Under the pieces are notes generated by a model. The model was not told the DNA's origin, made no database searches, and saw only the letters and a list, made by a program, of their open reading frames with translations. The position numbers and the translations under genes were made by a program. A stretch of 63,825 nt of DNA, counting the filler. It is 4 parts of 4 records of this genome, joined end to end, with 100 filler letters (N's around TTAATTAATTAA, not from the genome) between each part and the next. Parts side by side here need not be neighbours in the genome. Positions count along the whole stretch, not along the records: positions 42,408 to 58,689 come from SRR2962707_5075; 3 more parts are not named here. The stretch is one strand, 5' to 3'. Shown here one piece after another: positions 1 through 63,825 of the stretch; within the stretch, counting starts at the first letter, position 1; each line of letters begins with the position of its first letter.

Positions 1-57
1 CTAGATTGTGGATCTAGAGGTCCCCCGTTCGAACCGGGGTGGCTGTACCATCTTCCC

Positions 58-597
58 TCAGGCTTGTGTCCGCTCCGGCGCCGCGATGAAGGCGCCTGCC
101 ATAACTTGCCCGATTTCCGTGCCGCCTGCCGTCAGCGGCAGCACGACGCTGTGGAGCATGGACTGCGGGCCCACACCGGGAACGAGCGGGATCCTGGTGA
201 AGATCGGGCCCTGAGCCCCGATCAGCTGCGCGCCGTAATTCATCCAGTACTGGCGCGTCTCCTCGGAGGATATTTTCGCTCCGGGTGCCGCTTCGAGTTT
301 CGAGAAATACTCGCCGGTGCGGTCGAGCCCGGTCATGGCAACCATCGAACTTCCATAGAGGCGAAACCGGAAATCGCGGCCGCCCTCCAGAACTTCGACG
401 ATGAGGATGTTGGGCAGCAGCCGGGAAAAATCGGATGGCGAGATATCGCTGCGGTCGGGAAAGGGTCTGCCGCCCCGCTTTCCCAGCCAGTACTCATGGA
501 GCGTGATCGCATCTGGATGCTCGGGCGCCGAGAGGAACTCCATCTCGATGTCTGTGTCGACCAGGCGTGCTTTCGAATCTGGAATAAATGAAGACAT
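58..597 (-). CDS. Stand-alone PAS-domain protein (PAS_5-like)
   Basis: LHEYW..KRGGR.FP.RSDISP..F..LLP...FRFRLYG pattern; ATG at 597 has GAGG RBS (ORF track extends to 642). Confidence 0.75.
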   Translation of the reverse strand: MSSFIPDSKARLVDTDIEMEFLSAPEHPDAITLHEYWLGKRGGRPFPDRSDISPSDFSRLLPNILIVEVLEGGRDFRFRLYGSSMVAMTGLDRTGEYFSKLEAAPGAKISSEETRQYWMNYGAQLIGAQGPIFTRIPLVPGVGPQSMLHSVVLPLTAGGTEIGQVMAGAFIAAPERTQA

Positions 598-781
598 ATT
601 CCTCGCGCTCTCCCGGAGCATCCTCCCATCCTCAAGCGTCATTCTCGCACGCGAAAGTTAACGGAATTTGTCCCGGGCGGAATGCGCCTTGTGCTTTTGG
701 CGGTGAGCATGTTTTCTTTCGGCACAGAAACTGTCGATAACAGGAAAAGACCGCTATTCAGCGGCTTTCAGGGAGTTCCTC

Positions 782-1447
782 ATGACCCTCACCGTCTATG
801 GCGCAAGCCTCTCGCCCTTCGTTCGCAAGGTGCGTGTTTTCCTCGCCGAAAAAGGTCAGGACTACACACTCGAACAGGTGAACATCTTTCCGCCGCCGGA
901 CTGGTTCCTTGAAATCTCGCCGCTGAAGCGCATTCCCGTGCTGCGCGACGACAGCGAAGGCGCGGAAGCGACCCTGCCGGATTCGTCCGCCATCTGCGGC
1001 TACCTTGAAAGGAAGTTCGCGTCGCCCGCGCTCTATCCGGCGGACGCGATGCAATACGGCAAGGCCCTCTGGTACGAGGAATATGCGGATTCCGAACTTG
1101 CCGGAAACATCGGCATGGGCACCTTCCGCCCGATGATCGTCAACCGCATGATGGGCAAGGAGCCGGATCGCGAGACGGCGGAGAAGGTGTTCAGCGAGAA
1201 GCTGCCGCGCTATTTCGCCTGGCTCGACAAGGAGGTCGGGAGCAAGGACTTCCTCGCGGGCGATGCTTTCGGCATTGCCGACATTTCGGTTGGCACCCAG
1301 TTCGTCAACCTTGCCCATGCGGGCTTCAAGCCCGATCCCAAGACCTGTGCGAACCTTACGCGCTACCTCGCCGCGCTCCACGTCCGGCCGAGCTTTGCCG
1401 CCTGTATCGAGGAGGAAACGGCCCTTCTGAAGAAATTCGGCATCTGA
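782..1447 (+). CDS. Glutathione S-transferase family protein
   Basis: SPFVRKV, ISPLKRIPVL, DSSAI and FGIADI motifs. Confidence 0.92.
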   Translation: MTLTVYGASLSPFVRKVRVFLAEKGQDYTLEQVNIFPPPDWFLEISPLKRIPVLRDDSEGAEATLPDSSAICGYLERKFASPALYPADAMQYGKALWYEEYADSELAGNIGMGTFRPMIVNRMMGKEPDRETAEKVFSEKLPRYFAWLDKEVGSKDFLAGDAFGIADISVGTQFVNLAHAGFKPDPKTCANLTRYLAALHVRPSFAACIEEETALLKKFGI

Positions 1448-1551
1448 GGCGGGGCCGCTTCGGCGGCCCTCCCTTCAAATCCGGTTTCAAACCGGCTATC
1501 TCTGGGGCAACAAGAAACCCGGAAAACAAGAAACCCCTTGGGAGGCAAACG

Positions 1552-3303
1552 ATGACCGAGAACGCAGGCAAATGGCCCGCCATGACGATCGAGGAGGCGC
1601 ATGCCTTCCTCACCGCTGCGGGCACCCCTTTCGAAATGGAAACCGTCGAGATCAGGGGTGTGCCCATCCGCACCTACAAGGGCACGCCGCCTTCCTTGCG
1701 CGCAATCTTCGATATGGGTCGCGCCTTCGGCGAAAAGGAGTTCATCGTCTATGAGGGCGAGCGCCTCACATTCGAAAATCATTATCGCGCCGCCACGGCC
1801 CTCGGCCGCGCCCTGACGGAGAAATACGGCGTCAAGAAGGGCGACCGTGTTGCCCTCATCATGCGCAACTTCCCCGAATGGTCGATAGCCTTCTGGGGTA
1901 TCGCGGCCATCGGCGGCGTCGTGGTGCCGCTCAACGCCTGGGGCACCGGCCCCGAACTCGAATACGGCATTTCGGATTCCGGATCGAAAGTCGTCATCGT
2001 CGATCACGAGCGCCTCGACCGTATCCGTCCGCACCTGAAGGCGCTGGGCCTCAACGGTCTCGTCGCTGCGCGCACGCCGGAAGACGAACTCGGCGTTGCC
2101 GATGCTTTCGATGCGCTCATCGGCAGGCCTGCGGACTACGCGAAGCTTTCCGCCGACCCGCTTCCCGACCCCGGCCTCGATCCGGAAGACGATGCGACGA
2201 TCTTCTACACCTCGGGCACGACGGGTAAACCCAAGGGCGCGCTCGGCACGCAACGCAACATCTGCACCAATTTCATGAACGCGATGCTCGGCGGCGCGCG
2301 TACCTTCCTCCGCCGGGGCGAAATGCCGCCTGCACCGGACCCCGATGCGCTGCAGCGCGTGACGCTTCTTTCCGTGCCGCTCTTCCATGCGACGGGCTGT
2401 CACTCGATCCTCGTCGGTACCTATGCTTCCGGCGGCAAGCTCGTCATCATGCACAAGTGGAATCCGGAACACGCGCTGGAGCTGATCGAGCGCGAAGGCG
2501 TCACCTCCTTCGGTGGCGTGCCGGCGATGGTGTGGCAGGTACTCGAGTCGGCCGATTTCGCGACGCGCGATACATCCAGCGTCGAGTCGATCGGCTATGG
2601 CGGCGCACCGTCCGCCCCCGATCTCGTCTCGCGCATCAAGCAGCAGTTCCCGAAGGTCCATCCCTCGAACGGTTACGGCCTCACCGAAACCTCGGCCATC
2701 ACCACGCAGAACCTCGCAGAGGACTATGTGGCGAAACCCGACAGCGCCGGTGTCGCCGTTCCCGTCTGCGACATCAAGGTCGTGGACGAGAAAGGCAACG
2801 AGTTGCCGCACGGCCAGGTTGGCGAACTCTGGATCCGAGGCCCGAACGTCGTGAAGGGTTACTGGAACAAGGCGGAAGCGACCGCCGCCGCGATCACCGA
2901 AGGTGCCTGGTTCCATTCCGGCGACCTCGTGCGCATGGACGACGAAGGCTTCGTCTACATCCTCGACCGCGCCAAGGACATGCTGATCCGCGGCGGCGAG
3001 AACATCTACTGCGTCGAGGTGGAAGATGCGCTCTACGCGCATCCAGCCGTGATGGACGCTGCTGTCGTCGCGATCCCGCACAAGATTCTGGGCGAGGAAG
3101 TAGGCGCCGTGGTGCAGGTCGCGCCCGGCAAACAGGTTTCCGAAGAGGAGTTGCAGGCTCATGTCGGCAAGCTCCTCGCGGGCTTCAAGGTACCGGTCAA
3201 GATCGAGCTTCGCCACGAGCCGCTGCCACGCAATCCGAACGGCAAGATTCTGAAGACTGTTCTTCGCGAAGACATGAAGAAATACACGAAGGACGCTGCC
3301 TGA
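1552..3303 (+). CDS. Class I adenylate-forming enzyme (long-chain acyl-CoA ligase)
   Basis: YTSGTTGKPKG, YGLTE, SGD, DRAKD..RGGEN, NGKILK; GGAGG RBS. Confidence 0.92.
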   Translation: MTENAGKWPAMTIEEAHAFLTAAGTPFEMETVEIRGVPIRTYKGTPPSLRAIFDMGRAFGEKEFIVYEGERLTFENHYRAATALGRALTEKYGVKKGDRVALIMRNFPEWSIAFWGIAAIGGVVVPLNAWGTGPELEYGISDSGSKVVIVDHERLDRIRPHLKALGLNGLVAARTPEDELGVADAFDALIGRPADYAKLSADPLPDPGLDPEDDATIFYTSGTTGKPKGALGTQRNICTNFMNAMLGGARTFLRRGEMPPAPDPDALQRVTLLSVPLFHATGCHSILVGTYASGGKLVIMHKWNPEHALELIEREGVTSFGGVPAMVWQVLESADFATRDTSSVESIGYGGAPSAPDLVSRIKQQFPKVHPSNGYGLTETSAITTQNLAEDYVAKPDSAGVAVPVCDIKVVDEKGNELPHGQVGELWIRGPNVVKGYWNKAEATAAAITEGAWFHSGDLVRMDDEGFVYILDRAKDMLIRGGENIYCVEVEDALYAHPAVMDAAVVAIPHKILGEEVGAVVQVAPGKQVSEEELQAHVGKLLAGFKVPVKIELRHEPLPRNPNGKILKTVLREDMKKYTKDAA

Positions 3304-3346
3304 GTTTTCGAGACTCTGCCGCAGCGTCATCGCGGTCGAAATTGCT

Positions 3347-3381
3347 GAAGCCGCCCGGGCATGGAAATCCCGGGCGGCTTC
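3347..3381. terminator. GC-rich hairpin after the CoA ligase (terminator or mRNA-stabilising stem)
   Basis: Perfect 13-bp inverted repeat GAAGCCGCCCGGG / CCCGGGCGGCTTC; weak U-tract. Confidence 0.5.
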
Positions 3382-3418
3382 TCTATGCTTGCGGGCAAAA
3401 GAACCCTGGGAGGAACAA

Positions 3419-4192
3419 ATGAAGGTATCTCTGGAAGGCCGCGTCGCCCTGGTCACGGGCGGCAGCCGCGGCATCGGCCGCGCCATCGCTGTCGCGCTCG
3501 CGGAAGCCGGCGCCGACGTCGCGATTAATTATCGCCGCGACAAGGAAGCCGCCGACGAAACCGTTGCCGAAATCGAAAAGCTCGGGCGCAAGGCGAAGGC
3601 CTATTCGGCTTCCGTCGAGAATTTCGAGGAAGACCAGTTGATGGTCGCCGATGTGCTGAAGGATTTCGGCTCCATCGGCATCCTCGTCAACAATGCGGGT
3701 ATCGCCTCGCGCGGCCAGACGGTCGCCGACACCGAGCCGCAGGAACTCGAGCGCGTGCTGAGGGTGCATGCGATGGCGCCGCATTTCATGTCGAAGCTCG
3801 TGCTTCCTCATATGCGCAAGGAAAAGCGTGGCGACATCATCATCATTTCGTCTGTCGCGACGCTCAGCCACTCGGCGAATGGCGGCCCCTACAATATGGG
3901 CAAGGCGGCGGCCGAAGCGCTCGCGCTCACGCTCGCCAAGGAAGAGCGCAAGCACGGCATTCGCACCAACATCGTCGCGCCGGGCCTCACCGCCACCGAC
4001 ATGGGCTCGCGCCTCGCCGCCGCCCGCGCGGGCAAGAAGAGCATGGACATCCACGACCTCGACGCGACCATGCCCTTCGGCCATGTCTGCGGGCCGGAAG
4101 AGGTTGCGGCCGCCGTCGTCTATCTCGTCTCGGATGCGAACCCCTATGCGAACGGCCAGAAGATCAACATCGACGGCGGCGGCCCGATGTGA
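3419..4192 (+). CDS. Short-chain dehydrogenase/reductase (FabG-like)
   Basis: TGGSRGIG, NNAG, YNMGK (YxxxK); ATG 3419 after GGAGG. Confidence 0.92.
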   Translation: MKVSLEGRVALVTGGSRGIGRAIAVALAEAGADVAINYRRDKEAADETVAEIEKLGRKAKAYSASVENFEEDQLMVADVLKDFGSIGILVNNAGIASRGQTVADTEPQELERVLRVHAMAPHFMSKLVLPHMRKEKRGDIIIISSVATLSHSANGGPYNMGKAAAEALALTLAKEERKHGIRTNIVAPGLTATDMGSRLAAARAGKKSMDIHDLDATMPFGHVCGPEEVAAAVVYLVSDANPYANGQKINIDGGGPM

Positions 4193-4377
4193 GGTGGCTT
4201 GTCCCCGGTTCCCAGGAGTGCCGGAGCCGGGGATAAACTTTTCTGAAGGATATTCAGGGTGGGAATAAGTCGCCTGCGATGTGTCCGCCATGAGGCCCGA
4301 AATACCTACATGACGTTTTGATGACAGTTCGGTGACAGTCGGCCTGTTTTTGCGGGATAAGTCCGGTTATCCCCGCT

Positions 4378-7107
4378 TCATTCGGCGGGTGAAAGCACAC
4401 CCGATGTATCGTTGTTGCTCCGTCTGCGGAAGATCGACGGCATCACGTTTATGAGCGACAGAAGCACCGCCGAGGCGTAGGGCACCGACTGCACGAGCAG
4501 CACGCCGACCCAGAGCCGCGAATGGCTGTCCGAGAAATCAGGGCTCATCAGGAAAGCGGCGGTGAGACCCCACAGAGCCACCAGCATCACGGTTTCTTCC
4601 CGCACCTGAATGAAGGCGGCCGCGAGCGGCGGCTTGTCCTCGCATTTCGGCGTCCGGATGAACGGCTTGCTCGTCGTGATCATGCCATTGAGCATGGCCT
4701 TGGCGACCGTATGCGTGAGCCCGAGCGCCGCGACGCCCGCGCCGAGACTTTCAAGGAAGGTGCAGTCGCGCACGCGCACGGCATAGAGCCAGAGCGAGCG
4801 CACAACCTTGAAGACGAAGCTGCCGATGGTCGGGATCAGGAAAGCCGCCACGGGCAGCGACACGGCGTGCGGCTGATAGATCGCCCATGCCGACAGCGCG
4901 ATGCTCGCGACAGTGAAGAGCAGCGCGAGCCCGTCCGCGAACCAAGGTAGCCACCCGGCGAGGAAATAGTAGCGTTGCGCGCCGGTGAGGCCGCGCTTTG
5001 CGCTCGCCCAGGGCGCAAGCGCGTCCCAGTGATGCTTGACGATCTGCACCGCGCCATAGGCCCAGCGGAAGCGCTGCGTGATGTAGCCCGCAAGCGTGTC
5101 CGGCGTGAGGCCGCGGCCGAACGAGTGGTTGATGTAGACGCTGTCATAGCCCGCGCGATAGAGCTTGATGCCGAGTTCTGCGTCCTCGCAGATGCACCAT
5201 TCCGCCCAGCCCCCGACGCGCTTGAGAGCGCTCTTGCGCACCTGTGTCATGGTGCCGTGCTGAATGACGGCGTTGAAATTGTTGCGCTGGACCATGCCAA
5301 TATGGAAGAAGCCGGCATATTCCCAATAGGTCATGTTCTTGAACATGCTCTCGTGCCGGTCGCGATAATCCTGCGGCGCTTGCACGAAGCCGACATCGGG
5401 CTTGTCAAAATAGGGAATGAGCGTCTTCAGCCAGTTCGGTTCGATCTGATAGTCGCTGTCGATGACGGCGATGATTTCGGCATCCTCCGCCGTCTTTTCG
5501 AGGCCGAAATTGAGCGCGCCCGCCTTGAAGCCCGGCCAGTTCTCGAGATGGAAGAAGCGAAAGCGCGGGCCGAGCTTCTCGCAATATTCGCGCACCGGCT
5601 GCCAGACTTTCGGGTCGACCGTGTTGTTGTCGAGAACGAGAACTTCGTAATTCTCGTAGTCGAGTTTCGCCAGCGCCGTCAGCGTTTCGCGCACCATGTC
5701 CGGCGGTTCGTTGTGGATCGGCACATGGATCGAAACCTTGGCGTTTGGGCTGACAGCCTTCTCGTCGAAGGGTTTGAAGTGCCGCGCGCCTTGCCGCGTC
5801 CAGATCACTTCCACGAACTCGATCGCTTCCGCCAGAAGCACGATGAGCAGCAGCCCTTGCGCGAAGAAGAGGAAACTCCAGATCGTCGTGCCGAGCCATG
5901 TGAAATAAAGGCCGGTGACGGAAAGCCCCGCCCAGGCGATGGCGGAGCCCGCGACCTGCGTCAGCACCGCGAAGATGACGACGCCCGCGGGGCGCACATG
6001 GCGCTGCCGGAGCATGAAGAGCATGGCGGGCACGAGCGCGAGGCCGGCCGCGAGCGACGCCCAGAAGCGCCATTCCGGCGCTTCCGAGATGCTGCCCGCC
6101 ATCGGGAATTTCGGTTGGCGGTCCGCGTTGTAGATGCCCCAGAACGCGCCCGCCGCGCCTTCGTCGGACGCCTTCCACGGCTGGTCGAAGGCTTCCATCA
6201 CGTAATAGGTGATGTCTTCGGCCTTCGCGCGGTTCAGGAATTCGCGCATGAAGGTCGCCTGGTTGACGAGCGAGGGCACGGATTCCGTGTTGAGTTCCTC
6301 TTTCGACAGGCCCGGATAGTCGCGGCGCGGGATGACCTTGCCGCGGCTCGGCCAACCGACTTCCGTCACCACGATGGGTTTGTTCGGATAGGCCGCGCGC
6401 AGCTCGTCGATCCGTTCGAACACGGCGTCGACCGCATAGTCGATCGGTATGCCTTCCCAGTAGGGCAGGATCTGCACGCCGATATAGTCGACCGCCTTCA
6501 CGAGTTCGGGATTGTTGAGCCAGATATGCGGCGGCTCGGCGGTCGACACCGGCTTCCAGATTTTCTGCTTCGCGCGCTTGATGTAGGCGATGAGATCGGA
6601 CACCGGCAGGTCGTTACGCAAGAGCGCCTCGTTGCCGACCAGCACGCGCACGACATTGCGGCGCGGCGCAAGCGTGGCGAGCGTTTCGAGTTCCCGCTCG
6701 TTGCGCTGAAGGTTCGGCCCGATCCATGCGCCGACCGCGACCGAGAGGCCGTTCTCGGCGGCGAGTTCGGGAATGTGCTGCTGGCCCCGGACAACGGTGT
6801 AGGTACGGATCGCCTGAACCGTGCCGGACAGGAGCGTCATGTCCTCTTCGATCTGCTCGAGCGAGGGATGCTTGTTCTGCGTCGGGTCCTGCCCCTGCCG
6901 GTAGGGGCTGTAGCTCAGGCCGACGACCTCGCCCGTCCATGCTTCCGCGTGATGAGGCTGATTGAACGCCGCCCAGACCGCGAGATTGGCCGCGATGACG
7001 AGCGGCAGCACGAGGAAGAGAAAGGCAGCCTGCCGCACGAAGGCGGAGTGGCGCCAGGAACGGGGATCGGAAGGCTTTTTCTCAGGGGCAGGGTCGGGAT
7101 TGTCCAT
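4378..7107 (-). CDS. ndvB: NdvB-like GH17 glucanosyltransferase-GT2 glycosyltransferase fusion (periplasmic beta-1,3-glucan synthesis)
   Basis: N-terminal GH17 (VGNE, TEVGWP, EAFDQPWK), TM block, GT2 with DSD, CED and QRFRW motifs. Confidence 0.75.
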   Translation of the reverse strand: MDNPDPAPEKKPSDPRSWRHSAFVRQAAFLFLVLPLVIAANLAVWAAFNQPHHAEAWTGEVVGLSYSPYRQGQDPTQNKHPSLEQIEEDMTLLSGTVQAIRTYTVVRGQQHIPELAAENGLSVAVGAWIGPNLQRNERELETLATLAPRRNVVRVLVGNEALLRNDLPVSDLIAYIKRAKQKIWKPVSTAEPPHIWLNNPELVKAVDYIGVQILPYWEGIPIDYAVDAVFERIDELRAAYPNKPIVVTEVGWPSRGKVIPRRDYPGLSKEELNTESVPSLVNQATFMREFLNRAKAEDITYYVMEAFDQPWKASDEGAAGAFWGIYNADRQPKFPMAGSISEAPEWRFWASLAAGLALVPAMLFMLRQRHVRPAGVVIFAVLTQVAGSAIAWAGLSVTGLYFTWLGTTIWSFLFFAQGLLLIVLLAEAIEFVEVIWTRQGARHFKPFDEKAVSPNAKVSIHVPIHNEPPDMVRETLTALAKLDYENYEVLVLDNNTVDPKVWQPVREYCEKLGPRFRFFHLENWPGFKAGALNFGLEKTAEDAEIIAVIDSDYQIEPNWLKTLIPYFDKPDVGFVQAPQDYRDRHESMFKNMTYWEYAGFFHIGMVQRNNFNAVIQHGTMTQVRKSALKRVGGWAEWCICEDAELGIKLYRAGYDSVYINHSFGRGLTPDTLAGYITQRFRWAYGAVQIVKHHWDALAPWASAKRGLTGAQRYYFLAGWLPWFADGLALLFTVASIALSAWAIYQPHAVSLPVAAFLIPTIGSFVFKVVRSLWLYAVRVRDCTFLESLGAGVAALGLTHTVAKAMLNGMITTSKPFIRTPKCEDKPPLAAAFIQVREETVMLVALWGLTAAFLMSPDFSDSHSRLWVGVLLVQSVPYASAVLLSLINVMPSIFRRRSNNDTSGVLSPAE

Positions 7108-7303
7108 TTATCGGTCCGTCAGGCACAGAAAACTGGGAAAACGGCGCGATACGGTCCCTGTGGGCGGCCCAGCTCCGCCAGTCCCGCATGGAAAAGGACC
7201 CGGCGAAACCGGGCCCTTATTGGTCCCGCACCATGACCAAATTAGGGCGGCTTTGTCGAATGCCCAGTGCGGTAGAGATGCGTCCCGTGTGAGTGAACTT
7301 CAA

Positions 7304-9055
7304 TCAATCCGCCGCGGCGGGAATCCTCGCTCCGTTCGGGCGTCCTCTCGCCCCGCGCACGAGCCGGCCGTTGAGCGCGCCCGTCGGCTCACCGTTGCGG
7401 AACGCGACCGCGCCCGAGACGATGCTGGCCGTATAGCCATCGGTTTTCTGGATCAGGCGTTTTCCGCCCGCCGGAAGGTCGTTGACGATATGCGGCGAGT
7501 AGAGTGTCAGCCCGTCGAAGTCGATTACGTTCACATCCGCCTTCATGCCGGGCGCGAGGATGCCCCGGTCGCCCATGCCGACCAGCGCGGCGTTGCGGCC
7601 CGTGAGGCCATGGATCAGCCATTCGAGCGGCAGCTTTTTGCCGCGCGTCCGGTCGCGGCCCCAATGCGTCATCAGCGTTGTCGGGAAGCTCGCATCGCAG
7701 ATGATGCCGCAATGCGCACCGCCGTCCGAAAGCCCGAAGGCGGTGTTCGGATGGGTGAGCATGGTCTCGACATCGGCCAGGCTGCCGCAGTGATAGTTCA
7801 TCAACGGGAAATAGATCAGCGCCTTGCCGTCGCGCTCCAGCATCCAGTCGAGCACAACCTCGCGCGGGCTCTTGCCCGTCTGTTCGGCCACCGCCTTCGC
7901 GCTCGTCTCCGGCGCGGGCTCGTAGTTCGGCCGCTCGCCGAGCGCAAACATCTTGTGATAGGCGACGCAGAGCATCTCGATGATTTCGCCCGCCGGATAG
8001 TCCGGCTCTTCGGCGAGAAGCTTGGCGCGGAACTCGGGGTCTTTCAGCGCCTTCACCTGTTGCTCGAGCGGCGCGCCCCAGATCTGCCGGAAGGTCTGGT
8101 GCATGATGAAAGGATTGAGCGAGGCGGTGAGCCCGAGCAAGAGCCCCGTCGCGCGCGGCGGCACCTGGCCGCGGATCGGCAGCCCGTCTGCATTGGCGGC
8201 GGCGATATTGTCGAGCACGCGCTTCCACACGGTCGGCCAGCGGTCGTCCTGTTCGATGGTGATCGACATCGGCCGGCCCGAAATCTCGACCATGCCGCGC
8301 AGCATCGCGAACTCTTCATCCGTCTCCTTGAAGTCGGCGATCAATTGCAGCACGCCCTTGTTCGCCTTGCCCATGGCGCGCGCAATGCCATGCAGCTCCA
8401 TCGCTTCTGCTTTGAGCGTCGGCGTCGAGCCGCCCTTGCTGTCCTTGTGCTTCACCGTGCGCGAGGTGGAGAAGCCGAGCGCACCCGCTTCCAGCGCCTC
8501 CACGACCAGACGGCCCATCTCGGCGGTCTCTTCGGCGGTCGCGGGCTCGAGCGCAGGCGCGCGGTCGCCCATCACATAGGCGCGCACGGCGGCATGCGGA
8601 ATCTGCAGGCCGACATCGAGCGCGAGCGGCGAGGCTTCGACCGCATCCATATATTGCGCGAAGCTTTCCCAGTTCCACTTGATGCCTTCGGCAAGCGCCG
8701 AACCCGGAATGTCTTCGACGCCTTCCATGAGGCTCAGAAGCCAATCCCGCTGCTCCGGCTTGCAGGGCGCGAAGCCGACGCCGCAATTGCCCATCACGGC
8801 GGTGGTGACGCCGTGAAAGGTCGAGGGTTGCAGATAAGGGTCCCAGGTCACCTGCCCGTCATAATGCGTGTGCACATCGACGAAGCCCGGCGTCACGATC
8901 TGGCCCTTCGCGTCGATTTCTTCCGCGCCCGACCCTGAAACCTTGCCGACCGCGACAATGACGCCGCCCTCGATGGCGACATCCGCCTCGACAGGCTTCG
9001 CGCCCGTCCCGTCAAAAACGGTCCCGCCGCGGATCACGATGTCATGCTGGCTCAT
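7304..9055 (-). CDS. N-acyl-D-amino-acid deacylase-like amidohydrolase
   Basis: PGFVDVHTHYD, GNCG, SDGGAH motifs; ATG at 9055 with GGGAGG RBS. Confidence 0.88.
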   Translation of the reverse strand: MSQHDIVIRGGTVFDGTGAKPVEADVAIEGGVIVAVGKVSGSGAEEIDAKGQIVTPGFVDVHTHYDGQVTWDPYLQPSTFHGVTTAVMGNCGVGFAPCKPEQRDWLLSLMEGVEDIPGSALAEGIKWNWESFAQYMDAVEASPLALDVGLQIPHAAVRAYVMGDRAPALEPATAEETAEMGRLVVEALEAGALGFSTSRTVKHKDSKGGSTPTLKAEAMELHGIARAMGKANKGVLQLIADFKETDEEFAMLRGMVEISGRPMSITIEQDDRWPTVWKRVLDNIAAANADGLPIRGQVPPRATGLLLGLTASLNPFIMHQTFRQIWGAPLEQQVKALKDPEFRAKLLAEEPDYPAGEIIEMLCVAYHKMFALGERPNYEPAPETSAKAVAEQTGKSPREVVLDWMLERDGKALIYFPLMNYHCGSLADVETMLTHPNTAFGLSDGGAHCGIICDASFPTTLMTHWGRDRTRGKKLPLEWLIHGLTGRNAALVGMGDRGILAPGMKADVNVIDFDGLTLYSPHIVNDLPAGGKRLIQKTDGYTASIVSGAVAFRNGEPTGALNGRLVRGARGRPNGARIPAAAD

Positions 9056-9164
9056 TGGGTTTCCCTCCCGGAATGCTCTGAATGGCTTTGTGGAGGAGGA
9101 TAGCGGAAAGGGCGGGGTCCCGACACCGGATTGAAACAGGGAGACGGCGGCGTGTGGCGTCTGA

Positions 9165-9250
9165 ATGTAAACATATATATTGACAAAATGATGTTTTTGT
9201 ATACATATAACTATGCAAATAGTGAAATTAGTCAACTTATAAGTTTACAT
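9165..9250 (+). promoter_or_regulatory. AT-rich promoter/operator region of the mobile mystery operon
   Basis: TTGACA at 9180-9185; three TGTAWACWTATA boxes (9166+, 9198+, 9238-). Confidence 0.55.
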
Positions 9251-9251
9251 C

Positions 9252-9716
9252 ATGTCCGTGAAACATCTTGCCACCCTGCAGTATCGTGCCATTGCCGACA
9301 GTGTTTCGCCTCTCTCCCGGGTGGACGTGCCGGGCGACGGCTGGATCGCGACCATCCGCAAGGCGCTCGGCATGTCCGGGGCCGCCCTCGCGCGCCGTCT
9401 CGGCGTCACGCGCGCGCGCGTTTCGCAGGCCGAACGCGCCGAACGCGAAGGCGGCATCACGCTGAAGGCGATGGACGAGTTTGCCACGGCGATGGGCTGC
9501 CGCTTCGTCTATGCGATCCTGCCGGAGACAGGACAAGTCGAAGACATCGTCTCCGCGCAGGCGCGCCGCAAGGCAGAGGCGCTGGTCGCGCGCGCAAGCG
9601 GTCACATGGCGCTTGAACGCCAGGCGCTGCCCGCGAAAAAGAACCGTGCGGAAGTGGAGCGCGTGGCACGCGAACTGATGGAGGACATGCCGCCCGATTT
9701 CTGGACCGGCGAATGA
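9252..9716 (+). CDS. Mobile mystery protein A (XRE-type HTH)
   Basis: GWIATIRKALGMS..LARRLGV..SQAE.AE..G.ITL..M...A.AMGCRFVY and HMALE.Q signature; ATGA overlap with the Fic gene. Confidence 0.88.
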   Translation: MSVKHLATLQYRAIADSVSPLSRVDVPGDGWIATIRKALGMSGAALARRLGVTRARVSQAERAEREGGITLKAMDEFATAMGCRFVYAILPETGQVEDIVSAQARRKAEALVARASGHMALERQALPAKKNRAEVERVARELMEDMPPDFWTGE

Positions 9717-10306
9717 ACGGCGTTGCGGACGAGCCGGACGGCGCAACGCCGCTCGACCCGGATGAACGCGAGGGATTGCGCTTCCGTCACATCACCACAC
9801 GCGGCGAGTTGAACGAGCTGGAACAGGCCAACATTCAAACCGGCCTGCTCTGGCTCGGCCGCCGCCGCAGAGGCGACGTGCTTGACGAACGCTTCATGCG
9901 GGAACTTCACCGTCGGCTTTTCGGCGAGGTCTGGAGCTGGGCGGGCAGCTTCCGCCGGACGGAGAAGAATATCGGCATCGACCCGCGCGCCATCGCCGTC
10001 GAACTGCGCAATCTCCTCGACGATGCGCGTTACTGGGCAGCCAATGCCACCTATGCACCGCTCGAAGCAGCGGCACGCTTTCACCACCGCCTTGTCGCGA
10101 TCCACCTTTTCGCCAATGGCAATGGACGCCACGCTCGCATCGCCACCGACACATACCTTGAGAAACATTTCGGCCATCCCCGCATCGATTGGACCGAAGG
10201 GCACGACCTGCTGCATACGAACCGGCGGCGCGATGCCTATATCGCTGCATTGAGGGCTGCGGATGGCGGCGAATACGGCCCCCTGCTCGCATTTGTGGGC
10301 ATGTAG
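9713..10306 (+). CDS. Mobile mystery protein B (Fic/DOC family)
   Basis: GATPLDPDE.EGL, ELNELEQANI, Fic motif HLFANGNGRHAR. Confidence 0.9.
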   Translation: MNGVADEPDGATPLDPDEREGLRFRHITTRGELNELEQANIQTGLLWLGRRRRGDVLDERFMRELHRRLFGEVWSWAGSFRRTEKNIGIDPRAIAVELRNLLDDARYWAANATYAPLEAAARFHHRLVAIHLFANGNGRHARIATDTYLEKHFGHPRIDWTEGHDLLHTNRRRDAYIAALRAADGGEYGPLLAFVGM

Positions 10307-10357
10307 CGGAAGCTGCAAAGAGCATCGCTCTCTGGCCATCGCCATCGCTTGACCTAG

Positions 10358-11314
10358 ATGAATCCGAAGACTTCTTCTTCTTCGGAGCGGCGCGTGACAC
10401 GAGAAAAGAACCAGACCCACCTCACCCGCACCCGCCTCGCGCTCGGCATGGCGGTCTTCGGCTCGGCGACGCCGGTGAGCAAGATCGTGACGGGGGCGAT
10501 GCCGGTCTTTGTCGGCTCGGCGCTGCGTGTCGCCCTCGGCGCGCTCGTGCTCGCGCCCTTCGCGTGGCGCAGCCGGGGCCAGGTGAGGGAGTTCAGCTGC
10601 GAGGACTGGCTTCTCGTTTGCCTGATCGCGCTTTTCGGCATGTTCGGCTTTTCGGCGCTGATGCTCTACGGCATGAAAATGATCTCGGGCGTCGGCGGCG
10701 CCATCGTCATGAGCACAGCGCCCGCCGTCACGGCCGCGGCCTCCATGCTCTTCTTCGGCGATCACCCCACCTGGCGGAAACTCGCCGCCATCGCGCTCGC
10801 CGTCGCAGGCGTGTTGATGCTCCAGCTCGGGCAGGGCGGGGAAGAAAATTCCTCCGGCGCAGAAATGTGGCTCGGCGCCGGGCTCATCTTTGCTGCCGTC
10901 TGCTGCGAGGCGAGCTACACGCTGCTCGGCAAGCGCATGTCGGAACATGTGGATCCCGTTCTCGTCGCCTTTCTCGCGGCGGCCCTGTCGATCCCGCTCT
11001 TTCTTCCCTTTGCGCTGTGGCAGCTATCCGGCTTCGATTTCGCGAGCGTCGGCGCGGGCGCATGGGCCGCCGTGATCTGGTACGGTGCGGGCACGCTCTC
11101 GCTTGGCACATGGCTCTGGTATTCGGGGCTGGCGAAGGCGGAAGGCGTCGTCGCCGCTGCCTTCATGGGCGTGATGCCCGCCTCTGCGTTGATCCTCTCC
11201 TATCTGCTGCTCGGCGAGGAATTCCGCTGGATACACATGGCCGGTTTCGGCACGGTTTTCGCCGGAGTCCTGCTGATTTCCTGGGAACATGCGCGGATGA
11301 GCGAGCACGCGTGA
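10358..11314 (+). CDS. DMT/EamA family transporter
   Basis: About 10 hydrophobic helices in two EamA repeats. Confidence 0.85.
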   Translation: MNPKTSSSSERRVTREKNQTHLTRTRLALGMAVFGSATPVSKIVTGAMPVFVGSALRVALGALVLAPFAWRSRGQVREFSCEDWLLVCLIALFGMFGFSALMLYGMKMISGVGGAIVMSTAPAVTAAASMLFFGDHPTWRKLAAIALAVAGVLMLQLGQGGEENSSGAEMWLGAGLIFAAVCCEASYTLLGKRMSEHVDPVLVAFLAAALSIPLFLPFALWQLSGFDFASVGAGAWAAVIWYGAGTLSLGTWLWYSGLAKAEGVVAAAFMGVMPASALILSYLLLGEEFRWIHMAGFGTVFAGVLLISWEHARMSEHA

Positions 11315-11345
11315 TCCAGGCCCTTCGGCCTCGGCGCTTCGCGAT

Positions 11346-11371
11346 GGAACTTTGTCTCCCCATGCCGCGTT
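11346..11371 (+). promoter_or_regulatory. Putative EcfG (sigma-T/RpoE2) general-stress promoter
   Basis: GGAAC-N17-CGTT ending 50 nt upstream of the ATG at 11422. Confidence 0.65.
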
Positions 11372-11421
11372 TCTTCACTCAGGCGATCGGCGCCGGGGAA
11401 TGAAGGACTCTGCCAAGCCTG

Positions 11422-11928
11422 ATGATCGTCTGGCTCAAAATCATCCACATAGCGGCAATCTCGGTATGGATGGCGGGTCTTCTCGCCTTGCCCGGGCTCT
11501 ACGTCCAGCGCGTCCATGTGGCCGACAAGGACGCGCTCTACCGGCTGCAGCGCATGGTGCGTTTCGCCTATCTGAAGCTTGTTTCTCCCGCTGCCTTCCT
11601 CGCGATCGCGAGCGGAACGGGACTGATTTTCGCGCGCGATGTCTTCGTGCCATGGATGTCTGCCAAGCTCGCGCTCGTGGGCGTGCTTGTGGTGCTGCAT
11701 ACTCTCACCGGACTGATCATCCTGAGGCTCTTCCAGGAAGGGCAGGTCTACCCCGTATGGCGCTTCCTCGGCGCCGTGATCGCGGTCCTCACCTTGATCG
11801 GCGGTGTGCTCTTCCTCGTCCTTGCCAAGCCCGTTTTCGATCCCGAAGCCTTGCTGCCAGCAATCCTGGGAGAACCTGGCGGGCTGAAGCGGCTTGCCGA
11901 GGATCTCAATCTCTGGACGACACCATGA
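11422..11928 (+). CDS. CopD/HemJ (UPF0093)-like membrane protein
   Basis: WLKIIHIAAISVWMAGL..LP and W...KL.LV..LV..H motifs; 4 TM helices. Confidence 0.7.
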   Translation: MIVWLKIIHIAAISVWMAGLLALPGLYVQRVHVADKDALYRLQRMVRFAYLKLVSPAAFLAIASGTGLIFARDVFVPWMSAKLALVGVLVVLHTLTGLIILRLFQEGQVYPVWRFLGAVIAVLTLIGGVLFLVLAKPVFDPEALLPAILGEPGGLKRLAEDLNLWTTP

Positions 11929-12406
11929 GGCCGATACCGTGATGGAATATCAGTTTGCCGCCGTGCCACCCGGCGAGCCCGGTGAGCGCGGTCGCCAGCA
12001 AGGAGAGAAGAAGCCCGTGCGGCAGGATGCTGTCCGCCGCGAAAAGGCGGAGGCCCCAGTTCAGGCCAGCGACCGAGAGCAGCATCATCGCGGCAACGCC
12101 ATGCGCCCAGCTTGCGACGCGGCCGCGAATACCGGGCACCAGCAGCAACTCCGCCGTCCCGGCGAGCCCCGCGACGACGCCCGTCGCAAAGGCGAAGCCC
12201 GCAGACCAGAGCCCGGCACGAACCCAGAATGTATCGCCGGTCCACCAGTAGAATACGTCGGCGCCGAGCGTCGCGATGACGAGCGCGATCGGAAAATGCA
12301 CGCTCATCGCATGCAGCGGATGTCCCGCCACGGCGACGGCGGAGACAACATCCTTCTCGGCGATTTTCGCCTCGACCGGGTTTTGCGGGTCGCCAACTTC
12401 GCTCAT
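11906..12406 (-). CDS. DUF2231-family membrane protein
   Basis: AGHPLHAM.VHFPIA, AWAHG, GWHGGKL; ATG 12406 after AGGAGG. Confidence 0.82.
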   Translation of the reverse strand: MSEVGDPQNPVEAKIAEKDVVSAVAVAGHPLHAMSVHFPIALVIATLGADVFYWWTGDTFWVRAGLWSAGFAFATGVVAGLAGTAELLLVPGIRGRVASWAHGVAAMMLLSVAGLNWGLRLFAADSILPHGLLLSLLATALTGLAGWHGGKLIFHHGIGLMVSSRD

Positions 12407-12429
12407 CGCTCTCCTCCTGTTGCAAGCAT

Positions 12430-12455
12430 AAGCGTTTTGCGGCGCGTTACGTTCC
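12430..12455 (-). promoter_or_regulatory. Possible EcfG-type promoter of the DUF2231 gene
   Basis: Minus strand GGAAC-N17-GCTT (variant -10). Confidence 0.45.
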
Positions 12456-13135
12456 GGATTCTCGCATCGAGCGCCGCCAGTGCCGCTCTTGCCTCCTGCG
12501 GCGGCGACCTCTCGGTGCTCGATCCCGCAAGCCCCGCCGCGAGCGACATCGCGACCTTGTGGTGGGCCATGCTCGCGGGCGGCACGGTGCTTTTTCTGCT
12601 GGTCATGGGGCTCTTCGCCCTCGTGATGCTCAAGCCCGGCTTCGGCCGCCGCTACACCGCACGAAGATGGATCGTCGCCGGCGGCCTGCTCATGCCCATC
12701 CCCATTCTCGCGGTCCTGCTCGCCTTTGCCTTCGCTCAGGGAGAGGCGCATCTGCCCTGGCGCGGCGACCACAATCCAGTGCGGATCGAGGCGCGGGCGC
12801 ATATGTGGTTCTGGGAATTCCACTACCTCGACTATCCCGGCACCGAACCCACCATCGGCGTCATGCACGTACCCGTGCGCTACGACGTCGACGTGATCGC
12901 GACGAGCGACAATGTCATTCACGGCTTCTGGGTGCCGCGACTGGGCGGCAAGGTCGATGCGACGCCCGGGCATGAAAGTGTTGTCCGCCTCTATGCCGAC
13001 AGACGGGGAGGCTATGGCGGCGTCTGCGCGGAGTATTGCGGCACCGGTCACACCCGAATGGACTTCCGCGTCGAGGCGCATGCCCCGGCGGACTTTCGCG
13101 CCGCCATCGGCGCGGCCGGGGAGGGCGCGCCATGA
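12437..13135 (+). CDS. coxB: Cytochrome c oxidase subunit II (CuA), probable lipoprotein
   Basis: Lipobox-like ALASC, two TM helices, HMWFWEF, VIHGFWVP, CAEYCGTGHTRM; start uncertain (TTG 12437). Confidence 0.85.
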   Translation: MRRVTFRILASSAASAALASCGGDLSVLDPASPAASDIATLWWAMLAGGTVLFLLVMGLFALVMLKPGFGRRYTARRWIVAGGLLMPIPILAVLLAFAFAQGEAHLPWRGDHNPVRIEARAHMWFWEFHYLDYPGTEPTIGVMHVPVRYDVDVIATSDNVIHGFWVPRLGGKVDATPGHESVVRLYADRRGGYGGVCAEYCGTGHTRMDFRVEAHAPADFRAAIGAAGEGAP

Positions 13136-15654
13136 GCACGGACATGAGCACGGAAAAGCCCGCAACGTCGCTTCGCCTGCACCGGCAATTGACGGATGTC
13201 TGGGGCACGCCGCCGGGCCTTGGCCGGCTCTCCGCGGTCAACCACTCCTCGCTCGGCATCCGTTTCATGGCCGCCGCCGGTATTTTCTTCTGCATCGGCG
13301 GTCTGCTCGCCATGTTGATCCGCGTGCAACTGGCGTCCCCCGGCAGCCCCTTCATGGATGAAGGCCTCTACGCGCAGGTCTTCACCATGCACGGCACGAT
13401 CATGATGTTCCTCTTCGCAATCCCGCTGATCGAGGGCTTCGCGATCTACCTCCTGCCGAAACTTCTCGGCGCGAGAGATCTCGCCTTCCCGCGCCTCACG
13501 GCCTACGGCTTCTGGTGCTACGTCCTCGGTGGATCGATGCTCATCGCGGCGCTGGCGGCGGGCGTCGCGCCGGATGCGGGGTGGTTCATGTACACGCCGC
13601 TGTCATCCAGCATCTATTCGCCCGGCATCAATGCGGATGTATGGCTGCTCGGCGTCACCTTCGTCGAAATTTCCGCCGTCTGCGCTGCGGTCGAAATTCT
13701 CGTCAGCATATTGAAGCTGCGCGCGCCCGGAATGTCGCTTGCGCGCATGCCGATCTTCGCCTGGTACATGCTTGTGGTGGCGGCGATGATGCTCTTTGCC
13801 TTCCCGCCGCTCATTCTCGGTTCGATCCTGCTCGAAACCGAGCGCGCGTTCGGCCTGCCATTTTTCGATCCCGAGCGCGGCGGTGATCCCCTGCTGTGGC
13901 AGCACCTCTTCTGGCTGTTCGGGCATCCCGAGGTCTACATCATCTTTCTGCCTGCGGCGGGCATACTGTCGACGCTCATTCCCGTCTTCTCCGGCCAGCC
14001 GCTCCTCGGCTACCGCGCCGTGGTCGTCGCCATCGTCTCGATGGCGTTTCTCTCCTTCGGCCTCTGGGTCCACCACATGTACATGGTGGGAATTTCCCAT
14101 CTGGCGATGGCCTTCTTCTCCGCCGCAAGCGCGCTCGTCGCCGTGCCGACGGCGATACAGATATTCGCCTGGCTCGCCACCATGGCTCATGGCCGTCCGC
14201 GCTTCGCCGTGCCGATGCTTTATGTCTTCGGCTTCTTTTTCGTGTTTGTGCTTGGCGGGCTCACCGGCGTCATGCTCGCCATGATGCCTTTCGACAAGCA
14301 GGCGCATGACACGCACTTCGTGGTGGCGCATCTTCACTATGTGCTGATCGGCGGCTTCGTCTTCCCGATGCTTGCGGGCGCCTATTACTGGCTGCCGCAC
14401 ATGACCGGGCGGATACCCGTCCAGCACTTGTCGAACGCCGCCTTCTGGCTGGTCTTCACCGGCTTCAACGTGACCTTCCTCGTCATGCACCTGACCGGCC
14501 TGCTCGGCATGCCGCGCCGGGTTCACACTTATGCGGAAGGCTCCGGCTGGGAATGGTTGAACCTCGCCTCCTCGCTCGGCAGCTTCCTGATGGCCATCGG
14601 GTTTGCCCTGGTGCTGGTCGATTTCGTGCTTCAGTTCCGCTATGGCCGTGCCTTTCCGCGCAACCCGTGGAAAGCCGCCACTCTCGATTGGGCGATGGCG
14701 GTGCCGCCGACGCGCTACAACTTTGCTTCGCTGCCGCATGTCGAAGACAGGGCCGACCGGATCGACCCTCGCGCAATGGGTGCGGAGCTTGCTGCCGGCC
14801 GCGGATATCTCGGCTTCGTGCGGGAAGGGCGGATGGAAACGCTCGGTGTCGGCATGGCGGATGGCCGCCTCGAGCAAATCGTCCACCTGCCGCAGAATAC
14901 ATTTCTTCCGTTATGGACGGCGCTCGCGACCGGCGCGTTCTTCGTTGCGATGCTGGCGAAGGTCTATTGGGTGGTGCCGGTCGCGCTTGCCGCGACGCTG
15001 GTCCTTTTCCTCATGTGGACGCGGGCGACGGGGCAGCGGAGCGACAGGGGACCTCTTCCCGTGGGGCGCGGCGCATCGGCCCTCCCGCATGTGGAATGCG
15101 CGAACGCGCCGTCCTGGTGGGCCATGCTCTTCACGCTTCTCGCCGACGCGACGCTTTATGCATCGCTGATCTTCGGCGGTCTCTTTCTCTGGAATTCCGC
15201 GCCCGGCTGGCCCTCCGGTCAGCCGCCGCAGACCGGCCTTGCGTTATCGCTCTTCGCGGCGGCGATGCTCGGCGCGGCCGGAGCGGCGGGCGTCTTTGGC
15301 GCGAGGCGTGCGGGAAGCCGCCCGCGCAACTGGCTCCTCGTCTGCGCCGCGTCTCATGCCGCCTCGACCGTCTGCCTGCTCTGGATGGCGCTGGCGGGCA
15401 CACCGGGGCGCATGGATCACGCGCTCTCGGCCACCTGCTTCGTCATTCTCTGCTACGCGGCATTTCATACCGCGCTCGGCGCGGTCTTCGCGCTTTATGG
15501 CGTCTGGCGCGATGCAAACGGATATGTGTCCGCGCGGCGCTCCCTCGATTTGAGGATCGGCCGCCTCTGGCATGTTTACGCGGCGGGTGCGGGTCTCCTT
15601 GCCCTTGCCTTCATTCATATGCTGGTTGCCCTCGGCAGCGGGGGAGGCGCCTGA
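13132..15654 (+). CDS. coxA: Heme-copper oxidase subunit I (A1 type) with fused C-terminal subunit III-like domain
   Basis: TMHGT, GHPEVY, WVHHM, AHLHY, GMPRR; ~840 aa with extra hydrophobic C-terminal region ending ..LWHVY. Confidence 0.9.
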   Translation: MSTDMSTEKPATSLRLHRQLTDVWGTPPGLGRLSAVNHSSLGIRFMAAAGIFFCIGGLLAMLIRVQLASPGSPFMDEGLYAQVFTMHGTIMMFLFAIPLIEGFAIYLLPKLLGARDLAFPRLTAYGFWCYVLGGSMLIAALAAGVAPDAGWFMYTPLSSSIYSPGINADVWLLGVTFVEISAVCAAVEILVSILKLRAPGMSLARMPIFAWYMLVVAAMMLFAFPPLILGSILLETERAFGLPFFDPERGGDPLLWQHLFWLFGHPEVYIIFLPAAGILSTLIPVFSGQPLLGYRAVVVAIVSMAFLSFGLWVHHMYMVGISHLAMAFFSAASALVAVPTAIQIFAWLATMAHGRPRFAVPMLYVFGFFFVFVLGGLTGVMLAMMPFDKQAHDTHFVVAHLHYVLIGGFVFPMLAGAYYWLPHMTGRIPVQHLSNAAFWLVFTGFNVTFLVMHLTGLLGMPRRVHTYAEGSGWEWLNLASSLGSFLMAIGFALVLVDFVLQFRYGRAFPRNPWKAATLDWAMAVPPTRYNFASLPHVEDRADRIDPRAMGAELAAGRGYLGFVREGRMETLGVGMADGRLEQIVHLPQNTFLPLWTALATGAFFVAMLAKVYWVVPVALAATLVLFLMWTRATGQRSDRGPLPVGRGASALPHVECANAPSWWAMLFTLLADATLYASLIFGGLFLWNSAPGWPSGQPPQTGLALSLFAAAMLGAAGAAGVFGARRAGSRPRNWLLVCAASHAASTVCLLWMALAGTPGRMDHALSATCFVILCYAAFHTALGAVFALYGVWRDANGYVSARRSLDLRIGRLWHVYAAGAGLLALAFIHMLVALGSGGGA

Positions 15655-15989
15655 TGCACGAGCCGCGTCAGGGAAAAGCCGTGCTGTTGCTGATGGCAGG
15701 CTTCGCCATCTGGGGCGCCGCCTTCTTCCAGCTTTATGCGACGCAAGCCGTCGGCTGCGCGTTGGGCTGGAACGGCATCGATGTCGCCGGACCGTTAACG
15801 CTGCAGCGTGCGCTGCTCGTGGTGTCCTTCCTCGGCTGGATCGCGGCGCATCTCGCACTCTACCTGAAGATGCGGCGGGCGCGGGCGCCGGGGTTCCTGT
15901 TCCGCACCGCCACCGACCTCGCGCTCGCGGCGTTCGGCTCGGCGCTCTTCACCTTCAGCGGCGTTCTGTGGCTCTCACCTTGCCTCTGA
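15654..15989 (+). CDS. Small membrane protein coupled to the oxidase operon
   Basis: TGATG overlap with subunit I; 111 aa, 3 hydrophobic segments. Confidence 0.7.
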   Translation: MHEPRQGKAVLLLMAGFAIWGAAFFQLYATQAVGCALGWNGIDVAGPLTLQRALLVVSFLGWIAAHLALYLKMRRARAPGFLFRTATDLALAAFGSALFTFSGVLWLSPCL

Positions 15990-16175
15990 GCGTCGCGAAA
16001 CGGCACGATTTTCGTCGGTGTCCTGCGGATTTTCGGAAAGCATCGTTGGCGGACATCAACTAATGCCGATCATGAATCCGCACGGGAAAGCCTGTGCAGC
16101 GGTGCGCGGATGACTAAAACGACCATTTGAGTTAGGATTTCCCCGAGTCCGCCCGGAGAGTAATTTCTTCGGGAG

Positions 16176-16796
16176 ATGCTCCAGCTACGAGCTGCTCCCG
16201 GAGGCGGTCAATTGCTAAATGATTCCATAAGGTTCCATCTGCGCGCGTGCACCGCGGCCACGCATGCACGTCTCGACGCATCAATCAGTCTTTTTGAATC
16301 GCGCGAAGCCTATCGGCGTTACTTGCCCGGTATGCTTGCCTTTCGCGAAGCGGCGGAAGACGCTGTAACGCAGGCAATTTATCCTGACTGGTTTGAAAAC
16401 TGGCGTCCACGGACGATTGCGGCTGCCCTGCGGGCCGATATGGATGATCTCGGCATGGATGTGCCGGAGGAAACCTACCGCCGCCACGATCTCGGGCATG
16501 CCGTGACCGGCTCGGCGTCCTTGCTCGGCACGCTTTATGTGCTCGAAGGCTCCGCGCTCGGCGCGCGTCTTCTTTACGCGAGAGCGAAGGAACTGGGACT
16601 CGACGAAAATTTCGGTGCGCGGCATCTTGCGCTGCAAACTCGGCACAAGGAGAGCTGGCGGGATTTTGTGAGCATCATGGAGCGCGCAGGCGCGATCGTG
16701 GACAAGGATGAGGCCGGCAAGGCCTCCGTGCTCACCTTCGATCTGGCCGAGCGGCGACTGACAATGGAAGTGACGAAAGAAGAGAATGAGGCCTGA
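16176..16796 (+). CDS. bphO: Biliverdin-producing heme oxygenase
   Basis: LR..T...H, LYVLEGSALG motif; overlaps the phytochrome start; alternative start TTG 16212 has GGAGG. Confidence 0.88.
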   Translation: MLQLRAAPGGGQLLNDSIRFHLRACTAATHARLDASISLFESREAYRRYLPGMLAFREAAEDAVTQAIYPDWFENWRPRTIAAALRADMDDLGMDVPEETYRRHDLGHAVTGSASLLGTLYVLEGSALGARLLYARAKELGLDENFGARHLALQTRHKESWRDFVSIMERAGAIVDKDEAGKASVLTFDLAERRLTMEVTKEENEA

Positions 16797-19326
16797 CAAA
16801 GCCGTCGATCTGACGAACTGCGATCGCGAGCCGATCCATGTTCCCGGCAGCATCCAGCCCCACGGATGCCTGCTCGCCTGCGATGCTGCCGCCGTGACGG
16901 TAACGCGGCATTCTCTTAATGCGCCGGAATTGCTCTCCCTTGACGGAAACCCGAACGGTCGCACGCTGGATGCCGTCATTGGTGAGAACGCAGTGCACAC
17001 GATCAGGAATGTCCTCGCCAGCGCGAGCGGCTCAACGCGGCCTGGCCTCCTGTTCGGCATCCAGCTGCCTTCCGGCGACTTCTTCGACGTCGCAGCTCAC
17101 CAATATGGCGGCGCCGTCATTCTGGAGTTCGAACCGGTGCGGGATGCGGCGGTCCAGCCGCTTGAGCTTGCGCGAAACCTGATCGGCCGGGTCATTTCCA
17201 TCGTCGATGTGGACAAACTCGTCAAGGGCACATCGCGCATCGCCCGCGCCATGCTCGGTTACGACCGGGTGATGGTTTACCGCTTCGAGCAGGACGGCGC
17301 GGGCAAGGTCGCCAGCGAGTCAAAACGCGCGGATCTCGAAAGCTTCATGGGCCAGTACTTCCCGGCCGGCGATATTCCCGTGCAGGCGCGCGAACTCTAC
17401 CTGAAGAACACCATACGCATCATTTCCAATGCGGATTGCGTCCGCATCGCGCTCGAACCGGAACTCGACGCTTCCGGCGCGCCGCTCGATCTGTCTTTTG
17501 CGCATCTGCGCAGCGTGTCGCCCATTCACTGCGAGTACCTGCGCAATATGGGCGTCGGCGCGTCGATGTCGATCTCCGTAATCGTCGACGGAAGACTTTG
17601 GGGCATGATCGCGTGCCATCACTACAGTCCGCGCATTTTGACGATGGCCGAACGCGTGGCCGCGGAAATGTTCGGTGAATTCTTCTCGCTTCACCTGAAT
17701 ATGCTGAAGCAGAAGCGAAAGCTCGAAGCGGCGACGAGAGCCCGCGCCTCGCTGGACCGTTTTCTGCGCGTCGCGGCGAGGACAACGGATATCGGCGAGA
17801 CACTGCGGGAAGACTTGCCGAATTTCGGCAGTCTGGTTCCCTGCGACGGTGTCGGTATGTGGTTCAACGGCCGTTGGACCGCGACGGGCACCACGCCGCC
17901 CGATGGCGCCGTGCAGGCGCTCGTTGCGCTGGCCGAGCAACGTGCCGCAGGCCGCATCTGGTTCACGCACTGTCTCGCGGACGAACTGCCCGAGGCCGAA
18001 GCCTATGCCGAGCTCGGTGCCGGTGTGCTGGTGGTGCCGCTGTCGCAGCGTCCGCGTGACTACGTCTTCTTTTTCCGCCGGGAGATTGTTCACACGCTCG
18101 ACTGGGCGGGCAACCCGGAGAAGTCCTACAGCACGGGCCCGATGGGTGACCGGCTGACACCGCGCAAGAGTTTCGCCATCTGGAAGGAAACGGTCCATCT
18201 CCAGTCGAACCCGTGGACGGAGGAGGAGAGCGATATCGGCGAAGCCATGCGCGCGGCTCTTGTCGAAGTCGTCCTTCATCACAGCGAAATGCTGGCGGAT
18301 GAACGCGCAAAGGCAGACCTGCGTCAGCGCATGCTGAACGAGGAACTGAACCACCGGGTCAAGAACATCCTCGCGGTCATCAAATCGCTGGTCACGCACC
18401 CCGCGCGCGAGGAACAGACGCTGGAAGCCTATGTCGACGCGCTGCGCGGCCGCCTCCAGGCGCTCGCCTTCGCGCATGATCAGGTCGTGCGGACCGATGG
18501 CGGCGGTGCGTTCAAGGAACTGCTCGAAGCGGAACTGACGCCCTACAAGAACGAGGAAACGGAGATCATCCTCGATGGCAGCGCTGTTTGGCTCGATGCC
18601 CGTGCCTTCTCCGTCATGGCTCTGATGCTGCACGAACTGTCGACCAACGCCGCCAAGTATGGCGCGCTCTCCCGCGCTGGCGGAAATCTTTCGGTAAGCT
18701 GGTCGCTCGATGAGAGCGGCGCTTGCGTCATTGTATGGAAAGAGCGGGGCGGGCCCGCCGTCTCGCCGCCTGCCACCCGCGGCTTCGGCTCCGTACTCAT
18801 CGAACGAAGCATCCCCTTCGATCTCGGCGGAGAAAGCGCGACCGAGTTCAAACCGGAAGGCCTTGAGGCGCGGTTCAAGATTCCCGCCCGCCATCTTCTC
18901 GCTGAAGGAAAGTCGGCGCCCGCCCGGCAGGTGGAAGTCATGGCGCCTCCCCCTGCCGGAGCTTCCCTCGAAGGCGCGCGCATTCTCATCGTCGAGGACG
19001 AAATGCTCATTGCTCTCGATCTCGAGCAGATGCTTGCAGACAGGGGCGCCGAGAAAACGGAAACCGCGTCTTCCGCCGACGAAGCAATCGCGTCCCTGGT
19101 GGATTTCCAGCCGCACGCCGCCATTCTCGATGTCAATCTGGGCGACGGGACTTCCGCGCTTGTGGCGGACGAACTGACGAAGCGCGGCATACCCTTCACC
19201 TTCGCGACGGGATATGGCGACCGGTCGATGTTGCCGGAACGGTTCATTTCCGCGCCGGTCGTGCGCAAGCCTTATGACGCGATCACAATCTCGCGTCAGC
19301 TTGCACAGCTTCTCGGGCGTACCTGA
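16786..19326 (+). CDS. bphP: Bacteriophytochrome PAS-GAF-PHY with HWE histidine kinase and receiver domain (Agp2-like)
   Basis: LTNCDREPIH (biliverdin Cys), DIP, SPIHCEY, PRKSF, ELNHRVKN, HELSTNAAKYGAL, WKE, VEDE..ILDVNL. Confidence 0.95.
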   Translation: MRPDKAVDLTNCDREPIHVPGSIQPHGCLLACDAAAVTVTRHSLNAPELLSLDGNPNGRTLDAVIGENAVHTIRNVLASASGSTRPGLLFGIQLPSGDFFDVAAHQYGGAVILEFEPVRDAAVQPLELARNLIGRVISIVDVDKLVKGTSRIARAMLGYDRVMVYRFEQDGAGKVASESKRADLESFMGQYFPAGDIPVQARELYLKNTIRIISNADCVRIALEPELDASGAPLDLSFAHLRSVSPIHCEYLRNMGVGASMSISVIVDGRLWGMIACHHYSPRILTMAERVAAEMFGEFFSLHLNMLKQKRKLEAATRARASLDRFLRVAARTTDIGETLREDLPNFGSLVPCDGVGMWFNGRWTATGTTPPDGAVQALVALAEQRAAGRIWFTHCLADELPEAEAYAELGAGVLVVPLSQRPRDYVFFFRREIVHTLDWAGNPEKSYSTGPMGDRLTPRKSFAIWKETVHLQSNPWTEEESDIGEAMRAALVEVVLHHSEMLADERAKADLRQRMLNEELNHRVKNILAVIKSLVTHPAREEQTLEAYVDALRGRLQALAFAHDQVVRTDGGGAFKELLEAELTPYKNEETEIILDGSAVWLDARAFSVMALMLHELSTNAAKYGALSRAGGNLSVSWSLDESGACVIVWKERGGPAVSPPATRGFGSVLIERSIPFDLGGESATEFKPEGLEARFKIPARHLLAEGKSAPARQVEVMAPPPAGASLEGARILIVEDEMLIALDLEQMLADRGAEKTETASSADEAIASLVDFQPHAAILDVNLGDGTSALVADELTKRGIPFTFATGYGDRSMLPERFISAPVVRKPYDAITISRQLAQLLGRT

Positions 19327-19328
19327 TT

Positions 19329-20126
19329 TCAGGAACCGGTCTGCTGCTTGCCCCGGCTCTGGATGCCCGCGCGGCGTTCGGCGATTGAATCCGAAGAGAC
19401 GGATTTGTTGGCCGCGCTCGAAACCTTGCGCTCCGTCTTCAGGGCGTCGCCGAAGCTCTCCGCAAAGCCTTGATTGATGAGACCCTTGTAGCGCGACAGG
19501 CATTCCGGCACGACGCTCAGCATGTCGTCGGCAAGCTTGCGGGCCACAGGCAGCAATTCTTCCGCCGTCACCACGCGGTTGATCATGCCCCAGTCTTCCG
19601 CCTGTTGTGCGGAGAGGAAGTTGCCGGTGAGCGACAGCTCTTTCGCGCGGTAGATGCCGATGACGCGGCTGAGCTTCTGGCTGAGGCCCCAGCCCGGCAG
19701 GATGCCGACGCGCGCATGGGTGTCGGCGAAGCGCGCATTTTCCGAGCAGACAAGCACATCGCAGGCGAGCGCCAGCTCGAAGCCGCCCGTGATCGCGACG
19801 CCGTTGATCGCGCCGATGACCGGCCCGGAGAAACCGTTGATCGACGTCACGGGGTCCTTGTCGTTCACCGTGGCGTTGACGCCGCCTCCGCCGCCTGCCG
19901 CGCTCGCATCGCCGCCCAGTTCCTTGAGGTCGAGGCCGGCGCAAAAAGCCTTGCCCGCACCGGTCAGGATCGCAACGCGAATGTTCTCATCCGCTTCGAG
20001 TTCCTCGAAAGTCTCGGCGATGGCGGTGCGCAGGTCGCGCGACAACGCGTTCATCGCGCCCGGACGGTTGAGTGTCACCGTCGCAACGGCACCGGACTTT
20101 TCGACAAGAATGACGGGCTCGGACAT
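19329..20126 (-). CDS. Enoyl-CoA hydratase/isomerase family protein
   Basis: LNRP..MNAL, FCAGLDL, GGFELAL. Confidence 0.92.
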   Translation of the reverse strand: MSEPVILVEKSGAVATVTLNRPGAMNALSRDLRTAIAETFEELEADENIRVAILTGAGKAFCAGLDLKELGGDASAAGGGGGVNATVNDKDPVTSINGFSGPVIGAINGVAITGGFELALACDVLVCSENARFADTHARVGILPGWGLSQKLSRVIGIYRAKELSLTGNFLSAQQAEDWGMINRVVTAEELLPVARKLADDMLSVVPECLSRYKGLINQGFAESFGDALKTERKVSSAANKSVSSDSIAERRAGIQSRGKQQTGS

Positions 20127-20199
20127 GGGACTACCTCCAGAGTGAATATCTTTGGCGCTGTTCTATCGGGATTGGGGTTCCCTCGCAATCAACCCCAGG

Positions 20200-21342
20200 T
20201 CACCCGAGAAATTGCGCAAGGGCAACGCCGGCAAAATTCGCGACCGCATAGCCCAGCACGCCGAGCATGACGCCGGGCGTGACCAGCGCGCGCCAGCGCC
20301 GCCCCGCTGCCATGGCCGCTGCCGTCGCGGGACCGACGGCAACCGCGTTCGAGATGACGAGGGCTTCCGCGAGGTCGATGCGGAAGAGCTTTGCGCCCGC
20401 CAGCACGAAGGCGAGATGCACGCTCGCCATAACGAACACGAAGAAGAAGATCGGCAGCGCCGTTTCGACCATGAGCACGACGTCGGCCGCCGCGCCGATG
20501 ACGCCAAAAAACACATACATGAAGAACATGCCGAGGTCGAAGCCGCCATGCAGCCGCTCCATCCGGCGCGGGAAAAGATTGGCCACGAGAAGCGCCGCAA
20601 TGGTGACGAAGAGGACGCCGTATTTCGGAATGCCGAGCAGTGCCGCCACTTCGAAGCCAATGAAGCAGCAGGCGGCGGACAGAAAAAGCAGCAGCGTCAG
20701 CGCGCCCATGTCGAGCGGGTGCTTTTCCTCTTCCGCCTCATGCGCGTGTTCGTCGGCTTCCGCCTCGATGATCTTCGAGGGGATGAAGCGGAGAAGGAGT
20801 TTCCATCCCGGCAGGATGAGCAGCAGCGCAATGAAGAACGTCGCCATGACATTGTCTGCGGCGGCGGTCGCAGCCGTCAGCGCGCCGTTCTCGCTGAGGC
20901 CGGTCGCTTGCGAAACGGCGGCGAAGTTCATCGACCCGCCGATCCAGCTTGCGCCAAGCGCGCCCGCGACGAGGTGCCCGTCAGGCCCCATGTCGATCAG
21001 CGCGAACCCAACCAGCACACCGGCGATGGTGCCGATGACCGCGATGATGAACGCGGCCAGCATCATCCCGCTTTCAGGCAGGATCTTCTTCAGGTCCGCC
21101 TTGAAGAGCAGCAGCGGAATGGCAAGCGGCACCGCATAGCCCCACACCATGTCGTGAAAATCGGACGCAAACGGCACGACCCGCAGATTGGCGAGCAGCG
21201 TGCCCGCGAGAATGGTGAGGATGACGCCCGATATCCATTGGCCGAGCCGCGTCCGCTCCGACCAGAAGCCGAAGGCCGCGAGGCCGAGAAAGGCGAACAG
21301 AAGCCCGAATGTATTGTCGGGCGAAATCAGCGGCAGGGTCAT
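20200..21342 (-). CDS. DUF819-family membrane protein
   Basis: PLAIPLLLF.ADL, SWIGGSMNF, SNAVAVGP; ~11 TM helices. Confidence 0.8.
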   Translation of the reverse strand: MTLPLISPDNTFGLLFAFLGLAAFGFWSERTRLGQWISGVILTILAGTLLANLRVVPFASDFHDMVWGYAVPLAIPLLLFKADLKKILPESGMMLAAFIIAVIGTIAGVLVGFALIDMGPDGHLVAGALGASWIGGSMNFAAVSQATGLSENGALTAATAAADNVMATFFIALLLILPGWKLLLRFIPSKIIEAEADEHAHEAEEEKHPLDMGALTLLLFLSAACCFIGFEVAALLGIPKYGVLFVTIAALLVANLFPRRMERLHGGFDLGMFFMYVFFGVIGAAADVVLMVETALPIFFFVFVMASVHLAFVLAGAKLFRIDLAEALVISNAVAVGPATAAAMAAGRRWRALVTPGVMLGVLGYAVANFAGVALAQFLG

Positions 21343-21437
21343 GGAATTTTCTTCTTCTGCTTTGGATTCGGACGTTCCGCCCATCATGCGAAGCGGCGCC
21401 GCAAAGACAAGGCCAATCGCGTTATGGAACGGAGCCG

Positions 21438-21462
21438 GGAACGCCGCGCGCACCTGCGCGTT
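21438..21462 (+). promoter_or_regulatory. Putative EcfG general-stress promoter
   Basis: Exact GGAAC-N16-CGTT ending 44 nt upstream of the ATG at 21507. Confidence 0.7.
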
Positions 21463-21506
21463 TTCTCCCCATACTCACACCAATCCGAGACCGAAGGAGG
21501 AATGTC

Positions 21507-21746
21507 ATGGGCAATCCGGACCAGAAGCAGGAACAGAAAAATGAAGGCGAGGGCAACCGCACGGCCGCGCGCGCCTACAACAAGGACCAGCAGGAATTCG
21601 TGAAGGAAGGCCGCGTGGAAGAGGCCGCGAAAGCCGCGCGAGAGGCTCTCGAAGGCGACCATGCCGATCTCGACAAGGCCGAGCAGGAAGGCAAGTCGCA
21701 CATCGCCGGCCACGACCCCGAAGCGCGCGACGGCAAGAAGCCCTAG
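21507..21746 (+). CDS. Small hydrophilic protein, probable general stress protein
   Basis: AAGGAGG RBS; 79 aa, highly charged, NEGEGNRTAARAYN. Confidence 0.75.
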   Translation: MGNPDQKQEQKNEGEGNRTAARAYNKDQQEFVKEGRVEEAAKAAREALEGDHADLDKAEQEGKSHIAGHDPEARDGKKP

Positions 21747-21760
21747 ACGCCGACGTAAGG

Positions 21761-22828
21761 CTACATCGCGAAATTGACGGAGATCGAGCCGAACTGATCG
21801 GGCTTCGGCTGACCGTCATATTCGCGGCTGCGGAAGACATGCGTGAAGGACACGCGCGCATTCCAGAGCACAGCGACGGCGCCGAGCTTCGCGTCGTAAA
21901 CGAAGCTTCGCTTGTCGATGCTCGCGCTGTCGCGGAACGTGTTGCCGTCGAGGAAGATGTCGCGCCCGACCGCGCGTCCCTCGACGCCGGCGAATAGATA
22001 GCAGTTACAGCCATCCGCTGACGGCTCGAACCATTCCGAGCCGCCCACGCCCGGGTAGATGCGTGTTGGCCCGAAATCGTCCGGCAGCGAGAAGCCGAGC
22101 CGGAAGGTGCCGCCGAGCCCCGCATAGGTCTGCACATTGCCAAGCGAGAGGATCGTGTAGGGAATGAAATCCGTCTGCAGGCCGAGCAGCGGCGGCGTCT
22201 CGAAGGTCGAGCTGCGCCACGCCCGCTCGAAACTCAGATTGGCGCCGAACTCATTCTCGATCTGGTTGTCCCAGCCGTTCGCGTCGTCCGCTCCGATGAG
22301 GCCGTGCCATTCGTTCTGCACGAACTCGCCCTGCGCGGCGGGGCCTACAACGCCGAGATCGAGCTTCCACTGATCCTGCCACGCCTCGCCCGTGATTGTG
22401 CTGGAGCGCACGCTCTGCAGCGAAAATGTCATGTGCAGCCAGGCGGCATAGGGCCGGTCGTTCGGCTGATAGAGTGTGGTGTCGGTGTCTTCCGGCGTGA
22501 AGATCGCATGGCCAAGCGCAACGCCGATGCGGTGGCTCTTCTTGTCGAAATTTCCGGTCGGGAAAAGCAGCGAATAAACCGGCGGCGAGGAGATATCCGT
22601 CAGCCATTCCGGCAGGCCCGTCTGCGGCCGCGAGAGCCACGCGATCTGCAGCCCGTTCGTGTAGTGACGGTCGGTATTGGTGACGTTCGCAAAGAGATCG
22701 TTCTCGACCTGGAAGGTCAGGAACTCGCGGTCGCCGCCTGCGTCGCCCTGCGCCGCAGCCGAACCGGCATACAAACACCCGGCCAGAAGACTGGACAGGA
22801 CAGCCGTCCCGGCTCTGAAAACGCTCAT
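21761..22828 (-). CDS. lpxR: Lipid A 3-O-deacylase LpxR family outer-membrane protein (DUF2219)
   Basis: Signal peptide, ENDLF, DRHYTNG, DRPYAAW, QNEWH, FLDGN; beta-barrel C-terminus. Confidence 0.8.
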   Translation of the reverse strand: MSVFRAGTAVLSSLLAGCLYAGSAAAQGDAGGDREFLTFQVENDLFANVTNTDRHYTNGLQIAWLSRPQTGLPEWLTDISSPPVYSLLFPTGNFDKKSHRIGVALGHAIFTPEDTDTTLYQPNDRPYAAWLHMTFSLQSVRSSTITGEAWQDQWKLDLGVVGPAAQGEFVQNEWHGLIGADDANGWDNQIENEFGANLSFERAWRSSTFETPPLLGLQTDFIPYTILSLGNVQTYAGLGGTFRLGFSLPDDFGPTRIYPGVGGSEWFEPSADGCNCYLFAGVEGRAVGRDIFLDGNTFRDSASIDKRSFVYDAKLGAVAVLWNARVSFTHVFRSREYDGQPKPDQFGSISVNFAM

Positions 22829-22975
22829 AGGCTGGAAATCCCTCAGAAACACGGACAGTTGCTACGCGAACCAGCTTGACGCTGGGGAGCCCTCGCCTGT
22901 CCAATACAGGAAACATAGTGCGAAACAAACAAGGCGCCAGCAAGGCGTCGCAAAAAGATCAGGCGGGAGGAAACG

Positions 22976-24556
22976 ATGTCGGTTGCGGAAGCGTCGCAAG
23001 GGTGGAGCCGTGAAGAAGCGGCTGCCGCGGGAATGGTTTTGGCGTGGCACGCGGCGCAGGCGCCCGCGCGCCCCGCCATCGTCTCGGAGCATGGCAACCG
23101 CAGCTTCGCGGAACTCAACGCGCGGGCAAACCAGCTCGTGCGCGCGCTCAGGCGGATGGGCTTGAAGGTTGGCGACGCCGTCGCGCTCATGTGTTCCAAC
23201 CGCCCCGAATTCGCGGAAACGATTGCGGCCTGCGCGCGCGGCGGCTTTCGCATGACGCCGATCAACTGGCACCTGAAGGGAGCCGAGATCGGCTACATCG
23301 TCGAGAATTGCGAGGCAAAGGCCTTCATCGCGGATGCTCGCTTTCGCGCCAGCGCCGTCGAGGCGGCGGCGATGGCGCCGGGGCTCGTCGCAAAGCTCGC
23401 GGTCGGCGGCCCGGTCGATGGCTTCTCCGCCTACGACGAAGCGGTCGACGCCGAAGACGGCGAAGATCTGAGCGATCCCGTGCTCGGCTCGCAGATGATG
23501 TACACGTCCGGCACCACCGGGCACCCGAAAGGCGTCTACCGCAAGCAGGCCGCGCCCGTGACGCCCTTGCTCGCGAAGCTCACCGAGACAGCCGCCTTCC
23601 GAGAAGGCGATCTCGCGCTCGTCACCGGCCCGCTCTATCACGCGGCGCCGCTCGCGCTGAACATGTCCTTCCCGCTCAATGCAGGCGTCGGCTGCGTACT
23701 GATGGACAAGTGGGACGCGGAGGACACGCTCCGCCTCGTCGCCGAGCATCGCATCACGCACACCCATGTCGTGCCGACCATGCTGCACCGGATGCTGCAA
23801 TTGCCGGAGGAGGCAAAAGCGAAATACGACACTTCCAGCTTGCGCTGGATTCTCCACGGCGCCGCGCCTTGCCCCGTCCACGTCAAGGAAGGCGCCATCG
23901 CCTGGTTCGGTCCCGTCGTCTTCGAATATTACGCCGCGACGGAAGGCGGTGGCATCTTCATCGACAGCCACGAGTTTCCCGCAAAGAAAGGCAGCGTCGG
24001 CAAACCGCTGCCGGGCGTCATCGTCGAAGTCCATGACGAAGACGGCAAACCCCTCGGCGCAAACGGCGTCGGCACGGTCTATTTCAAGGCGCCGGAGCAG
24101 GGCCGTTTCGAATATTACAAGGCGCCCGAAAAAACCGAAGGCGCCTATCGCGGCGACTTCTACACCATGGGCGACATGGGCTACATCGACGAGGACGGTT
24201 TCCTGTTCCTCACCGGCCGCAGTGCCGAAGTCATCATCTCCGGCGGCGTGAACATCTACCCGGCCGAAATCGATCAGGAAGTATTGAAACATCCTGCCGT
24301 CGCCGATGCCGCCGCCGTCGGCGTGCCGAACGAGGAATGGGGCGAGGAAGTGAAGCTCGTCGTGGAGTTAAACGAAGGCTACAGGCCGGACAGTGACATG
24401 GCGAAAGAACTGCTCGCCTTCGCCGCCGAAAACCTCCCCGGCTACCAGCGCCCGCGCTCCGTCGACTTCGTCGCCGAACTCCCGCGCATGCCATCCGGCA
24501 AAGTTCTCCGCCGTACCATCCGCGACGCCTACTGGCAGGGCGACAAGAAAATCTGA
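22976..24556 (+). CDS. AMP-binding acyl-CoA synthetase
   Basis: YTSGTTGHPKG, YYAATE, MGD, SGGVNIYP, SGKV. Confidence 0.92.
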   Translation: MSVAEASQGWSREEAAAAGMVLAWHAAQAPARPAIVSEHGNRSFAELNARANQLVRALRRMGLKVGDAVALMCSNRPEFAETIAACARGGFRMTPINWHLKGAEIGYIVENCEAKAFIADARFRASAVEAAAMAPGLVAKLAVGGPVDGFSAYDEAVDAEDGEDLSDPVLGSQMMYTSGTTGHPKGVYRKQAAPVTPLLAKLTETAAFREGDLALVTGPLYHAAPLALNMSFPLNAGVGCVLMDKWDAEDTLRLVAEHRITHTHVVPTMLHRMLQLPEEAKAKYDTSSLRWILHGAAPCPVHVKEGAIAWFGPVVFEYYAATEGGGIFIDSHEFPAKKGSVGKPLPGVIVEVHDEDGKPLGANGVGTVYFKAPEQGRFEYYKAPEKTEGAYRGDFYTMGDMGYIDEDGFLFLTGRSAEVIISGGVNIYPAEIDQEVLKHPAVADAAAVGVPNEEWGEEVKLVVELNEGYRPDSDMAKELLAFAAENLPGYQRPRSVDFVAELPRMPSGKVLRRTIRDAYWQGDKKI

Positions 24557-24577
24557 CATCCGCAAATCGTCAAAAGG

Positions 24578-24608
24578 GAAAGGGCCGCTTTAATCGAGCG
24601 GCCCTTTC
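24578..24608. terminator. Hairpin after the acyl-CoA synthetase
   Basis: 12-bp inverted repeat GAAAGGGCCGCT / AGCGGCCCTTTC. Confidence 0.55.
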
Positions 24609-24654
24609 GCCTATATGGAGCGCAGCGGAAGAGGGATCGCAAGAAAGACGTAAA

Positions 24655-25848
24655 ATGAATGCATCTCCTTCCCTGCGCCCCCGCATCCGCTTTGTCGTCA
24701 TTCTCGGCGCGCTGATCGCCTTCGCGCCGCTCTCGATCGACATGTACCTCCCGGCCTTCCCGGCCATCGCCGCTCATTTGAACACGAGCGCGGGCGCGGT
24801 GCAGACGACGCTCGCCGTCTTCTTCGTCGGCCTTGCGCTGGGGCAGGGCATCCTCGGCCCCATCATGGACCGCATGGGCCGCCTCCCGCCCTTGCTCGCC
24901 GGTATCGCGGTCTATGTCGCCGCGTCCCTCTGGGCGTCCTTCGCCACGGATATTGAAAGCCTCACGGTGGCGCGCCTGTTTCAGGCGCTGGGCGGCTGCG
25001 CGGGCATTGTCGCCTCCCGCGCCATGGTGCGCGATCTGTTCGACGAGCGCGCAACCGCGCAGGTCTATTCGATGTTGATGCTGGTCATGGGCCTCGCGCC
25101 CATCCTCGCGCCGGTGATCGGCGGCTTTATCGTCGCCTGGTACGACTGGCAGGTGATTTTCTGGGTGCTCGCAGGCTTCGGCCTCGCTTGCGTGCCTGCT
25201 GTGTTTTTCGGCCTCGGCGAAACCCTGCCGCCGGAAAAGCGCGAGAGCGGCGGCGGCCTCGCGCGCGTCGCGGGCGCCTATTTCTCGCTCTGCACCGACA
25301 GGCCCTTCATGGCCTTCGCGCTTTCCAACGCGCTCGTCTCCTGCGCCATGTTCGCCTACATCACGGGCTCGCCCTTCGTCTTCATCGAACGCCACGGCCT
25401 CTCGCCGGAAAATTACGCGCTCCTCTTCGGCGTGAACGCCACGGGCCTCATCCTCGCCTCGCAGGTCAATGCGTTCCTGCTGCGCACCCGGTCGAGCCGC
25501 GCGGTCCTGCTCGTTGCCATGAGGGTGCATCTCGCTGCCGCGCTTGCGCTTCTCGCCTTCACGGTCTTTGCGCCGGACGCTTTCTATCCGCTTGTCGCCT
25601 GCATCTTCATCGTCGTCGGCTCCTACGGGTTCGTCGGCGCAAACGCGACCGCCGCAGCCATGGCGCAGGTAAACGAGAATGTAGGTTCCGCTTCCGCTCT
25701 CACAGGCATCCTCCAGTTCGCCTTTGCCGCCCTCGTCGGCGCGCTTGTCGGCGCCTTTAACGACGGCAGCGCACTCCCCATGGCCATCGTCATCGCCGTG
25801 GGCAGCCTCGCGGGCAATCTCGCCCGGCTCGGCGCGCGCGGCGCATAA
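24655..25848 (+). CDS. Bcr/CflA-family MFS efflux transporter
   Basis: PLSIDMYLPAFP, GP.MDRMGR, RAMVRDLF; 12 TM helices. Confidence 0.92.
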   Translation: MNASPSLRPRIRFVVILGALIAFAPLSIDMYLPAFPAIAAHLNTSAGAVQTTLAVFFVGLALGQGILGPIMDRMGRLPPLLAGIAVYVAASLWASFATDIESLTVARLFQALGGCAGIVASRAMVRDLFDERATAQVYSMLMLVMGLAPILAPVIGGFIVAWYDWQVIFWVLAGFGLACVPAVFFGLGETLPPEKRESGGGLARVAGAYFSLCTDRPFMAFALSNALVSCAMFAYITGSPFVFIERHGLSPENYALLFGVNATGLILASQVNAFLLRTRSSRAVLLVAMRVHLAAALALLAFTVFAPDAFYPLVACIFIVVGSYGFVGANATAAAMAQVNENVGSASALTGILQFAFAALVGALVGAFNDGSALPMAIVIAVGSLAGNLARLGARGA

Positions 25849-25858
25849 AGCAGCAGTC

Positions 25859-25923
25859 AAAAAAGCAGCCAGAAAAGCAGCCAAAAAAGCAGAAGGGCCA
25901 CGCCCTTTCGGGAATGGCCCTTC
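25859..25923. repeat. 12-bp tandem repeat (about 3 units) followed by a hairpin between convergent genes
   Basis: AAAAAAGCAGCC AGAAAAGCAGCC AAAAAAGCAGAA, then GAAGGGCCA...TGGCCCTTC. Confidence 0.6.
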
Positions 25924-25972
25924 GCTCCTATCCGCGCCTGTTTTTGTTTTTGGACGCCGATTGCTGTGTCTG

Positions 25973-26764
25973 TTATCCGAGCTTCGAAATCGCCTTCGCC
26001 ACATGCTCCGGCTTTTCAAGCGTCATCAGATGCCCCGCTTCCGGGATCGAGACGAGTTCCGCGCCGCCGATCGCCTTCTTCCACGCATGCGCATAGGCCG
26101 GCACGACCAGCTTGTCGCCGTCGCCCCAGACGAGAACCGTCTTCGCCTTCACGCGGTAAAGCCGCTGCGAAAGCCCGCGATCCGGCACCGGGAAGAGGAT
26201 CTTCCCCGCCATGCCCATCTGCCGCGCATTCTGCACGAGGAAGCCCTTCAGCCATTCCGGGTCGTCAAGCGCGACGCCCGCCGTCATCAGCGCGGTCCCC
26301 GCTTCCACGTCATGGAACAGCACCGCCGGAAGCTCGTAGGGCAGCATCGCGAAAATATCGGGGATCGGATGATCGTCGAGCCACAGTCCCGCCGGGCAGA
26401 TAAGCCCGAGACGGCTCACATCGTTCGGCGCGACGGCGGCCATTTCCGCCGCGATCATGCCGCCCATCGAATGGCCGATAAGGATCGGGTCTTTCAGCCC
26501 GAGCGCCGCCACCGCGTCCCATGTGTGGAGCGTGATATCGAGCATCTCGCGCAGCTCGCCGCATTCCTCCGAGTCGCCATAGCCCGGCAGCAGCGGCGCG
26601 TAGACGTGATACTTCTTCGCCAGTTCCGCGAGGAACGGGTCTTCCGCCGTGATGCCGCCCGCGCCATGCAGGAAGACGAGGGGTTCGCCCCCCTTTCCAG
26701 AAGAGGGGCCGCCCTCGAAATAGCGGACGGGAACATGATGGGTCTTGACCGTTTTCAGTTCCAT
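25973..26764 (-). CDS. Alpha/beta-fold hydrolase
   Basis: FLHGAGG, GHSMGG nucleophile elbow, C-terminal AGH; TGATG overlap with the LLM gene. Confidence 0.9.
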   Translation of the reverse strand: MELKTVKTHHVPVRYFEGGPSSGKGGEPLVFLHGAGGITAEDPFLAELAKKYHVYAPLLPGYGDSEECGELREMLDITLHTWDAVAALGLKDPILIGHSMGGMIAAEMAAVAPNDVSRLGLICPAGLWLDDHPIPDIFAMLPYELPAVLFHDVEAGTALMTAGVALDDPEWLKGFLVQNARQMGMAGKILFPVPDRGLSQRLYRVKAKTVLVWGDGDKLVVPAYAHAWKKAIGGAELVSIPEAGHLMTLEKPEHVAKAISKLG

Positions 26765-28029
26765 CAGTCCTTCCCTCCCACAAGCGCGGCGACTTCTTTT
26801 TCGGCCGGCAGGCTGCCCGGCGTCGCCCGTTTCGCAAGCGGCTTGCACCAGAAGCGGTTGTCGTCCTTGTAGTCGGGGAACATGTCACGCAAATGCGGCA
26901 TGACCTTCTCGGCGAAGAGCTTCGTCGAGTGCATGCACTTGTCCATCGGCATGTTGCCGACATGCATGAGGCAGAAGATGTTGCCGACATTGAGCCCCGT
27001 GATGAGATCTTCCATGCGCTGACGCACGGTCTCGGGGCTGCCCGCAATCACATGGCCCTGCTCGATCAGGTCCTTCCAGGTGAGTTCCGAATAGCCGCCG
27101 ATGGGCGGCGCATATTGCGACAGCGCCCCCGTCTGGATCGTCTTGATCGTGCGATAGCCCGGCGCGTCGGCGAAGCCGCCATAGACATGCAGGCAGCGAT
27201 TGTAGAAATAGCTGACATGCTCCGAGTAAAGACGTTCGGCTTCTTCGTCCGTGTCGGCGACGCAGATCGTCTGCGCGAAGCCCGCGCGATAGGGGCTCTC
27301 GTCCGGCGCGTTCCTCTGCGCCACCCGGTCCCAATAGCCCTGCATCAGCGCCTTCGCCCGGATGTAGCCGGAGAAGGAGAGGTAGGAATAGGAGTAGGTG
27401 TTGTCGATGCAGAAATCGTAGGTCTCGACCGAGCCGCCGCCCGGAATATGGATCGGCGGCGGGTCCTGAATCGGCCTCGGCCAGATGTTGACATGGCGCA
27501 GCTTGTTGTAGCGCCCGTTCCACGCGAACGGATCGGGGTCCGACCAGGCGCGGCGGATCAAATCATGCGCTTCCTGATATTTCTCGCGCGTCAGCGCCGG
27601 AATTTGCCCATAGCAGTAATTCGTGTCCATCGACGTGCCGACCGGAAAACCGGCCACAAGCCGTCCGCCCGAGATGCAGTCGAGCATCGCGAACTCTTCC
27701 GCCACGCGCGTCGGCGGGTTGTAAAGCGCGATCGAATTGCCGAGCACGACAAGGCCGACATCCGATGTGCGCCGCGCAAGCCCCGCCGCGATGATGTTCG
27801 GCGAGGGCATGATGCCGTAGCCGTTCTGGTGATGCTCGTTGACGCCGATGCCGTCGAAACCCATCGTCCCGGCATATTCGAGCATGTCCATGTAGGAATT
27901 GTAGACCTCGTTCGCCTTGGCGGGGTCGAACAGGCGCGAGTCGATATCGACCCAGACCGAGCGGTGCTTCTCCCGGAAATCGTCCGGCAGATAGGGCCAC
28001 GGCATCAGGTTGAACCACGTGAATTTCAT
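26764..28029 (-). CDS. LLM-class (luciferase-like) flavin-dependent oxidoreductase
   Basis: NEHHQ, PSP, RVAEEFAMLD.ISGGR, WPRP.Q.PPP. Confidence 0.9.
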   Translation of the reverse strand: MKFTWFNLMPWPYLPDDFREKHRSVWVDIDSRLFDPAKANEVYNSYMDMLEYAGTMGFDGIGVNEHHQNGYGIMPSPNIIAAGLARRTSDVGLVVLGNSIALYNPPTRVAEEFAMLDCISGGRLVAGFPVGTSMDTNYCYGQIPALTREKYQEAHDLIRRAWSDPDPFAWNGRYNKLRHVNIWPRPIQDPPPIHIPGGGSVETYDFCIDNTYSYSYLSFSGYIRAKALMQGYWDRVAQRNAPDESPYRAGFAQTICVADTDEEAERLYSEHVSYFYNRCLHVYGGFADAPGYRTIKTIQTGALSQYAPPIGGYSELTWKDLIEQGHVIAGSPETVRQRMEDLITGLNVGNIFCLMHVGNMPMDKCMHSTKLFAEKVMPHLRDMFPDYKDDNRFWCKPLAKRATPGSLPAEKEVAALVGGKD

Positions 28030-28239
28030 TTTCGCTTCCTCCCGGTGGGGCTTTTTTCTCCGCGCGGCTCCCCGCCACGCATCCTCCCTCGTCCCGATTT
28101 AGGGTATCCACCCTAGGCGCTGAGTCTATTCAGTTTGCGATCCTCGCGCAAACGTTACGTTGCGCCCCTACGCGTTTCGCCCGGACGCACCGGCTGGGGT
28201 GCTATGGTTTCGCCGCACGGAGCAAGGGAGGCAGAAATC

Positions 28240-29184
28240 ATGCGCTTCAAGAAACTGGGAAATTCCGGCCTCAAGGTCTCGGTGGTTGGTCTCGGCTGCA
28301 ATAATTTCGGCATGAAGATCGACCAGAAGGAAACGGATACCGTCGTCGCGAAGGCGCTCGACGAGGGCATCACGCTCTTCGACACCGCAGACGTTTACGG
28401 CAACAAGGGCGGCTCCGAGACGATGCTCGGCAAGGCGCTAGGGCCGCGCCGCAAGGACAGCGTTCTGGCGACGAAGTTCGGCCTGCCGATGGGCGAAGGC
28501 GAATACATGAAAGGCGGTTCGCGTCGCTATGTCGTGAGCGCGGTGGAGGCGAGCCTGAAACGTCTCGGCACCGACTACATCGACCTCTACCAGCTGCACT
28601 TCCCCGATCCCGCCACGCCGATAGAAGAAACCATGGCCGCGCTGGATGATCTCGTCCGCGCGGGCAAGGTGCGCTACATCGGCTCGTCCAATCTCGCTGG
28701 CTGGCAGTTCACGGAAGCCGCCTTCATCGCGAAGGAAAACCGCCTCACACCGTTTGTCAGCGCGCAAAACCACTACAATCTGCTCGACCGCAAGATCGAG
28801 CATGAGCTTGTCCCCGCCGTGAAGAAATATGGCGGCAGCATCCTCCCCTATTTTCCGCTCGCAAGCGGCATGCTCACCGGCAAGTACGAGCGCGGCAAAC
28901 CCGTGCCGAATGACAGCCGCCTCGCGATGTGGGGCGAGCGCGGCAATGCGCTCATGAGCGAAGAGAATTTCGATCTCGTGGAAAAGGTCACCGCCTTCGC
29001 GAAAGAGCGCGGCAAGTCGACGCTCGACGCCGCCATCGGCTGGCTCGCTTCCCAGCACCATGTCGCAAGCGTCATCGCGGGCGCAACGAAGCCGGAGCAG
29101 GTCGAGGCCAATGTGCAGGCAGGCGCATGGGAAATGAACGCGGAAGAACTCGACGAAATGAACCGCCTCACGTTCCGCTTCTGA
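28240..29184 (+). CDS. Aldo/keto reductase
   Basis: GLGCNNFG, DTADVYG, LATKFG, DLYQLH. Confidence 0.92.
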   Translation: MRFKKLGNSGLKVSVVGLGCNNFGMKIDQKETDTVVAKALDEGITLFDTADVYGNKGGSETMLGKALGPRRKDSVLATKFGLPMGEGEYMKGGSRRYVVSAVEASLKRLGTDYIDLYQLHFPDPATPIEETMAALDDLVRAGKVRYIGSSNLAGWQFTEAAFIAKENRLTPFVSAQNHYNLLDRKIEHELVPAVKKYGGSILPYFPLASGMLTGKYERGKPVPNDSRLAMWGERGNALMSEENFDLVEKVTAFAKERGKSTLDAAIGWLASQHHVASVIAGATKPEQVEANVQAGAWEMNAEELDEMNRLTFRF

Positions 29185-29249
29185 ACCGGGTTGCCTCCGC
29201 GAGGCACGGATGTTCTGTTCGGGGCACGGGCGAATAACAGGAGGAAACC

Positions 29250-29651
29250 ATGCGCAATCCATTTACGGCGGCCGCGTTCGGCGCGGCTCTCGCTCTCTCC
29301 CTCGCCATGCCGGCCTCGGCGGCCGATCCGCAGCCCTCGAAGGAAGTCGCCGCGGCGGCCCAGCATGCGGGCTTCGCGGCGGGCTCATCCGACCTCGCGG
29401 GCGTCCACACCCATCTGCATCACGCTGTGAACTGTCTCGTCGGTCCGGAAGGCGAGGCCTTCGCGCCGAAGGAACTCAATCCCTGCAAGGCGCTTGGCAA
29501 CGGCGCGATCCCCGACACGATGGATACCGCCACGCGGGATACGCTGGAAGACGCCCTCGAAACCGCGCTTGCGGGCATCGCCGAGGAAGATCTCGGCAAG
29601 GCCAAGACCCACGCCATCGAGACGCAGGAAGCGCTCGACGCCCTGCAATAG
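29250..29651 (+). CDS. Secreted His/Cys-containing hypothetical protein
   Basis: AGGAGG RBS, Sec signal ending ASA, HTHLHHAVNC...NPC. Confidence 0.75.
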   Translation: MRNPFTAAAFGAALALSLAMPASAADPQPSKEVAAAAQHAGFAAGSSDLAGVHTHLHHAVNCLVGPEGEAFAPKELNPCKALGNGAIPDTMDTATRDTLEDALETALAGIAEEDLGKAKTHAIETQEALDALQ

Positions 29652-29746
29652 GAGACCGCTCGCCGCAACGCAGCAAAACCCGGATTTGGGCGCGCGCCCT
29701 GTTCGGCGCTAGGATGCCCTCAACAAGAAATTCAATTGTGGAGGGA

Positions 29747-29947
29747 ATGATGGCAGAGGTAGATCTCGTTATTCGCGGCGGCACGGTCGTGGACGGTTCG
29801 GGCAGCGCACCGGTGAAGGCCGATGTCGCAATCGACAAGGGCGTCATCGTCGCTGTCGGCAACGTCGCCGCGAAAGGCCGCGAGGAAGTCGACGCGGGCG
29901 GCCTCCTCGTCACGCCGGGCTGGGTCGACATCCACACGCATTACGAT
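29747..29947 (+). CDS. N-terminus of a second N-acyl-D-amino-acid deacylase-like amidohydrolase (cut by contig end)
   Basis: DLVIRGGTVVDG...PGWVDIHTHYD, paralogous to 7304-9055. Confidence 0.85.
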
Positions 29948-30047
29948 NNNNNNNNNNNNNNNNNNNNNNNNNNNNNNNNNNNNNNNNNNNNTTAATTAAT
30001 TAANNNNNNNNNNNNNNNNNNNNNNNNNNNNNNNNNNNNNNNNNNNN
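29948..30047. other. Artificial contig spacer
   Basis: N-run, TTAATTAATTAA (stops in all six frames), N-run; 100 nt. Confidence 0.98.
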
Positions 30048-30098
30048 AGAATGCGTCTAATTAATCGAACGACACTCCATCATGTGAACCGCTCTGCC

Positions 30099-31727
30099 TC
30101 AGGTGGTAGGAAGCTGATAATCCTTGAGTGTCTGTCGCAAGGTGGTCTTCTGGATCTTGCCGGTTGCAGTGTGCGGGATCTCGTCGATGAACAGAACATC
30201 GTCCGGCATCCACCATTTGGCGATCTTGCCTTCCAGGAAGTCGAGGATGGACTGCTTGTCCGGTGTCCGGCCTTCCTTGACCACGATTACCAGCAACGGC
30301 CGCTCGTCCCACTTGGGATGTGCGACGCCGATGACTGCAGCTTCGGCAACGTCGGGGTGTCCGACCGCGAGGTTCTCGATCTCGATCGAGGAAATCCATT
30401 CACCGCCTGACTTGATCACGTCCTTGGCCCGGTCGGTGATCTGCATGTAGCCGTAAGGATCGACATGCGCGACATCACCGGTGTCGAACCAGCCTTCCGC
30501 ATCGAATTGCTCGGCGCCGCGGCCCTTGTAGTAAGACGACGAAACCGCCGGTCCACGAACCTTGAGCCGGCCGAAGGTTTTGGCATCCCAGGGCAGTTCG
30601 TTGTTTTCATCGTCGGTGATTTTCATCTCCACCGTGAACGGCGGATGGCCCTGCTTGGCCTGCAGGTCAAGTTTTTCCTGTCCCTGAAGATGGCTGTATT
30701 CCGGTTTGATGGAGCACAGGGTTCCAAGCGGGCTCATTTCGGTCATGCCCCAGGCATGAATGACATCGACGCCATATTCGTCCTGGAAGGCTTTGGTGAT
30801 GGCTGGCGGGCAGGCTGAGCCGCCGATCACCACACGGGAAAGGTCGGGCAGCTTGCTGCCGTGTTTTTCCATGTGCTGGAGCAACATCAACCACACGGTC
30901 GGCACCGCGGCCGTGATTGTCACCTTCTCTTGCGTCAGGATTTCATAGATGGAAGCGCCGTCCATTCCCGCGCCGGGCATGATCATGGCGCAACCCGACA
31001 TCGGTCCGGAAAACGCGGTCGACCAGCCATTGGCATGAAACAGCGGGACCACCGGCATCAAACGATCGCGCGATGCCAGATTGAGCATGTCGGGCTGAAG
31101 TGCCGCCATCGCATGCAGCACATTGGAGCGGTGCGAATAGACCACGCCTTTCGGATCGCCGGTGGTGCCCGATGTGTAGCACATTCCCGCTGCTGTCCGT
31201 TCGTCGAAATCGGCCCAGGTGAAATCGCCATCGGCTTCGGCGATGTAGCTTTCATAGGACACGGCGTTGGTGAGCGATGTTTCCGGCATGTGCGCATCGT
31301 CGGTCAGGATCACGATGCGCTCGAGGCTTGGCACCTTGGGCGCAATCATCTCGATCAGCTTGACGAAGGTAAGATCGACAAACAGCATCTTGTCTTCGGC
31401 ATCGTTCATGATCCAGGCTATCTGGTCGGGAAACAGCCTTGGATTGAGCGTGTGATAGACAGCCCCGATCCCCAGGACGCCGTACCAGGCCTCAAGGTGC
31501 CGCCATGTGTTCCAGGCCATCGTCGCGATGCGATCACCGACGCGGCAGCCGTCCCGGTCAAGGCGCTGTGCAAGCTTGAGCGAGCGGGCGCGAATCTCTG
31601 CGTAGTTGGTTCGGTGGAATGGCCCTTCGATAGATCGAGACACGACTTCTCGCTGGCCGTGATAGATTGCCGCATGATCGATGACCTTGTGGCACAGCAA
31701 CGGCCAGTCTTGCATCATTCCAAGCAT
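30099..31727 (-). CDS. Medium/long-chain acyl-CoA ligase (AlkK/DmdB-like)
   Basis: [39 protein letters not shown]. Confidence 0.88.
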
Positions 31728-32044
31728 ATGATCCCTCTTGATTTTTGTCCTCTTCCAGCTTCGGACAGTAGCGCCTCGAGGGGGGCGGAGACAATATCAG
31801 ATTATAGCCAAATTGATGTTTTGCATCTCTACGATTTTAGTATAGTCTTAAATAAAGCGTAACTCGAACTTGAGCCATTCAGTTTGGTTTCTTTTGTGTG
31901 CGTCGCCTCAAGGTGTGTTTGTTTGTAACAGACTAAGGATTGGATTGGTGGTTTGAAGTTCAGCGGTTTGGTAAGAGGTCATCGATCCGGGACAAATGCA
32001 TTGCCTTCGACAACGCGAAAACGCGCTGATTATCTGGTGCGTGC

Positions 32045-32779
32045 ATGAGTGCGCAAAGTCAGCAACAGCAAATACATCCAAGCCTCTGTGAACAATTACA
32101 AAATTGTGAGACTCAATTTGATATTCTCAGATTGTTGCGTTCGCTGACGTCTGCCTTCGGCTACCAGTATTTTTTTGTTGCCAATGGAGCAACTCCGGAA
32201 GAAAAGTCCTTTTCGGAAGCAATTGTCATCACCTCTGCACCCTCCGACCTGGTTCAGAGCCATGAAGCAAAACAGCCTGTTTCAAGCAACCCGCTGATTG
32301 GGATTCTGGGGCAGACCGGCGCACCTCTCGAATTCCGGCTGGATGACACGGCGGCATCCGCGCCAGCTGACTTCAGGTCGTTTCTGGAGGGTGTTTCCAG
32401 CGCTTATAATCTGGATTGCTCGTTTATTGTCCCTGTTCATCATCCCGACCACGGCCAATCAGTCGTCTTCTTTGTTGGCAAGCGGACTCCCATGAACATC
32501 AGTGAAACCGCTGAGCTCGCCCTGTATGCACATCTTGTACATCAAAGGCTGAGACAGGTTTCCGCCAGACCTTCAAAACCGGATTCGCCGCTGACCGAGC
32601 GGGAGCGTGAGTGTCTGATCTGGACCTCCGTTGGCAAGACATCGATCGAAATCGCCCAGATCCTCAGCCTGTCTGAACACACCGTCAATCACTACCTGAA
32701 CAACGCTGCCCGGAAGTTTGATGCGGTCAACCGTACGCAAGCCGTGGCGCATGGCTTGCGTTTCGGCTTTATCGAGTGA
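32045..32779 (+). CDS. LuxR-family solo regulator (autoinducer-binding-like domain plus HTH)
   Basis: LTERERECL.W...GKT..EIA.IL.LSEHTV; no luxI on the contig. Confidence 0.88.
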   Translation: MSAQSQQQQIHPSLCEQLQNCETQFDILRLLRSLTSAFGYQYFFVANGATPEEKSFSEAIVITSAPSDLVQSHEAKQPVSSNPLIGILGQTGAPLEFRLDDTAASAPADFRSFLEGVSSAYNLDCSFIVPVHHPDHGQSVVFFVGKRTPMNISETAELALYAHLVHQRLRQVSARPSKPDSPLTERERECLIWTSVGKTSIEIAQILSLSEHTVNHYLNNAARKFDAVNRTQAVAHGLRFGFIE

Positions 32780-32827
32780 TCAAACCGCTACTGGCACGGC
32801 AGATCAACCGGCAACAGCTGTGCTCTC

Positions 32828-34477
32828 CTATTGTGCAACAGGATACCAGTAGCGCGCATTGGCCTCTCCGCGAATGATCCTGACGTGTTGGTTGGCAAAT
32901 ACCCGGTAGGGATGGCTCCATTCGCCATCGGGCCATTGCACACGGATGGTCGCACGCTCGGAAACCCCCAGACCCAGATGCACAAACCCGCTCTGACCTG
33001 ACGCGTGGCCGCCGCCGATCTGTATTCTACGGGTCTGGGTGCGAGTACCGGTCCGGACAGAAATCAGCGAGCCCACGGCAGATGGATTTATCTTGCCGTT
33101 GTCGAGTTCGATCTTCACCCAGTTGCCCAGCGGCCGGTGACCCCACTCCGTTGCTGCGCCCAGATTGCGGAACAGGCTTGCGGGATGTTCGCGGTTGACG
33201 ACCAGCAGGTCGAGCATCCCGTCCATGTTGAAATCTTCGACGATTGCTCCGCGCCCACGCGTGTTGAGAGCGATGCCGGCCTCCATGCCTTTCTCGTGAA
33301 ATGTGTCATCAAAGCCACCAAGCAGCAGGTTGTCCGGGTCATAACTCGCAAAATCCGGCATCGCCTGCACATTGCCCTTGGCAATGAACAGGTCCGTCTT
33401 GGTGTCATTGTTGATGTCGGCGAATTCGCTGTGCCACCCCGTGGAAGGCTTGGAATCGCCTCCTGTATAGGGCCGGTGTGCGGTGGCGCCCAGTTCGAAG
33501 GCAATATCGCGATAGGTTGGCCGGTCTTCGCCGGCCTCGTCGTCGAGCTTTTGTACCTTGGTATCGCCCATCGACGTCAGCGCATATTCGGGCAAGCCGT
33601 CGGCGTCGAAATCGGTTTCAGCTATTCCCATGCCCCATACTGTCAGCCGCTGCCAGCCCTGCGAAGTGGTGTAGAGCCGCGGTGGACGCCCCTCGGACAT
33701 TTCCCACAATTGCTCTTCTCCACCGCGATAATACTGCCGGTCATTGGTTATCCTCAGATCTGGCTGGCCGGATCGGTTCCAGTCGGTAAACAGCAGCGAC
33801 AGGGCACAGTAGCCGGGTTCGAGCTGCAGCGGCTCCGAATAATCCGGCGTCTCTCCGGCGCGGGAGCGGAGCAGCTGGTTTGGCTCACAGGTGCCGAACG
33901 GTGTCCCCGGTGCAGACCGGTCGACATAATTGCCAATTGCGATGGTCGGGAACCGGCTGCCCTTCTCCCATATCGCCGACATGCCGGTCGTCCAGGCACG
34001 GCCACCGTCTATAGAAAAGCTGCGATTGGCTTTCTCGAACTGGCAGTCCGGACCGCCCTTGAGCACAAGATTTCGACCAAGCCGCAACAGAACCAGGTCC
34101 ATATGCCGGTCGTTGTCGATATCCAGCGGGTAGGCACCCAGCACGTGGTCGAGATCTTCTTCCTTCAGTCCGGTGTCCATCGGCTTGAAGGCCAGCGGAC
34201 CGCCGGTCTCGCTTTCATTGACGAAGAACTTTGCCGGCCCCGATCCGCCGGCAATCACCAGATCAGGAAGCCGGTCACCGTTGCAGTCAAAACTTGCCGC
34301 GCCGCCGCCGACGAAAAACTCCCATCCGCCAGTGTAGCTCTGATCAACACCGGCACTTGCGGCTTCTTCATGGAGAACTGGCACATCCGCCGTGAATGCG
34401 GATTGCGCGCTGGCGGAATGGCTCAAGCCGGTGAGCCAGATCACAGTCAGGGCGAAGAGGGGAAGCAATCTCATCAT
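32828..34477 (-). CDS. Secreted CRTAC1/ASPIC-UnbV family FG-GAP beta-propeller protein
   Basis: Signal peptide; repeats DCNGDRLPDL, DIDNDRHMDL, DFDADGLPE, DINNDTKTDL, DFNMDGMLDL; C-terminal HLGLG...VQWPDG. Confidence 0.88.
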   Translation of the reverse strand: MMRLLPLFALTVIWLTGLSHSASAQSAFTADVPVLHEEAASAGVDQSYTGGWEFFVGGGAASFDCNGDRLPDLVIAGGSGPAKFFVNESETGGPLAFKPMDTGLKEEDLDHVLGAYPLDIDNDRHMDLVLLRLGRNLVLKGGPDCQFEKANRSFSIDGGRAWTTGMSAIWEKGSRFPTIAIGNYVDRSAPGTPFGTCEPNQLLRSRAGETPDYSEPLQLEPGYCALSLLFTDWNRSGQPDLRITNDRQYYRGGEEQLWEMSEGRPPRLYTTSQGWQRLTVWGMGIAETDFDADGLPEYALTSMGDTKVQKLDDEAGEDRPTYRDIAFELGATAHRPYTGGDSKPSTGWHSEFADINNDTKTDLFIAKGNVQAMPDFASYDPDNLLLGGFDDTFHEKGMEAGIALNTRGRGAIVEDFNMDGMLDLLVVNREHPASLFRNLGAATEWGHRPLGNWVKIELDNGKINPSAVGSLISVRTGTRTQTRRIQIGGGHASGQSGFVHLGLGVSERATIRVQWPDGEWSHPYRVFANQHVRIIRGEANARYWYPVAQ

Positions 34478-35913
34478 GGGGCAATCACCAGGGTCTTGAG
34501 AAATGCGATCAGATCCGATTTCTCGGTTTGTGCCGCAGCCTCATAAGCATCACGCGCCTGGCGCCCGTTCCCGCCATGGGCAAGAATGATCTCGTCGAGA
34601 CTGCTGAAATCGTTACGGTGACCGTAAGGCTGGGTCGATCCCACGCCCCAGAGTTCCGCGGTCTGGAAGATGTTGCGGTCGACAAAGCGTTGCGACAGCA
34701 GTTCGTTGCCCAGTGCATCGATCTGGTTGTCGGTCATCACATGCCGCTTGAGATCGCCGAACAGCGGAACGAGTATCCGACCCTGGTCATCACGGGGCAG
34801 CCTCTTTGCCCAATCAAGCATCGCAATATCATAGACTGCCGCCGCGCCGACCTGCCCGTCATTGAGTGTGCCGGCGAGGTCAAATGGCCCGGGGTCCGCA
34901 AACGACAGGCTTTCCAGTGGCAGGGCAGGGCGATGACATGTGGTGCAGCCAAACGCTGTGAAGTTTGCCTCACCGCGAGCCGCTGCCTCGGCCCAGCCAT
35001 TGATCTCCGGAACCATCCGAACCGGAACTGGCAGGGTGGCTTGCCATGCCACCATGGCGGAGACATCTCCCGACGTGATTTCCCCGGTCTTGCCATCGGC
35101 ATCGAAATCGTCAGAGCCAGTCCAGCGTGCGCCAAACCGCTCGTCAGCCTGCATGCCATGGTGCTGGTTGAGCGCATTGATGGTGAATTGCCTTAGCGAG
35201 GTCATTACGCCCTTCTGGGTGAAAGGCCGGACCACCAGATCGGTATCAACACCGTCCAGTTCATCCAGATTGACCGAACCGTCCGGTTCTGCGGAGATGT
35301 ATCCGAAGTCAACGCCTTTGGCTTGCAGCCCGAGGCGCACGAGTTCACCGGTTGCGCGGGCTTGAGACAGGGCGTCATTGCGAACAGCCTGCAGCTCGAG
35401 GCTCATCTCGCGCGCCAACAATTCGACAAGGCCTGCGCCGAAAAGATGGTTTGTGCCGCGCTCGCTGGAAAACTGCGGGTCGAGCGAATCGAAATCAGCG
35501 CTCTCAAATCCTTCGGAGGCAAACACGTTGGCGACGAAATCTCCGGCGCCGCCGCTGGCGGGCTGGTTGTGGCAGGCTGCGCAGGAGCCGGCATCGGGCC
35601 CGGCAGTCCGGAAGAATGCCTGTTCGCGCGGGTGCTTGCGCCGGGTCGGATCAATGGCTTGCGTTGCCTCCGGTCGACCGACGCCGTCGAGCGTCGTGAA
35701 ACTGGCTTCAAACAGCGCCTTGCCGGTTTCGGTCAGTGTTCCGAGCTCGTCCTTGGACAGAACGCCGGTGGGCATTTCTGCCATTGCGCCCAAAGCCTGT
35801 GTCAGTTCCGCCCAGGGTTCATCGGCCAGCGCGTGCCCCATGATGGTAAGTTGCAGCGCCATTGCGGACGCAAGGCAGCGTCCCCATCGCCACCTGCCTG
35901 TCGAAGTGTTCAT
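34474..35913 (-). CDS. Di-heme c-type oxidoreductase (DHOR/DUF1111-like)
   Basis: Signal peptide, CAACH and CTTCH, LFGAGLVE, T..LWGVG, I.AHGG. Confidence 0.8.
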   Translation of the reverse strand: MNTSTGRWRWGRCLASAMALQLTIMGHALADEPWAELTQALGAMAEMPTGVLSKDELGTLTETGKALFEASFTTLDGVGRPEATQAIDPTRRKHPREQAFFRTAGPDAGSCAACHNQPASGGAGDFVANVFASEGFESADFDSLDPQFSSERGTNHLFGAGLVELLAREMSLELQAVRNDALSQARATGELVRLGLQAKGVDFGYISAEPDGSVNLDELDGVDTDLVVRPFTQKGVMTSLRQFTINALNQHHGMQADERFGARWTGSDDFDADGKTGEITSGDVSAMVAWQATLPVPVRMVPEINGWAEAAARGEANFTAFGCTTCHRPALPLESLSFADPGPFDLAGTLNDGQVGAAAVYDIAMLDWAKRLPRDDQGRILVPLFGDLKRHVMTDNQIDALGNELLSQRFVDRNIFQTAELWGVGSTQPYGHRNDFSSLDEIILAHGGNGRQARDAYEAAAQTEKSDLIAFLKTLVIAP

Positions 35914-37142
35914 GCGGCTCCTCCTTGCCCGGATATTTTGGGCGCGATGACATCCCGGTCGATCGCTGACATGGTGTGATTGAGATGGCCCTCGAAGACC
36001 AGGCGTTCCTCGTCCAGCGAAGCCGACATCTCGGGCGGTCCTTCGATCTGGACGCCAAGTGATGCCGAAAGTCCCTCATCGATGCCCGGTCGCATCAGAT
36101 CAAAGAAGCGCACCCCCGGACCTGTAAAGACCACCGGCATCTTGCCGTGAAGACTGATCAGGCGCGCCAGTCCGTTGCCGATGGCGGTGCCGGCGTCGCG
36201 AAAGGCAGACTTCGCCACGCGGTCGCCATGCCTGGCCTGAACAGCAATTTTCTCGATTTCGATAAAGGGCACGAAGTTGGCAGGAAGTGTGCTGGGCGGG
36301 ACTTTGAAGGCAGCCCGTAAAATGGCGTATGAACCGGCATAAGCCTCAATGCAGCCCTGAGAGCCGCAGCGGCACAGCGCGCCTCCATGGCTGTGAATCA
36401 TGTGACCAAACCCCGGCGCGCGGGCGCGGGGAGAGTGATAGCTGTCCGCGTGCACCACCCCAAGTCCGATCGAATGACCAAGAGACAGGGCTGCCAGGCG
36501 CGGAATGGGCTTGCCTTGCTTCTGGCTCAGCGAGCTGTGCAGCGCACTGGCGACCAGCAGGCTCTCATGGTTGAGCGTAACCTTTGCCTGCCAGTCCGGC
36601 GCAAGCGTCTTGCGCATGTCGATCTGCTGGCTTCCCAGTACGGATGACCACAGCAAAGTCGTGTTGTCATCCGCGACAAGGCCTTTGGATGAGATCGAAA
36701 TGGCCTTCAGGTCGTTGCGGGTGATCCGAGATTTTTCAGCCAGCTTGAAAAGTGCGGCGCGAATATCGGCGGCGAATGCCTCGACCTTTTGCCCGGCATT
36801 GTCCCGCTTTTCCTCGATGCGGTAGATCAGGGTGCCCGAATAATCGACCATGGAGTATTGAAGAACGTCCGACGATATCCTGATAAAGGCGGCATAGGCG
36901 GCAGACCGGCGTTGCTTGAACATGATACGTGGCCGGCCGCGTCCCCCAGCAGCCGGTGCCACCGTGCGTTCGATGACATTCTCGGTTTCAAGATCCTGTG
37001 TAATCGCCGTCACGGTCGCCGAAGCGAGCCCGGTCTCCTTTGCAAGATCGGTGTGTGACTGGCCAGTCCGGCGCCGCAAGGCTTCGAGCACGAGCGCACG
37101 GTTCTGCTGGCGAATAAGCTCTGTGCTGGATTTCGTCAGCAT
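35910..37142 (-). CDS. xylR: ROK-family transcriptional regulator (XylR-like)
   Basis: N-terminal HTH with GRGRP; FGH...CRCG..GCIE; divergent from xylF. Confidence 0.8.
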   Translation of the reverse strand: MLTKSSTELIRQQNRALVLEALRRRTGQSHTDLAKETGLASATVTAITQDLETENVIERTVAPAAGGRGRPRIMFKQRRSAAYAAFIRISSDVLQYSMVDYSGTLIYRIEEKRDNAGQKVEAFAADIRAALFKLAEKSRITRNDLKAISISSKGLVADDNTTLLWSSVLGSQQIDMRKTLAPDWQAKVTLNHESLLVASALHSSLSQKQGKPIPRLAALSLGHSIGLGVVHADSYHSPRARAPGFGHMIHSHGGALCRCGSQGCIEAYAGSYAILRAAFKVPPSTLPANFVPFIEIEKIAVQARHGDRVAKSAFRDAGTAIGNGLARLISLHGKMPVVFTGPGVRFFDLMRPGIDEGLSASLGVQIEGPPEMSASLDEERLVFEGHLNHTMSAIDRDVIAPKISGQGGAA

Positions 37143-37358
37143 GGTCGCCGCCGGTTCATTGCTGCAAATCAACTCCCGTTCTTCGCTGCATGACGGACCC
37201 GATCTTGTCGCCCGTTCCTCTCATGCTGCCCTCCCTAAACCGGATGGAAGCACATGTTATCTTCCGCCGGTTTGTCTGTCTTCAGGTTATCAGCTTTATC
37301 CCCGGCCTTGCCAGAGGGATTGAAAACGCCTTGCGCCCTCGGTGTGTTAGCGCCTGAG

Positions 37359-37408
37359 TTGACAGTATGGATCAAGCCTGACATTAATTTTCTCGACTGT
37401 CGAGAAAA
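37359..37408 (+). promoter_or_regulatory. xylF promoter with palindromic operator
   Basis: TTGACA at 37359; perfect TTTTCTCGAC-T-GTCGAGAAAA at 37388-37408. Confidence 0.7.
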
Positions 37409-37497
37409 AGCTCGTGCATTGGCTGCGGGTCGTGCAGTTGAATATTGGCCGGGCAGGGAGACCCCGTCCGGCAGGTCAAATTCTTTGGGAGGACTAC

Positions 37498-38529
37498 ATG
37501 AAATCGATTATCCATCTTCTGGCCGGATCGGCCCTTGCGCTCACCATGTCGACGGCAGCTTTTGCCAAGGACATGAAGATCGGCGTGTCCTGGTCTAACT
37601 TTCAGGAAGAACGCTGGAAGACTGACGAAGGCGCAATGAAGGCAGCGATCGAAGCTGCCGGCGACACTTATGTCTCCACTGACGCGCAGTCGTCGGCTGC
37701 CAAGCAGCTTTCCGACATCGAGAGCCTGATGGCTCAGGGCGTCAATGCACTTATCGTTCTGGCCCAGGACACACAGGCGATCATTCCTGCTGTTCAGGCA
37801 GCTGCCGACGAAAACGTGCCGGTCATCGCCTATGACCGTCTGATCGAAGACAGCCGCGCGTTCTATCTGACCTTTGACAACGTTGAAGTCGGTCGCATGC
37901 AGGCACGCGCTGTTCTGGCTGCGGCACCGAAGGGCAACTACGTCATGATCAAGGGATCGCCAACCGATCCGAACGCGGATTTCCTCCGTGGCGGTCAGCA
38001 GGAAATCCTGCAGTCGGCGATTGATTCCGGCGACATCAAGATCGTTGGCGAAGCCTACACTGACGGCTGGCTGCCGGCCAACGCCCAGCGCAACATGGAA
38101 CAGATCCTGACCGCTGAAGACAACAAGGTCGATGCTGTCGTGGCGTCGAATGACGGCACTGCAGGTGGCGCTGTCGCCGCCCTCACCGCGCAGGGCATGG
38201 AAGGCATTCCGGTCTCGGGCCAGGATGGCGATCACGCCGCACTCAACCGCGTTGCCAAGGGCACACAGACCGTCAGCGTCTGGAAGGACGCTCGCGCTCT
38301 GGGCAAGGCTGCCGGCGAAATCGCCGCCCAGCTGGCTGGCGGCACAGCCATGGCTGACGTTGCGGGAACCGCTGAGTGGACATCGCCTTCAGGCACCACA
38401 ATGACAGCAATGTTCCTGGCGCCTGTTCCGATCACCAAGGACAACCTGGACGCTGTTGTTGATGCCGGTTGGATCAGCAAGGATGATCTGTGTCAGGGTG
38501 TTTCCGGTGGTCCGGCCCCCTGTAACTAA
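37498..38529 (+). CDS. xylF: D-xylose ABC transporter substrate-binding protein
   Basis: IGVSWSNFQEERW, AYDRLI, FDN, SGQD; GGAGG RBS. Confidence 0.9.
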   Translation: MKSIIHLLAGSALALTMSTAAFAKDMKIGVSWSNFQEERWKTDEGAMKAAIEAAGDTYVSTDAQSSAAKQLSDIESLMAQGVNALIVLAQDTQAIIPAVQAAADENVPVIAYDRLIEDSRAFYLTFDNVEVGRMQARAVLAAAPKGNYVMIKGSPTDPNADFLRGGQQEILQSAIDSGDIKIVGEAYTDGWLPANAQRNMEQILTAEDNKVDAVVASNDGTAGGAVAALTAQGMEGIPVSGQDGDHAALNRVAKGTQTVSVWKDARALGKAAGEIAAQLAGGTAMADVAGTAEWTSPSGTTMTAMFLAPVPITKDNLDAVVDAGWISKDDLCQGVSGGPAPCN

Positions 38530-38615
38530 GACGTCACCTTTGTTGCAAATCATGTGAATAGTGTCTCCACCCTTCGGGGTGGGGGCACGAATTTGCATCT
38601 ATTCGGAAGACGGCC

Positions 38616-39917
38616 ATGACCGATACGCCAACTCCTGCGAGCGCGCCGCCGAAGTCGCGAAATTTTTTCTCCGCACTTGAACTTGATAACCGCCTGCTCG
38701 GAATGATCGGCGCATTCGTCGTGATCTGCCTGATCTTCAATTTCCTCACGGACGGGCGTTTCATGACGCCGCGCAACCTGTTCAACCTGACGATCCAGAC
38801 AGCGTCCGTCGGTATCATGGCGACGGGGATGGTGTTCGTAATCGTCACCCGCAACATTGACCTGTCGGTTGGCTCGCTTCTCGCCACCTGCTCGGCCATG
38901 ATGGCAATGACGCAGACTTGGCTCATGCCTGACTGGCTCGGCCTTGGCCTCAATCATCCGGCCACAATGCCGGTCGCGGTCGTCGTCGGTATTGTGGCGG
39001 GCATCGCAATCGGGGCTTTCCAGGGCTGGCTGATCGGCTACCTGACAATCCCGGCCTTCATCGTCACGCTCGGCGGTTACCTGATCTGGCGCAACGTCGC
39101 ATGGCACCTGACCAAGGGCCAGACGATTGGTCCGCTTGACGACAACTTCCAGCTTTTCGGCGGTATCAACGGAACGCTCGGCGAACACTGGAGCTGGGCT
39201 TTTGGCGCTCTCGCCATCGCTGCGGCGTTCTACGCTCTGTTCCAGATGCGACGCACCAGGGTGGCGCATGAATTCCCGGTCAAGCCGGTCTGGGCAGAAC
39301 TGGTCCTCGGTGGGTTCATCGCGGCTACGATCATCGGTTTCGTGGCGGTTCTGAATGCCTATGAAATTCCGACGGCCCGCCTGCAGCGCATTTTTGAAGC
39401 GCGCGGCGAAGTCATGCCCGAAGGTCTGGTTCAGGGCTATGGTATCCCGGTCTCGGTGCTGTTGCTGATTGTGATTGCTATCATCATGACGATTGTGGCC
39501 AGGCGGACCCGGCTTGGTCGATACATCTTCGCGACTGGCGGCAACCCGGAGGCGGCGTCGCTGGCCGGTATCAATACGCGGCTACTGACTGTGAAGGTTT
39601 TTGCCATCATGGGCGCATTGTGTGCCATCGCGGCCATCGTGGCGTCGTCGCGCCAGACGTTCCATTCCAACGATATCGGGACACTGGACGAGTTGCGCGT
39701 GATTGCCGCTGCGGTGATCGGCGGAACGGCGTTTGCGGGCGGAGTGGGCACGATCTACGGCGCCATTCTCGGCGCATTGATCATGCAGAGCCTGCAGTCG
39801 GGCATGGCCATGGTCGGTGTCGACGCGCCTTATCAGAACATGGTCGTCGGGTCCGTTCTCGTTCTCGCCGTCTTCATTGACATCCTCTACCGCCGCCGGA
39901 CGGGAGATAAAACATGA
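38616..39917 (+). CDS. xylH: Xylose ABC transporter permease
   Basis: [30 protein letters not shown]. Confidence 0.9.
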
Positions 39918-40690
39918 CCGCTCCTCTCGTTGAAATGCGCGATATGGTGAAATCCTTTGGCGGCATCAAGGCCGTCGACCATGTCACGATTGATCTGTAT
40001 CCCGGTGAAGTGGTCGGCGTGCTTGGCCACAACGGAGCTGGCAAGTCCGTGTTGATGAAGATGCTGTCAGGCGCGTTGCAGCGCGATGGTGGCGAGATCT
40101 ACATCAATGGTGAAAAGGCAGAGATCAACAATCCGCGCGATGCGCGTGATTATCAGATCGAGACCATCTACCAGTACCTGGCACTTGCCGACAATCTCGA
40201 TGCCGCCTCTAACCTGTTTCTCGGCCGTGAGCTGGAGACGCGGGCAGGTTTCGTCGATGACGCGCAGATGGAAGCCGAGACCCGCAAGATCCTTGCCCGT
40301 CTCAATCCGAATTTCCGGCGCTTCCACACGCCGGTGTCGGGCCTGTCGGGTGGCCAACGGCAATCGGTTGCGATTGCGCGTGCCGTCTACTTCAATGCCA
40401 AGATCCTGATCATGGATGAGCCGACCGCCGCTCTGGGCGTACAGGAAACCCAGATGGTTGCCGAGTTGATCGAGCAGCTGAAATCGGAAGGCATCGGCAT
40501 CTTGCTGATCGACCACGACATTCATCAGGTGAAGATGTTGTGCGATCGGGCAAACGTCATGAAGAACGGCCAGCTGGTCGGAACAGTCAAGGTTGATGAG
40601 GTCACCGAGGACGACATGCTCGGCATGATCATCGCGGGCAAATGCCCGCCTAATGCCATACCCGGGCCGGGGGCTCTGCAGAACGCCTGA
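39914..40690 (+). CDS. xylG: Xylose ABC transporter ATP-binding protein (single domain)
   Basis: [20 protein letters not shown]. Confidence 0.88.
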
Positions 40691-40699
40691 AACGAATTC

Positions 40700-40729
40700 A
40701 AACCGGGGCTTTGGCCCCGGTTTTTTGTT
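40700..40729 (+). terminator. Rho-independent terminator of xylFHG
   Basis: AAACCGGGGC-TTTG-GCCCCGGTTT followed by a T-run. Confidence 0.85.
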
Positions 40730-40848
40730 GCGATGCCGCATAAATCCTAAGGCGCAGAACCTGCCAAAGGTTGGGTTTCAAATAAAGCTGCAATCTTACA
40801 ATGAGTTACATAAGTTTATCAGATGATAAATATTTTCGAATTTTTCTA

Positions 40849-40877
40849 TTGCAATGCAGCATAAACTGTTCCATATA
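40849..40877 (+). promoter_or_regulatory. Sigma70-like promoter of the sRNA
   Basis: TTGCAA-N17-CATATA in AT-rich DNA just upstream of the first hairpin. Confidence 0.55.
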
Positions 40878-40884
40878 TCAATCA

Positions 40885-41030
40885 ACGCCACGCCGAACTC
40901 CTCCTCCTCCCAATTCGGCATGGCAGTAGTCAGGGCGACGAGGCCGGGATCCTCCTCCCAAGCACCGGTCAAGACGTCATGACGAAGTACAAACGCCTGC
41001 CTGGCTCTGCCCGGCAGGCGTTTTGTTTTT
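40885..41030 (+). ncRNA. alpha-r14/cuckoo-family small RNA
   Basis: Two hairpins with CCTCCTCCC loops (GCCACGCCGAA..TTCGGCATGGC; GGCCGG..CCGGTC), then terminator AAACGCCTGCC..GGCAGGCGTTTT. Confidence 0.8.
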
Positions 41031-41111
41031 CAGGCGATGTCATGATGCACTTGCCTGGTCGTTGCCGGCCTACTTCCAACGTCGCAGCGCGTCACTCGAC
41101 TGCGCGAAGTC

Positions 41112-42005
41112 TCACGTCTGCTCGGGAAAGAACTGCGCCTTGTGCTCTTGTGCGACGGCGGAGATATGATCTGCCACGGTGCGGACCCGCGCCAGATCAC
41201 GCGCCGATTCGTGATAGACCATGAAATACGAGCGTGCGATCCGGTGTTCCGGCAGCACCCTGATCAATTCTGGGTCGAGACTGGCAATGTAGTCATGCAG
41301 CACAGCGATACCGGCTCCCGAACGCACGGCCTCCGTTTGGCCGGTGGCGCTTGAAATTTCGAACTGGGCCGTCCAGTTGCGCAGGATTTCCCGGGTGAAC
41401 TGCAGCGACGGCGAAAAGATCAGATCCTCGACATAACTGATCAGGCGATGCTGTTTGAGATCGTCCGCGGACTGCGGCACGCCGTACTCTTCGAGATAGG
41501 ACCGCGAGGCGTAGAGCGACAGCGAGTAATCCACCAGCTTGCGCGCCACCAGCCTTCCTTCCGCAGGGCGTTCCATGGTAATGGCGATATCGGCTTCACG
41601 TTGCGGCAGCGAGAAACTGCGCGGCACCGGCACCAGTTGCAGCCTGAGATCGGGATGTCGCGCAATCAGCGCACCCAGCCTTGGCGCCAGAAACGAAACT
41701 CCGAAGCCATCCGGCGCGCCGATCCGCACGGTGCCTGATATGGCGCTGTCGGTGCGGCCCAGATTGGCCTGAGCCGCCAGCATCTCTGCTTCCATGCGCT
41801 CGGCGTGCTTGAGAAAGGCTTCGCCTTCTCCGGTCAGCCCGCAGCCATTTGTGCGGCGGACCACCAGTTGTGCACCAAGGGCTGTCTCCAGTGACGTGAT
41901 CCGGCGGGCAGCAGTGGCGTGATTGATCCCCAGCCGCCGTGCGGCGGCGAGGATCTGTCCTGAGCGGGCGACAGCAAGAAAGACCCTGATGTCATCCCAG
42001 TTCAT
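41112..42005 (-). CDS. LysR-family transcriptional regulator
   Basis: MNWDD.R.FL.VAR.G HTH; substrate-binding domain with READIA. Confidence 0.92.
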   Translation of the reverse strand: MNWDDIRVFLAVARSGQILAAARRLGINHATAARRITSLETALGAQLVVRRTNGCGLTGEGEAFLKHAERMEAEMLAAQANLGRTDSAISGTVRIGAPDGFGVSFLAPRLGALIARHPDLRLQLVPVPRSFSLPQREADIAITMERPAEGRLVARKLVDYSLSLYASRSYLEEYGVPQSADDLKQHRLISYVEDLIFSPSLQFTREILRNWTAQFEISSATGQTEAVRSGAGIAVLHDYIASLDPELIRVLPEHRIARSYFMVYHESARDLARVRTVADHISAVAQEHKAQFFPEQT

Positions 42006-42010
42006 CGTGT

Positions 42011-42307
42011 CTACCCGAACACCACGGTCTTGTGGCCATTGAGCATGACGCGTGATTCAACATGCATCTTCACCGCACGCGCCAGCACCCGGGCTTCAAT
42101 ATCGCGACCGGCAGCGACGAAATCATCTGCGGTCATTGCGTGGGTGACGCGTTCGGTTTCCTGTTCGATGATCGGGCCTTCATCAAGATCGGCAGTCACG
42201 TAGTGCGCCGTTGCGCCAATCAGCTTGACCCCGCGTTCATGCGCCTGATGATAAGGCTTTGCGCCCTTGAAGCTTGGCAGGAACGAGTGGTGAATGTTGA
42301 TCACCTT
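42011..42307 (-). CDS. purU: Formyltetrahydrofolate deformylase, C-terminal part (cut by contig end)
   Basis: [44 protein letters not shown]. Confidence 0.93.
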
Positions 42308-42407
42308 NNNNNNNNNNNNNNNNNNNNNNNNNNNNNNNNNNNNNNNNNNNNTTAATTAATTAANNNNNNNNNNNNNNNNNNNNNNNNNNNNNNNNNNNNN
42401 NNNNNNN
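42308..42407. other. Artificial contig spacer
   Basis: N-run, TTAATTAATTAA, N-run. Confidence 0.98.
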
Positions 42408-42477
42408 AGACGCAAAGAAAATGACCGAATCAATCGTTAAAGCGATGAACCACTAGGGTGGTGGAGAAGGTCAGTGC

Positions 42478-43464
42478 CTATTGCTTGCCGGCAAGGACAT
42501 GCTTGGCCAGCGAGGTCTCGATCGCTTCGGTGGAGAGGTCACGTGCGATAAAGACGATCTGCGACCGGCGGATATCATCGGGCCATCGGGGCAGGAATTG
42601 AGGGGGGTAAACCATGGTCTGGACCGCCTGGAGTACTATTGGGCGGTCTTCACCGCTTAACGCCAACAGCCCCTTCACCCGCAAGATGGACTTGCCGCGC
42701 GCCAACAACAGCAGCTCGAGCCATTTGACAAAGCGGGGCCAGTCGACATCGGTATCGAACTCTACAACGAAGGAGCCGATATCGGCGCTGTGCTCATGGT
42801 GGGGATGCCCGCTGTGATTATGTGTATGCGTCGCATGGGGACGGTCGCGCTTTCGGTCTGAAAATCCGAAAGGATCAGGCGTTGCCTCTGTGTCGACAAT
42901 CACCGCCTGGCTATTGATCGACTTGATTTGCCGTTCGAGCACGGTGACCAGATCAGGTGGCGCAAGATCGGCTTTCGAGATGACCACCGTATCGGCCATC
43001 CCCAATTGGTGCCGCGCTTCGGCAAAACGGGCGATGTTTTCGGCTCCGTTGATCGCATCGACAACCGCAAGCACGGGGCCCGCCTCAAAAATCGTATTGA
43101 GCCGCCGGTCGGTCATAATCAATTGCAGCACCGGCGCCGGATCGGCCAGGCCGCTGGTCTCGATCACGACCCGGGTAAATGCGGGGCCGCCGCCCCGTTG
43201 GCGCAAGTGATAGAGCTCAAGAAGGGTTGAGGCGAGGTCGTCACCGGCGCTGCAGCACAGGCAACCGGAATCGAGGAGAACGACATCCTCGGTGACTTCG
43301 CGCGCGATAAGATGGTCAAGCCCGACTTCGCCGAACTCGTTGATCAACACAGCGGTGTCGGCAAACTCGGGGCGGGCGAGAAGCCGCCCAAGAAGTGTGG
43401 TCTTCCCGCTCCCCAGAAATCCGGTCAGGACGTAAACCGGGATCAGATCCGGTGACTGCGACAT
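42478..43464 (-). CDS. COG0523/CobW-family G3E GTPase metallochaperone
   Basis: GFLGSGKTT, NEFGE, GCLCC, ETSG, His-rich linker, CobW_C domain. Confidence 0.9.
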   Translation of the reverse strand: MSQSPDLIPVYVLTGFLGSGKTTLLGRLLARPEFADTAVLINEFGEVGLDHLIAREVTEDVVLLDSGCLCCSAGDDLASTLLELYHLRQRGGGPAFTRVVIETSGLADPAPVLQLIMTDRRLNTIFEAGPVLAVVDAINGAENIARFAEARHQLGMADTVVISKADLAPPDLVTVLERQIKSINSQAVIVDTEATPDPFGFSDRKRDRPHATHTHNHSGHPHHEHSADIGSFVVEFDTDVDWPRFVKWLELLLLARGKSILRVKGLLALSGEDRPIVLQAVQTMVYPPQFLPRWPDDIRRSQIVFIARDLSTEAIETSLAKHVLAGKQ

Positions 43465-43465
43465 G

Positions 43466-43933
43466 TCACGCGATCTCGAAGATCGCGTCGACCTCCACCG
43501 GCACGTTGCGCGGCAGCGAATAGACGCCAACAGCCGCGCGGGCGTGGCGGCCCGCATCGCCGAACACCTCGACCATCAAATCCGAAGCGCCATTGAGCAC
43601 CTTGGGATGATCACCAAACTCGGGGACGGCATTTATGAAGCCGCCCAGCCGGATGACATTGACAACGCGGTCCAGGTCGCCATCCGCTGCATTGCGCAGA
43701 TGAGCAAGGATATTGATGGCGCAGATCCGTGCTGCATCCTGTCCCTGTTCGATTGTGTAATCGGCACCCAGCTTGCCGGTATAGACGTCCTTGCCATCGC
43801 GGGCGGGAACCTGGCCCGAGATATAGACGCTCTTGCCGAGCACTCGCGTCGGCACATAGTTTGCCAGAGGCGCTGACGTTGCGGGCAGAGTGATGCCGAG
43901 TTCGGCAAGGCGCCCCTCGATCTTTCCGGTCAT
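43466..43933 (-). CDS. RidA/YjgF-family protein
   Basis: ANYVP, ISGQ, NGASDL...FG..GRHARAAVG..SLP...PVE. Confidence 0.9.
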   Translation of the reverse strand: MTGKIEGRLAELGITLPATSAPLANYVPTRVLGKSVYISGQVPARDGKDVYTGKLGADYTIEQGQDAARICAINILAHLRNAADGDLDRVVNVIRLGGFINAVPEFGDHPKVLNGASDLMVEVFGDAGRHARAAVGVYSLPRNVPVEVDAIFEIA

Positions 43934-43950
43934 TGGTGTCTCCTGATGGT

Positions 43951-44700
43951 CTAAAAGTCGCTGAAAAGTTCCGAACGAGCCGCGAACGGAAGATCCGCCA
44001 TGCCGTTTTCCCCCAAGACGCTGAGAAGTGCGCGCTTGGTTGTGCGGATGTCGTGGACGATGCCGCGTTTGACCGCTGTGCGATCGCCCTTCTTGAGCGC
44101 GTCGAGGATCGCGCCGTGATCTGCGGCATTCCAGGGCATGGAGGGGACCAGCAACGACATATACATTGTCGGACCGAACTGGAGCCACAGCGCTTCGATA
44201 AGGGGCAGGATGACCTCCGAGCGGCACCCGCGATACAGGGTGAAGTGGAATTCCTGGTTGAAGGACAGGCAGCCCGCTATGTCGCGCTTTTCGATCGCCG
44301 CCAGAAGTTTGGCGTTGATTGCCTCCAGTTCCTTGATCAGGGCAGGCGTCGCATAGCGCGCAGCCATTTCAGCGGCCATGCCTTCGAGCGCCTCTCGAAC
44401 CGAAAAAAGGTCTTCGAGCTTGTCTGGGCCAAGGCGGGGAGGGGCGACCGATCCGTTCGCGGTTTCCTCGAGCGCGCCCGCGGCGACCAGCCGGCTGAGC
44501 ACTTCGCGCACGGGCATGGGGCTGGTGCCCAATCCGGCAGCGAGCTTGCGCAGGCTGAGAACCTGACCGGGAAGAAAGGCGCCGATCATCAGGCCCCTGC
44601 GCATGCGCGACAAGACATGTTCGTGAACCTGCCGGCGCTCGCCCTTTTTCTCAAGAGGGGTGTCCGGGTCCGGTGTCGAGGTGGCCTTGGCGTTCTGCAT
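43951..44700 (-). CDS. GntR-family regulator (FCD domain, FadR/VanR type)
   Basis: SLRKLA..LGTS.MPVRE wHTH; N.EFH...DH FCD. Confidence 0.9.
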   Translation of the reverse strand: MQNAKATSTPDPDTPLEKKGERRQVHEHVLSRMRRGLMIGAFLPGQVLSLRKLAAGLGTSPMPVREVLSRLVAAGALEETANGSVAPPRLGPDKLEDLFSVREALEGMAAEMAARYATPALIKELEAINAKLLAAIEKRDIAGCLSFNQEFHFTLYRGCRSEVILPLIEALWLQFGPTMYMSLLVPSMPWNAADHGAILDALKKGDRTAVKRGIVHDIRTTKRALLSVLGENGMADLPFAARSELFSDF

Positions 44701-44742
44701 CCGGATTCCCGTTCCGTTCAGATTGTAAGAAAAGACTTGTTC

Positions 44743-44782
44743 CTTGACTCGAGTCAAGTTGTGATCTCAATATGTGATCATA
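44743..44782. promoter_or_regulatory. Divergent promoter with tandem operator boxes
   Basis: Palindrome CTTGACTCGAGTCAAG (44743-44758); TGTGATCTCA (44760) and TGTGATCATA (44773). Confidence 0.7.
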
Positions 44783-44986
44783 AAATGCCGGCGACGACAA
44801 GCTTTTTGTCCTGTGCTCGTGGTGCCGTTCGCCAGATGGTGCCGACTATATATCAGGTTTTCCGGGGGCAAGGCGCGGTGCTTTTTCCCGATCCGTAATC
44901 GCGGCAAATCAAGGCGCGTTTCAAAAGGGCTCTGCCAGGCATAGCCGGAGCAAGGCCAAGTATCGACAAAGCATCGGGCACATCCC

Positions 44987-46306
44987 ATGAAAATGTCAAA
45001 TCATCCCACAAATATCGATCTGCGCCGGGAATTTTCACGCGTGCCGGCGCATGACGGCTTCGTGCTGAAAAATGCAGTACTGGCTTGGGGCGGACGCTTG
45101 TCGCTTTCCGAAATAGGCATCGCCGGTGGCAAGATTGCATTCATTGGGCCGGGGACCGCGCCTGGACAGTGTTGGCCGCAGATCGATCTTGCAGGGCGCC
45201 TGTGTCTGCCGGCCTTCGTCGATGCCCATGCTCACCTCGACAAGGGTCATGTGATCAGGCGGACGGGCACGGGTAATGGTACGCTCGATACGGCAATCGG
45301 CCTTGTCTCGAAAGACCGATCCGACCATTGGTCCGACGAGGACGTCAGCGCGCGCATGGCGTTTGGTATCGCCTGCGCCCATCACTATGGGACGGCGGTG
45401 CTGAAGACGCATATCGATTCACAGCCCGGCCAGCTTGAGATCTCGTGGGATGTGTTCGCGCGGCTACGCGAACAGTGGAGCGGCAAGATCGCGCTTCAGG
45501 GCTCCAGCCTGTTCTCGATTGTGCTGGCGCGGGATGCCGACTTCGTGGAAAAGGTCGCGCGCCGTGTAGCGCAAACGGGAGGAACGCTGGGGGCGGTTAC
45601 CTTTCCGGTGCCCGATCTCGATGATCTGCTCGACACGATGTTCAGTGCTGCGGCACGACATGGCCTCCTGCTCGATTTCCATGCGGATGAGACCGGAGAT
45701 ACGGCATCGGATACGCTCTCGCATATTGCAAGCGCGGCGCTGCGTCACGGGATGAAGAGCAAGGTCGTGGCGGGTCATTGCTGTTCGCTTGCCCTGCAGG
45801 ACGACGCGACGGTCGATCGGATCCTTGATCAGGTTGCCGAGGCCGATATCGGCCTGATTTGCCTGCCCGGATGCAATCTCCACCTTCAGGACCGGCGCTT
45901 TGATGGCACCACCCCGCGCTGGCGGGGCGTCACCGCGTTCAAGGAAGCAAGGGCTCGCGGCATCCGGGTTGCCTTGGGCTCAGACAATACCCGTGATCCA
46001 TTCTACCCATTTGGCGATCTCGACATGCTTGAGACCTTTGGTCTGGGCGTTCGCACACTTCATATCGACAGTCCGGTGAGTGCATGGATCGACACTGTCA
46101 CCGATACACCGGCGGGGATGCTCGGTGTCGATGCCGGCAAACTCGAGCCGGGCCAACGCGCCGATTTTACGATCTTTGAGGGGCGTGATCTCGGTGAAGT
46201 GCTTGCCCGGCGCGAGAGTGACCGGATCGTGGTGCGTGGCGGCCGGGCTATTGAGACGGTTCTGCCATCCTACAGAGAGCTCGACCCTCTGTTCACCCGG
46301 GCATAA
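44987..46306 (+). CDS. Cytosine-deaminase-like metal-dependent deaminase (group that includes pterin deaminases)
   Basis: DAHAHLDK, FHADE, GHCCSL, SDNTRDPFY. Confidence 0.85.
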   Translation: MKMSNHPTNIDLRREFSRVPAHDGFVLKNAVLAWGGRLSLSEIGIAGGKIAFIGPGTAPGQCWPQIDLAGRLCLPAFVDAHAHLDKGHVIRRTGTGNGTLDTAIGLVSKDRSDHWSDEDVSARMAFGIACAHHYGTAVLKTHIDSQPGQLEISWDVFARLREQWSGKIALQGSSLFSIVLARDADFVEKVARRVAQTGGTLGAVTFPVPDLDDLLDTMFSAAARHGLLLDFHADETGDTASDTLSHIASAALRHGMKSKVVAGHCCSLALQDDATVDRILDQVAEADIGLICLPGCNLHLQDRRFDGTTPRWRGVTAFKEARARGIRVALGSDNTRDPFYPFGDLDMLETFGLGVRTLHIDSPVSAWIDTVTDTPAGMLGVDAGKLEPGQRADFTIFEGRDLGEVLARRESDRIVVRGGRAIETVLPSYRELDPLFTRA

Positions 46307-46333
46307 AAAACGGCCGGGAAGATCCCGGCCGTT
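46305..46333. terminator. Terminator between convergent genes
   Basis: AACGGCCGGGA-AGA-TCCCGGCCGTT with an A-run on the left (U-tract for the minus-strand operon). Confidence 0.75.
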
Positions 46334-46356
46334 CGTTGATCGCAGCGTTGCGCCTT

Positions 46357-47349
46357 TTAGCTTGCTGTGGCGCCGACCTGGTAGAGTTCCATCTTGGTGC
46401 CGTCGGGGTCGGCGATATAGATCGTCAATCCGTAGGGCCCGTCATGGAGTTCGTTGAAAAACTTCACGCCGGCCGCCTTGAGCTTCTGGGACATGGCCCG
46501 CACGTCATTGACCTCGAACGCTATGTGATCGAGTTGGCGGTGGCCGCCTTCTCGTCCCTGGGTGAGCGCAATGCCCTGGTGGAAGGCGGTGAAAGCGCGC
46601 CCGTCTGCCAGCGGTTTGGCCGGGCGGATCGTAAAGCCAAGCTGCTCGGTGTAAAACTTTATCGATGTGTCGATGTCGTCGACAAGGATCAGCTGGTGTC
46701 CATATTCGAGCACACGGGGCGCAGACTGACTGTCAATCCATTCGATCATCGATTTTGAATCGGAAAGCTCGCACAGATAATGACCCCAAACCTTCTTTGC
46801 GGTCTCCTCCCACTCGCCATTCACGCCGGAAATGCAATCGTCGACAGCGATGACATCGAAATCGCGCAGATAGGCTTCGCGAATTGAGGTTTCCACACAA
46901 GCGTTCGTGGTCGCACCGGTGACAAACAGATGCTGTACGCCAAGCATGCGCAACATCATTTCCAGCCGGGTTTCATAGAAGGCGCCAAACCGGTGCTTGC
47001 GGATGACGAATTCGGGATTGACCTCGGAAAGCGGCTTGAGCTCGTCCACAAACTCCTCGTCCCAGCTACCCGCAAGTGCTGACACCTGCTTGCGCTTTGA
47101 CGTGTGCCCGGCCAGCTTCTTTCGAGCGCGGCTGTGGTCGGTCGCAAAGTGCTCCTGCTTGGTCCAGATCACCGGTACCCCGGCGTCCTGGCAGCGCTTG
47201 ATCAGCTTCTGCAGCGGGGAAACGATGGTTGCAAGGCGCTTGGTGTCGAGACCGGAAACACCCAGCGTGCCCTTCTCATGGATAAAGGCATTCTGCAGAT
47301 CGATGACGAGCAAAGCGGATTTGCGTGCTTCCAGTTGATCGAGACTCAT
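46357..47349 (-). CDS. Isochorismatase-like cysteine hydrolase fused to a VOC (glyoxalase-fold) domain
   Basis: IDLQN, RKHRF, TNACV (D-K-C triad); C-terminal GH...FYTEQLGF...DHIAF.V...DPDG..MEL. Confidence 0.88.
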   Translation of the reverse strand: MSLDQLEARKSALLVIDLQNAFIHEKGTLGVSGLDTKRLATIVSPLQKLIKRCQDAGVPVIWTKQEHFATDHSRARKKLAGHTSKRKQVSALAGSWDEEFVDELKPLSEVNPEFVIRKHRFGAFYETRLEMMLRMLGVQHLFVTGATTNACVETSIREAYLRDFDVIAVDDCISGVNGEWEETAKKVWGHYLCELSDSKSMIEWIDSQSAPRVLEYGHQLILVDDIDTSIKFYTEQLGFTIRPAKPLADGRAFTAFHQGIALTQGREGGHRQLDHIAFEVNDVRAMSQKLKAAGVKFFNELHDGPYGLTIYIADPDGTKMELYQVGATAS

Positions 47350-47546
47350 TTCTTGTTTTCCTCCATATCGATCCCAAGAACACCGGCGCGGCCCCAGCTG
47401 TCCTTGGGGGTATCGTGAATGACCACGTGCAGGTGTTCGGGCTTACAGGCCGCCTCATCAACCATGGCTTTGGTTATAGCTTTGACGAGGTTGCGCTTCT
47501 GGTCGACGGTGCGTCCTTCCCAGAATTCAACGATCACGAATGGCAT
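47346..47546 (-). CDS. 4-oxalocrotonate tautomerase family protein
   Basis: 66 aa; catalytic Pro1 after Met, GR11T..QK, W.R.G; AGGAG RBS. Confidence 0.9.
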   Translation of the reverse strand: MPFVIVEFWEGRTVDQKRNLVKAITKAMVDEAACKPEHLHVVIHDTPKDSWGRAGVLGIDMEENKK

Positions 47547-48237
47547 GTTTGTTCTCCTCTTTTGGGGCTTTGGTGCTGGCTGACCCGGCCCAGGCGGGGA
47601 CAGGCGGAGCAAATCCGGTAACCAGATCGCTGTCTCCCGTGTTCTTGCCGGAAATCAGCCAGAGCGGGCGGTTTGTGTAGTTGATGAGGGCCTGTTCTTT
47701 CATGCAGATGCGATTTGCAGGGAAGCCGGGATCCCGAACGAAATGGCTCGTCGCGGACATCAGTCTGACAACGAGGAGGGGCGCATCGACCATCGCCAGA
47801 GCTTCCACCGCGCGCACGATCTCCGCATGCTCCACGCAGGCAAGGATCTCAGCTCCTTCCGATATGTCCAGCACAGCTACCGCACCGACCAGCGGATCGA
47901 CTGGCCAATAGCGGCCTTCGGCATCCAGCGGAGCGAATGACGCATAATCCCGGGCGCGCAAGTAGAGTTCGCTATCCCAAAGGATGATGTCGTCGCCCAA
48001 TACCCTGCGCGCGCGATCGACCATTTCAGGTGACTCGCAGACCTCGAGAAAACGCCAGGGGTCGGTAAGGGCGGCAGCGGCGCCCCATGGGTTGTGTATG
48101 CCGGACAGTTGCTCCTGCATCAGTTCGGCGCGGTCCTGCCACAACGCGCGTACGGCGTCCGACAGGAGGGGACTTTCACCCAAGATAGGCGTTCGTCCGG
48201 CCAGAGCAGGGTCGCCGCTATCGGCTTGCCGGATCAT
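47527..48237 (-). CDS. Degenerate PhyH (phytanoyl-CoA dioxygenase)-like protein
   Basis: LG.DIILWDS, YWP..P, R.M.ATS.F.R, RPLWL..G fit PhyH-like proteins, but HxD is absent; overlaps both neighbouring genes. Confidence 0.55.
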   Translation of the reverse strand: MIRQADSGDPALAGRTPILGESPLLSDAVRALWQDRAELMQEQLSGIHNPWGAAAALTDPWRFLEVCESPEMVDRARRVLGDDIILWDSELYLRARDYASFAPLDAEGRYWPVDPLVGAVAVLDISEGAEILACVEHAEIVRAVEALAMVDAPLLVVRLMSATSHFVRDPGFPANRICMKEQALINYTNRPLWLISGKNTGDSDLVTGFAPPVPAWAGSASTKAPKEENKHAIRDR

Positions 48238-49583
48238 CAGGCCGGCACCGTCACACAGCGACCCCGCCCATAAAGGGTTTCGGAGACTTGGCCGTTTTCG
48301 TAAACCACGTCGCCACGCGCCACGGTCAGCACCGGCCAGCCCTTGAGTTTCCAGCCCTCATAGATGCAGGTGCCTTTGCCTGTGTGTACGACCTCACGTT
48401 CTTCGTCGAGGTCGACAAGTACCAGATCGGCATCGAAGCCGACTTCGATGTCGCCCTTGCGGGGCCACAGGCCGAAGCGGCGCGCGGGGTTGTACGAGTT
48501 GACCTCGACCAAACGCGAAAGCGGCAGGCCGCGCTCATGAACCCCGAAATGGAGCATGAGCGAAAGCTCCCAGGGGAAGCTGACCACACCGGGAAATTCG
48601 GTCCACAGATCTTCGCCCTTTTTGGGCAGGAACGGTACGTGATCGGTGCCGAGCGAATAGACCGAGCCGTTGAGCATGCCGTCCCAAAGGCCCTCGAGTT
48701 CCGTGCGGTCGCGCAGGGGCGGAGAGATCTTGGCCTTCATGTCGAGATCTTCGTCGTAACAGGTGCGGGTCAGATAGTGCGGACAGGTCTCGACGGTTAC
48801 CTGAACGCCGCGGGCCCGCGCCTCTGCGGCGAGAATGGGTCCCATGCCCACCGAGGTGTGCACCAGATGGAGCGAGCACCCGGTCTTTTCCGCCAGGAAG
48901 ATCATTCGGCGGATGGTCTCCACCTCGCAAAAGGCAGGACGGGACTCGGTGTAGGCACCAAGATCCTGGCGGCCGGTCTCGGCGATTTCCTTTTTGATCC
49001 AGGAGGCGATCTGTGTGTTTTCGCAGTGAACGTTGATCACGCCGCCGGGCACCTCGGCGAGAATGCGCATTGCCGCATAGACCCAGCCATCGGTCGCCGG
49101 CACAATGCCGATCGGGTTATCGGGCTCGTAGCCGAAATAGCATTTGAAGGATTTGACCCCCGTGTGCTCGATGATCCTGGGGATTTCAGCGATGTGTTCT
49201 TCACGCTGAATGCCGAAATGAAAACCGAAATCGATGACCGAATTTTCTTCGCCAATGGCTTTGCGCTCATCGTAGAAGGGCAGGTAGGATTCCTTGAGAT
49301 TGCGGATGTAGAGCAGGGCGGTGGTCACGCCGCCCGAGGCCGCGGCGGCCGTTTCGGTCCGCATGTCCTCATCAAAGGGGAATTTCACGCCCAAATGGCA
49401 GTGCGGGTCGATCAGACCCGGCATCAACACGCGTCCCCCAGCGTCGATGGTCCGCGTCGCCTCGGGCAGGACATCGTTGGAGCCCGTGGCGATGATCTTT
49501 TGGTCCTTGACGGCAACCCCGCCAAAGAACTCTCCATCATGGCGTATGACCCGCGCGTTTTTGATAACGAGATCGGCTTTCAT
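48237..49583 (-). CDS. Cyclic amidohydrolase (allantoinase/dihydropyrimidinase/dihydroorotase-like)
   Basis: DPHCH, SFK (carbamylated Lys), VHCEN, VH, ETCPHYL, GTDH. Confidence 0.88.
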   Translation of the reverse strand: MKADLVIKNARVIRHDGEFFGGVAVKDQKIIATGSNDVLPEATRTIDAGGRVLMPGLIDPHCHLGVKFPFDEDMRTETAAAASGGVTTALLYIRNLKESYLPFYDERKAIGEENSVIDFGFHFGIQREEHIAEIPRIIEHTGVKSFKCYFGYEPDNPIGIVPATDGWVYAAMRILAEVPGGVINVHCENTQIASWIKKEIAETGRQDLGAYTESRPAFCEVETIRRMIFLAEKTGCSLHLVHTSVGMGPILAAEARARGVQVTVETCPHYLTRTCYDEDLDMKAKISPPLRDRTELEGLWDGMLNGSVYSLGTDHVPFLPKKGEDLWTEFPGVVSFPWELSLMLHFGVHERGLPLSRLVEVNSYNPARRFGLWPRKGDIEVGFDADLVLVDLDEEREVVHTGKGTCIYEGWKLKGWPVLTVARGDVVYENGQVSETLYGRGRCVTVPA

Positions 49584-50470
49584 TTTTGCTTCTCCATGAT
49601 GTCCTTGATGCGTCTTTCGATCCCGGTCCATTGGCTTTTACCGACGGTGATCGGCGCGCGCGCGCCCATGCCGCGCGCCCAAACGGCCTTGATCCCCATT
49701 TCGCCGGCCTTGTCGCGGTCGATGGTGCCTGGAGGGGCTGCGACGTCGACGAGAAGAACGCCGGGCCTCATGGTCTTGAGCAGTTCTTCGCCGATGAGCT
49801 GGCGGGGCACGCTTCCGATCACGATGTCCATGCGCGGCAAAATTTCGGGCAGGTCCTCGAGCGTGTGCGGTTCCGCGCCGGCGGCGTAAGCGGCGGCGCG
49901 CTGGACCGGGTTGCGGGCAGCCACGCTGACGTGAGCTCCAAGCCCGACAAGCGTATGCGTCAAGAGTGAGCCTATGGTGCCCTGGCCGACAAGGCAGATG
50001 TTGGCCTTGTGAATGGTAATCTGGGTGTTCTCGATGAGAACCTTGAGCACGCCTTCCACGATTGCCGGTCCACGGAGCAGCATCAGGTCGACGTCCCACT
50101 CATATTCGTGGAGCGTGATGCCGAGCGCTTCGCAGTGGGACTTGAGGTTGTCGTCAGCCCAGCCCAGAATGATATTTGCGCCCTTGTTCATCCCGGCCAG
50201 CATTTCCCGAGATGGGATGATCCTCTCGGGATTGGATGGCGCGAACAATCCGCCATCCGGTGCAATTCCGGGGATGGGCATCAGCGCGATATCTGCGCCC
50301 TTGAGCGCATCGGCTGCATCGGAGGCGTGATAAACACCCTCGATACCCTGGTCCGGCCAGGGAAATCCGAACGCGCGAACCTTGGCTCCGGCGCGGACGG
50401 CGCAGCGGGCAATTTCCTGCTCGCGGGCATCCCCTGCCACGACTGCAATTGTAAGATTGCTCCAGCTCAT
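49580..50470 (-). CDS. Dipicolinate synthase subunit A (DpaA/SpoVFA)-like NAD(P)-binding oxidoreductase
   Basis: N-terminal IAVVAGDARE, Rossmann GQGTIG, DVAAPPG and C-terminal AP.T.G pattern as in DpaA. Confidence 0.7.
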   Translation of the reverse strand: MSWSNLTIAVVAGDAREQEIARCAVRAGAKVRAFGFPWPDQGIEGVYHASDAADALKGADIALMPIPGIAPDGGLFAPSNPERIIPSREMLAGMNKGANIILGWADDNLKSHCEALGITLHEYEWDVDLMLLRGPAIVEGVLKVLIENTQITIHKANICLVGQGTIGSLLTHTLVGLGAHVSVAARNPVQRAAAYAAGAEPHTLEDLPEILPRMDIVIGSVPRQLIGEELLKTMRPGVLLVDVAAPPGTIDRDKAGEMGIKAVWARGMGARAPITVGKSQWTGIERRIKDIMEKQK

Positions 50471-51555
50471 CGTGCTCTCACTTTCCTTATCAATTCGTCT
50501 TTTGACAGGCTGGCAATGCCCATCGCCTCGGCGGTGCGTCCGCCCGTATTGTAATTGATGCCGACGGCGGCCTCCGCCAGCGCGTAGAGCGCATCGGCCA
50601 CAGGCACGGATACGCCTGCGATTTGGGCGAGTTCGCGGAAAGGCAAAAGGCCGTGACCGAAATCCTCGCGATAATAGCGATGCTCGAGTGAATCGGGCGC
50701 CTTGATTTTGGCGTTTGCGATACCGCCGGCAATTGCGGCGCGATAATCGGTCGTGTCGGTGACATCGGCTTCCACCGTCCCGATCAGCTTCATCTCTTCA
50801 ATCAAATTGGGCAGGGTATGGCCGAAGGCAGCCGCAACGGCCAGCCTCTCGCGGTCGAGCCGCTCCATGACGCGGGCAACGCCGTCGGTCATTGCGTCCA
50901 CATAGAAGGTGAAATCGCCTTTGGTCGCCTCCACCCATGCCACGCCCAGGACGGCGCCGGGTGTGTGCAGGACCATATTTACGTTGCAAAGGTCAGATGC
51001 CAGAACGTCGCCAACCGGGCTGGCGCCAGGGAAGAGCATGGTCGCGGTGGTCAGGTGGCTTTCATTGCCGCCAAGGACCGCAGCCCGAACCTGGCCGGCA
51101 CGACCGGTCACCGTCACTTCATCGGGTTTGAGCTTGCGGGCAACATAGGTCAGCGTCGAGAATTCGACGACCGGGGGCGCTGTGCGTCCTGCGGTCTCGA
51201 ATGCGTGGGCAAATTCCAGCGCACCGCCGGTATGCCCCGGATTGAGAACAACGAGCCTGTCGGCCGGCCAGCCCGCTTCGGCGAGCGCTTTCGCCATCGG
51301 CGCATGCGAAAAAGTGGGAAGCGTTACGAGCGCAACCTCGCAATCCTTTATGGCGGCGCCCAGATTGGAGGTAATGGTGCGCGGGCGGGCGATGCCCGTA
51401 CCCAATACGCCATTATAGGCGATACCGCCCAACTCCAGAAAAGGCGCCAGCGTCGATTCCGATCTGGCCCAGTACGAGACAGTGTGTCCGGCCCGTGTCA
51501 GTTCGGCAACCGCTGCGGCGCCTCCCGCGCCGCCTCCCAGCACTGCTACCTTCAT
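50467..51555 (-). CDS. NAD/NADP octopine/nopaline (opine) dehydrogenase family protein
   Basis: GGGAGG, NPGHTGG, EFSTLTY, N.N..LH, HRYYRED..HGL; GAGGAGG RBS. Confidence 0.88.
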   Translation of the reverse strand: MKVAVLGGGAGGAAAVAELTRAGHTVSYWARSESTLAPFLELGGIAYNGVLGTGIARPRTITSNLGAAIKDCEVALVTLPTFSHAPMAKALAEAGWPADRLVVLNPGHTGGALEFAHAFETAGRTAPPVVEFSTLTYVARKLKPDEVTVTGRAGQVRAAVLGGNESHLTTATMLFPGASPVGDVLASDLCNVNMVLHTPGAVLGVAWVEATKGDFTFYVDAMTDGVARVMERLDRERLAVAAAFGHTLPNLIEEMKLIGTVEADVTDTTDYRAAIAGGIANAKIKAPDSLEHRYYREDFGHGLLPFRELAQIAGVSVPVADALYALAEAAVGINYNTGGRTAEAMGIASLSKDELIRKVRAR

Positions 51556-51619
51556 TGCTTCCTCCTCAAGGCCATGTAGGTGCGACGCCAAATCGCGGTA
51601 AACCATACGTGCCAAAATA

Positions 51620-51656
51620 TGAGATCACACTTTATGATCACAAATTAAATTGTCAA
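51620..51656 (-). promoter_or_regulatory. Promoter of the opine-DH operon with tandem operator boxes
   Basis: Minus-strand TTGACA (51656-51651), N16, TAAAGT; TGAGATCACA (51620) and TATGATCACA (51633). Confidence 0.7.
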
Positions 51657-51671
51657 GCAGTCCGGCCACGA

Positions 51672-52925
51672 TTACCCGGCCAGTTTCATACTGCCGGAAT
51701 CGTCGCTGTCCACGCATTCGGCGATCATGTCGGCGGTTGCGGCCGATAACGTCCAGCCCAGATGACCGTGTCCAGTATTGTAATAAACGCCCGGCAGGCG
51801 GCCCTTGCCGACGCGCGGCAGCATGGATGGCATCATGGGGCGAAGACCCGCCCAAGGGACAACGCGACGCGTGTTGGTTCCCGGAAACAGCGTGCGGGTC
51901 CAGGTGACGAGTGGTTCGATACGCTCGCTGCGGATGTCGCGGTTGACGCCGTTGAACTCGGCCGTCCCTGCAACGCGAAAACGGTCCTTGCCCAGCCGCG
52001 ACGTGACGATTTTGGCCTTGTCGTCGAGCAGGCTCACCCAGGGCGCCGCATTCTGGCTTTGCTCGTCGTCGAGATGAATGGTGATCGAGTATCCCTTCAC
52101 CGGATAGACGTTCACCCGGTCCCCCGCCATGGCTGCCAGGGCGCGGCTGCCGCAGCCAGCACAGATGACGATGCCGTCGAAGCCTTCCTTTTGCACTGAC
52201 GGTGCGCGATCCCCTGATCCCTGCCACTCGATTGTGTGTTGTCCGTTTGCGAAGCGAAGCCGCGTTACCTGCGCGTCGAATGCGAACCGTACACCCTTTC
52301 TCTCACAGGCATTGGCGAGCCCGGAGGTGAACTTATGGATATCGCCGGTGGAGTCCGATGGGGTAAAAAAGCCGCCATAGATGTCGCCGCGAACCGTGGG
52401 TTCGATTGCGCGGACTTCTTCGGGCGAGATCGCGCGCCGATCCAGTCCCCCCTGGGTAAGCAGAGAATTCACCTTCTTGGCGTGATCAAAGCTCGATTTG
52501 TCCCAATAGAGGTGGAGTATGCCGCGCCGTTCGAGATCGAAAGCGATATTTTCGTTCTCGGCAATCTCGAACAGGTGCTTGCGCGCGGCAATGGCAAGCC
52601 GGGTGGTCTCCACGGTATTTTCCCGGTAACGACCAATATTGCTCATGAACTCGGCCAGCCACGAGTATTTGTGCCATGAGGGCGAAGGGTTGAGCAGCAG
52701 GGGCGCGTCGCGCTGGAGCATCCACTTCATGCCCTTGAGGAGCGTGGACCAATGGTTCCAGACTTCAGCATTGCTGGCAGACAGCTGACCGCCATTTGCA
52801 AAAGAGGTTTCCATCGCCGCGTAGCGGTTCTGATCGAAGACGGTGACGGTATGGCCGCGCGCCATGAGCGCGTAGGCCGTTGTGATGCCGGTGATGCCGG
52901 CGCCAATAACAGCGAGTTTGGGCAT
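51672..52925 (-). CDS. dadA: D-amino acid dehydrogenase (FAD-dependent)
   Basis: GAGITG, TSFANGGQLS, PVKGYS, WAGLRP, GHGHLGWT. Confidence 0.85.
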   Translation of the reverse strand: MPKLAVIGAGITGITTAYALMARGHTVTVFDQNRYAAMETSFANGGQLSASNAEVWNHWSTLLKGMKWMLQRDAPLLLNPSPSWHKYSWLAEFMSNIGRYRENTVETTRLAIAARKHLFEIAENENIAFDLERRGILHLYWDKSSFDHAKKVNSLLTQGGLDRRAISPEEVRAIEPTVRGDIYGGFFTPSDSTGDIHKFTSGLANACERKGVRFAFDAQVTRLRFANGQHTIEWQGSGDRAPSVQKEGFDGIVICAGCGSRALAAMAGDRVNVYPVKGYSITIHLDDEQSQNAAPWVSLLDDKAKIVTSRLGKDRFRVAGTAEFNGVNRDIRSERIEPLVTWTRTLFPGTNTRRVVPWAGLRPMMPSMLPRVGKGRLPGVYYNTGHGHLGWTLSAATADMIAECVDSDDSGSMKLAG

Positions 52926-52985
52926 TGTGTTTCCCATAAATTGGATCTTTGAAAGCGCCGCGATTTTCGCCGCGCCGATGGTCCC

Positions 52986-53178
52986 CAATCTGTCGCTGTT
53001 ACCTGAGAGCTTTCCGTGGGCCATGGCCACGGTTTCCCCTTCGGTGGGCAGGCGGACTGCAACGATCCACTTGCCTCTCTCCAGATGTTCTCGCTGCCTG
53101 GTCAGCTTTGCCTGAGAGATTCCTGGGGGGTTGCTCCGTCGGCGCCGACATTTTCAGCCGGTCTCTCCCCGGCAGCGG
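52986..53178 (-). ncRNA. Tandem glycine riboswitch
   Basis: Minus strand GGAGAGA..CGCCGACGGAGCAA..CTCTCAGGCAAA..GACC, then TCTGGAGAGA..CACCGAAGGGGAA..CTCTCAGGTAA..GACAGA. Confidence 0.93.
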
Positions 53179-53184
53179 AAGGTA

Positions 53185-53212
53185 CCGCCGGGCCATCGCG
53201 CTGGCCCGGCGG
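53185..53212. terminator. GC-rich hairpin directly after the amidohydrolase stop
   Basis: CCGCCGGGCCA / TGGCCCGGCGG; no good U-tract on the minus strand. Confidence 0.45.
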
Positions 53213-53217
53213 CAGTT

Positions 53218-54657
53218 TCAGTTTCCTTCGTCGTAAAGCGTTGTCGTTGTATCAACGTCGTCCTTGTGCAGCCCGGCGCGGATTACCGCATCGGCAGCCA
53301 GTTCACGGGCCTTGCGGCGGATTTCCTTCTCGTCAACGCCATAGACCTGGCCGTCCCCATACACCTTGACGCCATTGACCCAGGTCTGGGAAACAGACGC
53401 CGTCGAGGCGGAGTAAACAAGCGCCTGCAGCGGATCATGGAAGGGTGTCCATTCGACGTGATCGAGATCGAACAGGATGAAATCAGCCTTCTTGCCGATC
53501 TCGAGTGAACCGATTTCATCGTCCCACATCAGAGCTTTGGCGCCCTCGATCGTTGCGGCACGCAGCGCCTGCCGGGCGGTGAAGATGTCGGGCTGAACCC
53601 GCGCATCCTTGAACATTCCCGCGACCAGAAGCATCTGGCGCATGAGGTTCATGTTGCCGGCTGCCGATACGCCATCCGTCCCGAGACCGACCTTGACCCC
53701 GGCGGCAACCATCTCGGGATATTTCCCGATGGCGGTCGCGCCCTTGCCCAATTTGAACGAGGAGCATGGGCAAAACGCTACCGCGGCGCCGCGGTCGGCG
53801 AGAAGCTTGACCTCATCGTCGGTGACAGCGGCACAATGGGCGATCACGAGGTTCTTGCGAATTCCGCCCCCATTGTCGATGCGGGTGACTGGCCATACGC
53901 CGTACTTGCCCTCACACACTTTGGCTTCTTCGATCGAAGTGGCCAAATGGTAAGTGGTGCCGACACCCAGACGCTCGGCCAACTCGACAGCGCCCACGTG
54001 CAACTCCAGCGTGCAGGGCTCCTTGCCTTCGATATTGACCCAGCAGCGCGCCCGTCCGTCGAGGGCGCCGTTATATTTGACGACGCATTTTTCGAGTTCT
54101 TCAAGGGCTGTCTTGGCGTCGGGGAAGAAATGGTGGTCGGCCATTTCCTCGGTCCATCCCTTTGGCAATTCAGCGGGGCGGTTATCGGCTGCATGGCGCC
54201 CGGTTATGCCCCGGATGCCGGTCGGCTCCATCGCCCTGATGACGATGCCCGGATCATACTGCGAGCCCATATCGAGAAAGCACGTCGTGCCGCAGCGCAG
54301 CATCTCGGTAATCCCGAGAAGAGCGCCCCAATATTCGTCCTCATCGGTCACATGCGCGTAAAACGGCTTGGCCCAGTGAAACACCCACGCGCGGGTGTTG
54401 AGATTGTCGGGAAACACGGCGCGTGACAGCGTTTCAGAAAGGTGGACGTGGCTGTCCACAAAGCCAGGGCACATGCCCAGCATCGACCCGTCGATTATCG
54501 TGCCGAAACTGTTCCGATCGTGCCGATCGGCTATTTCGTCCGACGCGCCGATATCGGCGATCCGATCCTCGTCAACGACGACGCTTGCCTTGCGCAATAC
54601 GGTATCGTTCGCATCGACAGTGAACACGAAGTTCAGGTTTTCGATCAGTGTCCGCAA
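53218..54657 (-). CDS. TRZ/ATZ (MTA/SAH-deaminase-like) amidohydrolase
   Basis: DSHVH, E.LR.GTT, YHLATS, AHC, CP.S, GTDG; TTG start with GGAGG. Confidence 0.85.
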   Translation of the reverse strand: MRTLIENLNFVFTVDANDTVLRKASVVVDEDRIADIGASDEIADRHDRNSFGTIIDGSMLGMCPGFVDSHVHLSETLSRAVFPDNLNTRAWVFHWAKPFYAHVTDEDEYWGALLGITEMLRCGTTCFLDMGSQYDPGIVIRAMEPTGIRGITGRHAADNRPAELPKGWTEEMADHHFFPDAKTALEELEKCVVKYNGALDGRARCWVNIEGKEPCTLELHVGAVELAERLGVGTTYHLATSIEEAKVCEGKYGVWPVTRIDNGGGIRKNLVIAHCAAVTDDEVKLLADRGAAVAFCPCSSFKLGKGATAIGKYPEMVAAGVKVGLGTDGVSAAGNMNLMRQMLLVAGMFKDARVQPDIFTARQALRAATIEGAKALMWDDEIGSLEIGKKADFILFDLDHVEWTPFHDPLQALVYSASTASVSQTWVNGVKVYGDGQVYGVDEKEIRRKARELAADAVIRAGLHKDDVDTTTTLYDEGN

Positions 54658-54688
54658 CGGTTCCTCCCCGGATAGAGCGCGGTATTTG

Positions 54689-55861
54689 TCAGGCGATGGA
54701 GCGCGATTGCGCCTGTTGGCGACTCTGACCGCACACGATCAGCCTGTCGGTATTGGAATAGTCCGAAAGCAGTTCGGACCCATTGGCCGTCACCAGGAGC
54801 ATGTCCTTGTTCTGCATGCCGAAGCCATGTCCGGTATCGTAACAAAGCGGCTCGAAGCCAAGCACCATGTTTTCCTCGATGGGCGCGTCGGATCCGGGCT
54901 TTCCAAGCACCGGTGTCAGGCCGAGATAGGGGTCTTCATGCAAGTGGAGCCCGATCCCATGCCCGACGAACGATATCGGTGGCAAGTTCATCTGTGACAG
55001 CTTTGCGATGAAACTGTCGTATATGGCACGGCAGCTTGCGCCGGGCCGTACCTTGTCCATGATCTCATATTTGCAGTCGACCAGATGGGACCAGATGTCG
55101 TCGGCATGGTCGGGAGCCTGGCCCACGACAGCAGTGCGGCAGACGCCGGCCTGGTACCCATCGATAACCGAAAAGATCTCGACCCGGCACACATCGCCGC
55201 GCTTGAGGACCCGATCCGAGGGGCCGACATTGGGCAACACGCTGCGCTCGCCGGTCGCCACGATCAGCAGCTTGAAGTGTTCAGCGCCCAGCGAATAAAC
55301 ATTGCGGGTCAGATGCCCGGCAATATCCATTTCCGAATCCCCCTCATCGACCGAGGCCAGGGCATCGTAGATGGCCTGGTCGGCGATACGGGAGAGCTTG
55401 CGCAACAAGGCGATCTCGCCCGGCGTCTTGATCTGCCGCAGCCGCGCCAGAATACCCTCGGCAGGAGCAAAACGTGCATCGGGCAGGGCGGCCTGCAGGC
55501 GCATGAGATCGCCCGCGGGAAGATAGTCCATTTCAATGGCTATGCGCGCGGAGCCGAGCCCGAGTTCGTTCAGCTGGTCGGCCAGTACCACCATTGGATC
55601 GTCTGAAAATTCCGCCCATATCCGCGTGGGGACTTCAGGCTGCTTGCGCCGGATCGTGCTTGCCTCCATGTCGACGCCGAACAGTGCTTTTGTGCCGTCC
55701 GCGGTTACAATTGCCATGGCATGGCGGTGACGGATCAGCGGCTGGCTGGGCACTACAAAGCCGCTAACATAGGCAAAGTTTTCCGGCGAGCAGGAGATAA
55801 TGGCGTCCAAGCCGTTCTCGCGCATGGCCGCTGTTTGTTTTTCAATGATTTCCGCACGCAT
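54689..55861 (-). CDS. M24 pita-bread fold hydrolase (creatinase/Xaa-Pro peptidase-like)
   Basis: Creatinase_N domain, R.IKT..EI, GHGIG..LHE.P, FEP. Confidence 0.85.
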   Translation of the reverse strand: MRAEIIEKQTAAMRENGLDAIISCSPENFAYVSGFVVPSQPLIRHRHAMAIVTADGTKALFGVDMEASTIRRKQPEVPTRIWAEFSDDPMVVLADQLNELGLGSARIAIEMDYLPAGDLMRLQAALPDARFAPAEGILARLRQIKTPGEIALLRKLSRIADQAIYDALASVDEGDSEMDIAGHLTRNVYSLGAEHFKLLIVATGERSVLPNVGPSDRVLKRGDVCRVEIFSVIDGYQAGVCRTAVVGQAPDHADDIWSHLVDCKYEIMDKVRPGASCRAIYDSFIAKLSQMNLPPISFVGHGIGLHLHEDPYLGLTPVLGKPGSDAPIEENMVLGFEPLCYDTGHGFGMQNKDMLLVTANGSELLSDYSNTDRLIVCGQSRQQAQSRSIA

Positions 55862-55878
55862 GGTAACGTCCCTCCCAC

Positions 55879-57039
55879 TCAGATCGCGATCTGGTATTTT
55901 TCGATTTTCTTGATGTCGACATCGATGCCCATGCCCGGCCCGTCCGGAACCACGATCGCCCCGTCCTCAAATTTCATCGGCGCAACCAGCAGGTCGTCCT
56001 TATAGTAGATGCCGCCGATCTGACCGCTCTGGGCTTCGGCAGGCACGGATACGGGAATGACGCAGGAAAGCGTCACTGCAGGAGAAGCCGCAGCAAGCTG
56101 GACATTGGCAAGGTTGCCCACACCCGTCTCGATCGAGCCGTTGACATTGCACAGGAGGCCCGCGGCGCGGCACACCGCACCCACCTCCATGGCCTTGTAG
56201 AGCCCACCAGCCTTGGTGGTGTAGATCGAGACGATCTGGACCTGACCCTGATTGATGATCTGGATGGCGTCGTGCGCGTTCCACGCTGATTCATCGGCCA
56301 TCACCGGCGCATCGATGCGCCGTGCGACATCCGATATGCGCTCGATCCCCATGACAGGCTGCTCGACATATTTGATACGGCAATCTTCAAAGCGCCGGAT
56401 GATCTGAACGGCCTCGCCGGCGGACTTGTAGCCTTCATTGGCATCCACGCAGAGTTCCATTGCGTTCCCCGCCGCCTCGCGGACGGCATGAACCATGGCG
56501 ACGTCGCGTTCCGGATCGACACCGATCTTGATCTTGATCGTCTTGATCCCCTCGGCAGCAAGCTTGGCGGCCTCGGTGCGCGCCTCATCGATGGAGATCA
56601 GGCCGATCGAGTGGGTGACCGGGACGCGGTCGCGGGACTTTCCGCCCAAAAGGACGTGTACCGGAACGTCGAGCCAACGGCCCGTTACGTCGTAAACCGC
56701 AAATTCCACAGCCGCTTTCGCATAAGGATAGCCACGAATGACCGCATCCATCCGGGTATGAAGTTCGGCGATATTGCCCAGCTCGATGCCCGTAATCGCG
56801 GGGGCGAGATAGGTATCGATGACCGATTTCACGATGATCGCGGACTCGCCGAAATAGCGTCCGAATTCCCCACCCCAATCCTTGAGAGCCGGCGCCTCGC
56901 CCCAACCGACCCGTCCGTCGCTGTCGGTGACCTTGACCAGAACGTAGCGCCCGATCACTTCGGTCAATCCTGCCCATTTGTGCTCGCGCCGGGTGGGGAG
57001 CTGCACAACAAGGGTTTCAACTGTCTTGATGGTGGGCAC
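55879..57039 (-). CDS. Enolase superfamily, muconate-lactonizing enzyme/racemase subgroup
   Basis: GWGE, KIK, DANE, EQP, ADES, PG.G; GTG 57039 after AAGGA. Confidence 0.88.
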   Translation of the reverse strand: MPTIKTVETLVVQLPTRREHKWAGLTEVIGRYVLVKVTDSDGRVGWGEAPALKDWGGEFGRYFGESAIIVKSVIDTYLAPAITGIELGNIAELHTRMDAVIRGYPYAKAAVEFAVYDVTGRWLDVPVHVLLGGKSRDRVPVTHSIGLISIDEARTEAAKLAAEGIKTIKIKIGVDPERDVAMVHAVREAAGNAMELCVDANEGYKSAGEAVQIIRRFEDCRIKYVEQPVMGIERISDVARRIDAPVMADESAWNAHDAIQIINQGQVQIVSIYTTKAGGLYKAMEVGAVCRAAGLLCNVNGSIETGVGNLANVQLAAASPAVTLSCVIPVSVPAEAQSGQIGGIYYKDDLLVAPMKFEDGAIVVPDGPGMGIDVDIKKIEKYQIAI

Positions 57040-57077
57040 GGAATTATCCTTTTGACGAAACACAGGCTACGTTGTAG

Positions 57078-57114
57078 TGAGATCACCGATTGTGATCACA
57101 CATTACTGTTGACA
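57078..57114. promoter_or_regulatory. Divergent promoter region with tandem operator boxes
   Basis: TGAGATCACC (57078) and TGTGATCACA (57091); TTGACA at 57109 (+). Confidence 0.7.
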
Positions 57115-57185
57115 TTGGGCATCGTCAAGCATGGATGTTCGGCTTGTGGGCAACGACGATGCGGCCGCTGTGGAGGACGACCAAA

Positions 57186-57482
57186 GTGATTGTTGAGACA
57201 ACGAACTATTACGCCAAGCCCGGGAGGGAAGCCGAAGTGCTAACGCAGCGGCGGCTGGCAACGGCAATCCGCAAGAGCCTGGGATTGTCGGAAGGCCGCA
57301 CGTTTGTGCTGTTGGAAGCAAACGGTCCCAGCGTGAAATGGCAGTGCGAGTTTCCATCGCAAGCTGCTTACCGTGAGGACATGGAGGCAAGGAACGGATC
57401 GACCGAATTTGCCGAGGCGCGGGCGCAGATGCACACCCTTATCGAACGGTTCGAGCGACACCTGCACGAGGAGGTAGGGTAG
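57186..57482 (+). CDS. Small dimeric alpha+beta barrel (NIPSNAP/ABM-like) protein
   Basis: GGAGG-GTG; Y.AKPG...V, W.CEF.S..AY pattern. Confidence 0.6.
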   Translation: MIVETTNYYAKPGREAEVLTQRRLATAIRKSLGLSEGRTFVLLEANGPSVKWQCEFPSQAAYREDMEARNGSTEFAEARAQMHTLIERFERHLHEEVG

Positions 57483-57604
57483 CGGGACAGGGCATTCCGC
57501 ATCGTGGAATTCGTAAAGGTGCGGGGTCGCCCGCCATGTGTATGCGCCCTATCGGGTAGGGCGTCGCGGCAATCGGGCCGCTTTCCGACATATTGGAGTT
57601 TGCT

Positions 57605-58024
57605 GTGAGAACGACGACGAATCTGGATTTGAACGACGCCGGCCGATTGCTCGAAGGGGCGCGCGAACGGGCAGCTGCAATCGGTGTTCCGATGTGTGTC
57701 GCTATTACGGACGCGGCCGGTGACCTGGTTGCGTTCGAGCGGATGGACGGCGGGAAAATCACCAGCATCACGATTGCTATCGACAAGGCTTATACGGCGG
57801 CGGCGGCCAAAAAGGCGACGCACGAATATGGTGCCGCCAGCCAGCCCGGGGCGCCCGCATACGGCATTAATTCCGCGATCAGCGGCCGCCTGATGGTCGT
57901 TGGCGGCGGGCTCCCTGTTGTCGTGGCCGGCGAAATCGTCGGAGGCGTGGGCGTCAGTTCGGGAACGCCCGATCAGGATCGCGATGTTGCGCAGGCAGCA
58001 ATCGACCACCTAAACCGCGCGTAG
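57605..58024 (+). CDS. GlcG/HbpS-family heme-binding protein
   Basis: VAITD..G.L.AFERMDG, IAIDKAYTA, GGG.P, GG.GVS.G...QD. Confidence 0.9.
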   Translation: MRTTTNLDLNDAGRLLEGARERAAAIGVPMCVAITDAAGDLVAFERMDGGKITSITIAIDKAYTAAAAKKATHEYGAASQPGAPAYGINSAISGRLMVVGGGLPVVVAGEIVGGVGVSSGTPDQDRDVAQAAIDHLNRA

Positions 58025-58143
58025 AGTCCGCTTGCAGTGGTGGGGTGGCCCTTGTGGGAGGGCGCTCGCCAAATCGGTCAATGAAGGCCCGCACAACCGA
58101 TGTGGTTGGCGGGCCCTGTTTTTGGCGGGTGCTTGTCCCCGAT

Positions 58144-58689
<546 letters not shown>

Positions 58690-58789
58690 NNNNNNNNNNN
58701 NNNNNNNNNNNNNNNNNNNNNNNNNNNNNNNNNTTAATTAATTAANNNNNNNNNNNNNNNNNNNNNNNNNNNNNNNNNNNNNNNNNNNN
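58690..58789. other. Artificial contig spacer
   Basis: N-run, TTAATTAATTAA, N-run. Confidence 0.98.
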
Positions 58790-58790
58790 T

Positions 58791-59417
58791 CAAAAAAGCC
58801 TCTCGTTCAACAGCGCCCGTTTTCTCATCAGCGCCTCCAAACTGGACGAATGCCCCCCCGACCATGGCGCCGAAGTTGCCTTTGCCGGCCGCTCCAATGC
58901 GGGCAAATCCAGCGCCCTGAACGCCATCACCGCCAATGGCAAACTGGCTCGCACCAGTAAAACCCCCGGCCGGACCCGGCTGATCAACTTTTTCAGCCTG
59001 AATCGGGAACATGCCCGTCTGGTCGACCTGCCCGGTTACGGCTATGCGAAAGTGTCCCGGGACATGAAAGACGACTGGCAACAGCATCTCGGCCATTACC
59101 TGAATGATCGCCGCTGCCTGCGTGGTCTGGTTCTGGTGATGGACATCCGGCACCCGCTCACCGATTTCGACCAGATGATGGTGGAATGGTGTGAACATAA
59201 CCACCTTCCGCTCATGATTCTGGCCACGAAGGCCGACAAACTGAAGTTTGGTCAGGCAAAAACCGCCATGCTGGGTATCGCGAAAACGCTGAAGGAATAT
59301 CAATGTGTGGAGCACCTCATCATGTTCTCCGCCACCTCCAAGCGCGGAGTCGACGAGTGCCGGGAAGCGCTGACCCACTGGCTGGAAGCCTCGGAACAGG
59401 CGCCGGTTGAGGCATAA
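58791..59417 (+). CDS. engB: Ribosome-biogenesis GTPase YihA/EngB (start cut off)
   Basis: Frame from 58791 reads [34 protein letters not shown]. Confidence 0.95.
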
Positions 59418-59617
59418 AAAGCCGGCCTGAAGAAGACAGGCCGGTGAAAACGTCAGGGTTTGCGACGTGCTATGTGCCTCTGCAACCACAGAGGCCGAAA
59501 ACCTGAGAACTCACTCAGGAGACGCAGGGAGTGTCCGGTTCCCAACGTCATTAGCTGTGACTGCGCCGCATTCAAAAAGTTCAATTTCAGATCAAACTTT
59601 GACCAGGCCAGCCAGGC

Positions 59618-60295
59618 TCATGCCTCAACGCCAGAAACACCCTGGGCTTCAGGCAAGGTAGGACGGTATTTTTCTCGCAATGCCAGCACCCGCTCACGAT
59701 ACTCCGGCGTGAGATAGGGCACTTCCAGTGTCAGCACCTGATAGATCCCCTGTTTTAACTCGGTCAGGGACAGACTGGCAGGCTCCTCGGCCGCATGAGC
59801 CGTCTTCAGAAACGCCATCCAGTTGGTAATCACCAGCCAGACATTCAGTGACATGGCCGAACGCAGATCCTCCGGCTGAGGCTGGATAATGCCGGCATCC
59901 GCCAGCTTTGCGAAAATCCGGTTGATGGCCGCCAGACAGCGATTGGTAAACTCCCGGTAGTCCCGGCGCAGCCGCGGGTCACTGTCGAGCAGGTATTCCA
60001 GATCCCGGTGGAAGAAGCGATAGCTCCAGAGGCCGTCAAACACCGACTCCAGATAGAAGGTCATATCCTCCAGGGTGATCGGTCGGTCTTCCGGAATATC
60101 CAGGTAGTAGTCCACCAGCTTTTCATATTCCTGGAAAATCTCGTAGATGATGTCGGACTTGTTGCGGAAGTGGTAATACAGATTACCCGGCGATATCGCC
60201 AGGTGCGCGGCAATGTGATTGGTGGTGATGTTGCGCTCACCCTTGTCATTAAACAGCTCCAGGCTGGATAACAGTATCTTGTCTCTGGTTTTCAT
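59618..60295 (-). CDS. laoR: TetR-family repressor, LaoR-like
   Basis: MKTRDKIL, TTNHIA..L.ISPGNLYYHF; divergent from ALDH-Tat-GMC operon. Confidence 0.75.
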   Translation of the reverse strand: MKTRDKILLSSLELFNDKGERNITTNHIAAHLAISPGNLYYHFRNKSDIIYEIFQEYEKLVDYYLDIPEDRPITLEDMTFYLESVFDGLWSYRFFHRDLEYLLDSDPRLRRDYREFTNRCLAAINRIFAKLADAGIIQPQPEDLRSAMSLNVWLVITNWMAFLKTAHAAEEPASLSLTELKQGIYQVLTLEVPYLTPEYRERVLALREKYRPTLPEAQGVSGVEA

Positions 60296-60356
60296 CGTCA
60301 TGCCGGTGTTTGTTGTTATCAGTGTCACGGATGGCCTAAAGAGCCATCCGGCTTTC

Positions 60357-60386
60357 TTGACTGCCTAGAGTATATACTCTAATAAT
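60357..60386 (+). promoter_or_regulatory. laoC promoter with TetR-type operator in the spacer
   Basis: TTGACT (60357) and TAATAA/AATAAT -10; perfect palindrome TAGAGTATATACTCTA at 60366-60381. Confidence 0.75.
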
Positions 60387-60475
60387 AGCTTCAAGCGCAA
60401 ATCGCACAGATTTTGGCCAACGACAATAACCGACTGCCAGCGCCTGTCGCTCCAGGCAGTCAGGGGGAGAAAACC

Positions 60476-61921
60476 ATGGGTGCCACCGTCGTCCAGCTCA
60501 CAGAGAGCAAGAAGCAGATCCAGCACACGCATCGCGTCTTTGAGGACCAGAAGAAGGCCTTCCGCAACAACCCGATGCCGTCCCTGACCGAGCGCAAAGA
60601 GAACCTCAAGCGTCTGAAACGGGCGCTACTGGCCCATCAGGATCGCCTGGTCGAGGCCATCGATCGGGATTTCAGCTGTCGCTCCAAAGACGAATCCCTG
60701 ATTGCCGAAGTCATGCCGTCTATTCAGGGCATCAATTACACGCTGAAGAATCTCGGCGACTGGATGAAGCCCTCCAAACGCCATGTTTCGGTTCTGTTCC
60801 AGCCCGCCAGCAACAAGGTTTACTACCAGCCCAAAGGGGTTGTAGGCGTCATCGTGCCCTGGAATTACCCTCTGTATCTGGCGGTCGGTCCACTGGTCGC
60901 TTCCCTGGCGGCCGGCAACCGCACCATGATCAAGATGTCGGAATTCACTCCGCACACGTCGGCCCTATTCAAAGAGATCATCGAGTCGATGTTCCCGGAG
61001 GATCTGGTGTCGGTGATCACTGGCGAGGCCGATGTGGCTGCTGATTTCTCCCAACGGCCTTTCGATCACCTGCTGTTTACCGGTTCTACTTCGGTGGGCA
61101 AGCTGGTGATGCGCGCGGCAGCCGAAAACCTGACCCCGGTAACCCTTGAGCTCGGCGGCAAATCCCCGGCCATTGTTTCGCCGGATGTGCCGATGGAAGA
61201 TGCGGCCCAGCGTATCGCCTTCGGCAAAGCCTTCAATGCCGGCCAGACCTGTGTGGCACCGGACTATGTGCTCTGCCCCGCCGACCGGGTGCAGGCGTTC
61301 GTAGATGAATTCCGGGCACGGTTCGCCGAGATGTACCCCAGCCTGCGGGATAACGACGACTACACGGCCATCATCAATGAGCGCCAACACCATCGCTTGC
61401 AGGGCTATCTTGAGGATGCCCGGGCCAAAGGCGCGGAACTGGTGGAGATCAATCCCGCCAACGAGAACATGAAGGACGGTACCCGGAAGATTCCGCTGAC
61501 ACTGGTGCTGAAGACCACGCCGGACATGAAGGTGATGCAGGACGAGATTTTCGGCCCGATCCTGCCGATCATCAGTTACGGCAGTCTGGACGAGGCGATC
61601 CATTACATCAATGACCGGCCACGGCCGCTGGCACTGTATTTCTTTGGCTACGACAAGTCGCACCAGCAGCATGTGGTGGACAACACCCATTCCGGCGGCA
61701 TGTGCATCAATGATGCCCTGATGCACGTGGCCCAGGACGACCTGCCGTTCGGCGGGATTGGTGATTCCGGTATGGGGCACTATCACGGTAAGGAAGGCTT
61801 CCTGACCTTCTCCCATCACCGGGCGATTTTCACCAAGCAGAAGTTCAACAGCGGCAAATACGTGTATGCGCCCCATGGTACGGCGGCGCATCGGTTGGTG
61901 TATAAGCTGTTTATTCGCTGA
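60476..61921 (+). CDS. laoC: Coniferyl-aldehyde-type aldehyde dehydrogenase (LaoC/CalB-like)
   Basis: PWNYP, FTGS, LELGGKSP, GQTCVAPDY, EIFGP, PFGG. Confidence 0.85.
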   Translation: MGATVVQLTESKKQIQHTHRVFEDQKKAFRNNPMPSLTERKENLKRLKRALLAHQDRLVEAIDRDFSCRSKDESLIAEVMPSIQGINYTLKNLGDWMKPSKRHVSVLFQPASNKVYYQPKGVVGVIVPWNYPLYLAVGPLVASLAAGNRTMIKMSEFTPHTSALFKEIIESMFPEDLVSVITGEADVAADFSQRPFDHLLFTGSTSVGKLVMRAAAENLTPVTLELGGKSPAIVSPDVPMEDAAQRIAFGKAFNAGQTCVAPDYVLCPADRVQAFVDEFRARFAEMYPSLRDNDDYTAIINERQHHRLQGYLEDARAKGAELVEINPANENMKDGTRKIPLTLVLKTTPDMKVMQDEIFGPILPIISYGSLDEAIHYINDRPRPLALYFFGYDKSHQQHVVDNTHSGGMCINDALMHVAQDDLPFGGIGDSGMGHYHGKEGFLTFSHHRAIFTKQKFNSGKYVYAPHGTAAHRLVYKLFIR

Positions 61922-61953
61922 CAAAACACGCCTGCCCGCTTGGCTGGGAGCAA

Positions 61954-62063
61954 GGCCAAGGTGCAGGGTGTCGCTCCAGGACACGCCGTTAATACATCCA
62001 TGTAGGCTTGAGCAAAACATCCCTGTTTTGCACAGTCCTGGAGCGACACCCTGCACCCTGGCC
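61954..62063. repeat. 110-bp palindromic intergenic element (REP/MITE-like)
   Basis: 29-bp terminal inverted repeats with one mismatch (GGCCAAGGTGCAGGGTGTCGCTCCAGGAC); inner TACATCCATGTA and AAAACATCCCTGTTTT hairpins. Confidence 0.8.
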
Positions 62064-62118
62064 ACCTGACGTTCGAGCAAGCCTGAACAGAATAATAAAA
62101 GACAAAGAAGCTTCTACA

Positions 62119-62754
62119 ATGACAAGCCAACACAATACGAAGAATTCCTGTCAGCCGGATGTTAGCCGTCGCAGTTTCCTCAAAACCGGTTTAGGCGGCG
62201 CGGTGTTCCTGAGCACCGTCAGCCTCTCTGCCGGGCTAACCGGCTGCGCTACGGCCCCCGCAGGCCGGGTCAGTGCGGTCGACAGCCGCATGGACACCCG
62301 CTACCAGTTCCAGTTTCTGAGCCGGGATGACATCGCCCTGTTCGAGGCCCTGTTGCCCGCCATGTTTGCCGGAGCTCTGCCGGAGGAACCCAACCAGCGT
62401 CGCTTTGCCATTGCCGGAACGATTGAACGGATCGACCAGGGCATTGTGAAGTTCGGCCCGGCGAATCAGCAGGAGCTGCGCAAGCTCTTTGATCTGCTTA
62501 ACTTTGTCCCCACCCGGATCGCCCTGGCGCGGGTATGGTCAGACTGGCCTTCAGTCAGTACCGCCGATGCCGACGCGTTTCTGCGGCGCTGGCGCGACAG
62601 TCGGATCGGACTTTTGAATAACGGCTACATTGCCCTGACCAAGATCAGCAACGTCGCCTTCTATGGGCATGAAGACCACTGGCACCTGTCTGGTTACCCG
62701 GGGCCTCCCGCCTGGATGGTGGATGCCTTGCCACAGTTCAATCCTGCCGCTTGA
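62119..62754 (+). CDS. laoB: Tat-exported (lipo)protein partner of the GMC oxidoreductase, LaoB-like
   Basis: SRRSFLK twin-arginine signal, LTGC lipobox, C-terminal FY...W..SGYPGPP. Confidence 0.75.
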   Translation: MTSQHNTKNSCQPDVSRRSFLKTGLGGAVFLSTVSLSAGLTGCATAPAGRVSAVDSRMDTRYQFQFLSRDDIALFEALLPAMFAGALPEEPNQRRFAIAGTIERIDQGIVKFGPANQQELRKLFDLLNFVPTRIALARVWSDWPSVSTADADAFLRRWRDSRIGLLNNGYIALTKISNVAFYGHEDHWHLSGYPGPPAWMVDALPQFNPAA

Positions 62755-62791
62755 TAAAACCCCGGATACCCATCGTATTAAGGAGCGAAGT

Positions 62792-63825
62792 ATGTCCATG
62801 AACGATCCCATTGCCCGGGGACTGGCTGCCGGCTGGAATGTGACCGACGCCAGCAAACTGAGCGAAAACCGCACGGTAGAGGCGGATGTTGTGGTTATCG
62901 GCACCGGTGCCGGGGGCGGCACAACCGCGGAGATCCTGGCCCGGCAGGGGCTGTCCGTCATTCTGGTGGAAGAGGGTCGACTGTATTATCAGAAAGACTT
63001 CAAGATGGACGAGCTGACGTCCTACGCCAATCTGTACCAGGAAGGCATGAGCCGGGTCACCGCCGATGGCGCCATCGCGATTTTGCAGGGCCGCTGTGTC
63101 GGAGGCTCCACCACGGTAAACTGGACCAGCAGCTTCCGCACCCCGGACGAAACGCTCACCTACTGGAGCCAGGAGCTCGGCCTCGAAGGACTGGCACCGG
63201 ACGCCATGGCCCCATGGTTTGAGGGCCGTGAGCAGCGCCACAACATGGCGCCCTGGGAAACCCCACCCAACCTGAACAACGACATCCTGCGCCAGGGCTG
63301 CGAAAAACTCGGCTACTCCTGGCAGGTAATCCCAAGAAACGTCAAAGGCTGCTGGAACAGCGGTTACTGCGGCGTAGGCTGCCCCACCAACGCCAAACAG
63401 GGGGCACTACTCACCACCATCCCGGGCGCACTGGATCACAAAGCACAGCTCTTCCACGGTCTGCGGGCGGAACGCCTGGTGATGAGTCAGGACCGGATCG
63501 ACCACCTGCTCGCCTCCGCCATGGGCCCGGATGGCGTCACCCCATCCGGCATTATGGTCACCCTGAAAGCCCGACAATTCGTGGTCGCCGCCAGCGCCAT
63601 TGGCTCCCCCGGCCTGCTGCTTCGCTCGCAGTTGCCCGACCCTTACCAGCGCGTGGGCAAGCGATCGTTCATCCATCCGGTCAACGCCACCGTCGCCCGC
63701 ATGCCGGCGAAAATCGACCCGTTCTACGGCGCTCCCCAGTCCATCTACTCGGACGAATTTAACTTCAAGGCAGGCACCGACGGCCCGGCAGGTTACAAAC
63801 TGGAAGTACCGCCCCTGCACCCGGC
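62792..63825 (+). CDS. laoA: GMC-family oxidoreductase (long-chain alcohol dehydrogenase LaoA-like), runs off the window
   Basis: AAGGAG RBS; DVVVIGTGAGGG, VEEG, GRCVGGSTTVNW, C..SGYCGVGCP. Confidence 0.85.
   Translation, partial: MSMNDPIARGLAAGWNVTDASKLSENRTVEADVVVIGTGAGGGTTAEILARQGLSVILVEEGRLYYQKDFKMDELTSYANLYQEGMSRVTADGAIAILQGRCVGGSTTVNWTSSFRTPDETLTYWSQELGLEGLAPDAMAPWFEGREQRHNMAPWETPPNLNNDILRQGCEKLGYSWQVIPRNVKGCWNSGYCGVGCPTNAKQGALLTTIPGALDHKAQLFHGLRAERLVMSQDRIDHLLASAMGPDGVTPSGIMVTLKARQFVVAASAIGSPGLLLRSQLPDPYQRVGKRSFIHPVNATVARMPAKIDPFYGAPQSIYSDEFNFKAGTDGPAGYKLEVPPLHP

Follow-up and report, generated by a model that had tools for sequence, protein, structure and literature searches.

A conserved GntR-associated gene cluster of Alphaproteobacteria with a possible role in breaking down N-heteroaromatic carboxylates to glycine

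The locus studied here raises the question of whether its genes for hydrolases, reductases and a GntR-family regulator form one catabolic system and, if so, which substrate that system would serve. The window (the whole stretch of DNA analysed, 63,825 nucleotides) is a concatenation with artificial linkers of 44 N, TTAATTAATTAA and 44 N at 42308-42407 and 58690-58789. Because these linkers bound both its ends, the cluster occupies a single 16.3-kb piece (42408-58689), and since the piece ends are artificial, the outer genes of the window are not neighbours of the cluster. The cluster is real, and its earlier description requires correction. The edges of the piece are marked by:

42308..42407, no strand: left linker, end of the cluster-bearing assembly piece (44 N + TTAATTAATTAA + 44 N)
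58144..58665, minus strand: C-terminal part of an ABC ATPase (TOBE_2/MalK OB), truncated by the piece end, with the linker at 58690-58789

The ATPase fragment is present in 0 of 43 relatives and is separate from, and unrelated to, the NitT/TauT importer of the cluster.

Gene content of the cluster

Pfam and NCBIfam searches found the genes and families named in the original prediction at their expected places, but a DadA-type dehydrogenase gene, a tandem glycine riboswitch and a transporter had been missed. The earlier view that the set is not a named pathway agrees with our searches, in which no named pathway was found to fit, only 2 of the 17 scanned open reading frames attained an NCBIfam cut-off, and no paper was found on either the set of genes or the plasmid that hosts it; the regulon probably matches no described route. 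Six genes form a run whose junctions are tight or overlapping by their coordinates, as had been proposed:

50467..51555, minus strand: opine-dehydrogenase-family oxidoreductase (odh), first gene of the operon (PF02317, 129 bits; 42/43 relatives)
49580..50470, minus strand: DpaA-like NAD(P)-binding oxidoreductase (dpaA; PF16924, 73.9 bits)
48237..49583, minus strand: cyclic amidohydrolase of the hydantoinase/allantoinase/dihydropyrimidinase class (cycAH; Pfam)
47527..48237, minus strand: 236-aa protein (unk236), no Pfam family
47346..47546, minus strand: 4-oxalocrotonate-tautomerase (4-OT)-family protein (taut), 66 aa, Pro1 (NCBIfam PRK00745, 63.6 bits; 41/43 relatives)
46357..47349, minus strand: isochorismatase-like cysteine hydrolase fused to a VOC/glyoxalase domain (isoVOC; Pfam)

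The DpaA-like protein scores 194 bits against the DpsA model, under the cut-off of 261, and the cyclic amidohydrolase reaches 268–286 bits with allantoinase and D-hydantoinase models, all under cut-off. The binuclear site of the latter is canonical, with DPHCH, SFK and GTDH kept in 40/40 orthologs. The isochorismatase-like domain carries D17, K118 and C151, in motifs kept in 38–39 of 39 orthologs, and its nearest solved chains are RutB (ureidoacrylate amidohydrolase), followed by triuret/biuret-type cysteine hydrolases. The predicted fold of unk236 is weakly PhyH-like (AF2 pLDDT 80; Foldseek 2a1x, E 2e-4, TMq 0.39; Atlas lead 0.91), with WDSE standing in place of the HxD...H iron triad (alignment A1).

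The gntR unit and the deaminase are divergently arranged:

42478..43464, minus strand: COG0523 (CobW/G3E) GTPase, last gene of the gntR-ridA-cog0523 unit (Pfam cobW 143 bits, CobW_C 80 bits)
43466..43933, minus strand: Rid-family protein, YjgF_endoribonc subfamily (PF14588, 112.6 bits)
43951..44700, minus strand: GntR-family regulator with FCD ligand domain (PF00392 and PF07729; 39/43 relatives)
44987..46306, plus strand: cytosine-deaminase-like amidohydrolase (NCBIfam PRK07583, 496.5 bits against a cut-off of 403)

The COG0523 GTPase, a putative metallochaperone found in 36/43 relatives, falls under every NCBIfam equivalog cut-off, and the Rid-family protein occurs in 38/43 with a median identity of 75%. 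The start of gntR was set at the ATG giving 249 aa, matching relatives. The deaminase has canonical active-site motifs (HxH, HxxE and D), scores about 98 bits against E. coli CDA and is found in 22/43 relatives, consistent with a role as an optional feeder deaminase; two Aminobacter homologs bear the name 'Pterin deaminase', given by their source.

At the other end of the cluster lie two genes that had been predicted to form one unit:

57186..57482, plus strand: NIPSNAP-like dimeric alpha+beta-barrel protein, about 98 aa (26/43 relatives)
57593..58024, plus strand: GlcG/HbpS-like protein (PF03928, 133.5 bits)

The start of the first was placed by alignment with relatives (A2), and its model (AF2 pLDDT 95) superposes on 5k9f and 1vqy (Foldseek TMq 0.80–0.82); the NIPSNAP-like and PhyH-like guesses hold as statements about fold. 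The proposed pairing survives in part: the NIPSNAP-like gene recurs, whereas GlcG gave a tblastn match in 1/43 relatives (34% identity) and is, on sequence comparison, a lineage-specific neighbour outside the conserved set.

Conservation and a shared operator

Forty-three further species, often with the cluster on a plasmid, retain the gene order and the operator positions. The genes do co-occur elsewhere, which bears out the prediction that they form a single co-regulated and conserved system for catabolism. The DpaA-like protein served as query for every locus, in a search that reaches close relatives only. Conditional on this, among 34 full-length loci from other species the enolase, M24 and tautomerase genes occur in 34, odh and gntR in 33, ridA in 32, the TRZ/ATZ gene and the ABC permease in 31, and cycAH, isoVOC, unk236 and cog0523 in 30. 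The cluster is modular. The deaminase, the glycine module, an amidase and SBP insert, a porin and a Rieske oxygenase vary between genomes, a Rieske/VanA-type oxygenase adjoining the cluster in 5 Bradyrhizobium loci. There are a few reduced variants (L036, L037, L038, L041 and L047), two of which are MAG contigs that may be incomplete. In reduced variants the ureide-hydrolysing genes are lost and a molybdenum hydroxylase is gained, and one variant keeps the riboswitch-DadA pair. Loci L006, L036 and L041 have a linked three-subunit molybdenum hydroxylase from the xanthine-dehydrogenase family, and CoxG accompanies it in L036 and L041.

The operator is a pair of TGTGATCACA palindromes of the form TGTGATCACA-N3-TGTGATCACA. 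With up to 3 mismatches it matches the window 3 times, compared with 0 matches in 100 shuffles:

44760..44782, no strand: operator site 1, two palindromic decamers 13 bp apart, divergent gntR/deaminase promoter region
51620..51656, minus strand: operator site 2 (51620-51642) and promoter-like site before odh
57078..57100, no strand: operator site 3, divergent enolase/NIPSNAP-like promoter region

These sites precede gntR and the deaminase, the opine dehydrogenase operon and the enolase operon. Site 2 overlaps the −10 element of the best promoter-like site upstream of odh (TTGACA-16-TAAAGT, 51656-51629). The claim that the same operator precedes all units goes too far: the operator itself is real and non-random, but the window search found none before the DadA gene or before GlcG. 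A fourth copy was located elsewhere in this genome, on a separate contig where the operator and a TTGACA element are upstream of an unlinked SBP-permease-ATPase operon for a NitT/TauT ABC importer, as is also the case for that operon in Pelagibacterium. The SBP gives no clue to the ligand in NCBIfam, its best match being the SsuA family at 52 bits. In relatives, the operator stands within 400 nt upstream of eno in 29/30 loci, odh in 36/41, gntR in 36/39 and SBP in 28/30, and upstream of the deaminase in 20/22; within the same distance upstream of trz, m24, cycAH, isoVOC, cog0523 and dao it occurs in 0 of 18–38 loci each. Four promoters (eno/NIPSNAP-like, odh, gntR/deaminase and the ABC importer) thus have a common operator, and the GntR/FCD protein is the presumed repressor of the regulon.

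The variable genes, the ABC operon unlinked to the cluster in two genomes, and plasmid pAA03, in which part of the cluster is flanked by two identical transposition modules, could be taken as signs that several small, unrelated operons are carried jointly by plasmids and share a regulator by chance. We consider this highly improbable: a single operator is retained at four promoters across bacterial families, core genes, with their overlapping reading frames, stay together in 30–34 of the 34 full-length loci, and what the reduced variants have lost is one functionally coherent block and not a random selection of genes.

Altered active sites and the glycine module

The enolase operon contains three enzymes with the non-canonical active sites that had been predicted:

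55879..57063, minus strand: enolase-superfamily protein of the MLE subgroup (eno), KxK and three metal ligands kept
54689..55861, minus strand: M24 'pita-bread' protein of the creatinase/prolidase type (m24)
53218..54657, minus strand: TRZ/ATZ (cog0402-type) amidohydrolase (trz), HxH, H, H and D kept

In the enolase the β6 catalytic Lys is replaced by Tyr-282, a Tyr in 37/37 orthologs. The M24 protein has lost two of five metal ligands, with D to E227, D to G239 and E to K352 changes; by motif, E/G is found in 34/35 orthologs and NK in 33/35. In the TRZ/ATZ enzyme the Glu of HxxE is Thr-240, again in 37/37 orthologs. The orthologs of the three proteins have median identities of 80–84%, and the retention of the odd residues in nearly all orthologs examined indicates that these enzymes are selected and not decayed. 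Family-based assignments are weakest for these three, because residues that define the family chemistry are gone. Ring deamination, formerly proposed for this set, may be the wrong chemistry for the TRZ/ATZ enzyme, in which the Glu is replaced.

These residues bear on a pathway without a heterocycle, in which an acyclic N-substituted amino acid would be degraded. It could be an opine (for example strombine or alanopine), a dipeptide containing a D-residue, or an amino acid with an N-carbamoyl or N-amidino group, and the enzymes acting on it would be the opine dehydrogenase, the enolase as an epimerase, the M24 protein as a peptidase and a D-amino-acid dehydrogenase. A strombine-type opine gives glycine and a 2-oxoacid, the opine dehydrogenase is nearest to CENDH (1bg6, 154 bits), the solved matches of the enolase include dipeptide epimerases and N-acylamino-acid racemases, most M24 enzymes are Xaa-Pro peptidases, and the DadA model is named for D-amino acid dehydrogenase. 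However, the enolase is without the second Lys used by two-base racemases and epimerases, the M24 protein misses two of the five residues with which peptidases bind metal, the hydantoinase, ureido hydrolase, TRZ enzyme, deaminase and molybdenum hydroxylases would be unexplained, and the riboswitch described below suggests that DadA acts on glycine and not on a D-amino acid. Such a pathway is unlikely.

Between the two long operons sit the DadA gene and its leader:

51672..52925, minus strand: DadA-type FAD dehydrogenase, 417 aa (PF01266, 243 bits; NCBIfam PRK12409, 727 bits against a cut-off of 494)
52980..53180, minus strand: tandem glycine riboswitch of two RF00504 aptamers, leader of the DadA gene

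The aptamers score 62.8 bits (53089-53180) and 48.9 bits (52980-53092) against a gathering score of 32. The riboswitch recurs with DadA in L001-L003, L008, L014, L041 and L042; in L041, a reduced cluster, the pair sits at another place. The DadA-type gene is present in 18/43 relatives, and malate synthase G lies downstream of it in 9/34 full-length loci as well as on Aminobacter plasmids. The enzyme is read here as a probable glycine dehydrogenase/oxidase; for Cupriavidus necator, conversion of glycine to glyoxylate by a DadA-type enzyme is reported. Because the riboswitch-DadA pair is embedded in the cluster and recurrent, with malate synthase G next to it in relatives, glycine is suggested as a product, although in its 18 of 43 loci the module could be a passenger for general glycine detoxification.

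A candidate pathway and competing routes

The earlier idea that an N-rich ring is dismantled to an amino acid gains indirect support from the embedded riboswitch-DadA pair, malate synthase G in relatives and the molybdenum hydroxylase in three variants. A heterocyclic substrate is further suggested by the RutB/biuret-like isochorismatase domain, the canonical cyclic amidohydrolase and the pterin deaminase names. On balance we lean towards an undescribed GntR(FCD)-repressed regulon that would import an N-heteroaromatic (oxo)carboxylate and break it down by reductive and hydrolytic steps to glycine. Every enzymatic step below is assigned from superfamily membership. The chain formerly proposed, in which the ring would pass through an opine-like intermediate to an amino acid and a 2-oxoacid, is likewise hypothetical. 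The route would need no oxygenase: NAD(P)H would drive reduction of the ring, C-N bonds would then be hydrolysed one after another, and carbon would leave as glycine, probably together with a 2-oxoacid. The common core would consist of the DpaA-like and opine-dehydrogenase-like reductases, the ligand-depleted M24 protein, the Tyr-enolase, VOC, 4-OT and Rid. The two reductases would dearomatise a ring that carries an N-C(COOH) unit, the M24 protein may open the resulting lactam or amidine, and the enolase, with its one remaining Lys base, could abstract an α-proton and break a C-N bond by β-elimination; 4-OT and Rid would then resolve the enamine or imine to glycine and the 2-oxoacid. An extension module (cyclic amidohydrolase, RutB-like cysteine hydrolase, Glu-less TRZ and PhyH-like protein) would first strip a (fused) uracil-type ureide ring, and the optional cytosine/pterin-deaminase-like enzyme may admit the amino form of the substrate. 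In variants without the extension, the molybdenum hydroxylase would make the oxo-heterocycle from the unsubstituted ring. Glycine would turn on DadA for its conversion to glyoxylate, which malate synthase G would convert to malate, and the COG0523 GTPase may supply metal to one of the amidohydrolases.

The same hydrolases could instead serve a creatinine/creatine or hydantoin pathway to sarcosine or glycine, the product signalled by the riboswitch. Here the cytosine-deaminase-like enzyme would be a creatinine deaminase, the cyclic amidohydrolase (best solved match L-hydantoinase 1gkr, 214 bits) would open (1-methyl)hydantoin, the isochorismatase-like domain, which matches N-carbamoylsarcosine amidase chains (3eef, 65 bits; 1nba, 40 bits), would be an N-carbamoylsarcosine (or N-carbamoylglycine) amidase, and the metal-poor M24 protein a creatinase-like amidinohydrolase. 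A 46%-identical deaminase lies near a creatininase-family gene on R. johnstonii pRL12, and the Rieske/VanA-type oxygenase of the Bradyrhizobium loci is a possible N-demethylase. We rate this pathway as rather unlikely. It leaves two NAD(P) reductases, the enolase, 4-OT, VOC and the molybdenum hydroxylases without a role, and the reduced variants retain exactly those genes while being without hydantoinase and carbamoylase. Moreover, the deaminase is optional (22/43), the M24 protein is closer to prolidases (98 bits) than to creatinase 1chm (54 bits), and none of the substrates offers a stereocentre on which a racemase or lyase could act.

A clostridial-type hydrolytic purine pathway, which in aerobes would stand in for uricase without requiring oxygen, would run from xanthine through ureidoimidazole carboxylate, aminoimidazole carboxylate, imidazolone and formiminoglycine to glycine, the classical product of that route. 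The cyclic amidohydrolase and the RutB-like ureido hydrolase suit its first two steps, variants contain xanthine-dehydrogenase-family hydroxylases, and the family of the TRZ enzyme includes guanine and 8-oxoguanine deaminases. In contrast to E. coli GuaD, however, the TRZ enzyme is without the deaminase Glu; the NAD(P)H reductases and enolase are superfluous to the route; and the reduced variants have the hydroxylase but are without nearly all the amidohydrolases that a purine requires. In addition, XdhB and OHCU decarboxylase score above curated cut-offs in 5/5 cluster-bearing genomes checked, side by side in four. The purine pathway accordingly has a low probability.

For the favoured N-heteroaromatic carboxylate reading, our leading but low-confidence guess at a substrate is a pteridine (lumazine or pterin, possibly the 6-carboxylate) degraded via a pyrazine carboxylate, or else a pyrazine. 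Alphaproteobacterial lumazine clusters are reported to include a CDA-like protein. A pterin/lumazine pathway is already described and reported in Rhizobiales and Rhodobacterales, which makes another route for pteridines less necessary; the enzymes named there are quite different (LuDH, an Amidohydrolase_2 isomerase and a UbiD decarboxylase). The cluster itself is conserved and mobile, with about 18 genes under common regulation, and occurs in Alphaproteobacteria from soil and marine habitats.

Gene organization and operator of the cluster

Identical linkers of 100 bases, each consisting of 44 N, TTAATTAATTAA and a further 44 N, are located at positions 29948-30047, 42308-42407 and 58690-58789 of the window, which is made up of at least four assembly pieces stitched together by them. 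Because the piece at 42408-58689 is bounded by linkers it stands alone, and the genes beyond it, including a LysR regulator, a sugar ABC system, a formyltransferase fragment and a TetR/aldehyde dehydrogenase group, are not neighbours of the cluster. The fragments at the edges, a formyltransferase at 42011-42304 and an ABC ATPase at 58144-58665, are assembly cuts and not pseudogenes. Another assembly piece carries, in the stretch 32045-35913 (32045-32779 and 32828-35913), a LuxR-type regulator with an autoinducer-binding domain, which adjoins an FG-GAP/ASPIC-UnbV protein and a di-haem oxidoreductase-like gene. The dpaA-like gene of the cluster piece is 100% identical to a contig of a metagenome-assembled Rhizobiales genome (locus L004), and the closest cultured relative is Pelagibacterium sediminicola, with 93% identity in the DpaA-like protein.

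Genes of the piece 42408-58689, called with Pfam and NCBIfam (short names in brackets)
42478-43464, minus strand, COG0523 GTPase (cog0523)
43466-43933, minus strand, Rid-family protein (ridA)
43951-44700, minus strand, GntR/FCD regulator (gntR)
44987-46306, plus strand, cytosine-deaminase-like amidohydrolase (deaminase)
46357-47349, minus strand, isochorismatase and VOC fusion (isoVOC)
47346-47546, minus strand, 4-OT tautomerase (taut)
47527-48237, minus strand, 236-aa protein of no family (unk236)
48237-49583, minus strand, cyclic amidohydrolase (cycAH)
49580-50470, minus strand, DpaA-like protein (dpaA)
50467-51555, minus strand, opine dehydrogenase (odh)
51672-52925, minus strand, DadA-type FAD dehydrogenase (dadA)
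53218-54657, minus strand, TRZ/ATZ amidohydrolase (trz)
54689-55861, minus strand, M24 protein (m24)
55879-57063, minus strand, MLE-type enolase (eno)
57186-57482, plus strand, small protein, NIPSNAP-type by structure match
57593-58024, plus strand, GlcG
58144-58665, minus strand, truncated MalK-type ABC ATPase

The observations of the original prediction were largely right but incomplete; the DadA-type gene and its glycine riboswitch were absent from them. Among the proteins of the piece, only the deaminase (PRK07583) and the DadA-type enzyme (PRK12409) reach a curated NCBIfam cut-off. The deaminase and isochorismatase genes converge on a GC-rich hairpin at 46300-46340 with A-run and T-rich flanks; it resembles a two-way terminator, although it is not among the sites listed by the consensus scan.

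The operator consists of two 10-bp palindromes with the consensus TGTGATCACA, whose starts are 13 bp apart, and copies are found at 44760-44782, 51620-51642 and 57078-57100. With up to three mismatches allowed, these are three matches in the 63.8-kb window compared with none in 100 shuffles. Operator site 2 and the -10 hexamer of TTGACA-16-TAAAGT, the region's best promoter-like site, overlap, as would be expected of a repressor site. A regulator with winged helix-turn-helix and FCD domains, together with a palindromic operator that is repeated and also occurs at the regulator's own promoter, is consistent with a GntR/FadR-type repressor regulon. The prediction that the same operator precedes all transcription units holds for the gntR/deaminase, opine dehydrogenase and enolase sites, but the window scan found none upstream of dadA or GlcG, dadA having a riboswitch instead. 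The substrate-binding protein (SBP) of the NitT/TauT-type importer, which is linked to the cluster in relatives, has an ortholog encoded on a different contig of the source genome, ahead of permease and ATPase genes, and the same operator is positioned beside a TTGACA upstream of this unlinked SBP-permease-ATPase unit, likewise in Pelagibacterium. Judged by its operators, the predicted regulon reaches beyond the cluster piece to an unlinked ABC importer. In relatives the 400 nt preceding a gene contain the operator at 29 of 30 loci for eno, 36 of 41 for odh, 36 of 39 for gntR and 28 of 30 for the SBP gene, and at none for trz, m24, cycAH, isoVOC, cog0523 or dadA (0/18 to 0/38 loci).

Some relatives carry further genes with an operator. 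Two Aminobacter loci, L001 (7393-9676) and L016, contain an extra amidase (PRK08310, 475 bits, above the cut-off) and a second binding protein, of NMT1 type, which have their own operator copy and lie between the deaminase and isochorismatase genes. In two metagenome-assembled genomes (L044 2724-4259 and L045 2668-4218) a protein of 511-516 aa is encoded between cog0523 and eno with an operator ahead of it; no Pfam family matches it, its N-terminus resembles a signal peptide and it ends in an aromatic residue, and we read it as a putative dedicated outer-membrane porin.

Conservation and spread among relatives

A scan with the DpaA-like protein, one genome per species, identified 43 loci besides the source genome, in Aminobacter, Mesorhizobium, Shinella, Bradyrhizobium, Nitratireductor, Microvirga, Labrys, Cucumibacter, Pelagibacterium, Rhodobacteraceae and further taxa. 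The genes are usually arranged as NIPSNAP-like< >eno-m24-trz-[riboswitch-dadA-(glcB)-(glcG)]-odh-dpaA-cycAH-unk236-taut-isoVOC <deaminase >gntR-ridA-cog0523-SBP-permease-ATPase. Presence was counted in 34 full-length loci by tblastn (at least half the query length, E <= 1e-10) where possible, since the GC3-filtered ORF clustering that defined the ORF families under-calls some genes. The counts are conditional on the DpaA-like gene, in a scan that reaches close relatives only.

Presence of cluster genes in 34 full-length loci
eno, m24, taut: 34/34, tblastn
odh, gntR: 33/34, tblastn
ridA: 32/34, tblastn
trz: 31/34, tblastn
cycAH, isoVOC, unk236, cog0523: 30/34, tblastn
deaminase, dadA: 17/34, tblastn
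ABC permease: 31/34, ORF family
glcB: 9/34, ORF family

The GlcG of the window has a tblastn match in one of the 43 loci and the truncated ATPase in none. When 400 further genomes from this class were sampled, none gave a DpaA-like match at E <= 1e-80, and within the class the system is rare and patchy. Median identity across different orders is 78-88% for cycAH, trz, m24, eno, dpaA and isoVOC, and the cluster is plasmid-borne in Aminobacter, Phyllobacterium and Microvirga. The conjugative plasmid pAA03 of A. aminovorans holds a second, partial copy running from cog0523 to a truncated TRZ gene (L058, NZ_CP015008.1 34622-63740), which is flanked by two identical TniA/B/Q (Mu-transposase-C/TniB/TniQ) modules and looks like a composite transposon. 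The high identity across orders, the plasmid location and these transposition modules point to horizontal spread of the cluster. The partial copy on pAA03 also adjoins Hachiman and AbiEii defence genes.

Four reduced loci (L036, L037, L038 and L041) keep odh, dpaA and gntR, together with varying subsets of eno, m24, taut, VOC, ridA and the importer. They are without cycAH, unk236 and the isochorismatase domain, and trz is also missing except in L038. L036 and L041 include a three-subunit molybdenum hydroxylase with CoxG, and the full cluster L006 also has such a hydroxylase. A Rieske/VanA-type oxygenase gene adjoins the NIPSNAP-like gene in all five Bradyrhizobium loci (L014 at 1553-2572, L020, L034, L043 and L046), in which the deaminase is absent; the enzyme could provide an entry step, for example N- or O-demethylation of a methylated form of the substrate. 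Specific names were not returned by NCBIfam for the SBP, the Rieske oxygenase or the molybdenum hydroxylase subunits. In L047 (2626-14406, a metagenome-assembled genome of an uncultured alphaproteobacterium), a 59%-identical DpaA-like gene and a VOC gene are neighboured by homologs of the yeast uracil-catabolism genes URC1 (GTP_CH_N plus GTP cyclohydrolase II) and URC4 (DUF1688), and the stretch also encodes a luciferase-like monooxygenase, an HpaB-like hydroxylase, M20 and S15 hydrolases and a TctC receptor. It may be a bacterial URC-type pyrimidine cluster.

Catalytic residues and the glycine module

The enzymes of one operon, the enolase, the M24 protein and the TRZ/ATZ amidohydrolase, differ from their superfamilies at catalytic positions. 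The enolase has the KxK motif (K177 and K179) and the metal ligands D207, E233 and D257, but in alignments to 3i4k, 4m0x, 3my9, 2p88 and 1jpm, all five of which have Lys, the catalytic β6 Lys is replaced by Tyr282. It therefore departs from the MLE-subgroup pattern of β2 KxK, three carboxylate ligands and β6 Lys, scoring 249 bits against TIGR02534 (cut-off 335), and Tyr is found at this position in 37/37 orthologs. The M24 protein aligns with prolidases, but of the five ligands of M24 metallopeptidases (D, D, H, E, E) only the His and the first Glu are kept in the alignment to 3q6d and 5cdl; the two Asp are changed to E227 and G239 and the last Glu to K352, substitutions common to 33-34 of 35 orthologs. 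In the TRZ/ATZ enzyme the metal ligands are kept, and the Glu of HxxE, which completes the cog0402 deaminase/TRZ-ATZ pattern (HxH, H, H, D and HxxE), is Thr240 when compared with 4f0r and 3hpa, as in 37/37 orthologs, whereas E. coli SsnA and GuaD both retain the Glu. The alignments thus bear out the original prediction of non-canonical active sites, and the conservation of the substitutions across orthologs indicates that they are selected features of active proteins and not decay.

Four other enzymes keep canonical sites. The cyclic amidohydrolase has the canonical binuclear site of its family (HxH, SFK Lys, His, His, Asp), with DPHCH, SFK and GTDH in 40/40 orthologs and the further two His in the VHCEN and LVHTS motifs of the window protein. 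It is closest to hydantoinases and allantoinases and reaches no equivalog cut-off (allantoinase 273-286 bits, hydantoinase 268 bits). The isochorismatase domain contains the cysteine-hydrolase triad D17, K118 and C151, with motifs present in 38-39 of 39 orthologs, and among solved structures it is closest to RutB and the biuret/triuret hydrolases. The tautomerase keeps Pro1, and the deaminase, which is optional in the cluster, keeps HxH, HxxE and Asp; two of its homologs (49-52% identity) are called 'Pterin deaminase' by their source. A further cytosine-deaminase-like gene, with 46% identity (PRK07583, 699 bits), is found in a different cluster on plasmid pRL12 of Rhizobium johnstonii 3841 (L057, NC_008378.1 314322-339434), beside a NitT/TauT-type ABC system, an FAD-binding oxidoreductase, an NAD(P)H oxidoreductase, a RidA gene, a creatininase-family gene, a LysR regulator and a PaoABC-type molybdenum enzyme, and homologs occur on 142 Rhizobium plasmids. 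The predicted fold of the 236-aa protein (pLDDT 80) is nearest in Foldseek to PhyH dioxygenases (E 2e-4, TMq 0.39), and the protein Atlas likewise gives a weak PhyH lead at most. Its sole invariant His is H48 and, by alignment and not structural superposition, W87-D88-S89-E90 occupies the presumed HxD position, so that the DSBH fold with HxD/E...H triad of PhyH-type Fe(II)/2-oxoglutarate dioxygenases is not recovered. The small protein at 57186-57482 is modelled as a NIPSNAP-type α+β barrel.

The 290-nt leader of the DadA-type gene contains two glycine-riboswitch aptamers (Rfam RF00504), at 53089-53180 (62.8 bits) and 52980-53092 (48.9 bits); both exceed the gathering score of 32 and lie directly upstream of the gene, which identifies the element as a glycine riboswitch. 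Such riboswitches usually comprise paired aptamers ahead of a gene for glycine catabolism. The riboswitch-DadA unit recurs in relatives, often with malate synthase G after it, and is also present, at a different place, in the divergent and reduced cluster L041. A DadA-type enzyme of Cupriavidus necator is reported to oxidise glycine to glyoxylate. From this recurrence, the malate synthase G and the analogy with the C. necator enzyme, we read glycine as a probable product of the pathway, which would be converted to malate.

Relation to known pathways and a candidate substrate

The catabolic regulon is genuine, conserved and mobile, and has so far not been described: literature searches directed at the gene set or its host plasmid found no paper on it. 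They returned only general plasmid statistics for Aminobacter plasmid pUSP1, and the Haas 2009 paper on COG0523 showed no link to this gene context. The original interpretation, in which one pathway dismantles an N-rich ring to an opine-like intermediate and then to an amino acid and a 2-oxoacid, is plausible in outline and unproven in detail.

In its logic the cluster most resembles the reductive route by which E. coli and gut anaerobes degrade uric acid (XdhD, YgfK, SsnA, HyuA, YgeY, YgeW/YqeA and YgeX), as outlined in bioRxiv 10.1101/2025.05.19.654654. Both would combine ring preparation by the molybdenum hydroxylase family, dearomatisation by a reductase, ring opening by TRZ/ATZ-type and hydantoinase enzymes and stepwise ureido removal to give an amino acid. 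The enzymes are not orthologs, with 24% identity between TRZ and SsnA and 32% between cycAH and HyuA, and the pathways differ in their reductases (opine dehydrogenase and DpaA-like protein versus the flavin/Fe-S enzyme YgfK), in ureido cleavage, here by an isochorismatase-like cysteine hydrolase, and in the signalled end product, glycine as opposed to 2,3-diaminopropionate and pyruvate. The E. coli cluster was rejected as the identity of the system on these identities of 24-32% and on the Glu kept by SsnA. Ordinary purine catabolism is present elsewhere in 5/5 cluster-bearing genomes checked, which argues against a purine role of the cluster. The Rut pathway, defined by the flavin monooxygenase RutA with RutF plus RutB, RutC and RutD, also has a Rid-family protein and an enamine/imine-handling step alongside its hydrolase, and of all solved structures RutB matches the isochorismatase domain best (78.9 bits). 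The cluster hydrolase is, however, fused to a VOC domain, with ring opening presumably hydrolytic via cycAH; Rut was rejected, the cluster having no RutA or luciferase-like monooxygenase and scoring 93 bits with the RutB model against a cut-off of 378.

Lumazine cluster I of Cupriavidus sp. LA-1 combines a pterin deaminase, a GTP-binding protein aiding zinc enzyme maturation and a three-subunit molybdenum hydroxylase, and its downstream enzymes are an Amidohydrolase_2 isomerase and UbiX/UbiD, after which ordinary xanthine catabolism takes over; in lumazine clusters of Rhizobiales and Rhodobacterales a cytosine-deaminase-like protein is reported to replace the pterin deaminase (Commun Biol 2025, PMC12391406, main text). 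That text does not mention opine dehydrogenase, DpaA-like, hydantoinase, isochorismatase, TRZ, M24 or enolase genes for the Cupriavidus cluster. This identity was rejected as well, because the LuDH, DHLI α/β (Amidohydrolase_2) and UbiX/UbiD xanthine-8-carboxylate decarboxylase families are absent from the cluster genes of the window, and a molybdenum hydroxylase is present only in the variants L006, L036 and L041.

A creatinine or Hyu/hydantoin route is retained as a rival explanation. The route from creatinine via 1-methylhydantoin and N-carbamoylsarcosine to sarcosine, together with creatinase, uses the same four superfamilies as the cluster (cytosine/creatinine deaminase, hydantoin-opening amidohydrolase, isochorismatase-type N-carbamoylsarcosine amidase and M24 creatinase) and would account for four enzymes, but the characterised creatinine-pathway enzymes are matched only weakly (40-65 bits). 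Moreover, the 1-methylhydantoinase known from this route requires ATP and belongs to a different family from cycAH. A Hyu system resembles the cluster in pairing a cyclic amidohydrolase with an N-carbamoyl-cleaving hydrolase and a possible racemising enzyme; it differs in that the cluster carbamoylase is an isochorismatase-family cysteine hydrolase, and neither a hydantoin racemase nor an NCS1 permease was seen in the loci examined. Both routes leave idle seven conserved genes, which are those that the reduced variants retain.

Our guess at the substrate is a pteridine degraded via a pyrazine carboxylate, which fits the most features; it would cover the deaminase, ureide stripping, the need for reductive dearomatisation, the molybdenum hydroxylase as an alternative entry, and glycine. 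In the pathway proposed for the regulon, the GntR protein would keep four promoters repressed, to be released when its FCD domain binds the substrate or an intermediate, and the NitT/TauT importer would take up an N-heteroaromatic oxo-carboxylate. Where the ring is, or is fused to, a uracil-type ureide, three steps would strip that ring: cycAH would open it, the RutB-like hydrolase would take off the carbamoyl group and the Glu-less TRZ would replace or cleave the remaining amino or amidine function. In the core, the DpaA-like and opine-dehydrogenase-like enzymes would reduce C=N and C=C beside the ring carboxylate, M24 would open the lactam, and the Tyr-enolase would abstract the α-proton and eliminate the β-nitrogen, after which the 4-OT and Rid proteins would turn the enamine to an imine and hydrolyse it to glycine and a 2-oxoacid. 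COG0523 may metallate one of the amidohydrolases, as proposed from the GTP-binding protein that serves a zinc isomerase in the Cupriavidus lumazine cluster. The fully specified version, which we consider improbable as a whole, starts from pterin or lumazine, for example 6-carboxylates from folate or biopterin decay. The uracil ring would be stripped by the hydantoinase-type enzyme, the RutB-like ureido hydrolase and the Glu-less TRZ, leaving a hydroxypyrazine carboxylate to be reduced by the DpaA-like/opine dehydrogenase pair, opened by the metal-poor M24 and cleaved by the enolase as a one-base C-N lyase to glycine and pyruvate. If true, pyrazine-ring breakage would for the first time have a genetically defined pathway, with three new reaction types in three well-studied superfamilies and the glycine riboswitch acting as an overflow valve.

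The bacterial fates of many N-heterocycles, including pteridines, pyrazines and imidazole and pyrimidine carboxylates, are poorly mapped. The cluster offers a regulon with sharp limits and about 18 genes, whose operator is defined, whose importer is dedicated and whose output signal, glycine, can be read, in cultivable, non-pathogenic carriers such as Aminobacter, Shinella, Mesorhizobium and Pelagibacterium. It is also a case in which a mobile catabolic island has recruited a glycine riboswitch, and one in which a COG0523 GTPase is tied to amidohydrolases, not to zinc starvation. Work on it would correct misleading annotations that have spread through databases, such as 'resolvase', 'dipicolinate synthase subunit', 'Xaa-Pro peptidase' and 'cytosine deaminase'. 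Three enzyme subfamilies show conserved loss of residues regarded as essential, namely the enolase β6 Lys, two M24 metal ligands and the cog0402 HxxE Glu, and knowing the substrate would probably give new reactions for all three.
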